NCBI RefSeq assembly: GCF_030144855.1
Contig: NC_082720.1
Location: 57,598,001-57,662,000, forward strand
Direction of reading: 5' to 3'
DNA length: 64,000 nt
From: Hypanus sabinus
Lineage: Eukaryota
Shown here: positions 1 through 64,000 of the stretch, piece after piece
Position numbering within the stretch: the first letter of the stretch is position 1
Layout of the letters: the number at the start of each line of letters is the position of its first letter
Position numbers and translations under genes: made by a program
The notes under the pieces: generated by a model
Told to the model about the DNA's origin: nothing
Seen by the model: only the letters and a program-made list of their open reading frames with translations
Database searches by the model: none

Positions 1-41
1 ATTGTCTCGGATCGAAACTATAGGAATGATTTCTCTTGGAA

Positions 42-2480
42 ATGAGAGATAATATAAACTGGCTAGTGAAATATCAAATATTTTACTGTTTGATCACCTC
101 TTGGGATTTTGTTTATGGCCAGATTCGTTATTCTGTACCCGAGGAATTGCAACTGGGTGCCTTTGTTGGGAATATCGCAATTGATTTGGGGCTTGATTTA
201 AAGCAGCTGTCGGCACGTAAATTGCGGGTGGCGCCCAGTCCGAGGAAGCGGTATGTTGACGTCAATTTGGAGAATGGAGTTTTATTTGTGAATGAAAGAA
301 TCGACAGGGAACAGCTTTGCGGACCGAGCCCTCAATGCGTTTTGTCTTTCAACGTTGTGCTTGAAAATCCCCTCGGTCTGCACCAGGTGGAAGTGGAGGT
401 TCTTGATGTAAATGACAACTCTCCCAATTTCCCGAAAAACCAGATCCGGCTGGAAATCTCAGAGAGCAGGGCACCGGGAGCGCGATTCCCCCTTGAAGCT
501 GCGCACGATCCGGACATTGGGACTAATTCCTTGCAGACATATCAGCTCCTTCACAATGAATATTTCACTGTTGATGTACAAGTGCATGATGGCATAGGGA
601 AGTTCCCAGTATTGGTGTTGCAAAGGGCTTTGGATAGGGAAACGTTATCGACCCATAGGTTAACGCTACTTGCAGAAGACGGCGGAGTCCCGGAGAAGTC
701 GGGCACGGTCCAGGTAACAGTCACAGTGAATGATGCGAATGACAACCCTCCTGTTTTCTCACAGTCGGTTTATAAGGTCAATCTGCTAGAATCAGCTCCC
801 ATAGGAACTCTGATTATTATCATAAACGCCACTGATTTGGACGATGGTCCGAATGGAGAGATAACGTACGCCCTCAGCAGCCACAATTCAGCTGCAGTTC
901 ATGAATTAGTCGCTGTAAATTCCAAAACTGGTGAAATCAGACTGAAAAGGCAATTGGATTATGAACAAAGCAAAACATTTATTATTAATCTTGAAGCAGT
1001 CGATAACGGCCCTTACCCAATGCCCCAGCACTGTGATGTCTTGGTGGATGTTATTGATGTAAATGACCACGCTCCCGAACTGTCGGTGACGTCCATCACC
1101 AATTCCGTGACAGAAAATGCTCCAGTGGGAACTGTTATCGCCCTTCTCAGTGCGGAAGATAACGATTCTGGGCAAAATGGGCATGTAGAATGTAGAATTC
1201 CGAATAATGTTCCGTTTAAGTTAGATTCCCCTGTGAACAACAATTGGAAACTGTTTGTACAGCACGTGCTGGATCGCGAGACTACCTCCAGGTATGACAT
1301 TACTGTGACCTGTACGGATGCAGGGACGCCTCCCCTCACATCCAAGGAAACGTTTCAGGTGGAAGTTTCAGATGTAAATGATAATGCGCCCAGTTTTACG
1401 CAGTCTGTATACACGGCAAATGTTATGGAGAACAACGTTATTGGGGGATCCATATTTTCCCTGACAGCTTTTGACCCAGACAGAGGACCGAATGCTCGTC
1501 TGAAATATACTATCCTGAATTCATCGCTAGCTTCTTATGTCTCCATCAACTCGAAGAGTGGTGTCATTTATGCTCAGAGATCGTACGACTACGAGATACT
1601 GAAAATTTTCCGGATATACGTTCGGGTGCAGGATTCAGGAGTCCCGCCCCTCACTAGTAATGTTACAATTGATGTTGTTATCCTTGATCAGAACGATAAT
1701 GCCCCGGTGATCGTGCATCCTCTGCCCGAGTATGGGTCAACAGTAATGGAGACAATAAGCAGATCTGCTGAACCTGGATATCTCGTTGCCAAGGTCTCAG
1801 CTACTGACGCCGATACTGGTCAGAATGCTCGTCTGTCTTACCACATTTTTCAGGATACCCATCCCGATCTCTTCACTATTTCAGCAGACACCGGTGAAGT
1901 TTGGACTATCCGTGATATTCAAAACAAAGACGCTTCAAAACAAAGGCTGGTGATTGTTGTGAACGATAATGGAACGCCCTCACTGTCAGCCACAGTAACC
2001 ATAGTAATATCTGTGACAGGTAGTGAAACGATATCCAGCGCCACAGGTCTAAGTGAAGATCGTGAGCTCTCTCCTAAACTGAACTTTTACTTAGTCATAG
2101 CGTTAGGGTCCACATCTTTAATTTTCCTCGTAATTTTAATTACTCTTGCTATTAAAGTTCATAATAACAGAAACGGAATGGAATGCCAGTACAATATTTG
2201 TTGCTGTATGGAAACAAGCAACTTTCTAAATGGAACTCAGAAAGCCAGTAGAAGCCTTCAGATTCCACCGAACTATGTTGAGGTATTTGGAGGTGATCCA
2301 CTTTCTCAGAGTTTCCGTTACGAGTCGTGTTCGACTTTGCAGTCTGTCAAAAGGAACTTCACGGCCCCCCACAAGCATGGACAATCTGCAGGTATTACCT
2401 TCGCACAGCAGGAACCTCTTGAGAAGGGAAGTGCAGGAATGGTAAAGCCTAAAATCTACAGCTGCCATACAAATAACGAG
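42..2480 (+). CDS. Clustered protocadherin variable exon 1 (signal peptide, EC1-6, TM, variable cytoplasmic domain)
   Basis: ORF 36..2489; ATG at 42; QIRYSVPEE N-terminus, DREQLC, repeated DxNDNxP/LDRE/DYE cadherin motifs, TM segment; phase-0 donor GAG|GTGAGT at 2480/2481; read-through stop at 2489. Promoter lies upstream of the window. Confidence 0.95.
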
Positions 2481-4139
2481 GTGAGTTAATTCGCAAAAGA
2501 AAAGAAAGCGTTTTGTAAATTTGAGGGCTTATAATAAATGGGTCGAAATTATTATCTATATCAAAATGTTCCTTTGCATACGAATTACGATTCTCATGCC
2601 TACCTGTAATATATTCATTTTTATTCTATGTTTTCATGATTTTGTAAGATTATGCGTATTTTCAATGCGTTGCTACACCAGTTGCTAGAATTTCTCGTGA
2701 TCCTCTTACGACTTTCTTTCCAATTGTATTTTATCGCGTTGCTCGTTGAGGGAGATGTGGTGTTAATCGGGTCTATATTTGCCACACGTTTTACTTTAAC
2801 CTTGTTGAATTGAACTGAGCAACCAGTTGAACGTGTTTGCTATGAACACTTCATTTGAAAGCAGCTGTGCTCCACAAATTTCTATGATCATCTTTTAGTT
2901 GAAAGCCTGAAGGGATAATAAAAGCATTTGTTGCTGAAAAACGAAAACAAAAATGAACGCTGTATGCTGAAGATAACCAAAAAATAAGTAAGTAGAGCGA
3001 GAACCAAGGGTTCAAGTTCACAGTCGATAGTCTTATATCGGACGTTATGTAAGGTGAACAGGATGGGAAATTATATTTGCATTTTCTCCATTAGTGATGC
3101 TAGATATATTGAGCATTTCGATACACTTTATTTTCTTACTTCATTTCGAATTATCTAAGGCATATTATGAATTGCTTTCAATCTAGAGCTTCTTTATGCA
3201 TATTATGCAACTCTGACTGTATTGTGGCAGACGTCTATACATTCTGTGGGTAAACATTCCAACGAGGTTCTTGTTAACTCCTTTTCAGCAATGGGAAGTT
3301 TACAGATAGGTCCCAAAGCCCATAGGAAAAAGTAGGTTTGCCTCTTGTAACAGCCAAATTAAGTATGCAGCTAGTTCACAATGTTCTGATAGATTGGATA
3401 TATTGTGAGGTGCAACATGGAATTTTGTCATACATTTACTTCTCCCGATCAGCTTCATTTCTTCGTTGATCAGGCCTAGGAGAGAATTTGGAGAAATGTC
3501 ATTGGATTATTCCATTGAGTTCTAAGATGGAAGAAATAAACCTACACTGCATTTTAAGTAACGCAAATCAGGATGAAATTTTTCATCTGAATGGTATTGT
3601 GTATTCCGGATGTTCTGTTATATATCCAGGGATTTGGAAAATATTCCAGCAAAATACTGATCTGCAGCTTCCAACTGGAAGTTCCTAAATGCCAACATTC
3701 TTTGTCCTATCAAAACTATAGTATTTATGTTGTTAACTCGGTAGTTTGCAATACATAGTGAAACCCATAGTAATAGTTTGCGAATTCAGTGACGGCAGTG
3801 GGATTTAATTCGAGGAGACTGTTTGTAATATCTGTTGCTGGAGGTAGTCAATACCTTGTATTTCTATGATATATAAGTATTTCTTCAGTCAAAAGTAAAA
3901 ATAAAGCATCATGGTATATGCATTTTTCTTTGTAGGTACTGGACTGCTCGCTTATCTAAGGAATGTTGCATATAAATTAAACTCGTTGTCATTAGTATAT
4001 TTTCTAATTATATTGTGTTGACATTTTAGAAAGTCTTCATGTTGGCAGACTCCAAGAAATTGCTTTGGAGTTATTTTCGTTTGGTGATTAGCATTCATCA
4101 ACTGTCAAATTTACCTTTCAATGTATCGTGGCAATGGGT

Positions 4140-4268
4140 CATCATCATCATCAAGCAGGTGCCATGCCCAGTTTGAGCTTTGACTGCCATGGCCCACAAA
4201 CTCTTGCTTCGGGTCAAGTGGATCAATTCATTGGTATTCATTTCCAGTTCTCTGGCTGCTGTCTCCAT
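4140..4268 (-). mobile_element. LINE 3' end fragment (RTE-like) with (ATG)n tail
   Basis: (ATC)4 microsatellite followed by sequence not shared with the paralogous spacer; family assigned by resemblance only. Confidence 0.35.
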
Positions 4269-4595
4269 TGGGTATCATAATCAAAATCAGTGTTTCTCCA
4301 CGTTGCCCTTGAAGATATGGTGGGGAGACACCTTCATGAATCAGTGCGACACTTCTGTTGATAGATCTCCCTTACGTTTATTACATAAAACTTCCTAAAA
4401 TTTAGATCCAGGATCAAGTGAAGGAATTGTGATATATGGTTTATGATAAGTTAAGCGTGTACCAGGAATTAAACTGGAGAGCTTTAAAGGAGCTGGGCTA
4501 ATACTGTTTTTCGCCTCAGTAGACTAGAATTCTAAAATTAAGTCCCAATTCACTTCTTTAGTAATAGCAATAGTAATAGTAGATGCAGGAAAGGC

Positions 4596-4745
4596 AAGCA
4601 ACACACATAAAATCCTGGAGGAACACGGCAGGCCAAGCAGCATCTGTGGAAAAGTTTATGGTCGACGTTTCGGGCCAAGACCCTTAATCAAGGCAGTTGA
4701 TGAATGGTCCTGATAAAGGGTCTCGGCCCAAAGCATCGATTAGAT
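4596..4745. repeat. Penelope-like element terminal remnant with a 32-bp inverted repeat (degenerate hammerhead-like cores)
   Basis: Arms 4661-4692 and 4709-4740 match at 25/32; reconstructed ancestor CCTGATGAAGGGTCTCGGCCCGAAACGTCGAC; preceded by CTGGAGGAAC...GGCCAAGCAGCATCTGTGGA typical of this repeat. Confidence 0.6.
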
Positions 4746-5304
4746 CTTATTTGACAGAGATTGAATTCTAGTCATGGTGGCACTCTGGTTTATATTTTAC
4801 TTAAAGGTAAATCATTAGCTACTTACGTAGGAAAAAATCACGGAGAATCTTTGCATGATAGCACGTAAATTAAGAAAAGCTATCGGTAAAATCTGATTTC
4901 ATATATTTCTCGAGGACAGAAATATTTTTCCTTATACAAATGAAAATATTACTGTGTTGGCATATTTGTTTTAAACTGATGTTTATTCATCTTGATAAAG
5001 CAGATCTGTATTTGTTTTTGCTTTGGATTTTGTACAAAGGATGGAGTGACAGGGTGTTACGTGAGAATTAATTAACAGCTGGAATCGACTATCAGATCAA
5101 GATTTTAAAATTCACATAGATCCTATATGTAATGTGAGGATCAGCAAGAAGAGATACTCGGTTGAATTTGATCATTATTCTCCAGGGTTTATCTCGTGTA
5201 TGATATTTAAGATCTTCACTGCATCATAGTTTCTGAAACTAAGATTCGGGAACAAAATTTCTGCAGAAATCAGAATCATCTTGATTTATAAATTAAATTT
5301 CTAT

Positions 5305-5486
5305 TGTGCACCATTAAATGTATGCCCCAAATTAAACACTTCTTGCTTTAAGGAATGAGCTGAATTCTAATTGGTCAGATATGAATGCTATATTACCCAC
5401 CAATCAGAAGCTGAGTTGTGACTGGTGATCCGCACAGCCCCCTTCAATACACAGCCGCCATCGCTTAAGATCAGTCGCCGTGAAAA
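5305..5486 (+). promoter_or_regulatory. Conserved promoter cassette of gene 2
   Basis: TGTGCA 5305, TAAAT 5315, GCTTTAAG 5345, ATTGG 5370, CCAAT 5400, CTGGTGATCC 5422, then CCGCCAT..GATCAG..GTGAAAA. Confidence 0.85.
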
Positions 5487-5683
5487 CTGCCTTGCCAGCA
5501 GCACTGGAGGATTGGAACTCGGTTCTTTTCAAATTGGAACAATATAAGAACATTTCTAAGCTAACAGCAGAGGATATATCAAAAAGGTACGGATATTTTC
5601 TACGTCGCAGTTTCCCATTTAAATAAATCGCAGTTTCAGGGCATTGTCTCGGCTGGAAACCATTGGAATGATTTCTCCTGGAA

Positions 5684-8113
5684 ATGAGAGACAATATATA
5701 CTGGCTGCTGAAATACCAACTGTTTTTCTGCCTGTTCACCTGTTGGGATTTTGTTAGTGGCCAGATTCGATATTCTGTACCCGAGGAATTGCAACTGGGT
5801 GCCTTAGTTGGAAATATCGCAATCGATTTGGGGTTAAATTTAAAGCAGCTGACTGCTCGCAGTTTGCGGGTGGCGCCTAGTCCGATGAAGCGGTATGTTG
5901 ACGTTAATTTGGAGAATGGAATTCTATTTGTGAATGAAAGAATCGACAGGGAACAACTTTGCGGGCCGAACACCGAATGCTTTTTATCATTCGATGTTGT
6001 GCTTGAGAATCCCCTCGGTCTGCATCTGGTGGAAGTGGAGATTCTTGATATAAATGACAACTCTCCCAGTTTCCCTAAAAACCAGATCCGCTTGGAAATT
6101 TCAGAGATTATGGCACCGGGAGCGCGATTCCCCCTCGAGGCCGCGCACGATCCGGATATTGGAACTAATTCCGTAGAGGCATATCAGCTCCTTCCCAATG
6201 ATTATTTCTTTCTTGATTTACAAGTACACGGTGGTATAGGGAAGTTCCCAGTATTGGTGTTGCTAAGGGCATTGGACAGAGAAACGATATCGACCCATCA
6301 GTTAGTTCTAATTGCCGAAGACGGCGGAGATCCTGTGAGATCGAGCAGAGTCCAGGTAAAAATTACAGTGACGGATGCGAACGACAACTCTCCTGTTTTC
6401 TCGCAGTCGATTTATAAGGCCAAAATGTTAGAGTCGGTTCCCATAGGAACTCTAATTATTATGTTAAACGCCACAGATGTAGACGATGGCACGAATGGAG
6501 AGATAACGTACGCCCTTGGCAGCTATAATTCAGCTGACGTTCGCGAATTAGCTGCCGTGAATTCCAAAACTGGTGAAATCAGACTGAAAGAGCACTTGGA
6601 CTATGAACAAAGAAAAAGTTTTGTAATTAATATTCAAGCAGTTGATAATGGACATCCCGCAATGTCTGATCACTGTGATGTCCTGGTGGAGGTTATCGAT
6701 GTGAACGACAACGCTCCTGAATTGACGGTGACGTCGATCTCAAATGACGTGCCAGAAAACGCTACAGTGGGAACTACTATCGCACTGCTCCGTGCAGAGG
6801 ATAAGGATTCTGGGGAAAATGGACAAGTACAATGTCGAATTCCGAATGAGCTTCCCTTTAAGATGAATTCCTATATAAGTAACAATTGGAAATTGTTCGT
6901 AGACCATGCGCTGGATCGTGAAACTACCTCCAGATATGATATTACTGTGACTTGCACAGATGCAGGGGCCCCCTCTCTTACATCGAAGGAAACGATCCGT
7001 GTGGAAATTTCAGATGTAAATGATAATGCACCAAGATTTACGCAGTCTGTATACACGATAAATATAATGGAAAACAACATTATTGGAGATTCGATATTCT
7101 CCCTGACGGCTTTCGATCCAGACTCGGGGCAGAATTCCCTGTTGAAATTTACTATCCTGAATTCAGCTGGAGCTTTATATGTCTCCATCAACTCACAGAC
7201 TGGTGTTATCTTTGCTCAGAGATCTTTTGACTATGAGAAACTGAAAAGCTTCCAGATCCAAGTTCAGGTGCAGGACTCTGGAGTCCCAGCCCTCACCAGT
7301 AACGTTACAATTGATGTTGTTATCCTTGATCAGAACGATAATACCCCAGTGATCGTGCATCCTTTACCCGAGTATGGGTCAACTGTAATGGAGACAATGA
7401 GTAGGTTTGCTGAACCTGGATACCTCGTTGTCAAGGTCTCGGCTACTGACGCCGACGCTGGTCAGAATGCCCGTCTGTCTTACCACATTTTTCAGGCTAC
7501 CAATCGTGACCTGTTTACTATTTCAACAGACACAGGTGAAGTTTGGACTGTCCGGACTATTGAGAGCAAGGATGCTTCTAAACAAAGACTAATGATTGTC
7601 GTAAAAGATAACGGAACGCCCTCACTTTCAGCCGCAGTAACCATCTTAATATCCGTGACAGGAAGTGAAACGGTCTCCAGTGCCACCAGTTTAAGTAAAA
7701 ATCGCCAGTTCTCCCCTGACCTGAACTTTTATCTAGTTATAGCATTAGGAACGACATCTATAATTTTCCTTATAATTTTAATTATCCTTGCTATGAAAGT
7801 TTATAACAGAACTGGAATGGGATGCCAAAACAATATCGGTTGCTGTCTGGATACAAGAAACTTTCTTAATGGGACTCAGAAGGCCAGTAGAAGCCTTCAG
7901 ATACCACCGAACTATGTCGAGGTATTCGGAGGTGATCCACTTTCTCAGAGTTTCCGTTACGAGTCTTGTTCAACATTGCAGTCCATGAAGAGAGACTTCA
8001 CAGCTCCTCGTGGACCATCTACATCTATTCCCTACACCCACAAGAAACCCACTGGGAAAGAAAGCCCTGGGATGTTATATACTGAAGTCTACAGTTGCAA
8101 TACAAATAATGAG
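5684..8113 (+). CDS. Clustered protocadherin variable exon 2
   Basis: ORF 5684..8152; 6 EC + TM + cytoplasmic domain; donor GAG|GTGAGC at 8113/8114, phase 0. Confidence 0.95.
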
Positions 8114-9289
8114 GTGAGCTACTTCGCAAAAAAAAAAAAAATCCTTTTTTGAATTTGGGGCAATACGTTTAATGGTACGACGTTATTGCTTAGATCAATT
8201 TTTGTGCAGACTAATTTTAATCCAAATGCCTAATTTCCGTGTATTCTTTTTAATTGAATTGAACTTTGTAGGATTGTAAGTAATTCTTGACATTTTAACT
8301 ACCCTGATAAAAAGCTGCGAACAGGCAGTTGAACATCCTTGTTGTGAGTACTTCTGTTGAAAGCAAATGTTCTTCCCAGATGTCTTATGTCACTATATTT
8401 TAAAAGCCGGACGGGATCAGTAATGGGGACATGTAGATGTTGCAAAGCGGATATCACAAAAAATACTTATATACTGAAATTACAGCGTCATCTGTGCAGC
8501 TAGATTCAAGAGTGCACCTTTCTAATCCCTAAACTCAAAATGGAAATCAATGTAAGTTGATAAGTGTGTAAATGTATATATGCTTTCCCTCAGTTGGTGC
8601 TGCTTGACGAGATGGATAATTCAATGCACTTTGGGTTCTAATTTAGTCTCTAAATTATCCACTGTTTGGAAGCCTAGAGTTTCGTATTGGCCATTATGAA
8701 ACTCTCTATGTTGTTGGAGGTACTTGTCTAATCTAAGGAACGTGTTCTAACAGGATTCTGATTACCTTCTTCTTGTTGGTGAAAGTCTGTAGAAATCTCC
8801 CAAAACACATAAAAACCAAGTATACGGTCTCTCGTCACAGTCAATTTATGTATTTACCTAATTCAAATGCTTCTAATGCATAAAAAGGGATATCTTCATA
8901 GGGCATGGGATTTCGAGGCAATTACTTCCTTTTGCTCTTACAGTTCATTATTGGCTAGGTCAGGAGAGAATTTGGAGAATTATCACTGGGTTGTTCCACC
9001 GAATTCCACATGGAATGAATGAATATTTAAATTATTTTATATACTGCTAACCAGGATGAAATGTGTTGAATGTTCTGGGTTATGTTATAGTTGTATATTC
9101 CGGTAGTTGTAAAATATGCAATACTGATTTGTGGCTTCCATGTGGCAGCAGACTAGAAAAAAAGCCAGCTTCTGCTGTCCTTTCATAACAAAAGCACTTA
9201 TACTGCTAAATCAATATTTTTGATTAAAAAATATTTTTGAAGCACGTATTTTAAAACAATTGTGAAATGCGTGTGCTCGCGTGTAAAGC

Positions 9290-9748
9290 TGCCCCAACCA
9301 CTGAGCATATCTACATGAAGTGTTGCCATTGAAAAGCAGCATCAATCATCAAAGATCCTCGCCACGCAGGCCATGCTCTTTCATCGCTGCTGCTATCAGG
9401 TAGAAGATACAAGTGCCTCAGGACTCGCATTACTAGGTTACTACCCTTCCACCATCAGGCTTTTGAACAAAAAGTGATAACTACACTCATTCTATTTTTG
9501 GAGATCCCACAACCAATGCTCTCACTTTAAGGACTCTTTATCTTATTATTTTATGCTGTCTCATTTCATGTTATGTCATACTCGGAGTTTGTGCACCTTA
9601 TTTATATTTGCATTTACAAAGTTATTCTTCATTGACCTTAACTGTTGTTCTTAGCTCAGCTAAATATACCTGCAGGAAGAAGTATCTCAGGGTTGTATGT
9701 GGTGACATGCATGTATTCTGATATTAAATTTTACTTTGCACTTTGAAT
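9290..9748 (+). mobile_element. Rex1/Babar-like LINE 3' fragment
   Basis: Degenerate C-terminal ORF2 sequence (IIKDPRHAGHALSSLLLSGRRYKCLRTR) and 3' tail ending TAAATTTTACTTTGCACTTTGAA, similar to the tails at 18835-18955 and 27137. Confidence 0.65.
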
Positions 9749-10843
9749 AGGATGTGAATTCGAGGAGAAGGTGTTGCGGAGGGTGGACAATACCTAACAA
9801 TTCTGTTATATAGGAATGCTTCCAAAGTTAAAAGGCAAAGCAACAATATTGTGTGGAGCTTGGTCCATGTAGGCATGAACTGCTTACTTATCAAAGGAAG
9901 TCTGAATATAAAGTAACATCGTATGGTCAACAGCAAACTTCCCCACTCCTAGTACTTTGCTACTGCATAGCTTGGGAACTGTCCGAGATGTAAGCATCCT
10001 TATAAAATCCTAAGGAACTACTGTAGAGGTGCTCTGCTTTGCAGGATAGCAATCATGAACGATCAAATTATGATTCTTTGTGTATTTATGTGGGTGTCAC
10101 TGGTAAGGCCAGCGTTACCCAACACGCTTGGAAAAGTGATGAAAAGACACCAAGATGAAGCAATGTGGCTGATTGATCTCCCACAAAGTTACTGCATATG
10201 AAGTTCCAACTTTTAGGTTTACTATCAGTGAAACAATAGTGAAATATGAATCCTGGACAAAGTTGAACGTATAGCTGAAATGAAACCAGAAAGTGTTAAA
10301 AGTACTCCAAATTATATTCATTTTCCAGTCACTAGCGTAATATTCTACAAGTTAATATTACATTAGAATAGCTGTAGATCTCGACTAACATCAGGACAGC
10401 AGGGAGATTTAATGGCAGAGATTATTGCACTCTGGACTGTATTTTCAACACAGTTGATCACGTTAGCTGTTGTTTCAGGAATAAACCATAGAAAGATTTT
10501 ACATGCTGGTCTTTAAATTATGAAAAATTATGGATAACATCTAAGTTATTCAGTTATTTATCTTGGACACAGGGGATCGAAACATATTTCCCTTTAAAGA
10601 AACGTAATAGCATAACCTCATTCTTTTAAATATGATGGAGCAAATATACTCGGAATCTGAATGCTTATAATAATTATAATCAGCAAGACGAGCTAGTTTA
10701 CCCAGTTTTATTGCGATCCTGAAGGCTTTCTCTCGCAATAAATCTTTAAAATATTCAGTGTATCATTGTTCCTGAACCTACAAATCTGAAGATAAATTTT
10801 CACAAATACCTGAAATATAAATAATGCTGATTTTTATTTCAGT

Positions 10844-11034
10844 TGTGCAGTGATAAATACGTTAGAGTTCTTGCGCCAAATTTAGCACTTCTTGCTTTAA
10901 GAAATTAGCTGAATTTCAATTGGTCAGATATAAATGTTGTTGACTCCACCAATCAGAAGCCGAAATTTGACTGGTGATCCGACAGCCCCCTTCAATACGC
11001 AGACGCCATTGCTTAAGACCAGAAGCCGTGAAAA
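10844..11034 (+). promoter_or_regulatory. Conserved promoter cassette of gene 3
   Basis: TGTGCA 10844, GCTTTAAG 10894, ATTGG 10919, CCAAT 10949, CTGGTGATCC 10971. Confidence 0.85.
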
Positions 11035-11231
11035 CCGGATTGCAGGCAGCATCGGAGGATTTATACACGGTCGGTTTCCAATTGGAAGCAACGTGAAAAC
11101 ATTTCAATGAACACAACAGATTGCAAAAAAAGGTACATATATTTTCTGAATCGCATTTGTCTATTTTAAAACACTACGTTGTTAAACAGCATTGCGTCGT
11201 ATCGAGACCGTTGGAATGATTTCCCCTGGAA

Positions 11232-13661
11232 ATGAGATACAATATATACTGGCTGCTGAAATACCAACTGTTCTGCTCCTTGTTCAACTCCTGGGATTCT
11301 GTTTGTGGCCAGAATCGCTATTCTGTTCCCGAGGAATTACAACTGGGTGCCTTTGTTGGAAATATCGCAGTTGATTTGGGATTAGATTTAAAGCAGCTGT
11401 CTGCTCGTAGATTACGTGTGGCGTCAAGTCCGCGAAAGCGGTATGTTGACGTAAATTTAGAGAATGGGGTTTTATTTGTGAATGAAAAAATTGACCGGGA
11501 ACAACTTTGCGGAGCGAGCACCGAATGCGTTTTATCATTCAACGTTGTGATTGAAAATCCCATCAGCTTGCACCAGGTGGAAGTGGAGATTCTCGATGTA
11601 AATGATAATGCTCCCAGTTTCCCCAAAAGCCAGATCCGCCTAGAAATCTCAGAGATTATGGCACCGGGAGCGAGATTCCTCCTCGAGGCTGCGCATGATC
11701 CGGACATTGGAACGAACTCTTTACAAACTTACCAGCTACTTCCCAATGAATATTTCATTCTTGATGTTCAAGAGCACGATAGGGTAGGAAGGTTACCGGA
11801 GTTAGTGCTGCAGAGGGCCTTGGACAGAGAAACGATATCGGCTCATCACTTAACTCTAGTTGCTGAAGACGCCGGAATCCCGGTGAGATCGGGCACGGTC
11901 CAGGTAACAATCGCAGTGAAGGATGCGAATGACAACTCTCCTGTTTTCTCGCAATCGCTCTATCAGGTCAATATGTTGGAATCGGCCCCCATAGGAACTC
12001 TGATTATCACGTTAAACGCCACGGATTTGGACGATGGCCCGAATGGAGAGATAACGTATGCGCTCGGCAGCCGTAATTCAGCTGAGATTCGCGAATTAGT
12101 TAGCCTGAGTTCCAAAACAGGTGAAGTAAGTTTAAGAGGGTACTTAGACTATGAACAACGCAAAACCTTTGTTGTGAATGCAGAAGCAATCGATAATGGC
12201 CCTTACGCAGTTCCCCAGCACTGTGCTGTGGTGGTGGATGTTATTGACGTAAATGACAACGCTCCGGAGCTGTCGTTCACATCCATCTCAAATACCGTGG
12301 CAGAAGGTGCTCCAGTGGGGACTATTATTGCACTTCTCAGTGCAGAAGACAAGGATTCTGAGCAAAATGGGCAAGTAGAATGTCGAATTCCAAATAACTT
12401 ACCCTTTAAGTTAGATTCACCTGTGAAGAACAATTGGAAACTTCTTGTACAGCACGTGCTGGATCGCGAAACTACTTCTAGCTATGATATTACTGTGACC
12501 TGCACTGATGCAGGGAAGCCTCCCCTCGCATCCAAGAAAACAATACGTGTGGATGTATCAGATGTAAATGACAACGCACCAAGATTTACGCAATCGGTAT
12601 ACACGGCTAATATAATGGAAAACAACGTCATTGGGGATCCCATATTCTCCCTGACAGCTTTCGATGCAGACTCGGAACAGAATTCTTGCTTGACCTTTAC
12701 TGTCATGAATTCATCCGTAGCCTCTTATGTCTCCATCAACTCGCAGAGTGGTGTAATATTTGCCCAGAGATCGTTTGACTACGAGAAATTGAAAACTTTC
12801 CAGATACACGTCCGGGTGCAGGATTCTGGAACCCCACCCCTCGCCAGTAATGTTACAATTGATGTTTTCATCCTCGATCAGAACGATAATGCCCCGGTGA
12901 TCGTGCATCCTTTACCCGATTATGGATCTTCTATAATGGAGACAATAAGCAGGTTTGCTGAACCTGGTTACCTCGTGGTCAAAGTGTCAGCCACTGACGC
13001 CGATGCTGGTCAGAATGCTCGTCTGTCTTATCGTATTTTTCAGGCTACCCATCGCGATCTGTTCACTATTTCAGCAGAAACTGGGGAAGTTTGGACTATC
13101 AGGACTATTGAGAGCAAGGATGCTCCTAGGCAGAGACTTGTGATTGTCGTAAAAGATAACGGAATGCCTTCACTTTCAGCCACCGTAACCATAGTAATAT
13201 CAATGACAGGAAGTAAAACTATCTCGAAAGCTACCAGTTTGAGTAAAGCTCGAGAGCTCTCCCCTAAATTGAACCTTTACTTAGTCATAGCATTGGGAAC
13301 GACATCTATGATTTTCCTCATAATTTTAATTATCCTTTCTATTATAGTTCGTAATAACAGAAATGAAGTGGGATGCCAGTACAGTGCATGTTGCTGTTTG
13401 GAAACAAGAAACTTTCTAAATGGAACTCAGAAGGCCAGTAGAAGCCTTCAGATACCACCGAACTATGTCGAGGTATTCGGAGGTGATCCACTTTCTCAGA
13501 GTTTCCGTTACGAGTCGTGTTCAACTTTGCAATCCGTAAAGAGAGACTTAACGACACCGCATACGCGCGGTCCATCTGCACTTATGCACAATGCGCAGAT
13601 GCAACCCATTGGGAAAGAAATTTCAGGAATACTAGACTCTGAAATGTACAACTGCAGTGAG
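11232..13661 (+). CDS. Clustered protocadherin variable exon 3
   Basis: ORF 11232..13670; 6 EC + TM + cytoplasmic domain; donor GAG|GTGAGC at 13661/13662, phase 0. Confidence 0.95.
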
Positions 13662-14064
13662 GTGAGCTAGTTCGTAAAAGAAATCGTTTGGGAATACTGG
13701 GCCTTTGCCTTTACTGTGACTAATTGCTGTACATATCGAGGTCAAATTTTATTTATGCACAGTGATTTTCATATATATTATAATTTGCTACGTATTCATT
13801 TTAGTATAATTTTCAGGGTTTGTGCGATTCTTTACATTTCTGATACGTTGTTGCACCGTCCTGAAAGCACACAGGATTCCTTTATGACTTTGTACCGAAA
13901 CGAAATGTAATGAACTGCTTAGCAGGTGTTAAACGGGTCTTGTCTTAAACAGTTTATATGTTAATTGTTCCGCGAAGAACTACAGGTATAGCTAAACCCC
14001 CTTGTTGTGAGCACTGTGTTTGAAAGCAGCATTTCATCGCATTTTATTACGGCACCCTCCATCT

Positions 14065-14143
14065 CAGGAGTTCCTAACCTAGTGTTCATGGACCCTTCGG
14101 TTAATGGTAATAGTCCGTGGCATAAAAAGGTTGGGAACCCCTG
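14065..14143. mobile_element. Small MITE with hAT-like terminal inverted repeats
   Basis: CAGGAGTTCCTAACCT ... AGGTTGGGAACCCCTG termini, 79 bp; no clear TSD. Confidence 0.6.
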
Positions 14144-14303
14144 TTTTATTTCAAGCTCGATGGATGAAATGAATGTAAATGCAAGAAAGCGGAAAAACAA
14201 TAAAATCACACAGTACACTGAAAAAACGGAAACATCTACAGAGTGACGACCGAGAGTACTGCCAATGATCTTACTGTATGTCAGTCCTAAATGTGAGGGG
14301 TTC

Positions 14304-14438
14304 NNNNNNNNNNNNNNNNNNNNNNNNNNNNNNNNNNNNNNNNNNNNNNNNNNNNNNNNNNNNNNNNNNNNNNNNNNNNNNNNNNNNNNNNNNNNNNNNN
14401 NNNNNNNNNNNNNNNNNNNNNNNNNNNNNNNNNNNNNN
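14304..14438. other. Assembly gap (135 N)
   Basis: Run of N. Confidence 1.
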
Positions 14439-14751
14439 ACGTGATGCGTATTTCCATTATTTTTTATGTTCTTATATCACGTCCTGTTTCACAGTTGGGA
14501 TCGACAGGAATTGGGGAAGGTTTGGCCTTCGATTGATTTACTATTCACAGGTTTAATTTAATATAATTTGAGATTCACGAGAAATTGAAGCCACAGTCAA
14601 TAATACTGTTTTAATACAATAATACTCAATTTTTCCTCTGGATGAAGTCATGCAATAATATTCTCCACTTTGGGGGAATTATGCTGTGGGTGCAGTCTTC
14701 TGCTTTATGAATTTATGTACTGTTGAAGCCTTATATTGGACACATGAATTA

Positions 14752-17177
14752 CACACTCATTGGCTACCTTACTAGGTAGCTTTTGTACCTAATAAAGTAG
14801 TCATTGAGCGCATGTTGGTGGTTTTTTGCTGACGTAGCCCATTCACTTCGGGGTTCGGTGTGTTGTGAGTTCAGAAATGCTCTTCAGCACACCACTGTTA
14901 TAATGCATGGTTATTTGAGTTACTGTCGCCTTTTTACCTGCTTGAACCAGTCTGACTATCCTCCTCTGCCCTGTCTCACATGACCGCTGCTCACAGTCTT
15001 TCTGTCTAGGTACCATATCAGATGCGGATGTTGGTGACCATGGTTTTCCATACAGATCGATCCCTTGATCTTCCGATGACTTCCATTTCCTCGATGTATA
15101 GCCACCTGACTAGGCTTTTGATGTACATAAGCCGAGGGCTTCCTCTAGGTTTGCTCCCCTCGATCTTTTCAGAGAGTATGAGTGTTTCTAGTTCATCTTT
15201 CCGCATGAGGTGTCCTAGAAATCTGAGTTGCCTTTCTCTTATTGTTGGTATGAGTGATCTAACTGCTTGGACTCTTCTGAGAACTTCTTCATTTGAAGTG
15301 TGTGTGGTCTGTGATATCTTTAACATTCTCCTGTAGAATTCAGCTGCTTCTAGTCTCTTTTCCATTGCTGGGGAAATGGTCCAGCCTTCTCTTCCATAAG
15401 TCAGGATAAAATAAGTGTAGCACTGCAGTATTCTGTTTTTAGTGTACATGCTCACCTTTCTGTCTATTAATATGGTCTTCATTTTCTGGGAAGCTTCTTT
15501 CGCCATTGCTATTCTGTATTTGATATCTATGTCGCACCTGCCATCACTTGTTAGTTGGCTGCCAAGGTATCTGAATTTGTTGACTTGATTGATGCGTGTA
15601 TTTCTGATCTTGATCTTGAGTTTGTATTTCCGATCTTGAGTCAGCTATTAGTACGATGTTATCAGCATATCTGATGTTATTTATATTATGGACTCCAATT
15701 GTGAGTCATTTGAAATCTTTGATACTTCTCAAGATACTTTCACAATACAGGTTGAATAAGTCGGTTGAAAAGACACAACCTTGCCTGACTCCTCTTATGA
15801 TATTCACATACTCACTCACTTCTCCTTCTATTCAGATGGATGCTGTCTGGTCCCAGCATAAGTTTCTTAAGAGAAGTATATCTTTCCCATTTATGTCAAG
15901 ATCTTGAAGCATTTCCAGGAGATCCTGGTGTCTGGCAGTGTCCAAAACTTTTGTATACTCGATGAAACATAGGTAGATATGTCTTTTTGTACCTGGAATG
16001 CTCGTTCACAGATCATCCGTAGCATGACAATTGCATTTCTGGTTCCAATATTTTCCACAAAGCCGCATTGTTCTTTACTGATATCTGGTTTTATACAGCG
16101 TCTTGCTCTCATCATGATAACTCTGAGAATAATTATTGCCACATGGCTCATCAAGCTTATTGTACGATGTAACTCATATTCTGTAGCTCCCTCTTTCTCT
16201 GGAAGTGTGATGAACACTGATTTACATAAATCATCATGTATCTCCCAATGATCAAAGTTTTCATTTGCTATTTCTGTTATTTTCTCTATTCCAAAATCTT
16301 CTAAGGCCAGTTTCATTTCAACAGTGATGTTGTCTGCACCATTGCTCTGTTATGATTTGTTTTATTTATGGTTTTTTATGATTTTAGAATATTAGGTCCT
16401 TCAAAAGTCTTCTTTATGTTCGGTTTTCTCCTCTTTGGTCTTCAAAGTTTTGTATTATATATTCTGTCCATCTGTTTAGGATTTCCTCTTTGCTCATAAT
16501 TAAACTGTCGTCTTTTGCCTCGGTGCATCCACTTGCTGAGCAAGATAATTTCCCCGTTAGTTCTTTAATCTTACTGTGCATCATCTTTGTTCCAGAGTTA
16601 TGGGTTTGTAGCATTTCTGTCTCTAAGCATTTCTCATTTAGCCATCTGTCTTTAGCTTCTCTGCATTTTCTTTTTATTGTCTTATCAAGTTGTTTGTATT
16701 CTTCACTGTCTCTTGGCTTGATGGTCTGTTTTTGGTACATCAATTGTATTATGTCTTCAGGTATCCATTTATCCATTTCTTACTTTTCCATTCTTTTCAT
16801 GCAGCTTCAACCATGGATTCCTTCAGTATGTCCGAGGAAGATTTGCCTCCTTCATTCTGCAACTGCTCACTAGAGGTCTCTTTTTTCACTGTTTTCCACA
16901 CCATTCTCAGTAAACGGTTGTGTGTGAAAATCCCAGGAGAGCACTTGTTGCTGAGGCACTCAAACCACCCTCTGTAGCGCCAATCACTCCACTGTCAAAG
17001 TCACTTGTATCACATTTCTTCTCCACTCTGATATTTGGTCTGAGCAACAAGAGAACTTCTTGATCATGTCTACTTGCGTTTATCCATTGAATTGCTGCCA
17101 AATCGCTGGCTGGTTAGATAATTGTATTAACGAGCGGACGTACTGGTGTACCTAATAAAGTAGCCACTGAATATACA
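14752..17177 (-). mobile_element. Tc1/mariner non-autonomous remnant split by a LINE insertion (halves 14752-14994 and 16863-17177)
   Basis: TIR-like ends ACACTCATTGGCTACCTTACTAGGTA and TACCTAATAAAGTAGCCACTGAATAT; ORF 16907..17101(-) KKCDTSDFDSGVIGATEGGLSASATSALLGFSHTTV resembles the Tc1 transposase N-terminal HTH. Confidence 0.75.
14995..16862 (-). mobile_element. RTE-clade LINE, 5'-truncated and frameshifted reverse transcriptase
   Basis: Minus-strand ORFs 16414..16776, 15891..16316 (RTISLMSH, EQCGF, GTRNAI) and 15018..15506 (TYGREGWT, QLRFLGHLMR, GSPRL); flanked by 8-bp direct repeat CTGCTCAC (14987, 16863). Confidence 0.85.
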
Positions 17178-17707
17178 CCTAAACTTCTCCCGGTTCAGCG
17201 ACAGAGAAGGATGGACAGTGGCCGTGTTGCCATTAATGTCCTCATCAAATGAATAAAGGAGTATTGACTATTGACAGTAAATTGGTTTGAACACAATCAA
17301 ACCACGGTTGCAAAACCAAAAAGAAAATATTGCAGATGCTGACTTTACACTTCTACCTCCTGCATTTCTATTTTAATTAAATACAAGTATAATCTGCTGA
17401 GATGTAAGCAAACTAAAATGAATGAATGCATTCATTTTGATTTTCACTTGGTTATCTGACAACCATTCACTTCTAATTTAAGATGTGGGATGAAATTTAA
17501 ATTTAAAATAAGTGTCTCAGTGGCAGCAGAGATTGGTTGCTTCTATCTTTTGGAATACTTTTCAAAGATGCATTTTTGGATCTTTATTAATGATTTTGCA
17601 TGTTATAGCTGTGTTATTGCCTTTCCCTGATATAAAATTTTGTGAAGCCAAGGAGAGGGTACAAAAATACTTTCTACTTGTAATTGCATTGATATGTGAA
17701 AATAATA

Positions 17708-18295
17708 TGAACATAAGACATAGAAGAAGAATTAGACCATTCGGCCTATCGAGTCCAGTAGATTTATTATCCCCTCCATCATGGCAGAGTTATTACCCCC
17801 TCAACTCCATTCCCTTACCTGCTCCTTATAACCTTTGACACTCTTACTATTCAAGACCTATCAACCTCTGCCTTAAATATAAGCAATATCTTGACCGCGA
17901 CAGCCGTGGGTTGCAATGAATTCCACAGATTCATCACGTTCTAGACAAAGAAATTCCTCCTCACCTCTGTTCTAAATGGACGTCCTTCTATTATGAGGCT
18001 GTGCCCTCTGGTCCTAGACTCACCACTATAGGAACCATCCTTTCCACGTCTATTCAACCTAGGCCTTTCACTATTCGATAGGTTTCAACTAGCTCCCCCC
18101 TCATTCTTCTGAACTCTAGCGAGTACAAACCAGGATCCATCAAACGCTGCACATACTTTCACCCCTTTATCCAGAGATCAGTATTATGAACCTTCTGTGG
18201 ACTCTCTCCTATTCCAGCACATCCCTTCATATATAAGGGGCCAAGGATTGCTTGCAACTCTCCACGAACGGCCTGACCGTTGCCTTATGAAACAT
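17708..18295 (-). mobile_element. CR1 LINE 3' fragment
   Basis: Begins AACATAAGACATAGAAGAAGAATTAGACCATT, the reverse complement of the CR1 tail at about 29790-29826; body is similar to the reverse complement of 29251-29733. Confidence 0.75.
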
Positions 18296-18834
18296 CAGTA
18301 ATTATCGTAGAACGGTATCTTAATGTGAATAAACTAATCTTATGGATATGTATCACTAAGATGGTACAAGAACTGAATATCTCCACGAACATGAGTTACA
18401 AAAATGAATTCATGAAAAGGATGTCAGTATGAAAAGAATAAATATGGCAAATTGAGAATGACGTTCCATCTCTTCTTTCTAAGCTATGGAAGGTCATACC
18501 TTATATAATATTAACCTGATAGCCATTTCTGGACCTTGAAGGACCTAGCTAATCTGGGTAAAGCATTAAATCCTCCATTAACAAATACGATTGCCTATTT
18601 TAGTGGTTAGTGCTTGTACAACGGGCTTTGGACTTTATCATTAGCTCTTTAGCCCCTGAATTAAACGGTAATTTACATATTGGGGGTATAAAACATAGGA
18701 AAGACAATAGCACTGATTAGTTTATTTTTACGGGATGATGGGATAAAATTCATTATTCCAACAGCAATATGTAACAGCAGATAGATTGACAACCAAGTTA
18801 TCACATTGGCTATTTGTCAGCCTTTGCACCTAGT

Positions 18835-18955
18835 TTTTGATGGATTCTGTTGTATTTCTTTGTTCTACTGTATATGCCTGCAAGAAAACGAATTGCAGAG
18901 CAGCATATGGCGACAGGTTCATATTTTGATAATAAATTTACTTTGAAGTTTGATT
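18835..18955 (+). mobile_element. Rex1-like LINE 3' tail fragment
   Basis: GCCTGCAAGAAAACGAATT...GATAATAAATTTACTTTGAAGTTTGA, similar to 9660-9748 and the reverse complement of 27137-27220. Confidence 0.5.
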
Positions 18956-19183
18956 TTATAATCCAACGTGGGATTAATTATTCTATACCCAGATAATGAA
19001 AGAAATTTTAAGATTAAGTCAAGCCATTTCATTTGTTTCATAACTACGATTTATTTATTTTGAGCATTTTTTTTCTGTTGAGGACCTTGAGGCTGTTAAT
19101 TGTGAATCAATTCCAGATTGTTTACACAACAGGCCAAAACGTGCGGACTACTGGGGAAAAAAGCCTCAAATATAAATTTAAAC

Positions 19184-19372
19184 TGTGCAACGATAAATAT
19201 CATTCTGTGCTCATTTAGGACAACGCGGCTTTAAGAACTGGTGTGCTTCATGATTCGCTGAATATCAGTACGCTTGTGTTCACCAATCAGAAGCTAAGAT
19301 GTCTTTTGGAGATCCGGACTGCCGTCTAGCATTACCCACCCTCCCTTACGTGAGATCAGAAGCGGTGAAAAA
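19184..19372 (+). promoter_or_regulatory. Conserved promoter cassette of gene 4
   Basis: TGTGCA 19184, GCTTTAAG 19228, ATTCG (variant of ATTGG) 19253, CCAAT 19283, TTGGAGATCC 19306. Confidence 0.8.
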
Positions 19373-19575
19373 AATTGGCTGGTCAGCTGCCTCGTATGAT
19401 TTTATTGTGAGAATCCATTGGAAACTGAACAAAAGCTGAAGATGAGGACGAAATGAACTGTGCGATTTATGATCCGGCAGGAGAGTCGAATATCATGGTT
19501 TATAAAAATCTGAATAAAGGGACGAGTAATGGTGGCGTCAGGTACTAACAAACGTTGGAATGGTTTACACTGGAA

Positions 19576-22011
19576 ATGCGGTATAATATATATTGGCTGC
19601 TAAAATGTCAGTTACTATATTGCGTGCTTTATTCGTGGAGTATAGTTTTGGGGACGATTCATTATTCGATTCCTGAAGAACTGCAGCAGGGCGCCTTTGT
19701 TGGGAACCTCGCAGACGATTTTGGTTTGAATGTAAAACAGCTTTCGACAAGAGGTGCTCGGATCGTGTCCGGTCCCAAGAAATCGTATATGGATATCAAT
19801 TTGAAAAATGGACATTTATTTATGAAGGAAAAAATTGACAGAGAGCAGCTGTGTGAGTCGAGTCTGTTTTGTGTGTTATCCTTAGATGTTTTGCTCGAAA
19901 ATCCCCTAAAGCTGTACCAGGTTTCAGTGGAGATCCTCGATGTAAATGACAATGCTCCCATTTTCCCCGAGAGCGTAATGCGGCTTGAGGTCTCCGAGCT
20001 GGCTACACCGGGGTCGCGTTTCCTTCTCGAGTCCGCGCATGATGCGGACGCCGGGTCCAATTCCTTGCAAACGTACAAGCTGCATCCGAACGAATGTTTC
20101 TTTTTGGATGTGCAAGTGCGCAGTGGGAATGAAATGTTACCAGTATTAGTGTTGCAGCGCCCCTTGGACAGAGAAAAAGAATCGGTCCACAAATTAGTTT
20201 TGATAGCAGAGGATGGCGGTATCCCTTTAAGGTCAGGCACCCTTCAGGTTACCATCACGGTGAAGGATGCAAACGATAACGTGCCTGTTTTTCCTCAGTC
20301 AGCTTATAAAGTTAGCCTATTAGAGTCTGCACCCAAAGGGACACTTATTATCAAATTAAACGCCACTGACATGGACGATGGTCCCAACGGAGAGATTATG
20401 TACTCGTTCAGCAGCCATAATTCTGCCAGAGTCCGTAAATTTCTTGATATTAATTCCAAAACTGGTGAAATTACATTGAAAGAAAATTTGGATTATGAAG
20501 TAAGTACCTCAATGGGGATTAGCATACAGGCAAAGGACATGGGCTTAAACTCAATGGCCGTGTATTGTGACGTGTTGCTGAATATTATCGATGTCAATGA
20601 TAACGCACCTGAGATAACACTCACATCCCTATCCAGTAACGTTTTGGAAAATGTCCCCAATGGGACTGTAGTAGTTCTCTTCAGCGTAACAGACAAGGAC
20701 TCGGGACAAAACGGGCAAGTACAGTGTCAAATTTCAAGCAAACTGCCCTTTCGACTCGATTCATCTTTGACGAATTATTACGGGATGCTTATTAGCCAAC
20801 CGTTGGATCGCGAAAGCGCCTCCAGGTATAATATTACAATAACATGTACCGATGCCGGAATCCTTCCTCTCACATCTCAGGAAACCATTAGTTTGGAGGT
20901 TTCAGATGTAAATGATAATGCGCCAAGATTTACGCAACCCGCGTACACCGCGAGTGTCATGGAGAATAATGTGATTGGTGCTTCTATATTCCATTTAAGT
21001 GCTGTCGATCCAGACGTAGGGCAAAATTCCAGACTGAAATTTTCTATTTTAGAGTCTCAATATCGGAACCCCCAAGAAAGTTCTTATGTCTCTGTTAATT
21101 CAGATAGTGGCGTCATATTTGCTCAGAGATCGTTTGACTACGAACAGCTGAAGAAGTTCCAGATCCAGGTTCAGGTGCTGGATTCTGGAGTCCCACCACT
21201 AAGCAGCAACGTTTCAGTGGACATTGTTATCCTCGATCAGAATGACAATGCCCCAGTGATTGTGAATCCTCTGCCCGAATACAGAATAGAAACAATATCT
21301 CTGTTCTCAGAACCAGGAACACTCGTTTCCAAGATATCAGCCACTGATGCTGACAGTGGTCAAAATGCCTTTCTGTATTTCCAGATTTTTCAAGCCACCC
21401 ATCATGATCTTTTTACTATTTCACCAGAGTCTGGTGAAATTTGGACTATACGCCGGATCACAAGCAAGGATGCCCTTAATCAACGACTAGTCATTGTGGT
21501 CAAAGATAATGGAACTCCTTCACTTTCATCTTCTGTGACCATAGCATTAACTGTAGTCGGGGCTGACAGTGAAAAGTTCTCGAGTGCCAATGGTTTACCT
21601 AACAATCTAGGGTTCACACACGATCTTGGTTTTTCTTTGGTCATAACGTTTGGGATAACATCTACAATTTTCTTTGTTATTTTACTTATCCTTGCTGTTA
21701 AGGTTTATAGAAACAGGCAAGGATCTGGAGGACATCACTGTTCCTGTTGCTGCCTTGGATCAAGAAATTCTCTGAATGGAATTCAAAAGGCCAGTCGAAG
21801 CCTACAGATACCTCCAAATTACGTAGAGGTATTCGGGGGCGACCCACTCTCTCAACGTTTTCGTTACGAGTCCTGTTCAACTTTGCCGTCGACGGATGTC
21901 AAGGCATGTGGGAAATCCACAGGCAATGATTATCTACAAAATGAGGCTTTCAGGAAACAAAAGCCTGAACGTGTGAATATAGACAATTACAGCAGCACTA
22001 TAAATAACGAG
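19576..22011 (+). CDS. Clustered protocadherin variable exon 4
   Basis: ORF 19555..22071; first ATG 19576; 6 EC + TM + cytoplasmic domain; donor GAG|GTGAGG at 22011/22012, phase 0. Confidence 0.95.
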
Positions 22012-22479
22012 GTGAGGCACTTCTTAAAATCAATAAGATGTACTCAGTTGGTTTGGTTTGGATGTGTTTGAGGCTCGCTGGATGTGAGTCAATTTTCAAT
22101 CACGTTATTCAACTTTTATGAATATTTCTATTACTTCTGAACATTCCAGTTTCCTTTTTTAAGATTAGGGTAGGAATCTGATCACAGAAACAAAAACATG
22201 GATACCCTTCCCCACCCACAAATTGAACCTTTGCAACTATCTTCACTAAAGGTCTGGGTATGCTGTGTTATTAATCATATTCAGGACAGGAGTAGCTAAA
22301 TTTTATGAGTGCAACAGAATCAACGACTGTCATGAGTACATAAAGTTTAAATCCAAAGATTATTTCCTCTGTGATCACAATGAAATGCAGTGACCGTATG
22401 ATGTAGTTCAGTTATTATTTCTGATACTGCTTGTTTTTGTACTTCTCTGAAGTTGTTTGCATACTTGTTTGCCAATGAG

Positions 22480-22672
22480 CCCTCTTACACTCATGTGACC
22501 AATTAACCTACTGTCCCGTACGCCTTTAGACTGGGCATGAGGAAAATGGAACAGTCAGAGGAAACTCACATTCACGGGAGAAGGTGCATACTCCTTACAG
22601 TAAGAAGTGGGAATTGAACTAGAAACTCTGGCTCTGAGATAGCTTGACTAACCGCTACGCTACCTGCCGCCC
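22480..22672 (-). mobile_element. tRNA-derived SINE (HE1/V-SINE-like)
   Basis: Reverse strand begins GGGCGGCAGGTAGCGTAGCGGTTAG (A-box-like) with AGTTCAATTCCC (B-box-like); core GAGGAAACTCAC..CACGGGAGAAGGTGCATACTCC. Confidence 0.65.
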
Positions 22673-22845
22673 TTAACCCCTGTTAGGTTCCAGTTTATTA
22701 TGATAAGTTAAATAAAGCTAAATATACGTATATTTTACAGCGAATGTGAAAAATTACTAAATATATGCGTCAACAACAATTTCCAGAAATAATTTGACAA
22801 AATAAAATTGTAATAATAATGGGATAGAAATATTTGATTTTTAAC

Positions 22846-23036
22846 TGCACAGCTAAAAAAGTTAAATTTATCCAAATAATCTGATACGACGTTGCGGCTT
22901 TAAGAAACGTTCAGTGCAGGGATTGGCTGAACGTAAGGGACTCCATCCGCCAATCAAAAGCAGCGATGTTACTGGCGATCTTGACTGCCCCCTTCCCTCC
23001 CGGTCCACCATCACAGACGATCAGATGCAGTTGAAA
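22846..23036 (+). promoter_or_regulatory. Conserved promoter cassette of gene 5
   Basis: GCTTTAAG 22897, ATTGG 22922, CCAAT 22950, CTGGCGATC 22972, CCACCAT..GATCAG. Confidence 0.85.
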
Positions 23037-23283
23037 CCTGAATGGCGGACTGCCGAGAGCTTGCTTGGTTTATTCCGCTACCCGTGAGCTTCAGAAAAAC
23101 AAGGGTTGCCGGAAGGAATCTCAAAGGTTCGCAAACCCACTTTGTCTTTTTTTTTATTTGTGTACAACTAAGTGTTTTGTAACGTTTGCTCACCAAGGAC
23201 ATGATTTATCAAGAAATTAATGTGGAGGGCTGAACCAACTGCGCCGTGTAGCGCGGAAATAATTGGAATGTTTTGTACCTGCG

Positions 23284-25737
23284 ATGGGATATTATCAAAT
23301 ATTTTGGAGGCTAAACTGGCAATTGCTGTATTGTGTCTTCTTCGAATGGGCTGCGGCTTCTGGACAGATTCGTTATTCGATCTCTGAAGAACTACAAGTG
23401 GGCGCCTTTGTTGGAAATATCGCAGACGATCTGGGTCTACGTGCAAGGGAGCTCTCAGCTCGCAATTTTCAGATCGTACCTGGTTCCCGGAAACAGTATT
23501 TGGAGGTAAATTTAGACAATGGGATTATGTCTGTTAAAGAGAAAATCGACAGGGAGCAGTTATGTGGAACGAGCCTCGCGTGCACGTTGTCTTTGGAGGC
23601 TGTAGTCGAAAATCCATTGACTGTGTATCACATCGAAGTGTCGGTTCTTGATATAAACGACAATTCTCCCAGTTTCCCAAATAACCAACTTCACCTTAAA
23701 ATCTCCGAGCTTGCTGCACCGGGAGCGCAGTTTCCCCTGGAGTGTGCACACGATCCGGATGTCGGAACCAATTCCCTGCAAACCTACCAGCTAACTGCTA
23801 ACGAGTATTTCGTGTTAAATATTGACTCGCACGGTGGAACCGGTAAGTTGCCAATATTAGTGTTGGAACGGCCTTTGGATCGGGAAAAGCAAGCGACACA
23901 TAAATTGGGATTGCTTGCCAAAGACGGCGGTATTCCTGCTCAGACTGGCGGTGCTGATATAATTATTGCAGTGCAGGACGAAAACGACAACGCGCCCGTC
24001 TTCCCAAATTCCGTTTACAGAATTAATCTGCCAGAAAATGTACCCAAAGGGACACTAGTTATCAGATTAAATGCCACTGATCTAGATATTGGCTCTAATG
24101 GAGACATATCATACTCATTCAGTAGTCAGAATACAGCTAAAATCCGTAAATTGTTTTCTGTGGACTCCAGAGCAGGGGATATCAGAGTGAAAGGCAATCT
24201 GGACTATGAGGAATACAGTACATTTGAAATCAACGTGCAGGCACTGGACCAGGGTACTAATGCAAATGCTGGATACTGTCACCTTGTGGTTAATATTATC
24301 GATGTCAACGATAACGCCCCTGAGGTAAAGTTAACCACTTTATTCAGCCCCGTTCGTGAAGATTCACCACCTGGGACTGTGGTTGCTCTGATTGGTGTGT
24401 CCGACCAAGACTCGGGTGCAGATGGGCAGATAGAGTGTGAAATTACAGACGGATTACCCTTTATACTGGATTCGTCCTTGAGGAATTATTACAGATTACT
24501 TACTGAGAATTTGCTGGATAGAGAAAATACTTCCAGTTATGACGTTTCTGTCATGTGCAGTGACTTGGGCTCTCCTCCTCTCGCATCCAGAAAAACAATT
24601 ACAGTGGAAGTTTCGGATATAAATGACAACGCGCCACACTTTACGCAGTCATCCTATACAGTTTACGTGATGGAGAACAACGTCATAGGGGCGTCAATCA
24701 TCACAGTGACAGCGGTTGACCCAGACATGAGCCAGAACTCCCAGGTATTTTACTCAATTCTGGAGAAGCAATCTCTGAGTGAGCCTTTGTCCACTTACGT
24801 CAGTGTCAACTCCAAGAACGGGGTTATATTCGCTCAAAGGGCTTTTGATTACGAGTATCTCAAAAGCTTTCAGATCAAAGTCCAGGCCAGGGATTCTGGA
24901 GACCCGCCACATATTGCCACCGCTTCGGTGGATGTAATTATCCTTGACCAGAATGACAACGCCCCGGTGATTGTGCACCCGGCCACAGAACACGGCTCAA
25001 CGGCATTTGAAACAGTATCCCGCTTCGCAGAGCCAGGCTACCTGGTGACAAAGCTTACAGCAACTGATTCTGACTCGGGCCAGAATGCACGTCTCTCTTA
25101 CCGGATTCTACAGTCCACTGACCCAGGACTTTTCACCATCTCACCCGATACGGGAGAAATATGGACAATTCGCAAATTTACGAGGAAAGACGCAAACAAG
25201 CAAAGGCTGATTGCTGTGGTAAATGATAACGGGACGCCGTCACTTTCTGCAACAATGACTCTTATCTTGTCGGTGGTGGAAGACGATATGGAAATTCTCT
25301 CGCGTGTGGAAGATTCATCTGAAGATGCTGGATTGACCAGTGACATAACATTCTACTTAATTATAGCTTTAGGGATAATCTCATCCACTTTCTTTGTTAT
25401 TTTAATTGGTCTTGTCATTACAGTGTACAGAAACAGAACTGGGTTTGGCGGTTATGCATGTTCCCTGGATACATGCTGTTGTTTTCCAACGAGGACCTCG
25501 TTCAAGGGCTTCCAAAAGAGTAGGAGAACTCTTCAGATACCACCGAATTACGTTGAAGTATTTGGGGGTGATCCTCTTTCTCAAAGTTTCCGTTATGGCA
25601 CCTGTTCCACTTCCAATTCGACAAAGGGAGAGTTGTCGTACTCCAGCGGGTACCGAGGTGAAGCCAGGAGTGCAATTGCGTGCAGTAACGAACAGTCTCA
25701 ATCATTATATTCTAACCATTGTAGCAACGTTCAAAAG
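23284..25737 (+). CDS. Clustered protocadherin variable exon 5
   Basis: ORF 23263..25746; ATG 23284; 6 EC + TM + cytoplasmic domain; donor AAG|GTGAGA at 25737/25738, phase 0. Confidence 0.95.
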
Positions 25738-25837
25738 GTGAGATGATTGTGTAAATTGGCCGGTCCATAAATGCACATAACTACGGTGTATTGTTGCAGA
25801 TAAATAACCCTTAACTTGCACTTTAAGATTTTTATAA

Positions 25838-26010
25838 GCAACAGATAAAATGCTTGAAGAAGTCAGCGAGTCAGGCAGCATCTTTGAAGGGAAATGGAAT
25901 CGAGACCCTTCATAGGGGCTATTTGATATCAAACCTGACACACTGAACACTTCTGGCTTTTTGTATGTTGCTCCAGAGTTCCAGCATTTGCAGTCTCTCA
26001 TGTCTCCTTT
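25838..26010. repeat. Penelope-like terminal remnant
   Basis: TGCTTGAAGAAGTCAGCGAGTCAGGCAGCATC...GAGACCCTTCA...TTCCAGCATTTGCAGT, same family as 4596-4745. Confidence 0.5.
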
Positions 26011-26699
26011 GCGCTTTTCTCAATCGACCTGTGTAAAGTAAACTTCACTCTTCACGTGGCACCCTTCTGATTGATGCGACGTTAACAATTAATGTAATTC
26101 GTTGGTTGTTTTTGCAATTTCTCCTACTTGGCAATTAATTGGTCGTATAATTGTATGTTGTAGGTGACATCAGTTCGTTGCACGTGTAAGATAAAACTTC
26201 ATTGCAATCAGATAGAGAATAGATGTTCACCCATCGGTCAGACTTGAATGTGATGGCAGGTACATTCTTCATCTGGGTTGATATAAAACAATCTTAACGA
26301 GCACTTGTTAGCACTATATAATATATTAAAACGTGTTGTTTAGCTTGATAGGTAACATTTCTTTTTTTTTTTTTGAGGATATAGCGTCATCAACGTGCCA
26401 AAACTATGTATGCGCTTAATAGTAACGGGGTCGAGCGCTCTAAATGGAAACGAGTGAAGTAAGGAACCACGTTGTATTAAGATTGAAAACACAGTTATGA
26501 AGGTGAAACTGTGCAATGAATTAATTATATAAAACGCATGGACTGACTGGAGAGGACTCAATCGGGCAAATTTACCTATTAGCGTAAATATGAATAATTA
26601 TATCGATGTTACGCAAGAACATAAGAGCACCACAACAGTGTAACAATAGGCCATTCGAGAGTGGACTATCGCTATCTTCATTTCTTATCAGATTCAATA

Positions 26700-27030
26700 C
26701 TCGACAGTCATTTGTGTCCACATATCACTTTTCGGCCTCCTCCACTATCTCCGTTCATCCCATCCCACTCATCACCACTTTATCTGTCAACACTTCCAAT
26801 CCTATATCTAGCTCATTACATTAGATCCTCCCTCAATGTTCTCACTCACCTCTTTAGACTGTCTCTCCCCTTTACACACTCAGTCCTGGTTCAGGTCTAG
26901 ACTTCACCACTTTATCCTGCCTCGCTTCCCTTTACGGTCTTGATAACGGGGCGGTGACTGAAACGTAGAGGACCCTCTGCATCCGTAGACACTGCTTGAT
27001 GCACTGAGCTCCTCCAGCAGCTTCTTTGTT
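26700..27030 (+). repeat. Penelope-like terminal remnant with C/T-rich tract
   Basis: CT-rich region then CTTGATAACGGGGCGGTGACTGAAACGT..CTGCTTGATGCACTGAGCTCCTCCAGCA. Confidence 0.45.
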
Positions 27031-27136
27031 TACCTTGGGCCAGTGAGGTTCTTGTGCCCGCTGAAACATTCAAAAAGATCATCCCTATACCTGAAAATCA
27101 CTTACACACGGAATCCTCACATGCCTTGATTTCCTC

Positions 27137-28310
27137 AAAAGTCAAAGTAAATTTATTATTGAAGTACCTATAGGTCACCATAGACTACCCTGAGATTCAT
27201 TTTCTTGCGGGCATTTACAGGAAAGCAAAGAAATCCAATAGAATTCACCAAAACAAAAACTGGCAAACAACCAATATGCAAAATGTGCGAATAGATAAGT
27301 AAATAATACTGTCAACATAAGTTGTGGAGTTCTTCAAAGCGAGTCTGCAGGTAGAGAAATCGTTAAGGTGAACGAAATTATCCATGCAGGCTCCAGAGCC
27401 TGATGATTGTAGGGTAATATATGTTCCTGAACCTGGTGGTATGCGATCTTGGGCTTCTACACTTTCAGAACGATTGTAGTAGTGAGAAGACAGCATGGCC
27501 TGAATGAGAGTTGTTGATGATAGGTGCTGCTTTCATGTGACAATGCTTCTTGTAGATATGGTCAATGCTGGGCAGAGCTTTGCCTGTGATGGGCTGGGCT
27601 GTATCCATCACATTCTGTAGCCTTTTTTCGTTCCGGGCATTGCTGTTTTCATACCAGGCCTTGATGCGACCAGCCAGGGTGCTTTCCTCTGTGCATCTAT
27701 AGAAATTTGTCATTTTTTTAGACAAAGTTGCACAAACTGAAGCCGAATCTACGAAAATTTCTAAGAAAGTAGAGGCGCTGCGGTGCACTCTTTTTGATGT
27801 CACGTAGGTGCTGGTCCCAGGACAGATAATATGATATGTTAGTAACTTAAAGTTATTTAGAAATTCAAAGTTACCTCCGATCTCCTAAAGGGGATTGGCA
27901 ATGGGCCTGCTCTATCTTCCTCCTGTAGTCGATAATCAGCTCTTTGGTTTTGCTAACATTGAGTGAGAGGTTATCAGCCATTCAACCATATTTTCAACCT
28001 CCCTCCTATATGCCGATTCGTTACCACCTTTGCTTCGGCCAACAACAGGGCTGTCCTCAACAAGCTTAAATATTGCATTAGAGCTGTACTTAGTCACACA
28101 ATCGAAGATCTAAAGCGAGTAGAGCAGAGGGTGACCACTCAGTCTGATGCTGCACCTGTGCATTTGGTGATTGTGGAGGAGAGGCTGTTGCCAATCGTAC
28201 CTGTTGGGATTTGCAATAGAGGAAAGTGGGTATCCAGGAAGGTGTTGAGGCCTAAATCTTGGAGATGCAGTGTTGAATTATGAACTGTAGTCAATGAAGA
28301 GCATCTGGAT
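27137..28310 (-). mobile_element. Rex1/Babar-like LINE fragment (degenerate RT C-terminal half plus 3' UTR)
   Basis: ORF 27465..27803(-) NFYRCTEESTLAGRIKAWY..GHAVFSLL; RT-like TITKCTGAA near 28150; 3' tail at 27137. Confidence 0.75.
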
Positions 28311-28319
28311 ATATAAAAG

Positions 28320-29826
28320 GGATGTTCGGTAGATAAAGGGGAAACAGTGATGTTGTATATTTCGTCTTTCAGAAGGCCTTTATCGAAGTGCCACACGTGG
28401 CTGCTTAGCAACTTAACAGCCCATGGTATTACAGGAAATTTACTAACATGGTTAGAGCATTGGCTGACTAGTAGGAGGCAGCGAGTTGGAAAAAAGGGAT
28501 CCTTTTCTGTTTGGATGCCAGTGACTAGTGGTGTTCCACAGGGATCAGTGTTGGGACCACTACTTTGTATGCTGTATATAAATGATTTAAATGACATAAT
28601 AAATGGCTTTGTTGCTAAGTTTGCAAATGATACAAAGGTTGGTGGAATGACAGGCAGTGTTGATGAAACAGGTGGAATGCAGAAGGAGTTAGACAGGTTA
28701 GGAGAATGGGCCAAAAAGTGTCAAATGAAATACAAAATGCATGGCCATGCACTTTGGTAGTAGAAATAAATGTGCGAACTGTATTCTTTCTTTTTCAATC
28801 TTTTTATTAAATTTCATATATATAAAAAAAACAACACATAATAATGAATAGATTACAAATTCAATAAACTTGAGACTACATTAGTAATAGGATAATAATA
28901 TCCTATTAAAACATCCATCAACAAAAGGTACATAAATCAATCAAGTCTATATAAATATATATGAAAAAAAACAAAAATAATCATCGAAAAAAGAAAAAAA
29001 AAATTGAAATTATATATGAGAAAAAATATATATTGAAAAAAAATACTAAACTAAACTAACATGGGCAATAATAATAACTGTTTTCTAAGCAGGGAAAAAA
29101 TCCAATAATCTGAGTTGCAAGAGGTCCTGGGAGCCTTATGTAGAACACCCTAATGGTTAACTTGCAGGTTGAGTTGGTGGTCAGAAAGGCAAATGCCATG
29201 TTAGCATTCATCTAGATCTAGATCTAGAATACAAGAGCCTTTATAAGTCAATGGTGAGGGCTCACATTGAGTATTGTGAACAGTTTTGGGCCCCTCATCT
29301 TAGAAAAGTTGTGCTGGCATTGGAGAACGTCCAGAGAAGGTTCACAAAGATGATTTCAGGAATGAAAAGTTTATCATACGAGGAACGTTTAATTGCTGTT
29401 GGTCTGTACTCGCTGGACTTCAGAAGAATGAGGGGAGATCTCATTGAAACGTTTCGAATGTTGAAAGTCCAAAACAGAGTAGATGTGAAAAGGATATTTC
29501 CCATTGTGAGAGAGTCTAGGACAAGAGGGCACAGCCTTAGGTTAGAGGGACGCCCTTTCAAAACAGAGATGCGGAAGAATTTCGCTAGCCAAGGGATGGT
29601 GTATTTGCTGAATTTGTTGCCACGTGCTGCTGTGCAGGCCAGATCGTTGGTTGTATTTGAAGCAGAGATTGATAGGTTCTTGATTGGACACGGCATCAAA
29701 GATTGCGGGGAGTTGGCCGGGCACTGTGGTTGAGGAGGAGAAGAAAGAAGGATCAGCCATGATTGAATGGCAGAACAGACTCGATAGGCCAGATGGCCTA
29801 ATTCTGCTCCTATGTCTTATGGTCTT
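28320..29826 (+). mobile_element. CR1 LINE fragment (RT domain to 3' end), interrupted by an AT-rich insert
   Basis: ORF 28347..28760 VTSGVPQGSVLGPLL..YINDL..KFANDTK; ORF 29251..29733 HIEYCEQFWAPHL..RGDLIETF..RTRGHSL; tail TTCTGCTCCTATGTCTTATGGTCTT. Confidence 0.9.
28783..29075 (-). mobile_element. AT-rich retroposed insert nested in CR1
   Basis: A/T-rich tract splitting collinear CR1 sequence, flanked by AACTGT at 28777 and 29076. Confidence 0.5.
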
Positions 29827-30550
29827 CTCACCCTTGTTATGAGCAATTCTCTTTACAACGCAGCTACACCAGGAGGAGAATTTTCGTGCATTGAATTATA
29901 TTGACACTGTACGTGCAGCCCAAACAAAACTAAATGAAGTTTCGCCCATGACTTTTGAAAAAAAATTATATAGATTTGAATTACCAAAAGGACAATCTGG
30001 AAACGAGAGAGAGTAACTAAATTTCGCGCGCTAATAAGCATTCATGTGCAATTGGGAGAATTTGTACTTTCCTGAGATTTCTGACATCTGCAAATACTCG
30101 CTGCATCAATGCATCTATATAGAATATATAGGTGCCGTTGGATAATTCTGTTTTAATTTGGGAAAAAAAAACATTGATAGACACGGTAAATCACCTTGTG
30201 CTTTGATCCCGAAGAGGATTTGGACCGAATGGTAAAAGTTAAAGCAAGTTTATGCTAATCCACTGTGTAGTGTTGCTTCCTAATAGATAAGTTCTGAATT
30301 GTTTGCTACTACTGAGAGTGCACATGACCAAGGCATTTAAAGGTAGTAAAATATATTTCACAAATAATTGCACCAAAATTACATTTGTTCAGCCGAAATG
30401 TGGGATAGGGAAATATAGTGCATGCTCTTCTTCATATATATGTGCTCTTCTCGATGCGTTTCCTGAATAGGGAAACTTTGAATATATTGCAAATATTTCT
30501 TAAAGAAAAACTGAAATATTGAAGGTTAAAGTGTATGAATATATTTTGAT

Positions 30551-30722
30551 TGTGCAACAATAAATGAAGGCTAAATCGCTTTAATAAGACAGTCTTGCTT
30601 TAAGAAACAAACTGTATTCTAATTGGTTAAAAATGACCTACCAATCAGCAGTTGTTATCTGACTGGAGATCCTGACTGTCCTTTTTCTTGCACCATTGCA
30701 TATGAAGACGAGACAATGTAAA
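30551..30722 (+). promoter_or_regulatory. Conserved promoter cassette of gene 6
   Basis: TGTGCA 30551, TAAAT 30561, GCTTTAAG 30597, ATTGG 30622, CCAAT 30641, CTGGAGATCC 30663. Confidence 0.85.
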
Positions 30723-30951
30723 TTGGATAGCGAGCTGCCTTGGGTTGCAGCCGTTTCCTTCAGCCCATCTTTCGTGGATTTTAGCATCCAACTGGAGAAA
30801 CTCATCAAATAATCGAGACTTCTTATCGAAAGAGAAGATACTCTTTTTTACAAGGAAGCCTTTCTTCTGAAGGTATACATCTTTTTATCACGGGAATAAA
30901 CCGAAAGCCACGGGTATCGCACGGAAGCCATTGGAATGTTTAACACCGGCG

Positions 30952-33405
30952 ATGAAATGTTATAAACTATTTTGTTTCTTAAAAAGGGAACTGTTGTGTT
31001 ACATGTTTATCGCCTGGGAGCTAGTTTTCGCAGAAATTCATTATTCGATTCCCGAGGAATTGCAGCGAGGCGCCTTTGTTGGGAATATTGCAGACGATTT
31101 GGGTTTAGACGTTAAACAGCTCGCGGCTCGTAATTTCCGTCTTGTGCCAGGTGAAAGAAAGCAGTATTTGGAGGCAGATATAAACAGTGGGATTTTATTA
31201 GTAAAGGAAAAAATTGACAGGGAGGAGCTCTGTGGTCCAAGCCTTGCTTGCGTTCTGTCGTTGGAGGCCGTGCTTGACAATCCTCTCAGTCTGTATCAAA
31301 TCGAAGTGGATATTCTGGATATTAATGACAATTATCCCAGTTTTCCAAAGAGCCTGTTTCGGATTGAAATATCTGAGCTTACCGTGCCGGGGGCTCGCTT
31401 CCCCCTCGAGTCCGCTCACGATCCGGATATTGGAACTAACTCCATTCAAACCTACCAGCTGGTGGCAAATGATTTCTTTGCATTAAACATTGAAGCTGGT
31501 ATCGCAGACTGGAAATTGCCAGTTTTAGTGCTGCAACAGCCCTTGGACAGGGAGACGCGTTCGGCCCACAAGCTACTGCTCTTGGCCAAAGATGGCGGGA
31601 TCCCCGAAAGGTCGGGCAGTACCGAAATAAACATCGCAGTGGAAGATGCTAACGATAATACGCCGATTTTCTCTCAGTCGGTATACAAGGCTAGTTTGTT
31701 AGAAAATGTGGCCAAAGGGACAATAGTACTGCAAGTAAATGCCACTGATTTGGATGATGGTTCAAACGGAGAGATTCTATTTTCTTTCAGTAGTCATACC
31801 TCTGCCAGGGTTCGTGAAATTTTTAACTTAGATCCTCAAACTGGTGAAATAAAACTTAATAGGAATTTAGATTACGAAGAAAATAATGTATATGATATTA
31901 TAATACAAGCTAAGGACAAGGGTAGTTACGCTACTGCCGTGTACAGTCACATTTTGTTGACTATTTTAGATGTAAATGATAACTCGCCTGAGGTTACCCT
32001 AACATCTTTGTCAAGCCCAATTCCCGAGAACTCGCCGCCTGGAACTGTAGTCGCTCTAATAAGTGCGTCTGATAGAGATTCCGGCGAGAATGCGGAACTC
32101 CGGTGTCAAGTCGTAAATAAAGTGCCTTTCATATTGGATTCCTCCTCAAAGAAGCACTTAAGATTACTTACACGCGATTTGCTGGACCGAGAATCGGCCT
32201 CCATGCACAACGTAACCGTTGCCTGCAGTGACGGCGGAAGTCCGCTTCTCACCACTAGCAAAACCATTCCAATTGAGGTTTCAGACAGAAATGACAACTC
32301 TCCACAATTTTCGAAACCTGTGTTCACAGCCTCCGTGATGGAGAACAATGATATTGGTGCCTCCATATTCTCCATGACAGCATTTGATCCGGACCTGGAT
32401 GAAAATGCTCGGATATCGTACAATATTCTGGACAGTTGGGTAGAGGGGCAGTTAGTGAACAATTATATCTATATTAATTCGGAGACTGGGATTATATATA
32501 CTTACCGATCATTTGACTATGAAGAGTTAAAAACCTTTCAGATTCAGGTTCGGGCACGTGACCACGGAGTCCCATCGCTTTCCAGTAATGTCTCCGTAGA
32601 CGTCATCATCCTTGACCAAAATGATAACGCCCCAGTGATCGTTCATCCATTAGGGCCAGCGACAACGGAGGTCGTATCCCGATTCGCTGAAGCAGGCTAT
32701 CCGGTAACCAAAGTTACGGCTACAGATGCCGACTCGGGACAAAATGCTCGCCTCTGCTATCGGATCCTCCAGGCTACTGACTTCGCACTTTTTACTATTT
32801 CAGAGGGGACGGGAGAAATATGGACAACTCGTGCTATTACAAAGAACGATGCATCCAAACAAAAATTGGTTGTCCAAGTGAATGACAATGGGACACCTGC
32901 ACTTTCTGCTTCTATAACTATTATTTTGACTTTGAGAGATGGGGAACAACCATTGCTTTCCGACAAAAATATTTTGCCGCAAGGGCCTAACTTTGCTTCT
33001 GTAACCAGCCTTTTCTTAGTGATTTCATTAGCAATAACTTCAACTATTTTTCTGGCTATTTTGATTTTACTAGCTGTTAAATTTCACAAAAGCAGAAATG
33101 TATTTGAGGACCACTGTGTACTGGGCCCGTGTTGTTGCTTACGTACAAAACGATCACTGAATGGAATTCAGAAAGCCAGCCGCAGCCTCCACATTCCTCC
33201 GAACTATGTTGAAGTATTTGGAGGCGATCCGCTGTCACAAAGTTATCGGTATGAGATGTGTTCCATGGCACGTTCGACAAAGGGAGACTTCATGTTCCCC
33301 AAAACCAATGGTTCATCAAAGGGAGGTAACAAAGCGGCTGGTGAAGTTGTTGTGAAGGCAGAAACTTCATTATTCACAAATTATGGGAACCCTGCTCATT
33401 CTGAG
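30952..33405 (+). CDS. Clustered protocadherin variable exon 6
   Basis: ORF 30931..33444; ATG 30952; 6 EC + TM + cytoplasmic domain; donor GAG|GTGAGA at 33405/33406, phase 0. Confidence 0.95.
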
Positions 33406-33719
33406 GTGAGAGGCTTGTTTGGTAGGAGAGGCTTGTTTGGTTAACTCAAATCTGGAAGGGGATTGGCATCAGGGAGTTAACAGATTTTATTTAGCTTATT
33501 GTGCTATTGATCCAGCGCAGACAGAATCAGAAGTGTCGTATCCAATAGGTGTTTACATCAATATACGGTTAAATAATTGTTATGACTACCACTTTGCTGT
33601 CCAATTGTATTGAACCCAGCTGTCCAGGATATCGTACGATATCCGAGTATTTCCATCAAGGTCCGGATCAAATCCTGTTAAATCGTGACACAAAACTCCT
33701 TCCCTTTCTCCCGCGGTGC

Positions 33720-33975
33720 ACACTTCCCTCCTGTCAGGTTCCTTCTTCCCCAGTCCTTTCTCCAACTATCAACTACCAGCTTGCACTCCTTCCGCTCACC
33801 ACACCACCTTATTCTAGCATTCACACTCACCCCCACCTCCCCCCCATCCACTCCCGAGGATGGATCTCAGCCGGAAACGCCGTCTATTTATTCTTCTCCG
33901 GAGATACTGCCTGATTTGCTGAGTTACTCTAACATTTTTGTATGATGCTCTGAATTTCCAGCATCTGCAGTATGT
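33720..33975 (+). repeat. Penelope-like terminal remnant
   Basis: C/T-rich tract then CCGAGGATGGATCTCAGCCGGAAACG..CTGCCTGATTTGCTGAGTTACTC..TTCCAGCATCTGCAGT. Confidence 0.5.
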
Positions 33976-34767
33976 CTTGTGTTTATAAGTTGATCGTGAC
34001 GTTGGTTCGGTGTGGAGGGGATGAGGGATTACAGTCGCAAACCTGTAAAAGAACTAACTTTTGATTTCGTGTTATTATTAATAAAATACGTCCGAAACGG
34101 AAGGGGTATCGTAGCCCATTGATACGTGGGGATTGAGAAGGACATCCAATCCGCTATTGCCGTCAAACATTTAATACATTGTCATTAGTGTTATGCTCTT
34201 CAAGGAAGAGTTTGGCCATGTAACCAGGGTCCTGCATCTAACCCACTTTCAGCAATGAGTTCAGGGCCCATACAAAATATTTAAAAAATTCTCTCACGTA
34301 TCCTGTAACCTTTCTGACGAATTCTGCAATCTATCACTCCCAACCGCTGCTTCCTCCCACCCCGGCACCACCACCCAGCTTTAAACACCCTTATCCAACA
34401 GGGTCTATATTACCTGAGTCTCCTATGATTTAACGCGCCTCAGTTAAAACTCTCCCGAACACTTCATATCCAATTGTACTTATAATTGCTAAATGGGAAA
34501 ATGTCAGTCAATGTGCATACGGTTACCATAAGCTTTAAAGTGGAATAAAGGCGGAAAAGTTATTTAAAGTATCCCAGTAGAAGGTTAATAAGGATTGACC
34601 AGGGCAGGGAGCCCAACTCCCCTGTTCTTCAAAGTTATGCCAGGGGATCTTGTCATCCCACAGGGAGCAGACAGAACAACGGTAGAATATGAAATCTATG
34701 AAAGTTCAACAATTTAAATTCGGCATTGTTCTTTACAGAGAAAACTATTCCCTTCATCATTATGTTT

Positions 34768-35620
34768 ACATTCTGTGGCCATTTTATTAGGTACAACTGT
34801 ACTGATGCTCGTTAACGAAAATATATTTTTATAGGCATCCGTTAGTCTCGTGAGACCATAGATTTGCGACTTGGAAGGTTTCCAGGGCGCAGGCCTGGGC
34901 AGGGTTGCATGGGAGACCGGCAGTTGCCCAAGCTGCAAGCCTTTCCCTCTCCATGCCACCGATGTTGTTCAAGAGAAGGGCACTAGGACTCAAGCAGCTT
35001 GGCACCGGTGTCGTCACAGAGCAATGTGTTGTCAAGTGCCTTGCTCAAGGACACAATGTGCTGCCTCAGCTGAGGCTCGAACCAGTAACTTTCAGATCAC
35101 TAGATCTGATGCTTTATCTACTAGGCTACCAGTCAACACTCGAAAATATCTATTGAATGCTTAAAAGTAGTATACAGATATTGTCAAAAGGTTCAGTTAT
35201 TATTTAGACAAAATATCAGAGTAAGGAAGAACAGAGACCTAAGTGACTTTGACTGTGGAATGATAGTTAGTTCTAGACGGGGTGGTGTGAACATCTCAGA
35301 AACTGTTTATCTCCTGGCAATTTCTCTGGTGTTTACAGAGAAGGGTACGAAAAACAAATAAAACATCCGGAGAGCGGCAATTCTGTGACTAAAGAGGCAT
35401 TGTTAATGAGAAAGGTCAGTGGAGAATGGCCAGACTGACAACAAGGAGACGGGTAACTAAAATAATCACTAATTGCAACAGTGCTGTGTAGAAGAGCATC
35501 ACTACATGCAGAACACGTCGAGCCTTGAAATGGGTGGAATACTTTTTAGTAGAACTCCAGGAACATACACTCATTGGCCACTTTACAGCAGGAATATAAT
35601 AAAGTTGCCTCTGAGTGTAT
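34768..35620 (+). mobile_element. Tc1/mariner non-autonomous remnant containing a nested SINE
   Basis: Left end ACATTCTGTGGCCATTTTATTAGGTACA; transposase-like DLSDFDCGMIVSSRRGGVNISET near 35235; right end ..AATAAAGTTGCCTCTGAGTGTAT; inverse copy of 14752-17177. Confidence 0.75.
34825..35140 (-). mobile_element. tRNA-headed SINE nested in the Tc1 remnant
   Basis: Core AAGTGCCTTGCTCAAGGACACAA; B-box-like GGTTCGAGCC on the minus strand; 9-bp TSD CGAAAATAT at 34816 and 35141. Confidence 0.7.
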
Positions 35621-36043
35621 AAGCACATCCAGATTCAGTTAAAATTCGTCCTTTAAGAATGCAGAGGCACCGTCATAGCTGTAAATGACTGCCTCCATTT
35701 GATTGGCTACTTTCTGAATATTATTCTTTTCCCTCCTACCTCAAGAAGGGATTGAAATTGTCTTTTTTTCTCTGTTTTCACTTCAATAATATTTACACAT
35801 TGCTGTATTGCTGAAAGTAACATGAAATAATGTTCAGTTTATTTAAAACAAGTTAAATGCTAAATATTAAATGACAGTTCCGACATGTGTTGGCGAATTA
35901 AACCCGACTTAGTCTTCAGCGATGTATAACTCTTGATCAGGTCTGAATTACAAATGATCTCTGTGCAAAATTTACGGTAGAATTTAATATTGCTGTTAAT
36001 AGAATGTAAAACAATGAATTTAAATGTTTATTAGATTTTATAT

Positions 36044-36230
36044 TGTACACCTTTAAATGTAGACAATGGCGCCAAGTATTGGGAATACAGTCCAGCTTTA
36101 AGAAATGCTTAGTGTGGTGATTGGCTGAACGTAAGTCAGCTTCATGAGCCAATGAGCGATTGTAATGTGCCTGGAGATCCTTGCTGTACGACCCTCCCCT
36201 TCCGCCATTGTGTACGAGTAGATGCCGTGC
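36044..36230 (+). promoter_or_regulatory. Conserved promoter cassette of gene 7
   Basis: TGTACA 36044, GCTTTAAG 36095, ATTGG 36120, CCAAT 36149, CTGGAGATCC 36171, CCCTCCCCTTCCGCCAT. Confidence 0.85.
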
Positions 36231-36465
36231 ATCATGGATAGAACTGCCTGTCGTTACATTCGGTTCTTTACAATCATCTGTTGGCGAAATTAGAAGAAAT
36301 AAGAAGGTTTGTCGGAAATCCAAACACAGAATTTTTGAGCAGTATGTATGGTTTTATGAAATTCGGCTGTATTTGTCAAAATGGAACCATGATTTGCTCT
36401 TTTTGGCAGGAATTATTGAACGGTGCAACGTTGTTCTCAATTGTTTGAAATGCTTTATGCTGGAA

Positions 36466-38907
36466 ATGGGACTTTATAAATTCTGTTTGCTAATGAAATG
36501 GAAACTTTTATGCTTCATAATTCCTTCCTGGCAAATAATTTCTGCACGAATACATTATGCGATTCCTGAAGAATTGAATGCCGGTGCCTTTGTTGGGAAC
36601 ATCGCAGAGGACCTGAATTTAAATGTAAAGCAACTCTCGGTTCGCAGCTTTCAAATTATGCCTGGACCTGGCAAACAGTATATAGATGTAAATTTAGACA
36701 ATGGGGTTTTACTTGTGAAAGAAAAAATAGACAGAGAACAGTTGTGCGAGCAGAGCCTCGCTTGCACGTTATCTTTACAAGCGGTGATTGAAAATCCTTT
36801 AAATGTCTATCATTTTCAAGTGGACATTCTGGACGTAAATGATAATGCCCCGAAATTCCCAGAGAGCGAATTCCGTTTGGAAATTTTAGAGGTTGCTGCT
36901 CCAGGAACTCGATTCGCTCTGGAATGCGCACAGGACACGGACATTGGAACCAACTCAGTGCAAAGCTACCAGCTGATAGAGAACGGCTATTTTTCCCTCG
37001 ATGTCGAGACGCTGGGTGGCGACGGAAAGGTACCGGTTTTAATCTTGGAGAGATCGCTGGACAGAGAAAAGGAAAGTGCTCACAAGTTGGTGTTGATAGC
37101 TAACGATGGAGGGATTCCTCGGAAATCCGGCTCTGCTGAGATACTGATCGTTGTCGAGGATGCCAATGATAACGCGCCCGTTTTCTCCCAGTCCGTCTAC
37201 AGGGTCAGTTTGTGGGAGAATGCACCGAAAGGAACATTAGTCATAAAGCTGGATGCTTCAGATCCGGACGCTGATCTCAATGGCAAGGTAGTGTATTCGT
37301 TTGGCAGTCATACCTCGAGCAGAGTTCGTGAAATATTTCAGCTAGATTCCAAAACTGGCGAAATCAGAATTAAGAATAATTTGGACTACGAGAAAAATAG
37401 TGTTTTTGAGATTAATGTTCAAGCAAAAGATCAGGGTCCTCACGCAACTCCTGTATACTGTCACGTGGTGGTCAAAATTGTTGATGTGAACGACAACGCT
37501 CCTGTGATTACACTGACATCTTTATTCAGTCCAATCGGCGAAGATTCCCCACCGGGGACTGTGGTGGCTCTGATTAGTACAACGGACAAGGACTCGGCTA
37601 AAAACGGGGACCTGGATTGCGAAATCACAAAGGAACTTCCCTTTAAACTAGAGTCCTCCTCACGAAACTATTACAGTCTGATTGCCCAGGAGAGACTGGA
37701 TCGTGAACAAGTATCAGCCTACAATGTAACTGTCGTGTGCACCGACGCTGGGGTTCCTCCTCTCACATCCAACAAAACGATCCTGGTGGAGGTCTCGGAT
37801 ATAAATGACAACCCACCCCAGTTTACACAGCCTGTATATACAGCTTATGTGATGGAGAATAACGCCATAGGTGCATCCATTTTCACTGTAACTGCTTTCG
37901 ATCAAGATTTAAATAGGAACGCCGATGTGTCATACTTTATTTTGGAGAGTCAGATTCAGGGCATGTCAGTGTCTGCATATGTCTCGATTAACTCCCTCAG
38001 CGGTGTCATATTTTCGCAGAGAAGTTTCGACTTCGAGAATCTCAAACACTTTCAGATCCTGGTTCAGACGCGGGATTCTGGTTCCCCACCACTTTCTGGA
38101 AATGCCTCAGTGGATATAATTATCTTGGATCAGAATGACAATGCCCCAGTAATCGTGCAACCTTTACCCGAATTTGGCTCCACTGTGTCAGAGACCATAT
38201 CCAGGCTCGCAGAACCAGGTTACTTAGTTACGAAGGTTTCTGCTACCGACGGTGACTCTGGCCAGAATGCTCGCCTTACCTACCAGATTCTCCAAGCTAC
38301 TGAGGTCGGTCTCTTCACCATTTCACCGGACACGGGAGAAATCTGGACAATACGCAGTATTAGTAAGAATGACGCCGCCAAACAAAGGCTGGTCATCTGT
38401 GTTAAGGACGATGGATCACCGCCACTGACGGCCACAGTGACAATCATTCTGTCTTTAGTTGGAAATGATGGGCAACTGTTGTCGGAGCTGAACGGTTTGT
38501 CTGCGGATCCAGGGTTTGCTTCTGATACCAGCTTTTACCTCGTAATAGCCTTAGGGGTCACCTCTTCCGTGTTTCTGGTGATTTTGATTATTCTCGCCGT
38601 TATGGTTCATAGATCCTCTTCTCTTGGCGCATGTGGTTGTTTTACTGTAAGAAACTCGTTACATGGATTTCAAAGAGGCAAAAGAACCCTCCAGATACCA
38701 CCAAACTACGTTGAAGTGTTTGGGGGTGATCCACTTTCTCAGAGTTTCCGCTACAATTCATGCTCAAGTTCACATTCTGTGAAGAGGGATTTCAGGTTGT
38801 CCAGCAGCAGATCTACGCGTAAGGATTTTACTCCGGGTGGCATTCTGGGAAATGGCGATACTTTTCAAACTTCCAAGTCTGCGCAATACAGGAATACTTT
38901 AAATGAG
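36466..38907 (+). CDS. Clustered protocadherin variable exon 7
   Basis: Within ORF 36181..38976; ATG 36466 chosen by paralog alignment (alternative in-frame ATG at 36457); donor GAG|GTGAGG at 38907/38908, phase 0. Confidence 0.93.
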
Positions 38908-40065
38908 GTGAGGTTGCATTTCGTTAGCGAGAAGAACACCTCATTGGTCTCGATTGGAAGTACTAATGATTACTAAATATATTTAGTAATCTGAATTTGC
39001 GATTGTTATTTCTGGAACAGCTGCCCTGCAAATGACTCATTTGCCTTTTTGTAAGTTTATAGTGTTTTAACATTTCTTTGCATATGGGAGTTAGAAAACG
39101 TTTACCATTGAAGATATACGAACAAAGCACAAAAATAGTCCGGGATTTATTGTCAGCGAGATTTTCTTGGATCACAGGACCAGGGGAAATTAAAGGAAAT
39201 GCATGTCACATGTTTTGGGTGTTGGGTTAATATTTCTACGGAGACATTGTGAAATGGCATGGTTTATTCAACTAACTCAAATCAACAGTCAATTGGTTTA
39301 TATATTGCCATAGCGTTATAATATATAAAAACATGACATTTTAATAAAATATAATGGGGATTGTGTATAAGCAAAATATGTGCTAGTGATCTATTCTGAA
39401 AGTATTGTTAAATGCTTCCAAAGCTACGTAATGTAATCCTTTTTTAATGCGTTGGAAAGTAGTAATTCTTAGAAAGTCCACCAAAAAGTAGCAGCAGAAA
39501 GTAAATGTTGAACCTAATGCAGAAAATTTACCTTGAAGTGCCTGGACTACAGCAACAGAAGATCACAGACATGAACCTACTGGCCATTTTATTAGATACA
39601 GGAGGAATCTAATAAAGTGGCCGTTAATAACATAAGCGCATCCAATTACATTTAAAATTCGTCCTTTAAAGGCCGTATGCGAGGTACCATCGCAATTGTA
39701 AGCGATTGTTCGCCCGACCCTCACTAACTATTGAACATTATGCTCCTCTCGCCTCCTCCAGAAAATATTCAAATTGTCAAATCATTGTTTTCCCTTTTCA
39801 CCTCAGTCATTTGATATTTACGCAGTGCTGTAATGCCAAAAGTACTATGAGATGATGTTCAAGTTGTTTAAGAAAGTTAAATGTTAAATACGGAACGATA
39901 AGTAAGGATGGTTTTGGCGAATAAAACTGATTAAGCATTCAGTGAAATATAATTCTTGATCAAGACTGAATTACAAATAATCTACGTGCAAAATGTACTT
40001 TAGAATTTAATATTGGTGTAAAATAATCTAAAATAGTGGAATTAAATATTTGTTAGATTTATTAT

Positions 40066-40230
40066 TGTGCACCTTTAAATATACCACATTGCACTAGCTT
40101 TAAGAAATGCTAGTGTGACGATTGGCTGAACTTCTGTCCGCCTCGTTAGCCAATGAGCGGATCTAATGTGACTGGAGATCCTTGTCGCCCTACCCTCCCC
40201 TTCCGCCATTATGTACGAGTAGATACCGTG
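40066..40230 (+). promoter_or_regulatory. Conserved promoter cassette of gene 8
   Basis: TGTGCA 40066, GCTTTAAG 40097, ATTGG 40121, CCAAT 40150, CTGGAGATCC 40172. Confidence 0.85.
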
Positions 40231-40463
40231 TATCATGGACTGAGCTCTCCCTACATTAGGTTCTTTACAATCATCTGTAGGCGAAATTAGAAGAAAGAAG
40301 AAGATTTGTGGGAAATCGTAACGCAGAATTTTATAAGCAGTACGTATAGTTTTATACAATTCCGCTGTATTTTTCAAAATGGAAACATGATTTAACCTTT
40401 TTAGCAGGAATTATTCAACGGCGCTGTGTTGTTCTCAATCCCTGGAAATGCTTTGTGTTGCAA

Positions 40464-42905
40464 ATGGAATATTATAAGTTATATTTGCTAATGAAATGGA
40501 AATTTTTATTTTTCATTATCCCTTCCTGGCAAGTAATTTCTGGACAGATACGTTATTCGATTCCTGAAGAATTGAATGCCGGTGCCTTTGTAGGGAACAT
40601 TGCAGAGGACCTGAATTTGAATATAAAGGAACTTTCGGCTCGCGGCTTTCAAATTATGCCTGGACCTAGCAAGCGGTATTTTGATGTAAATGTGGACAAT
40701 GGGGTTTTATTTGTGAGGGAAAAAATCGACAGGGAACAGTTGTGTGAACGGAACCTCGCTTGCACGTTATCGGTGGAAGCAGTGATACAGAATCCTGTAA
40801 GTGTGTATCATTTTCAAGTGGACGTTTTGGACGTAAATGACAATGCCCCGAGATTTCCAGACAGCCGCTTTAGTATGGAGATATCAGAGGTCGCTGCTCC
40901 TGGAACCCACTTCGCTCTGGAGTGCGCCCAGGACCCGGACGTTGGATCCAACTCTGTACAAAGCTATCAGTTAGTAGAAAATCTTTATTTCACACTCGAT
41001 GTTCAGAAGCGCGTTGGCGGCGAAAAACTACCGGTTTTAGTGTTGGAAAGACAGCTGGACAGAGAAAAGGAAAGTACCCACAGGTTGGTGTTGATAGCTA
41101 AGGATGGAGGGGTTCCTGAGAGATCTGGCACTGCTGAGATATTGATCGTTGTTGAGGATGCCAATGACAACGCTCCTATTTTCCCGCAACCTGCCTACAG
41201 GATCAGTTTACGAGAGAATACACCCAAAGGAACATTAGTGATTAAATTACATGCCACCGATTTGGATGCTGGAGTCAATGGGCAGGTATTGTACTCGTTT
41301 AGTAGTCATACTTCAAATAGAGTTCGTGAAATGTTTGGGCTGGATTCCAAATCTGGCGAAATCAGAATTAAGAATAATTTGGACTACGAGGAAAATAGAG
41401 TATTTGAGATAAATGTCCAAGCAAAAGATCAGGGTCCTTACGCAACTCCTGTATATTGTCACGTGGTGGTTAACATTGTTGATATGAATGACAACGCTCC
41501 TGTGATTACATTGACATCTTCCTTCAGTCCAATCCGCGAAGATTCACTCCAGGGAACTGTAGTGGCTCTCATCAGTTCAACGGACAAGGATTCAGTTGAG
41601 AACGGGGACCTGGACTGCGAAATCACAAAGGAACTTCCGTTTAAACTACAGTTATCCTCACGTAACTATTACAGTCTGGTTACCCAGGAGAGACTGGATC
41701 GTGAACATGTATCAGCCTACAATGTAACTGTCGTGTGCACCGACGCTGGGGTTCCTCCTCTCACATCCAACAGAACGATCTTGGTGGAGGTCTCGGATAT
41801 AAATGATAACTCACCCCAGTTTACACAGCCTGTATATACAGCTTATGTGATGGAGAATAACGCCATAGGTACATCCATTTTCACTGTAACTGCTTTCGAT
41901 CAAGATTTAAATAGGAACGCCGATGTGTCATACTTTATTTTGGAGAGTCAGATTCAGGGCATGTCAGTGTCTGCATATGTCTCGATTAACTCCCTCAGCG
42001 GTGTCATGTTTTCGCAGAGAAGTTTCGACTTCGAGAATCTCAAACACTTTCAGATCCTGGTTCAGGCGCGGGATTCTGGTTCCCCACCACTTTCTGGAAA
42101 TGCCTCAGTGGATGTAATTATCTTGGATCAGAATGACAATGCCCCAGTAATCGTGCAACCTTTACCCGAATTTGGCTCCACTGTGTCAGAGACCATATCC
42201 AGGCTCGCAGAACCAGGTTACCTGGTTACGAAGGTTTCTGCTACCGACAGTGACACTGGCCAGAATGCTCGCCTTACCTACCAGATTCTCCGAGCTACTG
42301 AGGTCGGTCTCTTCACCATTTCACCGGACACGGGGGAAATCTGGACAATACGCAGTATTAGTAAGAATGACGCCGCCAAACAAAGGCTGGTCATCTGTGT
42401 TAAGGACGATGGATCACCGCCACTGACGGCCACAGTGACTATCATTTTGTCTTTAGTTGGAAGTGATGCACAACTGTTGTCGGATCTGAACGGTTTGTCT
42501 GAGGATCCAGGGTTTGCTTCTGATACCAGCTTTTACCTCGTAATTGCTTTAGGGGTCACCTCCTCTGTGTTCCTGGTGATTTTGATTATTCTCGCCGTTA
42601 AGGTTCATAGATCCTCTTCTCTTGGCGCATGTGGTTGTTTTACAGTAAGAAATTCACTACATGGATTCCAAAGAGGTAATAGAACCCTCCAGATACCACC
42701 AAACTACGTTGAGGTATTTGGGGGTGATCCACTGTCTCAGAGTTTCCGCTACGATTCATGCTCAAGTTCACATTCTGTGAAGAGGGATTTCAGGTTTTCC
42801 AGCAGCGGAGCTATGCGTAAGGATTTTACTCCTGGTGGCATTCTGGGAAATGGCGATACTTTACAAACCTCCAAGTCTGCGCAGTACAGGAATACTTTAA
42901 ATGAG
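40464..42905 (+). CDS. Clustered protocadherin variable exon 8
   Basis: ORF 40455..42974; ATG 40464; donor GAG|GTGAGG at 42905/42906, phase 0. Confidence 0.95.
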
Positions 42906-44085
42906 GTGAGGTTGCATTTCGTTAGCGAGAAGAACACCTCATCGGTCTCGATTGGAAGTACAAATTTTTACTGAATACATTTAGTTCATGTCATCTGAAT
43001 TTGGCGTCGTTATTTCAGGAACAGCTGCTCTGCAAATGATTCATTTGCCTTTTTTGCGCTTACAGTGCTTTAACATTTCGTTTCATATAGGAGTTAGAAA
43101 ATGTTACCATTGAGGATATACTGATAAAGCACAAAAATAGTCCTGGATATATTGTCAGCGAAATTTTCGTGGATCAGAGGTCCTGGGGAAGTTAACCGAA
43201 ATTAATATTATTGCTCCACCCATGATACTGATGTCACAAATTTTGGTTTTAGGTTAATATTTCTAGGGAGACATTTTGAAATGTCATGTTTTATTCAACT
43301 ATGGCTTACATATTGCAGTATCGTCATAATATATAATAATATGACGTTTTAATATAATATAATGGGAATTGTGTGGAAGCAAAATAAGTGTTAGTGATCT
43401 ATTCTGAAAGGGTGTACATCAATTGATAGATGCTTCTAAAACTACATAACATATTTTTTTAATGGGTTAGAAAGTAGTAGTTCTTAGAAAGTCCACCAAA
43501 AAGTAGCAGCGGAAAGAAAATGTTCAACCTAATGCAGAAAATTAACCTTGAAGTGGCTGGGCCACTGCAGCAGAAGATCACGAACATGCACCTGGTGGCC
43601 CCTTTTTTAGGTACAGGAGGAATCTAATAAAGTGGGTATTGAGAAAACAAGCGCATCAAATTCCCTTTAAAATTCGTCCTTTAAGAGTGCAAAGGCCGTG
43701 TGCGAGGTACCATCGCAATTGTAAATATTTGTTTCCCCTAGCCTCACTACCTTTTGAACATTATTCACCTCTCACCCTGATCAAGAAAATATTGAAATTG
43801 TCAAATCATTGTTTTCTCTTTACATCTCAACCATTTGATACGCAGTGTTCAAATGCCAAAAGTGCTATGACATTATGTTCAAATTATTTAAGAAAGTTAA
43901 ACGTTAAATAAAGAACGATAAACAGGATTGGTTCTGCCAAATGGAACTGATTAAGCATTCAGTGAAATATAATTCTTGATCAAGACCTAATTACAAATTC
44001 TCTACTTGCAAATTTTACTGTAGAATTTAATATTGGTATAAAACAATCTAAAATAGTGAAATTAAATATATGTTTAATTTATTAT

Positions 44086-44250
44086 TGCACACCTTTAAAT
44101 ATACACAATTGAACCAGCTTTAAGAAATGCTAGTGTGACGATTGGCTGAACTTCTGTCAGCCTCGTTAGCCAATGAGCGGATCCAATGTGACTGGAGATC
44201 CCTGTCGCCCTACCCTCCCCTTCCGCCATTATGTACGAGTAGAAACCTCG
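44086..44250 (+). promoter_or_regulatory. Conserved promoter cassette of gene 9
   Basis: GCTTTAAG 44117, ATTGG 44141, CCAAT 44170, CTGGAGATCC 44192. Confidence 0.85.
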
Positions 44251-44487
44251 TATCATGGATAGAGCCGCGTCTCCTTACATTCGGTTCTTTACAATCATCT
44301 ATTGGCGAAATTAGAAGAAAGAGGATGGTTTGTGGGCAATCCTATCTCAAAATTTTATAAGCAGTACGTATGGTTTTATGCAGTTCAGCTGTATTTGTCA
44401 AAATGGAAAAATGATTTAATCTTTTTAGCAGGAATTATTCAAAGGCACTGTGTTGTTCTCAATCCCTGGAAATGCTTTGTGTTGCAA

Positions 44488-46932
44488 ATGGAATTTTATA
44501 AATTATATTTGCTAATGAAATGGAAACTTTTATATTTCATTATCCCTTCCTGGCAAGCAATTTCTGGACAGATACGGTATTCGATTCCTGAAGAATTGAA
44601 TGCCGGTGCCTTTGTAGGGAACATTGCAGAGGACCTGAAATTGAATATAAAGGAACTTTCGGCTCGCGGCTTTCAAATTATGCCTGGACCTAGCAAGCGG
44701 TATTTTGATGTAAATGTGGACAATGGGGTTTTATTTGTGAGGGAAAAAATCGACAGGGAACAGTTGTGTGAACGGAACCTCGCTTGCACGTTATCGGTGG
44801 AAGCAGTGATACAGAATCCTGTAAGTGTGTATCATTTTCAAGTGGACGTTTTGGATGTAAATGACAATGCCCCGAGATTTCCAGACAGCCGCTTTAGTAT
44901 GGAGATATCAGAGGTCGCTGCTCCTGGAACCCACTTCGCTCTGGAGTGCGCCCAGGACCCGGACGTTGGATCCAACTCTGTACAAAGCTACCAGTTAGTA
45001 GAAAATCTTTATTTCACCCTCGATGTTCAGAATCGCGTTGGCGGCGAAAAACTACCGGTTTTAGTGTTGGGAAGACAGCTGGACAGAGAAAAGGAAAGTA
45101 CCCACAGGGTGGAGTTGGTAGCTAAGGATGGAGGGGTTCCTGAGAGATCTGGCACTGCTGAGATATTGATCGTTGTTGAGGATGCCAATGACAACGCGCC
45201 TGTTTTCCCGCAACCTGCCTACAGGATCAGTTTGCGAGAGAATTCACCCAAAGGAAAATTAGTGATTAAATTACATGCCACCGATTTGGATGCTGGAGTC
45301 AATGGGCAGGTATTGTACTCGTTTAGTAGTCATACTTCAAATAGAGTTCGTGAAATGTTTGGGCTGGATTCCAAATCTGGCGAAATCAGAATTAAGAATA
45401 ATTTGGACTACGAGGAAAATAGCGTTTTTGAGATAAATGTCCAAGCAAAAGATCAGGGTCCAAACGCAACTCCTGTATATTGTCACGTGGTGGTTAATAT
45501 TGTTGATATGAATGACAACGCTCCTGTGATTACATTGACATCTTCCTTCAGTCCAATCCGCGAAGATTCACTCCCGGGAACTGTAGTGGCTCTCATCAGT
45601 TCAACAGACAAGGATTCAGCTGAGAACGGGGACCTGGATTGCGAAATCACAAAGGAACTTCCGTTTAAACTAGAGTCATCCTCGCGAAACTATTACAGTC
45701 TGGTTACCCAGGAGAGACTGGATCGTGAACATCTATCAGCCTACAATGTGACTGTCCTGTGTACCGACGCTGGGGTTCCTCCTCTCACATCAAACAAAAC
45801 GATCCTGGTGGAGGTCTCGGATATAAATGATAACTCACCCCAGTTTATACAGCCTGTATATACAGCTTATGTGATGGAGAATAACGCCATAGGTACATCC
45901 ATTTTCACTGTAACTGCTTTCGATCAAGATTTAAATAGGAACGCCGATGTGTCATACTTTATTTCGGAGAGTCAGATTCAGGGCATGTCAGTGTCTGCAT
46001 ATGTCTCTATTAACTCCCTCAGCGGTGTCATATTTTCGCAGAGAAGTTTCGACTTCGAGAATCTCAAACACTTTAAGATCTTGGTTCAGGCGCGGGATTC
46101 TGGTTCCCCACCACTTTCTGGAAATGCCTCAGTGGATGTAATTATCTTGGATCAGAATGACAATGCCCCAGTAATCGTGCAACCTTTACCCGAAATCGGC
46201 TCCACTGTGTCAGAGACCATATCCAGGCTCGCAGAACCAGGTTACCTAGTTACGAAGGTTTCTGCTACCGACGGTGACTCTGGCCAGAATGCTCGCCTTA
46301 CCTACCAGATTCTCCGAGCTACTGAGGTCGGTCTCTTCACCATTTCACCGGACACGGGAGAAATCTGGACAATACGCAGTATTAGTAAGAATGACGCCGC
46401 CAAACAAAGGCTGGTCATCTGTGTTAAGGACGATGGATCACCGCCACTGACGGCCACAGTGACAATCATTCTGTCTTTAGTTGGAAATGATGAACAATTG
46501 CTGTCGAAGCTGAATAGTTTGTCTGAGGATCCAGAGATTGCTTTTGATACCAGCTTTTACCTCGTAATAGTTTTAGGGGTCACCTCCTCCGTGCTCCTGA
46601 TGATTTTGATTATTCTCGCCGTAAAGGTTCATAGATCCTCTTCTCTTGGCGCATGTGGTTGTTTTGCAGTAAGAAACTCGTTACATGGATTTCAAAGAGG
46701 CAAAAGAACCCTCCAGATACCACCAAACTACGTTGAAGTGTTTGGGGGTGATCCACTTTCTCAGAGTTTCCGCTACGATTCATGCTCAAGTTCACATTCT
46801 GTGAAGAGGGATTTCAGGTTGTCCAGCAGCAGATCTACGCGTAAGGATTTTACTCCGAGTGGCATTCTGGGAAATGGCGATACTTTACAATCCGCCAACA
46901 CTGCGCAGTGCAAGAATACTGTAAATAATGAG
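44488..46932 (+). CDS. Clustered protocadherin variable exon 9
   Basis: Within ORF 44302..47001; ATG 44488; donor GAG|GTGAGG at 46932/46933, phase 0. Confidence 0.95.
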
Positions 46933-48216
46933 GTGAGGCTCTTATTCGCTGGCGTGAAGAATACCTCATGGGTCTCAATTGGATGTACAAATCTTTACTG
47001 AAAATAGATCATGGAGACTGGATTTAGGAAATATCTATGAATCAATCAGATTACAGGGTTTTCTGAATTTCCAGTCGCTATTTCTGGATCAGCACTTCCG
47101 CTAATCAATCATTTGCCTTTTGGTGCGATAAGAGTGTTTTAGCATTTTATTGCAGATGGGTATTAGAAAATTTTACCTTTGAAGATGTACTGATGAAGCA
47201 CAACAGTGGTCCTGGATTTTTTACCAGCTATATTTTCGTGTTGGAAAGCAGGAAGACCAGGAACTTCGCTAGCGCCGGGGAAACTTAAACGAAATTAGTA
47301 TTATTGATCCACCCAATACACAGGCGTCGTGAGTTTTGGTATTGGATTGATATGTCTAATGAGAAATTGTGAAATATTTTGTTTTACTCAAATAACTCAA
47401 ATCAACAGTCAATGGTTTATATAATGTCATAATGTATGTATATGACATTATAATGTTATATATTAGGGATTAGATATTTAAAATAAGCAAAATAAGTGCC
47501 CGTGATCTGTTTCAAAAGTATGAAATCATGGACATCAATTGTTAGGTGCTTCCAAATTTGCGTAAAATAGTCTCTTTCAATGGGTTGACGAGTACCAGTT
47601 CTTAGAAAATCTACCAAAATTTAGCAGTGCCAAGAACATTTCCTAGCCATTACAGAAAGTTAACCATGAAGTGGACGTGCTACAGCAGTAGAAGGCCACG
47701 AACATACACTCAGTGGGCACTTTACTATGTACAGGATGAGCCTAGCAAAGTAGCCACTGAGTGTATAAGCACATCAAATGCCCTTTAAAATTCGTCCTTT
47801 CAAAGGCCGTAGTGCAGGGCACCATCGCGGATGTAAGTGTTACTGTCCACTTGATTCGCTACATTTTGAACATTATTCATCATTCCTGCCCCCCCCCACC
47901 CACTTTCAATCAAGAGGGTATTGAAATTGTCAAATCATTGTTTTTTTCTTTTCACCTCAACAATTTTATATTCACGTGCTGCTGTAATGCCCAACGTACT
48001 ATGAGGTCGTATTCAAGTTATTTCAGAATGTTAAATGTTAAATATGGAATGATAAGTACGACTCTCTTTGGCGAACTGAACTGTTTAAGATTCAGTAAAA
48101 TATAACTTGATTTCGACTGAATTACTGATTAACTAAGTGTAAAATGCACTAAAAACTTTAATATTGCTGTAAAAGAATCTAGAATAGTGAAATTAACTAA
48201 GTGTTAGATTTTATAT

Positions 48217-48382
48217 TGTACAACTTAAAATTTAGACAATTGCGCCAGCTTTAAGAAATGCCTCGTGTGGTGATTGGCTGAACTTATGTCAGTCTCTTTA
48301 GCCAATGAGAGGCTGTAATGTGACTGGAGATCCTTGATGTCCTACCCTCCCCTTCCGCCATTGTGTACGAGTAGAAACCGTG
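48217..48382 (+). promoter_or_regulatory. Conserved promoter cassette of gene 10
   Basis: TGTACA 48217, GCTTTAAG 48248, ATTGG 48273, CCAAT 48302, CTGGAGATCC 48324. Confidence 0.85.
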
Positions 48383-48635
48383 TATCATGGATAGATCTGC
48401 TTGTCCTTACTAGAGCTGCTTGTCCTTACATTCGGATCTTTATAATAATCTATTGGCGAAATTAGAAGAAATAAGAAGGTTTGTCGAAAATCCTAAAGCG
48501 GGCGTTTTAAGCAGTACAAAAGATTTTGTACAATTCAGCTGTATTGTTAAAATTAACCATGATTTATTCATTGTAGCCGGAATTATTCAACGGCGCTGCG
48601 TTGTTTTCAGTCGTTTGAAATGCTTTGTGCTGGAA

Positions 48636-51077
48636 ATGGAATTTTATAAATTATATTGGCTAATGAAATGGAAACTTTTATATTGTTTTATCCCTTCCTG
48701 GCAAGTAATTTCTGGACAGATACGTTATTCGATTCCTGAAGAATTGAATGTCGGCGCCTTTGTTGGGAATATCGCAGAGGACCTAAATTTGGATATAAAG
48801 GAACTTCCATCTCGCGGATTTCAAATTGTGCCAGGACCAAGTAAGCAGTATATAGATGTAAATTTAAACAGTGGGGTTTTAGTTGTGAAGGAAACAATGG
48901 ACAGAGAACTGTTGTGCGAGCAGAGCCTCGCCTGCACGTTATCTCTGGAAGCGGTGATTCAAAATCCTCTAAATATGTATCATTTTCAAGTGGACGTTAT
49001 GGACGTAAATGATAATGCCCCGAGTTTTCCTGAGAGTCGTTTTAAGTTGGAAATATCGGAGGTGGCTGCCCCAGAAACGCGGTTCGCTCTGAAGTGCGCA
49101 CAGGACCCGGACGTTGGATCGAACTCGGTACAAAGCTACCAGTTATTGGAGAACGGCTATTTCTCTCTCGATGTCGAGACGCGGGGTGGCAGCGAAAAAT
49201 TACCGGTCTTAGTCTTGGAAAGACAGCTGGACAGAGAAAAGGAAAGTACCCACAGGTTGGTGTTGATAGCTGCGGATGGAGGGGTTCCTGAGAGATCTGG
49301 CACTGCTGAGATATTGATCGTTGTTGAGGATGCCAATGACAACGCGCCTGTTTTCCCCAAGCCTCTATACAGAGTTAGTTTGCCAGAGAATGCACCCAAA
49401 GGAACATTAGTGATTAAATTAGATGCCACCGATTTGGATGCTGGAGTCAATGGGCAGATATTGTATTCGTTTAGCAGTCATACTTCAAATAGAGTTCGTG
49501 AAATGTTTGGGCTGGATTCCAAATCTGGCGAAATCAGAATTAAGAATAATTTGGACTACGAGGAAAATAGAGTATTTGAGATAAATGTCCAAGCAAAAGA
49601 TCAGGGTCCAAACGCAACTCCTGTATATTGTCACGTGGTGGTTAACATTGTTGATGAGAACGACAACGCTCCTATGATTACACTGACATCTTTATTCAGT
49701 CCTATCGGCGAAGATTCCCCACCGGGGACTGTGGTGGCTCTGATTAGTTCAACAGACAAGGATTCAGCTAAAAACGGGGATTTGGACTGCGAAATCCCAA
49801 AGGACCTTCCATTTAAACTAGTTTCCTCTTTACAAAAATATTATAAACTGGTTATCTGGGAGAGACTGGATCGTGAACATGTATCAGCCTACAATGTAAC
49901 TGTTGTGTGCACCGACGCTGGGGTTCCTCCTCTCACATCAAACAAAACGATCCTGGTGGAGGTCTCGGATATAAATGACAACCCACCCCAGTTTACACAG
50001 CCTGTATATACAGCTTATGTGATGGAGAATAACGCCATAGGTGCATCCATTTTCACTGTAACTGCTTTCGATCAAGATTTAAATAGGAACGCCGATGTGT
50101 CATACTTTATTTTGGAGAGTCAGATTCAGGGCATGTCAGTGTCTGCATATGTCTCGATTAACTCGCTGAGCGGTGTTATATTTTCGCAGAGAAGTTTCGA
50201 CTTCGAGAATCTCAAAAACTTTCAGATCCTGGTTCAGGCGCGGGATTCTGGTTCCCCACCACTTTCTGGAAATGCCTCAGTGGATGTAATTATCTTGGAT
50301 CAGAATGACAATGCCCCAGTAATCGTGCAACCTTTACCCGAATTTGGCTCCACTGTGTCAGAGACCATATCCAGGCTCGCAGAACCAGGTTACCTAGTTA
50401 CGAAGGTTTCTGCTACCGACGGTGACTCTGGCCAGAATGCTCGCCTTACCTACCAGATTCTCCAAGCTACTGAGGTCGGTCTCTTCACCATTTCACCGGA
50501 CACGGGAGAAATCTGGACAATACGCAGTATTAGTAAGAATGACGCTGTCAATCAAAGGCTGGTCATCTGCGTTAAGGACAATGGATCACCACCACTGACG
50601 GCCACAGTGACTATCATTCTGTCTTTAGTTGGAAATGATGGGCAACTGTTGTCGGAGCTGAACGGTTTGTCTGAGGATCCAGGGTTTGCTTCTGATACCA
50701 GCTTTTACCTCGTAATTGCTTTAGGGGTCACCTCCTCCGTGTTCCTGGTGATTTTGATTATTCTCGCCATAAAGGTTCATAGATCCTCTTCTCTTGGCGC
50801 ATGTGGTTGTTTTACAGTAAGAAACTCGTTACATGGATTTCAAAGAGGCAAAAGAACCCTCCAGATACCACCAAACTACGTTGAGGTATTTGGGGGTGAT
50901 CCACTTTCTCAGAGTTTCCGCTACGATTCATGCTCAAGTTCACATTCTGTGAAGAGGGATTTCAGGTTTTCCAGCAGCGGAGCTATGCGTAAGGATTTTA
51001 CTCCTGGTGGCATTCTGGGAAATGGCGATACTTTACAAACCTCCAAGTCTGCGCAGTACAGGAATACTTTAAATGAG
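48636..51077 (+). CDS. Clustered protocadherin variable exon 10
   Basis: Within ORF 48420..51146; ATG 48636; donor GAG|GTGAGG at 51077/51078, phase 0. Confidence 0.95.
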
Positions 51078-51910
51078 GTGAGGTTGTTATTCGATGGCGA
51101 GAACAACACCTCATGGGTCTGGATTGGATGTATAAATTTTTACTGAATATATGTTGATCATGAAGACTGGATTTGGGAAATATCTATAAATTAGTTATAT
51201 TTGCTTTCAATATGATCTGAATTTCCCGCCGCTATTTCAGGACCAGCGGCTCTGCTTATGAATCGTGTGCCTTTCAGTGCGTTTATGTTGTTTTATTATT
51301 TCATTGCATATTGAAATCAAAAAAACTTACCATTGAGGATATACGGTTAAAGGACAAAAGTCCTGGATTTATTGGTATCTATATTTTTGTTGAAGGAAAA
51401 TGCGAAATACTGTTCACTCTGCTTATTCGCTAGGTCCTGGGGCAGAGAAACTAATTGAGTATTATTGCTGCAGCCATGATACTGATGTCATGAGTTATGG
51501 TACTAGATTGATACTTATGTTCAGATTTTGTGTAATGATGTGTTTTACTCAGTTAACTAAAATCAACAGTCATTTGCTTATATAATTTCATGTTGTCATA
51601 GTACATAATTATATGACAGTATAATATAATTGTGATGCTTAATTATTTTAATAGTATTTGAATGCCCGATCCCTATTATATAACATTTTACTGCCATGTA
51701 ATGGGGATTAAGCTTTAAAATATGTAAAATAAAAATCGATCTGTTTTGAAAGTATGAAAACATGTACATCAATTTTAGATGCTTCCAAAACAGCAAAAAA
51801 TAGTCATTTTAATGGGTTTGAACGTAGTAGCTTTCAGAAAACACACCAAAAATTAGCAGTGGACATGAAATTTCCAAGCCACTGTATAAACTTATTTCAG
51901 AAATTTAGAT

Positions 51911-52086
51911 TGTACAATGATAAATATGACGGTGGGGTTACCAGAAGCATTATAGCTTTAAGAATGGTTCTGCGTGATGATTGGTTGAACGGCTGTTCAC
52001 CAATGAGAAGCTGAAATGTGCCTGGAGATCTGGACTGCCCACTTCTCTCCCAGCCACCATTATGCATGATAAGATACAGTGTAAAA
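51911..52086 (+). promoter_or_regulatory. Conserved promoter cassette of gene 11
   Basis: TGTACA 51911, TAAAT 51921, GCTTTAAG 51955, ATTGG 51980, CCAAT 52000, CTGGAGATC 52022. Confidence 0.85.
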
Positions 52087-52316
52087 CTCCGCATAGCGAG
52101 CCGCGTAGCGCTGGATTTGGGTTTTGTATTCGAAAGTGCTGGATATTTTAAATGAAATGGAATGGTTCGAGTGAAATCTCAATAACCTTTGAAAAATACA
52201 GGTACTTAATGCAACATTGCCTCTTTTGTCTGTAAAGCTGGCATTGTAGAATCTTATTCCAGAGAAGCGGTGAATGGCGTGTCGCGCTGAAGTCATTGCA
52301 ATGCTTTGTACAGGAG

Positions 52317-54725
52317 ATGGGATATTCTAATTTTTATTGGCTGTTTACATGGTCAATTTGTTATTGTATGTTATCATCCTGGGTTCTAGTTTCGGGACAA
52401 GTTCGCTATTCAGTTTCTGAGGAGCTGCAACTGGGTGCCTTTGTTGGGAATATCGCAGACGATTTGGATTTAGATGTGAATGAACTGACTGCTCGCAGTT
52501 TTCGGATTGTGTCTAGTCCCAGGAAGCAGTACCTCGATGTAAATTTGGACAGTGGAATCCTCTACGTAAAAGGGAAAATTGATAGGGAGCAGATCTGCGG
52601 GTCCAATTCTGCGTGCATATTGTTCCTAGAGGCCGTGATCGAAGATCCGCTGACTGTGTATCATTTTCAAGTAGAAATTCTGGATGTAAATGACAATGCC
52701 CCCAGTTTCCCGAAAGCACAATTCCGCTTGGAAATTTCAGAGGTTGCGGCGCAAGGAACGCGCTTTGCCCTCGAGTCTGCCTATGACCCAGATGTTGGAA
52801 TCAACTCGGTGCAGACGTACCAGCTGGGCGAAAACGAGCATTTCACCGTAGACATTCAGTCACGCCGCGGAGATGGCAAGCTACCGGTGTTAGTGCTGCA
52901 ACGGCTACTAGACAGGGAGAAACAAAAGATCCACAGATTAGTCCTGGTTGCGAAGGACGGAGGCATCCCTGAGAAATCCGGGACGGCTCAGATAATTGTC
53001 ACTGTCCAAGATGCGAACGATAATGCGCCGGTGTTTCAACAGTCGGAGTATAGGACAAGACTGTTTGAGAATACACCCAAAGGAACTCTGGTCATCAAAC
53101 TAAATGCTACTGATTTAGACGAAGGCTCCAATGGGGAGGTTGTGTACTCCTTCAGTAGCCACGCCTCCAACAGAGTCCGTGAGATGTTTAGTCTGGATTC
53201 CAGAACCGGCGAAATCAGAGTCAAAGATAATTTGGACTATGAGCAAAACGATATTTTTGAGATCAACGTCCAAGCGACGGACAAGGGATCTGTTGCAACG
53301 CCTGTGTATTGCGAAGTCTTGCTGGATGTTATTGACATTAATGACAATGCACCTGAGGCGACACTGACCTCTATATTCAGTCCTGTCAGTGAGGAGGCTT
53401 TGCCCGGGACAGTTGTCGCCCTGTTTAACGTGAATGACCAAGACTCTGGAGATAATGGGCAGGTACATTGCCAAATTTTAAGTGGTTCTCCTTTCAAACT
53501 GGATTCCTCTTTGAGGAATTATTACAGGATATTAACTGAGCAACGGCTGGATCGCGAAAACATCGCAAAGTATGATGTTACCATCGTGTGCAGTGATAAG
53601 GGATCTCCTCCTCTGACATCCAAGAAATCCATCCGGGTGGATATTTCCGATGTAAATGACAATGCTCCGCGCTTTATGCAGCCGTCATACACAGCCTATG
53701 TAACGGAGAACAATGTTATAGGATCTTCTATCTTCTCCGTTACTGCCACTGATGAGGATGTGAACCAGAATTCTCAATTGTCTTACTCCATCTTGGAAAC
53801 ACGGGACCAGGTTTTCCCAGTATCCGCTTACGTGAATATCAATTCAGAAACTGGGGTCATCTATGCTCAGAAATCATTTGACTACGAACAACTGAAAAGC
53901 TTCGAGATCTGTGTCCGAGCACAGGACTCTGGGCCTGTATCACTGAGTAGCAACGTTTCAGTAGATGTAATTATCCTCGATCAAAATGACAATGCTCCAG
54001 TCATCGTTCATCCACTACCAGAACATGGCTCGACAGTGACCGAGACAGTGTCGAGTTCCGCAGAGCCCGGCTACCTTGTCACCAAAGTATCCGCAATCGA
54101 CACAGATTCCGGCCAGAATGCTCGCCTGACTTATCAGATTTCCCAAGCTACAACCCCCGGACTTTTTACCATTTCTTCAGACTCAGGAGACATATGGACG
54201 ACGCGTGGCATCGTGGATAGAGATCTTAGGAAGCAACGTTTGCTCATCGTTGTGAAGGACAGCGGGGAGCCAGCACTTTCGGCCACGTTAACCATCATAA
54301 TCTCATTGGAACAGGGTTATTCGGAATCGTTATCCGAGGTGGATAGTTTATCCGAAGAAGCTGTTTTGGCCCCTGACGCGAGCTTTTATTTGGTCATGGC
54401 CTTGGGGTTACTGTCTGTGGTCTTCCTAATAATTGTAGTGGTGCTCGCCATTAAAGTTAACCAAAACCGATGGGGGTTTGACGATCGTAACTCTTGCTGT
54501 CGCAGGAGAAGTCGAAAGACGTGCAGGAGCATTCAAATACCCCCAAACTATGTGGAAGTGTTTGGGGGCGACCCACTCTCTCAGAGTTTCCGCTATGATA
54601 GTTGCTCTTCGTCACACACCACGAAGGGAGACTTCATGTTCCGCAACACGTGCAGCTCACTTGCAAGCAAGAATAACGAGACTCCGCCAATATCAAATTC
54701 CGAAAGTTGCAGAAACTTTATTCAG
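52317..54725 (+). CDS. Clustered protocadherin variable exon 11
   Basis: ORF 52296..54875; ATG 52317; donor CAG|GTGAGA at 54725/54726, phase 0. Confidence 0.95.
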
Positions 54726-55442
54726 GTGAGAAGCCTTTCCAAAGGAAACCGTTTGATTTACATACACGTCAAGATCGTAACTGGTGGAAAGGAAAAGCGG
54801 GATCCTCGTATGTTCTCTACTTTTCCTGATCATCGAGAAGCTCAATGTTTTCAGCACTTATCTGGCGCTCGGTAGATTTATAATTGCAGTTATTGTGCCG
54901 TATTAAATTACTGTAAGTCTTATAGATACAGCAAATTATGATGAAAAGAACAGTAGCATCCAAAATACCAATATGTTATGACTGTATAATGATAGATCAC
55001 TGTTCGGTGTTCTAACAAAAAAAAAACTTCCAAATATACAAGTGAAAAATCGCGGGAAACAGATAACAGGTTAGATGGCATCTGTGGAAACAAACTAAAT
55101 CAGATATGGCAAAGGTTCTTCGAGCTTCCGAGTTAAATCTGTTTCTCTTGCCGCATATGTTTCCTGGCCTGCTGTGTGTTTACAAAATTCAGTTTTTTTT
55201 TATTTTCACCATCTTCAGTTTTGTTGATTTTTCAAAAATATCTTCATAATGAATTAAATAAAAGGTCTTTTGCAGGTGTTATTGAATGAGTAGACGTTGC
55301 TCTGCCAACTTGGGCAATTAAGAATGACTGCCATTAGATGTGTCGTCATTTTGACGGCAAGTTCTGTTTTATCATATTGAAAACTTTTCTGAGAAAGAAA
55401 ATATGTACAATATTGATAGTAAGGAGAGTAAACATTTTTAAG

Positions 55443-55620
55443 TGTACAACTATAAATGCCACGATTACGCTGAGGTTTTCAAAGACGTTCTAGCTTTAAG
55501 CGATGCTTAGCCTAGTGATTGGTTGAATGCGAACATGCTCACGTTCACCAATCAGAAGGCAGATGTTGGCTGGAGATCTTTCCCTATCCACCATCGCGTA
55601 AGATCAGCTACAGTGTAAAA
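55443..55620 (+). promoter_or_regulatory. Conserved promoter cassette of gene 12
   Basis: TGTACA 55443, TAAAT 55453, GCTTTAAG 55493, ATTGG 55518, CCAAT 55548, CTGGAGATC 55570. Confidence 0.85.
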
Positions 55621-55840
55621 ATTGACAGCAGGCTGCGTAATGCTATATTAGGATCCGAGAATACTCCTTTGAAGGATTTTAAAAATAGGAACATCTGCGA
55701 TAGTTAATGTGTGGATTTTCAAATTGTACAGGTATTTCTTTACTAAAGCAATGTAAAATTGTATAGAAAGACATTTATTAAGGCGGTTTCGCGGACTGAG
55801 CAGGGCTGCGCCGAAGCATTTGAAATGATTTTCGCCGGAA

Positions 55841-58312
55841 ATGGGATATTGCAGAATATATTGCTTGAAAAAATGGTTTCTCCTTTACTGTCTATTCTTC
55901 TGGAGTCTAGTTTCGGGGCAAATTCGTTATTCGATTCCCGAGGAACTACAACTTGGCGCCTTTGTTGGTAACATCGCGGACGATTTGGGTTTAGATGTGA
56001 AAGAACTCACAGCTCGAAATTTTCGCATCGCGCCTGGTCTCGGGAAAAAATACTTGGATGTTAATTTAGACAATGGGATATTATTTGTGAAGGAAAAGAT
56101 TGACAGAGAGCAGCTTTGTGGATCGAGCCTTACTTGCCTTTTATCAATGGAAGCTGTAATCGAAAACCCTTTGAATGTCTATAGAGTTGAAGTGGAGGTT
56201 TTGGATATAAACGACAATGCTCCCATTTTTCCAAAGAATCAGGTCCGCTTAGAAATATATGAAGTGGCGACGCCGGGTGCCCGTTTCCCCCTCGAGTGTG
56301 CGTACGACTCGGACGTAGGGACAAACTCCTTACAAGACTACCGCCTGGTTGAGAATCAATACTTCGCACTTGACATTGAGACCCGCAGTGGGGAGGAGAA
56401 GCTGCCAGTGTTAACACTGGAGCGGGCGCTGGACAGAGAGAAAGAAGCAACCCACAGGTTACAACTAATTGCTAAGGACGGCGGGATTCCCCCAAGATCC
56501 AGCACTGCTGAAATATTAGTCACAGTACAGGATGCCAACGACAACTCTCCTGTATTCGCCCAGTCCGTCTACAGGGTCAGTCTGAATGAAAATGTGCCCA
56601 AAGGAACACTTGTAATCAAGCTTAATGCCACTGATTTGGATGACGGGTCTAATGGGGAGTTAGAGTATTCATTTACCAGCCATACCTCGGCGACAGTGCG
56701 TGAAATGTTTGATCTCAATTCAATAACAGGGGAGGTCAAAGTAAAGGGGATTTTGGACTATGAGGTAAATCGTGCCTTTGAAATCAATATTCAGGCAATG
56801 GACAAAGGTTTTGCTCCGCAACCTGCGTACTGCCGTGTTCACGTGGACATTACTGATTTGAATGATAACGCCCCTGAAGTTAAGGTAACGTCTTTGTTCA
56901 GTCCTCTTGCAGAGGACTCTTCCCTGGGGGTTGTGATAGCGCTGATTAGTACCACAGATAAAGACTCGGGAAAAAACGGAGAGATCCATTGTCAAATCCC
57001 AAATAATCTTCCATTTAAACTGGATTCGTCTTTAATAAACTATTACAAATTGCTGACTGTGGACCAATTGGATCGGGAAAATATCCCAAAGTATGACGTC
57101 ACTATAGAGTGTAGTGACTCAGGTTCGACTCCTCTCACCTCCGAGAAAACAATGCAGGTAGAGATCTCTGATGTAAATGACAACGCGCCTCGATTCAGCC
57201 AATCGTCCTACACAGCCTATGTGATGGAGAACAACGTCATCGGAGCCTCTATCCTATCAGTGACAGCTATCGATCCCGATTTAAAACAGAATGCTGAAGT
57301 ATCATATTCCATTACGCAGAACCAGCTTCGGGGTGAGTCAATAGCCAACTGCGTGTATATTAATTCGGAGAATGGAATCGTATTTTCTCAAAGAAGTTTC
57401 GACTACGAGGAACTCAAAGGCTTCCAGTTCCAGGTTCAAGCACGGGACAACGGAAGCCCGCCACTCACTAGCAATGTTTCGGTGGAGATTGTTATCTTGG
57501 ACCAGAACGATAATGCGCCAGTTATTGTTCATCCACTACCTGAACATGAGTCAACTGTCATGGAAACAATGTCTCGCTCTGCCGAGCCAGGTTACCTGGT
57601 TACCAAAGTGTCCGCCATCGATGCTGACTCGGGCCAAAATGCTCGCCTCTCTTACCAGATTGTCCAGTCTACTGACCCGGGACTTTTCACCATTTCACCG
57701 GACACGGGCGAAGTGTGGACCATCCGAGCCATGGAGGAGAAGGACGCGACAAAGCAAAAGTTAACCATCGTGGTAAAAGACAACGGGACACCGCCGCTTT
57801 CAGCTTCCCTGACCATCAGTTTGTCGGTGGTTGACGGGGATGCCCAGTTGCTCTCTGGGGTCACAGATTTGGACGAGAAGGCGGCTTTCAAGTCCGTATT
57901 GAGTTTTTACTTGGTGATATCTCTGGGGGCAATTTCATCCATTTTCCTGCTCATCTTAATCATCCTCGCTGTGAAGGTCCATAAAAGCAGGAGTGGATTT
58001 GGTGTTTACGGTTGGTACGGGGACATCTGCTGGTGTTATCAATCAGGACGCTCTCTCAATGGGATTCAGAAAGCTAGCAGAAACATTCAAATACCTCCGA
58101 ATTATGTAGAGGTATTCGGAGGTGATCCGCTTTCTCAAAGTTTTCGCTATGGAACCAATTCAACTATAGGTTCTACCAAGAGGGATTCCCCATTTCCCAA
58201 TACGCATAGCCTGACTGCAGTGACATATAAAAGCGGGGGGAGGCCTAATGAGAAATACAAATATCTGCAAACCCAAGCACCTGAACATTGTAGAAACTCT
58301 GTAAATAATGAG
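55841..58312 (+). CDS. Clustered protocadherin variable exon 12
   Basis: ORF 55841..58357; donor GAG|GTGAGG at 58312/58313, phase 0. Confidence 0.95.
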
Positions 58313-59017
58313 GTGAGGTATTCATCTAGAAAGGCAATAGATACCTCACAAGTATGATTTGTTTGCATTTATATGCAGTAATCCATATTATTGCAGTCCA
58401 TCTTGGTGGCATTATCTGCTCATCGAAACGAAGTTCCTTTTGGCATCTACAATCCATAACTGCAAAGCATTTTTTTCTGTGCGTTTAAGCTATCTAATTA
58501 TACTGTGGTCATTCTTCTTGAACGCGTAGGCGTTATTTATTGTCGATGTCGAAGGATGTTTCAGCCAATTTAAAATATGCCACATTTGGTTACAATGCGT
58601 AGTAGAAGAAAATGATTTTAGACTATATCAATGAATCGAAAGCAAATGTGAACTAATATGTAGCTATAAATACACACACGTTTTAGTGGCATTGTTTGAA
58701 GAATATAATGCATTTCAGGCTGTTCTGAATGTAAATTTAATCCTGGTGATAATGTTGTTTGTAACTGTATTTCTTCGTCATTTATGTTGATAATTCAAAG
58801 GTCAACGCGAGTATCAAAATTACCTGAAATAGACAGGTGGATGTTACATATTAAAGCAGTTCAGTTTGGAATTATCAAGAAAAGATCAAGTATTTTACAG
58901 TTAGTACATAAATAAATGGTCTTTAAGTGTTCCCTTTTGAAACTCTCTTGAAAACTATTTAAGTGAAATGTATAAACCTCTAAGCGAGTAACAATGGAGG
59001 CAGAATCAAATTTCCAT

Positions 59018-59205
59018 TGTGCAACTATAAATATTTGTTTTCGAAAGCAGAAACAGTGTTTCAGCTTTAAGAAATTGAGTCTTTGTGATTGGCTGAAAGC
59101 GAATGCGCCCTCACTCCCCAATCAGAAGCTGAATGGTGAATGGGGATCCTGACGGCCCCTTACGCCGCCTGTCCGCCATCACATCTGATCCGATGCAATA
59201 TGAAA
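59018..59205 (+). promoter_or_regulatory. Conserved promoter cassette of gene 13
   Basis: TGTGCA 59018, TAAAT 59028, GCTTTAAG 59064, ATTGG 59088, CCAAT 59118, TGGGGATCC 59141. Confidence 0.85.
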
Positions 59206-59429
59206 TTACATAGCAAGCGATGTGAGATTGTATCTGAATCGTGATATTTACAAGGTTTGGCAAGATTTAACTACAAAGAGAAATCACGAAGCCATATCAC
59301 AGCTGCAGGTATTTTTTTTTGTAGAATGGAAGTCCGTATTTGGAATTTTTAAACATAACCATTTTATTCCAGTGAATGACTGGGCAGCGCCGGGACGTGC
59401 TGAAGCATTCGGAATGCATTTTGTGTGAA

Positions 59430-61754
59430 ATGGGACTGTGTAAAATATACTGGTTGTTAAAATGGCAACTATTATGTTCAGTGTTCTCCTGGAGGCTAAT
59501 TTCTGGACAGATACGTTACTCCATTCCCGAAGAATTGCAGTCGGGCGCCCTTATTGGGAATCTCGCAGCTGATCTGGGTTTAGATGTAGAGCAGCTCTCA
59601 GCTCGGAATTTCCGTATTGTGTCCAGTCCCACGAAACAGTATCTGTATGTAAAACTAGACAAAGGCGTTTTACTTGTCAACCAGAAAATTGACAGAGAAC
59701 TCATCTGTGGTTCAGCCCTCGGTTGCGCGTTGACACTGGAGGCAGTTATTGACGAACCTCTGAATGTGTATCATATCGAGGTGGAGATTGTAGACATAAA
59801 CGACAACGCTCCCCAGTTCCCAAAGAACGAGATACGTTTGGAAATATCCGAGGGAATGTCGCCTGGAGTCCGCTTCCCTTTAGAGTCTGCTTTTGATCCG
59901 GACGTAGGCAGCAACTCACTGCAGACCTACCAACTGGCTACAAATCAATATTTCCAACTGGATGTACAGTCTCGCAGTGGGGATGGTAAGCTCCCGGTTC
60001 TGGTAATGGAAAGAGCTCCCGACCGGGAGCAACAGTCTACTCTGCATTTGCTGCTGACGGCTCTTGACGGGGGCATTCCTGAACGATCGGGCACCGCACA
60101 GATTATTATCCGCATCTTGGATGCCAATGACAACATGCCTACGTTCAGCCAGGCGCTTTACAGAGTCAGATTGCTGGAAAATGTACCCACGGGAACGCTA
60201 GTGATCAAAGTGAATGCCACCGATCTGGACGAAGGTTCCAATGGAGAGATAGTTTATTCATTTGGTAGTCACGCTTCTGTCAAAGCACGGGAACTTTTCA
60301 GCATAGACCCTAAAACTGGAGAGATTAGAGTGAAAGGGCCTCTGGATTTTGAAACGGGAACAGAGTTGGAGATTAGCATACAAGCTGAGGACAGGGGATT
60401 CCTCTCTGTACCTGTGCATTGCGATGTGCTTGTTGAAATCGTAGATGTGAACGATAACGCGCCAGAGGTGGCAGTGACCTCTCTGACAAGTTCAGTCGCC
60501 GAAGATGTCCCGCCAGGGACGATGGTAGCCCTAATCAGTGTGACCGATTCAGACACGGGACAGAATGGAGAAACTCGCTGCCAGATACCAAAGAATCTTC
60601 CTTTCAAATTAGACCCGACGTTTAAAAACTACTACCGGTTGCTCACCAAAGATTTACTCGATCGGGAAATGGCTTCTCAGTATGTCATCGCCATTACCTG
60701 CAGTGATGCGGGATTGCCTGTGCTTACCACTAACAAGACTATTCAGTTAAAGATCACAGATGTAAACGACAATCCTCCGCGTTTCTCGCAGACTTTGTAC
60801 ACTGCCTATGTGACGGAGAACAATGTGATTGGCAGTTCCATATATTCAGTGTCAGCTTCTGATGCAGATGTAAATCAGAATTCCAGACTGTCTTATTCTA
60901 TTCTTCAGACGTGGACCGGCGGTTTTCCTGTATCCGGCTACGTTTCTATAAATTCAGAAAACGGCGTAATATCCGCTGAGCGTTCTTTTGACTACGAAGA
61001 ACTGAAGAAATTTCAAATCGAAGTCCAAGCTACGGACGCTGGGGAGCAACCACTGAGCACGAATGCATCGATCAATGTGGTCATCCTGGATCAGAATGAC
61101 AACGCTCCGGTAATAATATCCCCAAGGCCCGAGTACGGTTCGACAGCAGAGGAGACGTTGTCCAGATCAGCAGAACCAGGTTATCTGGTGACCAAAGTAT
61201 CTGCTGTCGATGCAGATTCGGGACAGAATGCAAGACTTACTTACCAAATGGCCCAGGTTACCGACCCTAGTCTTTTCACCATTGCACCTGACACGGGGGA
61301 GATATGGACAAGCCGTCGAGTTACCAATGAAGATGCAACAAAACAAAGCGTGGTAGTCGTGGTAACTGATAATGGGGTCCCACCACTTAAGGCTACAATT
61401 AATATAATATTAACATTTGAGGGCAGTCACACAGAACTTCTCTCAGAATCGAGCAGCGTCAGTGGCGAACTGGGATTCCCTTCGCAAATAAGCCTTTACT
61501 TGGTTATAGCTTTAGGAGTAATTTCATCAGTCTTCCTAGTAATATTACTTATCCTAGCTGCTCAGCTCTACAGAAGCAGGAACATTTTTTACCGTCGCAG
61601 ATGCGCTTTGGACACGTGTTGTATGAGTTCTACACATTCTCTTAATGGAATACAAAAAGCCAGTGTAAACCTTCAAATCCCCCCGAATTATGTTGAAGTG
61701 TTTGGCCGTGATCCGCTCTCCCAGAATTATTGTTACGAGGTATGTTCCTCATAA
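59430..61754 (+). CDS. Clustered protocadherin variable exon 13 (truncated tail, shifted donor or incipient pseudogene)
   Basis: ORF 59376..61754; ATG 59430; intact EC1-6 and TM; TAA at 61752 precedes the ancestral donor at 61889/61890; alternative in-frame donor GAG|GTATGT at 61739/61740. Confidence 0.85.
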   Translation: MGLCKIYWLLKWQLLCSVFSWRLISGQIRYSIPEELQSGALIGNLAADLGLDVEQLSARNFRIVSSPTKQYLYVKLDKGVLLVNQKIDRELICGSALGCALTLEAVIDEPLNVYHIEVEIVDINDNAPQFPKNEIRLEISEGMSPGVRFPLESAFDPDVGSNSLQTYQLATNQYFQLDVQSRSGDGKLPVLVMERAPDREQQSTLHLLLTALDGGIPERSGTAQIIIRILDANDNMPTFSQALYRVRLLENVPTGTLVIKVNATDLDEGSNGEIVYSFGSHASVKARELFSIDPKTGEIRVKGPLDFETGTELEISIQAEDRGFLSVPVHCDVLVEIVDVNDNAPEVAVTSLTSSVAEDVPPGTMVALISVTDSDTGQNGETRCQIPKNLPFKLDPTFKNYYRLLTKDLLDREMASQYVIAITCSDAGLPVLTTNKTIQLKITDVNDNPPRFSQTLYTAYVTENNVIGSSIYSVSASDADVNQNSRLSYSILQTWTGGFPVSGYVSINSENGVISAERSFDYEELKKFQIEVQATDAGEQPLSTNASINVVILDQNDNAPVIISPRPEYGSTAEETLSRSAEPGYLVTKVSAVDADSGQNARLTYQMAQVTDPSLFTIAPDTGEIWTSRRVTNEDATKQSVVVVVTDNGVPPLKATINIILTFEGSHTELLSESSSVSGELGFPSQISLYLVIALGVISSVFLVILLILAAQLYRSRNIFYRRRCALDTCCMSSTHSLNGIQKASVNLQIPPNYVEVFGRDPLSQNYCYEVCSS

Positions 61755-62769
61755 AGATGGCGGCATATACCCCAAGATCCAAAAAAAATCCAACCGCAAT
61801 GTGCGACCGGTTCCCCAGAGGAATTACCGTGACAATAAATAGCACAAACTTCACATGATGTAAATGATAGAAGCGCTGTCTCTGTTGAGGTGAGGCATAC
61901 TGTGTAAAAACAAAAATCGTCCAGAACTAATAATTAATCTATGCATGTTTTCAGATTCTCTGGATCCCAACAATTAAATAGAAAAATTTCTGTGCACAGT
62001 ATGGTTTAAATAAATTGCCTTAAGGAAAATCGTCTACCCTTCTCTGTGCGAAGGTCGACGTACCAAAGTTATTCTTGTCATACTTAGATGACACAACTGT
62101 AAATATAACTGAACTTCTTTTGCATAGGTTGTGTTGCATCGGCTACACAGTGCGCGTAAATGAGGCAGTCTTATTGTTGACAGACATTTAACTCACGCGG
62201 TGGTGTGGTGCAGTTACCAAGAGGGGGACTAAACAGAAATACCTATAATGAACAACTTTATGTTTATTCGAAAGGACGTCCGAGTGCATCAAGTTTGAGA
62301 AAATTAAAAATGTTTGCAAAAGTAGTTTGTGAATACCACCTAAAGTCAGTGAATCATTCCACCCCTGAATTAAAACAATGTTCTGGAATTTAATTTAGAT
62401 AGTAAGGTCATTAGAGTGACATATCAAGGCTTTAGTTTATTTTCGTGAAGAGTGTTTTGGATAGCCAAGCCACAGTAAAAGCTAACCTTAAAAACGTTGT
62501 TAATTGTTTTTGTTTTTAAAATACTTACATTAAAAATTCTATGTAAGTAAGTGAGATCGTTATGGAACATGTACTGTAGTGGGTACTTTGTATTCTGTAA
62601 CTTTTTATGCATATTGTCGTTTATGGAATCACTTATATCTGGATTCAAATCTAACTTGTCTTGCCACTGGTTAATATATTTATAATTGTTGTGTTGGCTT
62701 TGAATTGTACTGAAATAAAGTTGGAAGAATTTGGGTTTATCTTGGAGGAAATATATATTTCAGAAGGAG

Positions 62770-63120
62770 TAAGGCCAGATATTTTGGACAGTCTTGTAGA
62801 AAAGTAATGAAGTATTGTGTGCAATTCTGGCTGCCAGATGAGAGGAAGTATGTGGTTGTGCTGGAGAAAGTCCTAAGAGATTCATAAGGACATTGTCTGA
62901 ATTGGAGAACTAGTTATGGAGATATATTGGATAAGCACAGACTCTATCTCCTTGCAGTGAAAGTGATTGAAGGATGACCTGATGGAGCAAGATAAAGATA
63001 TAAGGGGCATAGATAGGATAGGTGATCACAATACTTTTCCATGGTAGGCTTGCTGAAAACATAAAGCAAAAAAGTGAAAGGGTATTTTAAAAGGGGTCAG
63101 AGGGGAAAGTTTCTTTACAG
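62770..63120 (+). mobile_element. Degenerate CR1 LINE fragment
   Basis: AAGTATTGTGTGCAATTCTGG (KYCVQFW) ...GTGCTGGAGAAAGT..AGATTCA..GATGACCTGATGGAG, similar to 29251-29733. Confidence 0.6.
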
Positions 63121-63950
63121 AGATTCAAGATTATTTAATGTCATTTCCAGTACACAAGTGTAAAAGAGAACAAAATGATTGTTACTCCGGATCCAATGCA
63201 GCACAAAAAAATCCAGTAAGAAAAAAAACACAATATTACAAATACACAATAAATATAAATATAAATACATAAGATACTCCTTCCCTCCAGTAGCCTGTAG
63301 CTCACCCTTGGACAACGTGTAGCACCTGCTTAGCTCCCGAATCAAGGTCACGTGAAGTCATGGGAGCAGGTGGTGGATGGTCATATGAGCAGCTGGTGCA
63401 AATCACAAGTCCTAGTTATATGACCACTGATGCCAAGCAGATGATCTGTGAAGTGTACTGATAACGGTCAGGGTCACCTGTCTTCTAAAGACACTGCTCA
63501 GAGAAGGCAATGGCAAGCCACTTCTTTAGAAATATTTGCCAAGAACAATCATGGTCATGGCAAGACCACAGTTGCCCATTTCATGTGACATGGCACATAA
63601 CAAACAAAAATAAGATAGCTTATATATATAGATTAATTGTATCTCCATAAAGTGACACTAGGCCCTGGAGTGTGTATACACAAGGTGACTGACAGAAAAT
63701 GATAAAGTAGTGGGGGTTTGGGTTGTGGGAGGGTGAATTAGTGGCTGGAGGTGATGATCTGCCTGACTGCCTGGGGAAAGTAACTGATTTTGAGTCTGGT
63801 GGTCCTGTTGTAGATGTGATGCAGCCTTCTCCTTGATGGAAATGGACAAACAGTCCATGGGCAGGGTGCATGTCCATGGCCCTTTCCAACACCATTCTGT
63901 ATATATATCCTCGATGGCAGGTGGACTCATGTTGGTAATGCATTGGGTGG
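63121..63950 (-). mobile_element. Rex1-like LINE 3' fragment interrupted by a SINE
   Basis: Tail AGATTCAAGATTATTTAATGTCATT at 63121; ORFs 63658..63930 (PAIEDIYTEWC) and 63620..63943 (HPAHGLF). Confidence 0.55.
63277..63609 (+). mobile_element. SINE with RTE/BovB-related segment
   Basis: GAGAAGGCAATGGCAAGCCACTTC..TTTGCCAAGAA motif; TSD ATAAGATA at 63269 and 63610. Confidence 0.55.
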
Positions 63951-64000
63951 ATATCTGGTTGATATCTGGGTGATAATATATCAGAAATACTCAGTATGCT

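What the first reader, a model, noticed from the sequence alone, without database searches (positions are those of the whole stretch)
26..59432. All 13 protocadherin genes carry an out-of-frame ATG exactly 16 nt upstream of the start codon
Seen: upstream ATG / main ATG pairs are 26/42, 5668/5684, 11216/11232, 19560/19576, 23268/23284, 30936/30952, 36450/36466, 40448/40464, 44472/44488, 48620/48636, 52301/52317, 55825/55841 and 59414/59430. The offset is -16 in 13/13 and there is always a G at -3 (GGA/GAA/GCA-ATG), although the 5' leaders of the different subfamilies otherwise align poorly. In 12 genes the uORF overlaps the main ATG: 8-9 codons in genes 1, 4 and 6-11 (e.g. MLCVANGIL*), 29-52 codons in genes 2, 3, 5 and 12. 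Only gene 13, which is damaged elsewhere, stops before the main ATG (MHFV*). It is not main-frame protein conservation, because genes 1-3 and 12 have an in-frame TGA there. Established: an overlapping uORF in decent Kozak context makes the main ORF depend on leaky scanning. Inference: a cluster-wide translational control that lowers or equalises isoform dosage, which would matter for combinatorial cell-surface identity codes. I know of no description of this for cPcdhs. Alternative: a DNA motif (GGAATG is TEAD-like in genes 1-6 and 13), but the bases 5' of AATG vary while ATG and its distance do not.
Basis: partly seen in the sequence, partly recalled or inferred. Interest (0 to 1): 0.88.

Follow-up and report, generated by a model that had tools for sequence, protein, structure and literature searches.

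The report
Conserved upstream ATG before protocadherin starts
Every protocadherin gene in this stingray cluster, and nearly every related gene checked in a sawfish and a whale shark, keeps an extra out-of-frame ATG 16 bases before its start codon; it probably diverts some ribosomes from the real start, but that has not been shown.

Summary
All 13 variable exons in the window have an ATG exactly 16 nt upstream of the start codon. The ATG sits in an invariant G-N-A-A-T-G.

I fetched related genes from Pristis pectinata (10) and Rhincodon typus (4). Across all 27 genes, 25 keep the ATG at -16, one has it at -15, and one has lost it (AGG). On the gene tree the five core bases show 0-1 changes per site, against 7-8 at neighbouring sites, which matches the start codon itself. 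Several paralog lineages predate the shark/ray split. A teleost (0/7) and a snake (0/2) lack the ATG.

The uORF peptide and its length (1-52 codons) are not conserved, and no RNA structure or Rfam family was found. A rigid CCAAT/YY1-like promoter block lies 273-334 nt upstream. This suggests, but does not prove, that the ATG is in the 5' UTR.

Best reading (about 0.5): a conserved upstream start that forces leaky scanning. Main rival (about 0.3): a DNA element that happens to contain ATG.

The assembly gap is intergenic and irrelevant. The scan also noted the same feature (unchecked) for nine genes in the adjacent upstream window (s1-213485).

The parts
23..44 (+). Gene 1: GGAATG block (uATG 26-28) to main ATG (42-44); uORF of 8 codons, stop ends at +11
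5665..5686 (+). Gene 2: GGAATG block (uATG 5668) to main ATG 5684; uORF of 29 codons
11213..11234 (+). Gene 3: GGAATG block (uATG 11216) to main ATG 11232; uORF of 52 codons
19557..19578 (+). Gene 4: GGAATG block (uATG 19560) to main ATG 19576; uORF of 8 codons
23265..23286 (+). Gene 5: GGAATG block (uATG 23268) to main ATG 23284; uORF of 39 codons
30933..30954 (+). Gene 6: GGAATG block (uATG 30936) to main ATG 30952; uORF of 9 codons
36447..36468 (+). Gene 7: GAAATG block (uATG 36450) to main ATG 36466; uORF of 9 codons
40445..40466 (+). Gene 8: GAAATG block (uATG 40448) to main ATG 40464; uORF of 9 codons; main ATG has C at -3
44469..44490 (+). Gene 9: GAAATG block (uATG 44472) to main ATG 44488; uORF of 9 codons; main ATG has C at -3
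48617..48638 (+). Gene 10: GAAATG block (uATG 48620) to main ATG 48636; uORF of 9 codons
52298..52319 (+). Gene 11: GCAATG block (uATG 52301) to main ATG 52317; uORF of 9 codons
55822..55843 (+). Gene 12: GAAATG block (uATG 55825) to main ATG 55841; uORF of 48 codons
59411..59432 (+). Gene 13: GGAATG block (uATG 59414) to main ATG 59430; uORF of 4 codons ending at -2, as in the Pristis ortholog
5370..5500 (+). Example (gene 2) of the distal conserved promoter-like block used to infer the TSS: ATTGG, CCAAT (5400), GGnGATC at CCAAT+24, CCAT[CT] at about CCAAT+57. The same block precedes genes 3-13, with CCAAT at 10949, 19283, 22950, 30641, 36149, 40150, 44170, 48302, 52000, 55548 and 59118.

Best explanation
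The -16 ATG is a conserved upstream start codon in the 5' leader of every nu-type protocadherin mRNA of sharks and rays. A scanning 40S subunit meets it first, in an adequate context (G at -3, usually no G at +4). Ribosomes that start there read a short, non-conserved ORF in another frame, which in most genes runs past the main AUG and stops 11-14 nt (sometimes 70-140 nt) downstream. Those ribosomes cannot make protocadherin. Only ribosomes that scan past the upstream AUG reach the main AUG, apart from rare re-initiation. The upstream ORF stops more than 2 kb before the exon junctions to the constant exons, so its use could also expose the mRNA to nonsense-mediated decay. The net effect would be a built-in damping of protein output, the same for every isoform. 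Shown here: the ATG, its context and its spacing are under strong purifying selection, and the peptide is not conserved. Inferred: that the ATG is transcribed, that it is used, and the size and purpose of the effect.
For: 13/13 genes in the window have the ATG. Across 27 genes in three species, 25 have it at -16, one at -15 and one has lost it. Fitch changes per site on the gene tree are 0, 0, 0, 1, 0 for G-19, A-17, A-16, T-15, G-14, against a mean of 7-8 at -60..-22 and 0 for the main ATG. The gene 11 and gene 12 lineages have shark orthologs with 100/100 support, so the ATG has been kept separately in several paralog lineages since before the shark/ray split. Its spacing to the main ATG is fixed, while the rigid CCAAT/GGnGATC/CCAT block sits 273-334 nt from the ATG. 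CCAAT boxes usually lie 60-100 bp upstream of the TSS (PMC4889920) and YY1 motifs lie just downstream of it (PMC11160661). That places the likely TSS about 200 nt or more upstream of the uATG. The uORF peptide and length vary from 1 to 52 codons, including ATG-TAG in one whale-shark gene, so what is conserved is the start codon and not a product. No consensus RNA structure and no Rfam family was found. N-terminally extended protein models of Scyliorhinus, Heptranchias and another Hypanus gene read Glu-Cys at codons -6/-5 (GAR-TGY), which is compatible with the same AATG.
Against: No transcript, TSS or ribosome data could be obtained; the gene coordinates returned by the tools are CDS only. G(-19) is always G and never A, and A(-17) and TT(-11/-10) are nearly invariant. 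Neither is required of a start codon, and both look like motif recognition. The main ATG sits in a similar TGGAA(A)TG context, so the two may be copies of one motif. ATG is not depleted in -240..-17 relative to its permuted triplets (86 against about 87), so there is no sign that a long leader is under selection against upstream ATGs. Either the real leader is short or extra uATGs are tolerated. One intact Pristis gene has lost the ATG (AGG) and has no upstream ATG nearer than -50. The overlap with the main ATG is no more frequent than chance. The feature is absent from the teleost and snake protocadherins sampled.
Confidence: 0.5

Rival explanations
1. The conserved unit is a DNA element (T-N-G-N-A-A-T-G-N-N-T-T) inside the promoter-proximal block. 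It is bound by a transcription factor or is part of the core promoter or TSS region, and the ATG is an accident of the motif.
For: Invariance extends to G(-19), A(-17), T(-21) and TT(-11/-10), beyond what a start codon needs. The core is TEAD/M-CAT-like (GGAATG) in 18 of 27 genes, and in 12 of 27 it overlaps an inverted CCAAT (ATTGG at -22). The whole -50..+15 stretch is constrained at the nucleotide level. Upstream ATGs are not depleted, so the scanned leader may be short. The gene that lost the ATG keeps the rest of the block (GGAAGGCTTTG).
Against: The three ATG bases are the most conserved positions of the block. No single known motif fits all genes: position -18 is G, A or C, which breaks the TEAD core in 9 of 27, and ATTGG is absent in 15 of 27. 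The position is locked to the start codon and not to the rigid promoter block, whose distance varies by 61 nt. I had no motif library to scan against.
Confidence: 0.3
2. The block is an RNA-level element in the 5' UTR, either a binding site for an RNA-binding protein or a small structure around the start codon, and does not act through initiation at the AUG.
For: It is anchored to the start codon. U-rich sequence follows the AUG. A weak UUU/AAA pairing between the post-uAUG bases and the pre-AUG bases can be drawn by eye in many genes (my reading).
Against: RNAalifold finds 0 consensus pairs in -60..+30 across 22 genes. There is no Rfam match. The hand-drawn 3-5 bp A-U stem would be too weak to matter.
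Confidence: 0.1
3. The ATG was inherited from the ancestral gene and persists without any function of its own, through hitch-hiking or gene conversion.
For: All the genes are paralogs from tandem duplication. Genes 7-10 are recent copies (84-93% protein identity).
Against: Neighbouring sites have changed 7-8 times on the same tree while the core changed 0-1 times. Subfamilies are only 53-62% identical in protein, and several predate the shark/ray split. The flanks are too diverged for conversion to explain the pattern.
Confidence: 0.03

Closest known systems
Conserved upstream/overlapping ORFs (uORF/oORF) that repress vertebrate main ORFs by forcing leaky scanning
   Same: An out-of-frame AUG lies close upstream of the main AUG in an adequate Kozak context. 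In 22 of 27 genes its ORF overlaps the main start. The start codon is conserved and the peptide is not.
   Different: Here the same uAUG, at the same distance, is kept in every member of a large tandem gene family (27 genes checked, and 9 more noted by the scan) for roughly the age of elasmobranchs. Neither transcription nor translation of it has been shown.
Clustered-protocadherin promoter CSE / CGCT box (a CTCF site about 200 bp upstream of the ATG in mammals and Xenopus; PMC4978886, PMC7811963)
   Same: A short element repeated before every variable exon at a fixed distance from the start codon.
   Different: The -16 block lies about 180 bp closer to the ATG, has no CGCT core and does not resemble the CTCF consensus as I recall it (hand comparison only, no scan). 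The element at about the CSE position in these genes is a CCAAT/YY1-like block.
TEAD / M-CAT site (GGAATG)
   Same: 18 of 27 genes read GGAATG at the core.
   Different: 9 of 27 read GAAATG or GCAATG, which changes the core, while the ATG stays invariant.
TISU (translation initiator of short 5' UTR; consensus SAASATGGCGGC, recalled from memory)
   Same: A dual-purpose element at the start codon of mRNAs with very short leaders. It becomes relevant if the TSS turns out to lie just upstream of -16.
   Different: The main-start context is TGGAAATG(A/G)GA, which does not match the consensus. The leader length is unknown.

Membership tests
Conserved regulatory uORF/oORF (start-codon dependent, peptide independent) | The upstream AUG lies within the transcribed 5' leader | not testable with these tools
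   No transcript or TSS data were available. This is only inferred from the CCAAT/YY1-like block 273-334 nt upstream (PMC4889920, PMC11160661).
Conserved regulatory uORF/oORF (start-codon dependent, peptide independent) | The AUG is conserved beyond neutral expectation in orthologs and paralogs | tested here: met
   25 of 27 genes at -16 and 1 of 27 at -15. 0-1 changes per site against 7-8 in the flanks.
Conserved regulatory uORF/oORF (start-codon dependent, peptide independent) | Out of frame with the main ORF, and either overlapping its start or ending just before it | tested here: met
   22 overlap and 4 end 2-11 nt before the main ATG. The overlap frequency is what chance would give.
Conserved regulatory uORF/oORF (start-codon dependent, peptide independent) | A usable initiation context (purine at -3 and/or G at +4) | tested here: met
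   All 26 upstream ATGs have G at -3, and 2 of them have G at +4.
Conserved regulatory uORF/oORF (start-codon dependent, peptide independent) | Ribosome initiation at the uAUG and repression of the main ORF | not testable with these tools
   This needs ribosome profiling or reporter assays.
Peptide-dependent (stalling) uORFs | Conserved uORF peptide and length | tested here: not met
   Lengths are 1-52 codons. The shared G-N/D-G/E residues are just the main-start context read in another frame.
Protocadherin CSE / CGCT-box CTCF site | A motif of about 22 bp with a CGCT core, about 200 bp upstream of the ATG | tested here: not met
   The block lies at -21..-9 and has no CGCT. CGCT occurs only sporadically at about -45 (genes 8, 10, 11).
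TEAD / M-CAT site | GGAATG core in every copy | tested here: not met
   Position -18 is G in 18, A in 7 and C in 2 of 27 genes.
Structured RNA element / Rfam family | Conserved base pairing, or a match to a curated covariance model | tested here: not met
   0 consensus pairs and 0 Rfam hits in the window.

The most novel reading that the evidence does not exclude
The fixed uAUG is a family-wide quality gate tied to promoter choice. Transcripts that begin at the proper, possibly very proximal, start site would present the uAUG too close to the cap to be recognised and would be translated normally. Read-through or aberrant long-leader transcripts from upstream promoters of the cluster would present it in full context and would be silenced by out-of-frame initiation and nonsense-mediated decay. 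Only the stochastically chosen isoform would then reach the cell surface. This would be a translational layer of the protocadherin identity code, present in cartilaginous fish and replaced or lost in bony vertebrates.
Probability: 0.1. Interest if true: 0.85.

Novelty: new member of a known kind. Interest (0 to 1): 0.55.

Why it matters
Clustered protocadherins are thought to be controlled almost entirely by promoter choice (CTCF, DNA methylation, looping). A start-codon-proximal upstream AUG kept in every isoform of a cartilaginous-fish cluster for hundreds of millions of years would point to a translational or mRNA-stability layer of control, a layer that none of my literature searches turned up for this family. 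It also gives a simple, testable handle: a one-base change per isoform. If it turns out to be a DNA element instead, it still marks an unrecognised, highly conserved cis-element of a protocadherin promoter type that uses CCAAT/YY1-like boxes, with no mammalian-type CGCT element seen at the corresponding position.

Tried and rejected
1. Fetching orthologous DNA from Hypanus and Carcharodon failed because the sample files were too large. One isoform product was not on record.
2. A search with the N-terminal 160 aa, meant to find transcript-derived fragments, gave only 4 hits. The two contigs fetched (L001, L002) are other protocadherin types of unknown organism, without the -16 ATG.
3. No Callorhinchus DNA was reachable. 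One N-extended elephant-shark protein reads Gly-Cys (GGN-TGY) at the site, which leaves the ATG undetermined.
4. Yu et al. 2008 (elephant-shark cluster) and Wu et al. 2001 (CSE) are not held in the library.
5. I tested for depletion of upstream ATGs as a way to map the scanned leader. A mononucleotide shuffle suggested 25% depletion, but comparison with permuted triplets showed none, so this was not informative.
6. A CAG|GTA (donor-like) motif at about -110 and Y-tract-CAG (acceptor-like) sites at about -55 suggested a mini-intron in the 5' UTR. It is not present in all subfamilies, G at +5 is rare, and the implied intron would be only about 55-65 nt, so I did not adopt it.
7. I rejected heat-shock, STAT, C/EBP, POU and NFAT-like readings of the block by eye, because none fits all 27 genes.
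8. Hand comparison of the -45 and -250 blocks with the CTCF consensus as I recall it gave only 9 of 15 matches, so I did not call them CTCF sites.
Full report
**Observation**

Reading the window at the 13 listed coordinate pairs shows ATG at both positions in every case, always 16 nt apart. The 13 long ORFs are protocadherin variable exons of 774-852 codons.

- G is at -3 of every upstream ATG.
- The uORFs have 8-9 codons in genes 1, 4 and 6-11.
- The uORFs have 29, 52, 39 and 48 codons in genes 2, 3, 5 and 12.
- Gene 13 reads MHFV*.
- Genes 1-3 and 12 have an in-frame TGA at -15.

The pattern GNAATG-N13-ATG occurs 19 times in the window against 3.45 +/- 1.8 in shuffles, and 13 of those are the gene starts.

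The assembly gap at 14304-14438 lies in the 5.9-kb spacer between genes 3 and 4. It is 634 nt past the end of the gene 3 ORF and 5.1 kb before the gene 4 uATG, and nothing in that spacer resembles protocadherin coding sequence. No ATG pair and no reading frame depends on it. I did not try to fill it.

**What and whose the genes are**

Two of the window's own proteins are on record on a contig of 93,688,977 bases. That is the same length as the contig carrying a Hypanus sabinus protocadherin. Gene 3 is 97.6% identical to a Hemitrygon akajei protein. The window is therefore from an Atlantic stingray chromosome.

The nearest named relative in the elephant shark is 'protocadherin nu17' (58-64% identity).

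The 13 genes fall into about eight subfamilies that are only 53-62% identical to each other. In a maximum-likelihood tree, gene 11 groups with a Pristis and a Carcharodon gene, and gene 12 groups with Pristis, Rhincodon and Hemiscyllium genes, both with 100/100 support. Genes 13 and 10 pair with Pristis genes. The gene 1-4 clade has a shark sister clade. Several of the paralog lineages are therefore older than the split of sharks and rays.

**Conservation outside the window**

I could fetch DNA for Pristis pectinata (L003, L005, L008; 10 variable exons) and Rhincodon typus (L004, L007; 4 exons).
- Nine Pristis genes have ATG at -16. One intact gene has AGG there (L005:10001).
- Three whale-shark genes have ATG at -16, one of them as ATG-TAG.
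- One whale-shark gene has the same AATG one base closer (-15), followed by CAT-TGA.

In total, 25 of 27 genes have the ATG at -16, one at -15 and one has lost it.

Protein models with N-terminal extensions from Scyliorhinus, Heptranchias and another Hypanus gene read Glu-Cys at codons -6/-5 (GAR-TGY), which is compatible with the same AATG. One Callorhinchus model reads Gly-Cys, which leaves the ATG undetermined.

In a teleost cluster (Stegastes, L006) none of the 7 homologous starts has the ATG, and in a snake (Thamnophis, L009) neither of 2 does. The feature therefore belongs to the cartilaginous-fish nu-type genes and not to clustered protocadherins in general.

An unchecked note of this scan (s1-213485) reports the same uORF for nine further genes in the window just upstream in the same genome.

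**How strong the constraint is**

I stacked the 27 starts without gaps, adding one gap for the -15 case. Fitch parsimony on the protein tree gives these changes per site:

| Site | Changes |
|---|---|
| G(-19), A(-17), A(-16), G(-14) | 0 each |
| T(-15) | 1 |
| T(-11) | 1 |
| Main ATG | 0 |
| Mean over -60..-22 | 7-8 |

Information content gives the same picture. The conserved unit is G-N-A-A-T-G followed by N-T-T-T, inside a moderately conserved block from about -50 to the start codon. This cannot be simple inheritance, because neighbouring sites are saturated on the same tree.

**What is not conserved**

The uORF product is not conserved. Its length ranges from 1 to 52 codons. Its stop is usually at +11 or +14 but is lost through synonymous changes of the main frame in genes 2, 3, 5 and 12. 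The residues that look shared are the main-start context read in another frame.

22 of the 25 uORFs at -16 have no stop in the first four codons, where chance would give about 20-21. The overlap with the main ATG is therefore a consequence of proximity and not a selected trait.

RNAalifold finds no consensus pairing in -60..+30, and Rfam finds nothing in the window.

**Where the transcript probably starts**

An alignment of 330 nt upstream of 22 genes shows a second, much stronger conserved block shared by all subfamilies and all three species:
- an inverted CCAAT (ATTGG);
- a CCAAT box about 30 nt downstream of it;
- GGnGATC exactly 24 nt after the CCAAT;
- a CCGCCAT[CT] (YY1-like) box about 57 nt after the CCAAT;
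- then a CRE-like ACGT(C/A)AGATCAG.

Another note of the scan (s1-213497) reached the same NF-Y/YY1-like reading, and I confirmed it independently for this window.

CCAAT boxes normally lie 60-100 bp upstream of the TSS (PMC4889920), and YY1 motifs lie within about 30 bp downstream of it (PMC11160661). This places the probable TSS around -230, near the position of the CSE in mammals and Xenopus (about 200 bp upstream of the ATG; PMC4978886, PMC7811963). On this reading the -16 ATG is in the 5' UTR. That is inference only.

Two cautions apply:
- The YY1-like box reads CCAT on the sense strand, which as I recall is the reverse of the usual ATGGCGGC orientation for YY1 sites downstream of a TSS.
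- ATG is not depleted between -240 and -17 relative to its permuted triplets, so there is no evolutionary sign of a long leader that avoids upstream ATGs. Most of those other ATGs open short ORFs that stop well before the main ATG.

The distal block is internally rigid, but its distance to the start codon ranges from 273 to 334 nt, while the uATG stays at -16. The proximal element is therefore anchored to the start codon and not to the promoter.

**Mechanism**

The most likely reading is a conserved upstream start codon. A scanning ribosome meets it first, in an adequate context (G at -3, rarely G at +4). The main ATG has nearly the same context, TGGAA-ATG, with G at +4 in 12 of 27 genes. In genes 8 and 9 the main ATG has C at -3.

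Ribosomes that start at the uATG read past the main ATG in 22 of 27 genes, or stop 2-11 nt before it in four genes. Protocadherin synthesis would then depend on leaky scanning, plus perhaps some re-initiation. The early stop, far upstream of the junctions to the constant exons, could also feed nonsense-mediated decay.

I put this at about 0.5. That is roughly 0.7 that the ATG is in the mRNA, times about 0.7 that the ATG is what is selected and not a motif that merely contains it.

**Rivals**

A DNA element is the main rival (about 0.3):
- G(-19) is always G although A would serve a start codon at least as well.
- A(-17) and TT(-11/-10) are nearly invariant.
- The core is TEAD-like in 18 of 27 genes.
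- The one gene that lost the ATG keeps the rest of the block.

Against this rival, no known motif fits all copies, the ATG bases are the best-conserved positions, and the spacing is tied to the start codon.

An RNA-protein or structural element is possible but has no support (about 0.1). Pure inheritance is excluded by the site-wise contrast.

**Comparison with what is known**

Conserved overlapping uORFs are an established class of translational repressor. This case would be a new member of that class, unusual in being kept at one fixed position across a whole tandem family.

It is not the protocadherin CSE/CGCT box, because the position is wrong and there is no CGCT. It is not a peptide-dependent uORF, it does not match TISU as I recall that consensus, and it matches no Rfam family.

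Full-text searches for protocadherin together with uORF found nothing relevant. The protocadherin promoter papers I could read do not mention such an element. The elephant-shark cluster paper was not available, so I cannot exclude that it shows the motif.

**Verdict**

The translational interpretation is reasonable and is favoured slightly over a DNA-motif reading, but it rests on an inferred TSS and on no expression data. The dosage-equalising purpose is speculation. The finding is of moderate interest and is directly testable with public RNA-seq or CAGE data and simple reporters.

Noticed in passing
window 5370-5500 (gene 2); same block before genes 3-13, with CCAAT at 10949, 19283, 22950, 30641, 36149, 40150, 44170, 48302, 52000, 55548, 59118; also in L003, L004, L005, L007, L008: A rigid promoter-like block of about 120 nt is shared by all subfamilies and by Pristis and Rhincodon. 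It consists of ATTGG, CCAAT about 30 nt later, GGnGATC at CCAAT+24, CCGCCAT[CT] at about CCAAT+57, and then ACGT(C/A)AGATCAG. It lies 273-334 nt before the ATG, about where mammals have the CSE, and only gene 2 has a CGCT there.
   Followed up: partly
window about -125..-100 of genes 2, 3, 11, 12, 13 (e.g. 5585, 11131, 52200, 55730, 59307) and the Rhincodon and Pristis orthologs: A conserved (C)AGGTA(T)TTT motif lies about 110 nt upstream of the ATG and looks like a splice donor or a ZEB-type E-box. In several genes a pyrimidine tract followed by CAG lies at about -55. A 5' UTR mini-intron of 55-65 nt is conceivable, but the signals are weak and not universal.
   Followed up: partly
window 59376-59432 (gene 13) and L008:13556-13612: The gene 13 subfamily also keeps an in-frame ATG at -54 with no stop before the main ATG (MTGQRRDVLKHSECILCE-M... 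in Hypanus, MNEQRRDVPIHSECVVLE-M... in Pristis). NCBI annotates the Pristis protein from that upstream ATG.
   Followed up: no
window 40461-40466 and 44485-44490 (genes 8, 9): The main start codon has C at -3 (GCAAATGG), a weaker context than in the other genes, while the upstream ATG keeps G at -3.
   Followed up: no
protein models P0081 (Heptranchias) and P0122 (Mobula): Automatic gene models join the end of one variable exon to sequence 40-50 nt upstream of the next variable exon's ATG, or fuse three variable exons into one product of 2,892 aa. These are either annotation artefacts or a hint that acceptor-like sites before variable exons are used.
   Followed up: no
window 13671-19575: This is the longest spacer in the array (5.9 kb) and contains the assembly gap at 14304-14438. 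No protocadherin-like coding remnant was detected in it by tblastn.
   Followed up: yes
window 33610-33729 (minus strand, spacer between genes 6 and 7): A short antisense tblastn match (44 aa, 52% identity, E 1e-7) to residues 455-498 of gene 6, probably a fragment of a decayed variable exon.
   Followed up: no

What the first reader, a model, noticed from the sequence alone, without database searches (positions are those of the whole stretch)
5305..59205. Fixed-spacing promoter cassette with an inverted CCAAT pair in all 12 visible promoters and no clear CTCF/CGCT element
Seen: order is TGTRCA-N4-TAAAT, GCTTTAAG(AAA), ATTGG, CCAATCAG/CCAATGAG, CTGG(A/T/C)GATC, a C-rich tract, CCRCCAT..GATCAG..GTG(T)AAAA, about 200-420 bp before the ATG. 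Start-to-start spacing: GCTTTAAG to ATTGG is 24-25 bp in 12/12, CCAAT to the GATC box is 22 bp in 11/12 (23 in gene 4), and the bases between boxes diverge. Established: mammalian cPcdh promoter choice depends on a CGCT-containing CSE bound by CTCF with cohesin; CCAAT boxes bind NF-Y; CGCCAT is a YY1 core. By eye I see only half matches to CTCF (reverse AGGGGGC(A/T)G in genes 2, 3, 5; AGATGT..CTG before the GATC box). Inference: this lineage may use a different, possibly ancestral, NF-Y-centred promoter-choice grammar, with unknown factors reading GCTTTAAG and CTGGAGATCC.
Basis: partly seen in the sequence, partly recalled or inferred. Interest (0 to 1): 0.8.

Follow-up and report, generated by a model that had tools for sequence, protein, structure and literature searches.

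The report
Stingray protocadherin promoters lacking CTCF box
Twelve neighbouring protocadherin genes of the Atlantic stingray share an old, tightly spaced promoter that keeps the frame of the classical vertebrate protocadherin promoter but has lost the CGCT element that recruits CTCF in mammals, so they could serve as a natural test of whether these genes can be chosen without CTCF.

Summary
All 12 visible promoters of this nu-type clustered-protocadherin array (Hypanus sabinus) carry the same ordered boxes with near-invariant spacing. There are exactly 12 cassettes for 13 exons, and the assembly gap is intergenic. The same cassette and spacing occur in sawfish, bamboo shark and whale shark, while flanking intergenic DNA is unalignable, so it is under selection.

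No promoter has a CTCF motif or a CGCT element at the homologous position.

Other protocadherin subclusters 0.2-1.6 Mb upstream in the same genome share the frame: GCTTTAAG, about 54 bp, CCAAT, 22 bp, GATCC. Just 5' of CCAAT they also carry an invariant CGCT element, AGACTCTTTGTGTCGCTGTCTA, which aligns significantly with tree-shrew Pcdh-gamma CSEs. So the CSE was probably ancestral and the nu array most likely lost it.

A further caveat: the canonical CTCF matrix finds sea-otter alpha CSEs but misses mammalian gamma CSEs. A negative scan therefore proves little on its own; the absence of the CSE block is the stronger evidence.

My reading is a CSE-less, probably NF-Y-driven (twin CCAAT, 28-30 bp apart) derivative of the known promoter. 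No binding or expression was tested. An adjacent window of this scan noted the same pattern.

The parts
5305..5490 (+). g1 promoter cassette: TGTGCACCATTAAAT 5305, GCTTTAAG 5345, ATTGG 5370, CCAATCAG 5400, TGGTGATC 5423, CCGCCAT 5455, then GATCAG and GTGAAAA. ATG at 5684.
   Evidence: DNA contigs of close relatives differ at 0.5-1.2% over 5250-5685, against 3.5-4.8% in intergenic DNA. The RNA-like run X1 starts between 5449 and 5508.
10844..11039 (+). g2 cassette: box 1 at 10844, GCTTTAAG 10894, ATTGG 10919, CCAATCAG 10949, TGGTGATC 10972, GACGCCAT. ATG at 11232.
19184..19373 (+). g3 cassette: box 1 at 19184, GCTTTAAG 19228, ATTCG (degenerate) 19253, CCAATCAG 19283, TGGAGATC 19307 (one base further than in the others). 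ATG at 19576.
22846..23040 (+). g4 cassette: GCTTTAAG 22897, ATTGG 22922, CCAATCAA 22950, TGGCGATC 22973, CCACCAT 23005. ATG at 23284.
30551..30731 (+). g5 cassette: GCTTTAAG 30597, ATTGG 30622, CCAATCAG 30641 (boxes only 19 bp apart), TGGAGATC 30664. ATG at 30952.
36044..36239 (+). g6 cassette: GCTTTAAG 36095, ATTGG 36120, CCAATGAG 36149, TGGAGATC 36172, CCGCCAT 36202. First in-frame ATG at 36457.
40066..40240 (+). g7 cassette: GCTTTAAG 40097, ATTGG 40121, CCAATGAG 40150, TGGAGATC 40173, CCGCCAT 40203. g6-g9 are recent duplicates.
44086..44260 (+). g8 cassette: GCTTTAAG 44117, ATTGG 44141, CCAATGAG 44170, TGGAGATC 44193, CCGCCAT 44223.
48217..48392 (+). g9 cassette: GCTTTAAG 48248, ATTGG 48273, CCAATGAG 48302, TGGAGATC 48325, CCGCCAT 48355.
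51911..52090 (+). g10 cassette: GCTTTAAG 51955, ATTGG 51980, CCAATGAG 52000 (boxes 20 bp apart), TGGAGATC 52023, CCACCAT 52054. ATG at 52317.
55443..55638 (+). g11 cassette: TGTACAACTATAAAT 55443, GCTTTAAG 55493, ATTGG 55518, CCAATCAG 55548, TGGAGATC 55571, CCACCAT 55588 (the C-rich tract is shortened). ATG at 55841.
59018..59208 (+). g12 cassette: TGTGCAACTATAAAT 59018, GCTTTAAG 59064, ATTGG 59088, CCAATCAG 59118, TGGGGATC 59141, CCGCCAT 59173. ATG at 59376 or 59430.
36..61754 (+). Tandem array of 13 protocadherin variable exons (six cadherin repeats, a membrane-spanning part, a short tail), all on the + strand. The promoter of the first exon lies before the window.
   Evidence: The closest named elephant-shark protein is protocadherin nu17, at 58% identity.

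Best explanation
The window holds the 3' part of the nu-type subcluster of the clustered protocadherin locus of Hypanus sabinus. Each variable exon has its own promoter, about 190 bp long.

**Origin.** This promoter is a subcluster-specific derivative of the ancestral jawed-vertebrate protocadherin promoter. It keeps the frame shared with the other stingray subclusters: GCTTTAAG, then CCAAT 53-55 bp later, then GAAATG..GATCC 22-27 bp later, then a C-rich tract. The 22-bp CSE core with the CGCT box, which sits immediately 5' of CCAAT in the other subclusters and in mammalian Pcdh-gamma promoters, has decayed to random sequence. A TAATGG/TTATTG element further 5' has become a perfect inverted CCAAT.

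**How it works (inferred).**
- NF-Y binds the proximal CCAATCAG/CCAATGAG box, and in most genes a second, inverted box 28-30 bp upstream.
- This fixes transcription start about 50-100 bp downstream, near the CCGCCAT (YY1-like) / GATCAG / GTGAAAA boxes.
- Unknown factors read GCTTTAAGAA, ATGTGAC-TGGNGATCC and the palindromic TTGTRCAA-N-TAAAT element.
- CTCF is probably not recruited to these promoters through a CSE.

**Shown:** the sequence architecture, its spacing, its conservation across sharks and rays, and the absence of a CSE or CTCF motif. **Inferred:** the identity of the factors, the start site and the consequences for gene choice.
For: **Architecture and spacing.**

**Conservation.**
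- The same cassette is found in sawfish (4 promoters), bamboo shark (2) and whale shark (2).
- Over 34 nu-type promoters, GCTTTAAG to ATTGG is 24-25 bp in 30/30 and CCAAT to GATC is 27 bp in 30/32.
- Stingray-to-shark cassette alignments give z = 26-39. Within the window the mean z is 19, against 0.36 for neighbouring intergenic DNA.
- Close relatives' DNA differs less in the promoter (0.5-1.2%) than in intergenic DNA (3.5-4.8%).

**Shared frame and CSE in sister subclusters.**
- Searches show the frame. The consensus AGACTCTTTGTGTCGCTGTCTA-CCAAT has its core invariant in 22/22.
- It aligns with tree-shrew gamma promoters over 54-58 nt at about 75% identity, z = 7-13, with 0/300 shuffles reaching the score.
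- Window promoters give z = -0.9 to 3.0 against the same gamma promoters (other species' nu promoters reach 4.2).
- The CSE core is matched at 3-10 of 18 positions in the window, against a null of 4.6.

**CTCF.**
- There are no promoter hits. The best score per promoter equals that of shuffles, 2.09 against 2.09 bits.
- The matrix is validated on sea-otter Pcdh-alpha: CSE at -208 scores 13.8 bits and the exonic site at +453 scores 15.6 bits, both forward.
- The core consensus occurs 655 times in this genome against 12 for the reversed control.

**NF-Y.**
- CCAATCAG/CCAATGAG in 11/12, and paired boxes 28-30 bp apart in 10/12.
- Double CCAAT boxes 24-30 bp apart are typical of NF-Y-bound regions, NF-Y peaks overlap YY1, and their overlap with CTCF/cohesin is significantly low (PMC4889920).

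**Start site.** The RNA-like run X1 covers 5449-8234 but neither the boxes upstream nor intergenic DNA.
Against: - No binding, chromatin or start-site data exist for any of this.
It also fails on mammalian gamma CSEs (-5.7 to 4.4 bits), which the literature treats as CTCF sites. CTCF sites of unusual sequence would therefore be missed.
- Five of the 13 exons have CTCF-like sites of 13-16 bits, 2 forward and 3 reverse, against 0.8 expected.
- The direction of change (loss, not 'never had') rests on parsimony and on intermediate promoters that carry both ATTGG and the CSE. The relic similarity in nu promoters is weak: 6.1 of 18 positions against 4.6.
- X1 is only guessed to be RNA, comes from another species or from paralogues, and contigs cannot show a true 5' end.
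- A TATAAAT-like box 45 bp before GCTTTAAG could mark a start site further upstream.
- In g5 and g10 the two CCAAT boxes are 19-20 bp apart. From memory, that is too close for two NF-Y trimers.
- No elephant-shark DNA could be obtained.
Confidence: 0.7

Rival explanations
1. One reading: cartilaginous fishes as a lineage use an ancestral, NF-Y-centred promoter-choice grammar without a CSE or CTCF, and the mammalian CSE/CTCF system came later.
For: No canonical CTCF motif was found in any of 55 protocadherin promoters sampled across the 2.4-Mb cluster. A perfect CCAAT box is the most widespread element of these promoters, whereas four tree-shrew gamma promoters have only CCAAA, CCAAC or CTAA at that place.
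Against: In this genome, 22 promoters carry an invariant CGCT element in the same frame, and it aligns with mammalian gamma CSEs at z = 7-13. A CGCT element is reported for the elephant-shark cluster (PMC2926608). The canonical matrix also misses mammalian gamma CSEs, so 'no motif' in the other subclusters does not mean 'no CTCF'.
Confidence: 0.12
2. The nu genes still use CTCF, through exonic or non-canonical sites in place of a promoter CSE, much as the mammalian alpha cluster has an exonic site.
For: A forward site, TCTGCACCAGGTGGAAGTG, scores 13.4-13.7 bits at ATG+336 in the first and third exons of the window (377-395 and 11567-11585) and in 7 of 9 genes of that subfamily. The identical 19-mer occurs in two sawfish genes. 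Its score equals that of a genuine sea-otter alpha CSE, 13.8 bits. It lies about 620 bp after CCAAT, and the mammalian exonic site lies about 700 bp after the CSE.
Against: Only 2 of the 13 exons in the window have the forward site. Three others have reverse sites, and eight have none at 13 bits or more. The motif falls in codons for a conserved cadherin segment (LHQVEV), so protein constraint can explain it. It is confined to one subfamily.
Confidence: 0.12
3. The boxes are not promoter elements but part of the transcribed leader. Transcription would start at the TATA-like TAAAT box or at GCTTTAAG, and the conserved blocks would act in the RNA or as downstream elements.
For: TATAAAT, GATAAAT or TTTAAAT lies 31-51 bp before GCTTTAAG in all 12 promoters, and no start site has been mapped.
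Against: The RNA-like contigs give no depth over 5250-5448 but do cover 5449 onwards. The elements are classical DNA motifs in both orientations: an inverted CCAAT pair and a palindromic TTGTRCAA. The homologous region in mammals is the promoter CSE.
Confidence: 0.06
4. The similarity only reflects recent duplication or gene conversion among paralogues and carries no function.
For: g6-g9 are near-identical recent duplicates.
Against: Paralogues with only 53-57% protein identity, and species separated since the shark-ray split, keep the boxes and spacing, while DNA 500 bp upstream is unalignable.
Confidence: 0.02

Closest known systems
Mammalian clustered-protocadherin promoter with the conserved sequence element (CSE, CGCT box), a forward CTCF site
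   Same: One promoter per variable exon, 200-400 bp before the ATG. The frame downstream of the CSE is shared: a CCAA(T)-like element, GAAATG..GAGATCC and GACTGCYCC..TTCC can be seen in tree-shrew gamma promoters, in stingray sister subclusters and in nu promoters. A YY1 site lies just 3' of the human alpha6 CSE (PMC3333863), and CCGCCAT lies 53-55 bp after CCAAT here.
   Different: The 22-bp CSE core and its CGCT box are absent from all 12 promoters. There is no CTCF-matrix hit. CCAAT is perfect here but degenerate in four tree-shrew gamma promoters. GCTTTAAG and the inverted CCAAT were not seen in the mammalian promoters examined.
Other protocadherin subclusters of the same stingray genome (C33, 56.0-57.43 Mb)
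   Same: GCTTTAAG lies 53-55 bp before CCAAT, GATCC lies 26-27 bp after it, a C-rich tract follows, and there is often the same TGYRCA..TAAAT element.
   Different: They carry AGACTCTTTGTGTCGCTGTCTA directly before CCAAT. Most have TTATTGA, TAATGG or TTATGGG where the nu promoters have ATTGG. Three of the four promoters at 57.36-57.42 Mb have both ATTGG and the CSE, so they look like an intermediate form.
CSE-less or CGCT-less protocadherin promoters in other vertebrates: Xenopus gamma2 15-36, Xenopus and zebrafish alpha, mammalian alpha-c2, beta1, gamma-c4 and gamma-c5
   Same: These are precedents for whole runs of cluster genes whose promoters lack the CGCT box or the whole CSE and carry another conserved motif about 200 bp before the ATG (PMC4978886; PMC7811963).
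   Different: They belong to different subclusters and lineages. Those motifs are not given as text in the papers I could read, so no sequence comparison was possible. Whether nu genes behave like the constitutively expressed C-type genes is unknown.
NF-Y promoters with double CCAAT boxes
   Same: CCAAT pentamers with the favoured CAG/GAG 3' flank, two boxes 28-30 bp apart in 10/12 promoters, and a YY1-like site nearby. Spacings of 24-30 bp dominate NF-Y-bound double boxes (PMC4889920).
   Different: The start site is not mapped, so the usual -60 to -100 position is unverified. In two genes the boxes are 19-20 bp apart. The pair is inverted, and binding is untested.

Membership tests
Clustered protocadherin variable-exon promoter | One conserved promoter a few hundred bp upstream of each large variable exon of a tandem array | tested here: met
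   12 cassettes lie 312-388 bp (GCTTTAAG to ATG) before 12 of the 13 cadherin exons, and there are none elsewhere in the window.
CSE-type (CTCF-bound) protocadherin promoter | Conserved sequence element with a CGCT box | tested here: not met
   At the homologous position, the 22 nt before CCAAT, the window promoters match the stingray CSE core at 3-10 of 18 positions, against a null of 4.6, and none has CGCT there. The one CGCT in g1 (5462) lies inside the CCGCCATCGCT box, 62 bp downstream of CCAAT.
CSE-type (CTCF-bound) protocadherin promoter | Forward CTCF motif in the promoter | tested here: not met
   No hit of 8 bits or more, and best scores equal those of shuffles. The matrix was recalled from memory but validated on sea-otter alpha CSEs. 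It misses mammalian gamma CSEs, so this test alone is weak.
CSE-type (CTCF-bound) protocadherin promoter | CTCF/cohesin occupancy and dependence of expression on it | not testable with these tools
   This needs ChIP or CUT&Tag, or a knock-down, in elasmobranch neurons.
NF-Y (CCAAT-box) promoter | CCAAT pentamer with favourable flanks | tested here: met
   Proximal box: CCAATCAG in 6, CCAATGAG in 5, CCAATCAA in 1. Distal inverted box: ATTGG in 11/12, and read on the other strand it is RRCCAATCA in most. The flank preferences are from my own knowledge.
NF-Y (CCAAT-box) promoter | Box about 60-100 bp upstream of the transcription start | tested here: inconclusive
   The RNA-like contigs begin 50-110 bp after the g1 CCAAT, but contigs cannot show a true start and the run is only guessed to be RNA.
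NF-Y (CCAAT-box) promoter | NF-Y binding | not testable with these tools
   No ChIP or gel-shift data.
Protocadherin nu subcluster of cartilaginous fishes | Variable exons closest to elephant-shark nu genes, at the 3' end of the cluster | tested here: inconclusive
   The best named elephant-shark hit is protocadherin nu17 at 58% identity. The array is the 3'-most of the exons found on C33. Constant exons and a tree were not examined.

The most novel reading that the evidence does not exclude
An array of about 26 alternative protocadherin genes, conserved across elasmobranchs, is chosen and expressed in neurons without any CSE or CTCF anchor at its promoters. It would use a twin-CCAAT/NF-Y platform plus unknown factors reading GCTTTAAGAA and ATGTGAC-TGGNGATCC. 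Sister subclusters in the same locus keep the mammalian-type CSE, so the locus would offer a natural side-by-side comparison of CTCF-dependent and CTCF-independent isoform choice.
Probability: 0.25. Interest if true: 0.7.

Novelty: new variant of a known kind. Interest (0 to 1): 0.45.

Why it matters
In mammals, each neuron's protocadherin identity is thought to depend on CTCF and cohesin looping between an enhancer and a CSE-bearing promoter. This stingray locus offers two things to that question.

First, the promoter frame around the CSE is very old. A stingray CSE aligns with a tree-shrew gamma CSE over more than 50 nt. In elasmobranchs it is joined to a perfect CCAAT box.

Second, one whole subcluster has erased the CSE and kept everything else under selection for roughly the age of the shark-ray split. 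That is close to a natural CSE deletion across about 26 genes.

Single-cell expression and CTCF/NF-Y profiling in skate or catshark brain could therefore show whether stochastic choice needs the CSE. It could also name the factors that read the other conserved boxes, some of which are still visible in mammalian gamma promoters.

The claim should be kept modest. Precedents for CSE-less subsets exist in frog, zebrafish and the mammalian C-type genes, and nothing functional has been measured.

Tried and rejected
- **Elephant-shark paper and classic CSE papers.** I could not read Yu et al. 2008 or Wu 2001, Noonan 2004, Guo 2012, Kehayova 2011 and Wu 2005. What the elephant-shark paper says about nu promoters is therefore unknown to me.
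- **Supplement with CSE oligonucleotides.** Not held.
- **Fugu paper.** No promoter motif text.
- **Literature searches.** Searches for CCAAT or NF-Y in protocadherin promoters and for CTCF in shark protocadherins found nothing relevant.
- **Other species' DNA.** Elephant-shark DNA was not on record, and the great white shark file was too large.
- **Transcription start and 5'UTR splicing.** These could not be resolved. Only contigs were available, the RNA-like run is a guess, and the one 'joint' (5441 to 5656) is present in DNA runs, so it reflects paralogues and not splicing.
- **Reverse AGGGGGC half matches as CTCF sites.** Rejected: 0.5-8 bits, within the shuffle range.
- **Relic CSE in the window promoters.** Rejected as a firm claim: 3-10 of 18 matches against a null of 4.6. 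Only promoters outside the window and the sawfish ones reach 11-13 of 22.
- **Relation of nu genes to mammalian C-type isoforms.** Considered and left untested. No C-type sequences were in hand, and identities to bony-vertebrate proteins are a flat 39-48%.
- **Guesses for the other boxes.** A C/EBP- or PAR-bZIP-like palindrome, a POU-like GCA-N3-TAAAT, and a MAZ/Sp-like C-rich tract come from memory only and were not tested.


Full report
**What is in the window**

The window is G000:C33:57598001-57662000. It holds 13 large open reading frames on the + strand, each with six cadherin repeats and the protocadherin cytoplasmic domain. tblastn with the second one finds exactly these 13 and no fragments.

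The nearest named elephant-shark protein is protocadherin nu17 at 58% identity. At least 54 related exons lie on the same contig between 55.23 and 57.66 Mb (55 matches in all, one on another contig), and the window is the 3' end of that series. According to the literature, nu, mu and epsilon subclusters are peculiar to cartilaginous fishes (PMC2764143).

**The assembly gap**

The N run at 14304-14438 lies about 630 bp after the end of exon 2 and 4.7 kb before the next cassette. It touches no box and no exon, and no protocadherin fragment lies beside it. I did not try to fill it.

- GCTTTAAG occurs 12 times, all on the + strand, against 2.25 expected.
- A combined CCAAT..TGGNGATC pattern occurs exactly 12 times, all on the + strand and always before an exon.
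- The order is TGYRCA-N4-WAAAW, GCTTTAAG, ATTGG, CCAAT(C/G)AG, TGGNGATC, a C-rich tract, CCRCCAT, GATCAG, GTGAAAA.
- GCTTTAAG to ATT(G/C)G is 24-25 bp in 12/12.
- ATTGG to CCAAT is 28-30 bp in ten genes and 19-20 bp in g5 and g10.

Four small corrections apply. ATTGG is ATTCG in g3. g4 has CCAATCAA. The stretch between CCAAT and the GATC box is itself conserved (CAGAAGCTGA.ATGTGAC). The 3' boxes are less regular.

**It is constrained, not just young**

- Cassette pieces of eight non-redundant genes (protein identity to g1 as low as 53-57%) align with mean z = 19. Pieces 490-700 bp further upstream give z = 0.36.
- I fetched orthologous loci from sawfish, bamboo shark and whale shark. All eight promoters there carry the same boxes in the same order.
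- Over 34 nu-type promoters of four species, GCTTTAAG to ATTGG is 24-25 bp in 30/30 and CCAAT to GATC is 27 bp in 30/32.
- Stingray-to-shark cassette alignments give z = 26-39.
- DNA contigs of very close relatives differ at 0.5-1.2% in the g1 promoter, at 1.3-2.3% in exon pieces and at 3.5-4.8% in intergenic pieces.
- Genome-wide, a loose version of the cassette occurs 26 times, 21 of them in this cluster, against 1 for the reversed control.

**CTCF**

I used the JASPAR-type CTCF matrix as I remember it, so I tested it first.

- Its core consensus occurs 655 times in this genome, against 12 for the reversed pattern.
- In a sea-otter Pcdh-alpha locus it finds forward sites at -208 (13.8 bits, the CSE) and +453 (15.6 bits, the exonic site), and the equivalent sites of the neighbouring genes.
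- In the window no hit of 8 bits or more falls in a promoter.
- Across 55 promoters of the cluster, the best score in the last 500 bp before the exon match averages 2.09 bits, the same as shuffles.

There is an important limit. Six tree-shrew Pcdh-gamma CSEs score only -5.7 to 4.4 bits, although the CSEs of all three mammalian clusters are reported to bind CTCF (PMC7811963 and PMC6881428; gel shift with a gamma-a2 probe in PMC3333863). A negative matrix scan therefore cannot exclude CTCF at CSE-type elements. What counts is whether the CSE itself is present.

**The CSE is present next door**

Anchoring all stingray promoters on CCAAT shows a common frame. GCTTTAAG lies 53-55 bp upstream, GATCC lies 26-27 bp downstream, and a C-rich tract follows.

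In 22 promoters between 56.0 and 57.43 Mb, the 22 nt before CCAAT read AGACTCTTTGTGTCGCTGTCTA. The run TG.CGCT and the T two bases after it are invariant in 22/22. This block, with its flanks, aligns with tree-shrew gamma promoters (GGTGCA.T...AAGGACTCTGAGCGYCGCTGTT.ACCAA....GAAATG......GAGATCC) over 54-58 nt at about 75% identity. That gives z = 7-13, with 0/300 shuffles reaching the score.

So the stingray has the classical CSE, fused to a perfect CCAAT box. This agrees with the published statement that a CGCT element exists in the elephant-shark cluster (PMC2926608).

**The nu promoters lack it**

- Against the same tree-shrew promoters, the window's promoters give z = -0.9 to 3.0.
- At the fixed register they match the 18-nt CSE core at 3-10 positions, against a null of 4.6 with sd 1.8.
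- The interval also varies in length.
- Some nu promoters outside the window and in other species keep more: 11-13 of 22, for example sawfish TGTTACGTTGTCTA-CCAAT.
- Three of the four promoters at 57.36-57.42 Mb have both ATTGG and the CSE.

Loss of the CSE in the nu lineage is therefore the more parsimonious reading, and I give it about 0.65-0.7. It is not proven. The element that is ATTGG in nu promoters corresponds to TAATGG, TTATGGG or TTATTGA in the others.

**How it probably works**

The proximal box is CCAATCAG or CCAATGAG in 11/12. The distal box, read on the other strand, is RRCCAATCA in most genes. The two are 28-30 bp apart in 10/12.

In human ChIP-seq data, nearly half of NF-Y-bound regions have two CCAAT boxes, with preferred spacings of 24-27, 26-30 and 36 bp. 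NF-Y peaks overlap YY1 peaks, and their overlap with CTCF/cohesin is significantly low (PMC4889920). CCGCCAT or CGCCAT, a YY1-type core, lies 53-55 bp after CCAAT in six or seven genes. A YY1 site also sits just 3' of the human alpha6 CSE.

The RNA-like run X1 covers 5449-8234 of g1 and nothing upstream or intergenic. This fits a start 50-100 bp after CCAAT, but the evidence is weak.

The factors for GCTTTAAGAA, ATGTGAC-TGGNGATCC and the palindromic TTGTRCAA-N-TAAAT element are unknown. My guesses (a bZIP- or POU-like factor, a MAZ/Sp-like factor for the C-rich tract) come from memory and were not tested.

**Comparison and novelty**

CSE-less or CGCT-less promoter sets are already known. Xenopus gamma2 15-36 has its own 13-bp motif. 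Xenopus and zebrafish alpha lack the CGCT box (PMC4978886). Mammalian alpha-c2, beta1, gamma-c4 and gamma-c5 lack the CSE.

The present case is a new variant of that kind: a large, anciently conserved elasmobranch array that has kept the promoter frame and lost the CSE. I found no paper that describes it, but I could not read the elephant-shark paper. An earlier first-stage note on the adjacent window reports the same pattern. My scans of that stretch agree with it.

**Verdict**

Interest is moderate. The value lies in the natural CSE-plus versus CSE-minus contrast within one locus, and in the deep conservation of the promoter frame. No function has been demonstrated.

Noticed in passing
window 377-395 and 11567-11585 (+); also L058:3570 and L058:22062: A forward CTCF-like 19-mer, TCTGCACCAGGTGGAAGTG (13.4-13.7 bits), lies 336 bp after the ATG in 7 of 9 genes of one nu subfamily and is identical in two sawfish genes. 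It scores like a real sea-otter alpha CSE, but it lies in codons for a conserved cadherin segment (LHQVEV). Reverse-strand sites of 13-16 bits lie in three other exons (6125, 24274, 31396).
   Followed up: partly
L031-L056 (G000:C33 56.0-57.43 Mb), L061: Stingray protocadherin promoters outside the window carry an invariant CGCT element fused to CCAAT. It aligns with tree-shrew Pcdh-gamma CSE promoters over more than 50 nt, including an upstream GGTGCA.T element and a downstream GAAATG..GAGATCC. These mammalian gamma CSEs score below 5 bits with the canonical CTCF matrix.
   Followed up: partly
window, 16-25 nt before each ATG (e.g. 5659-5683): A conserved CATTGGAATGNTTT...GGAA motif sits directly before the start codon.
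   Followed up: no
window 5585, 11131, 19540, 30871, 52200, 55730, 59307; L057 about 9895: An AGGTA/AGGTR splice-donor-like motif lies about 35-115 bp before the ATG in seven of the twelve genes and in a bamboo-shark promoter. A short 5'UTR intron is possible. The RNA-like contigs showed no joint there.
   Followed up: no
window 9230-9826: A very high-copy repeat lies in the g1-g2 intergenic region. Summed contig depth is about 100,000 in three DNA runs, against 10-20 for the flanks, with many loose ends.
   Followed up: no
L061 (tree shrew), e.g. 13078, 16939, 29530: A dozen near-identical strong CTCF motifs, GGGCCAGCAGGTGGCATGG (13-20 bits), are scattered between the gamma exons on both strands. 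They look like a repeat family carrying CTCF sites and are not at the promoters.
   Followed up: no
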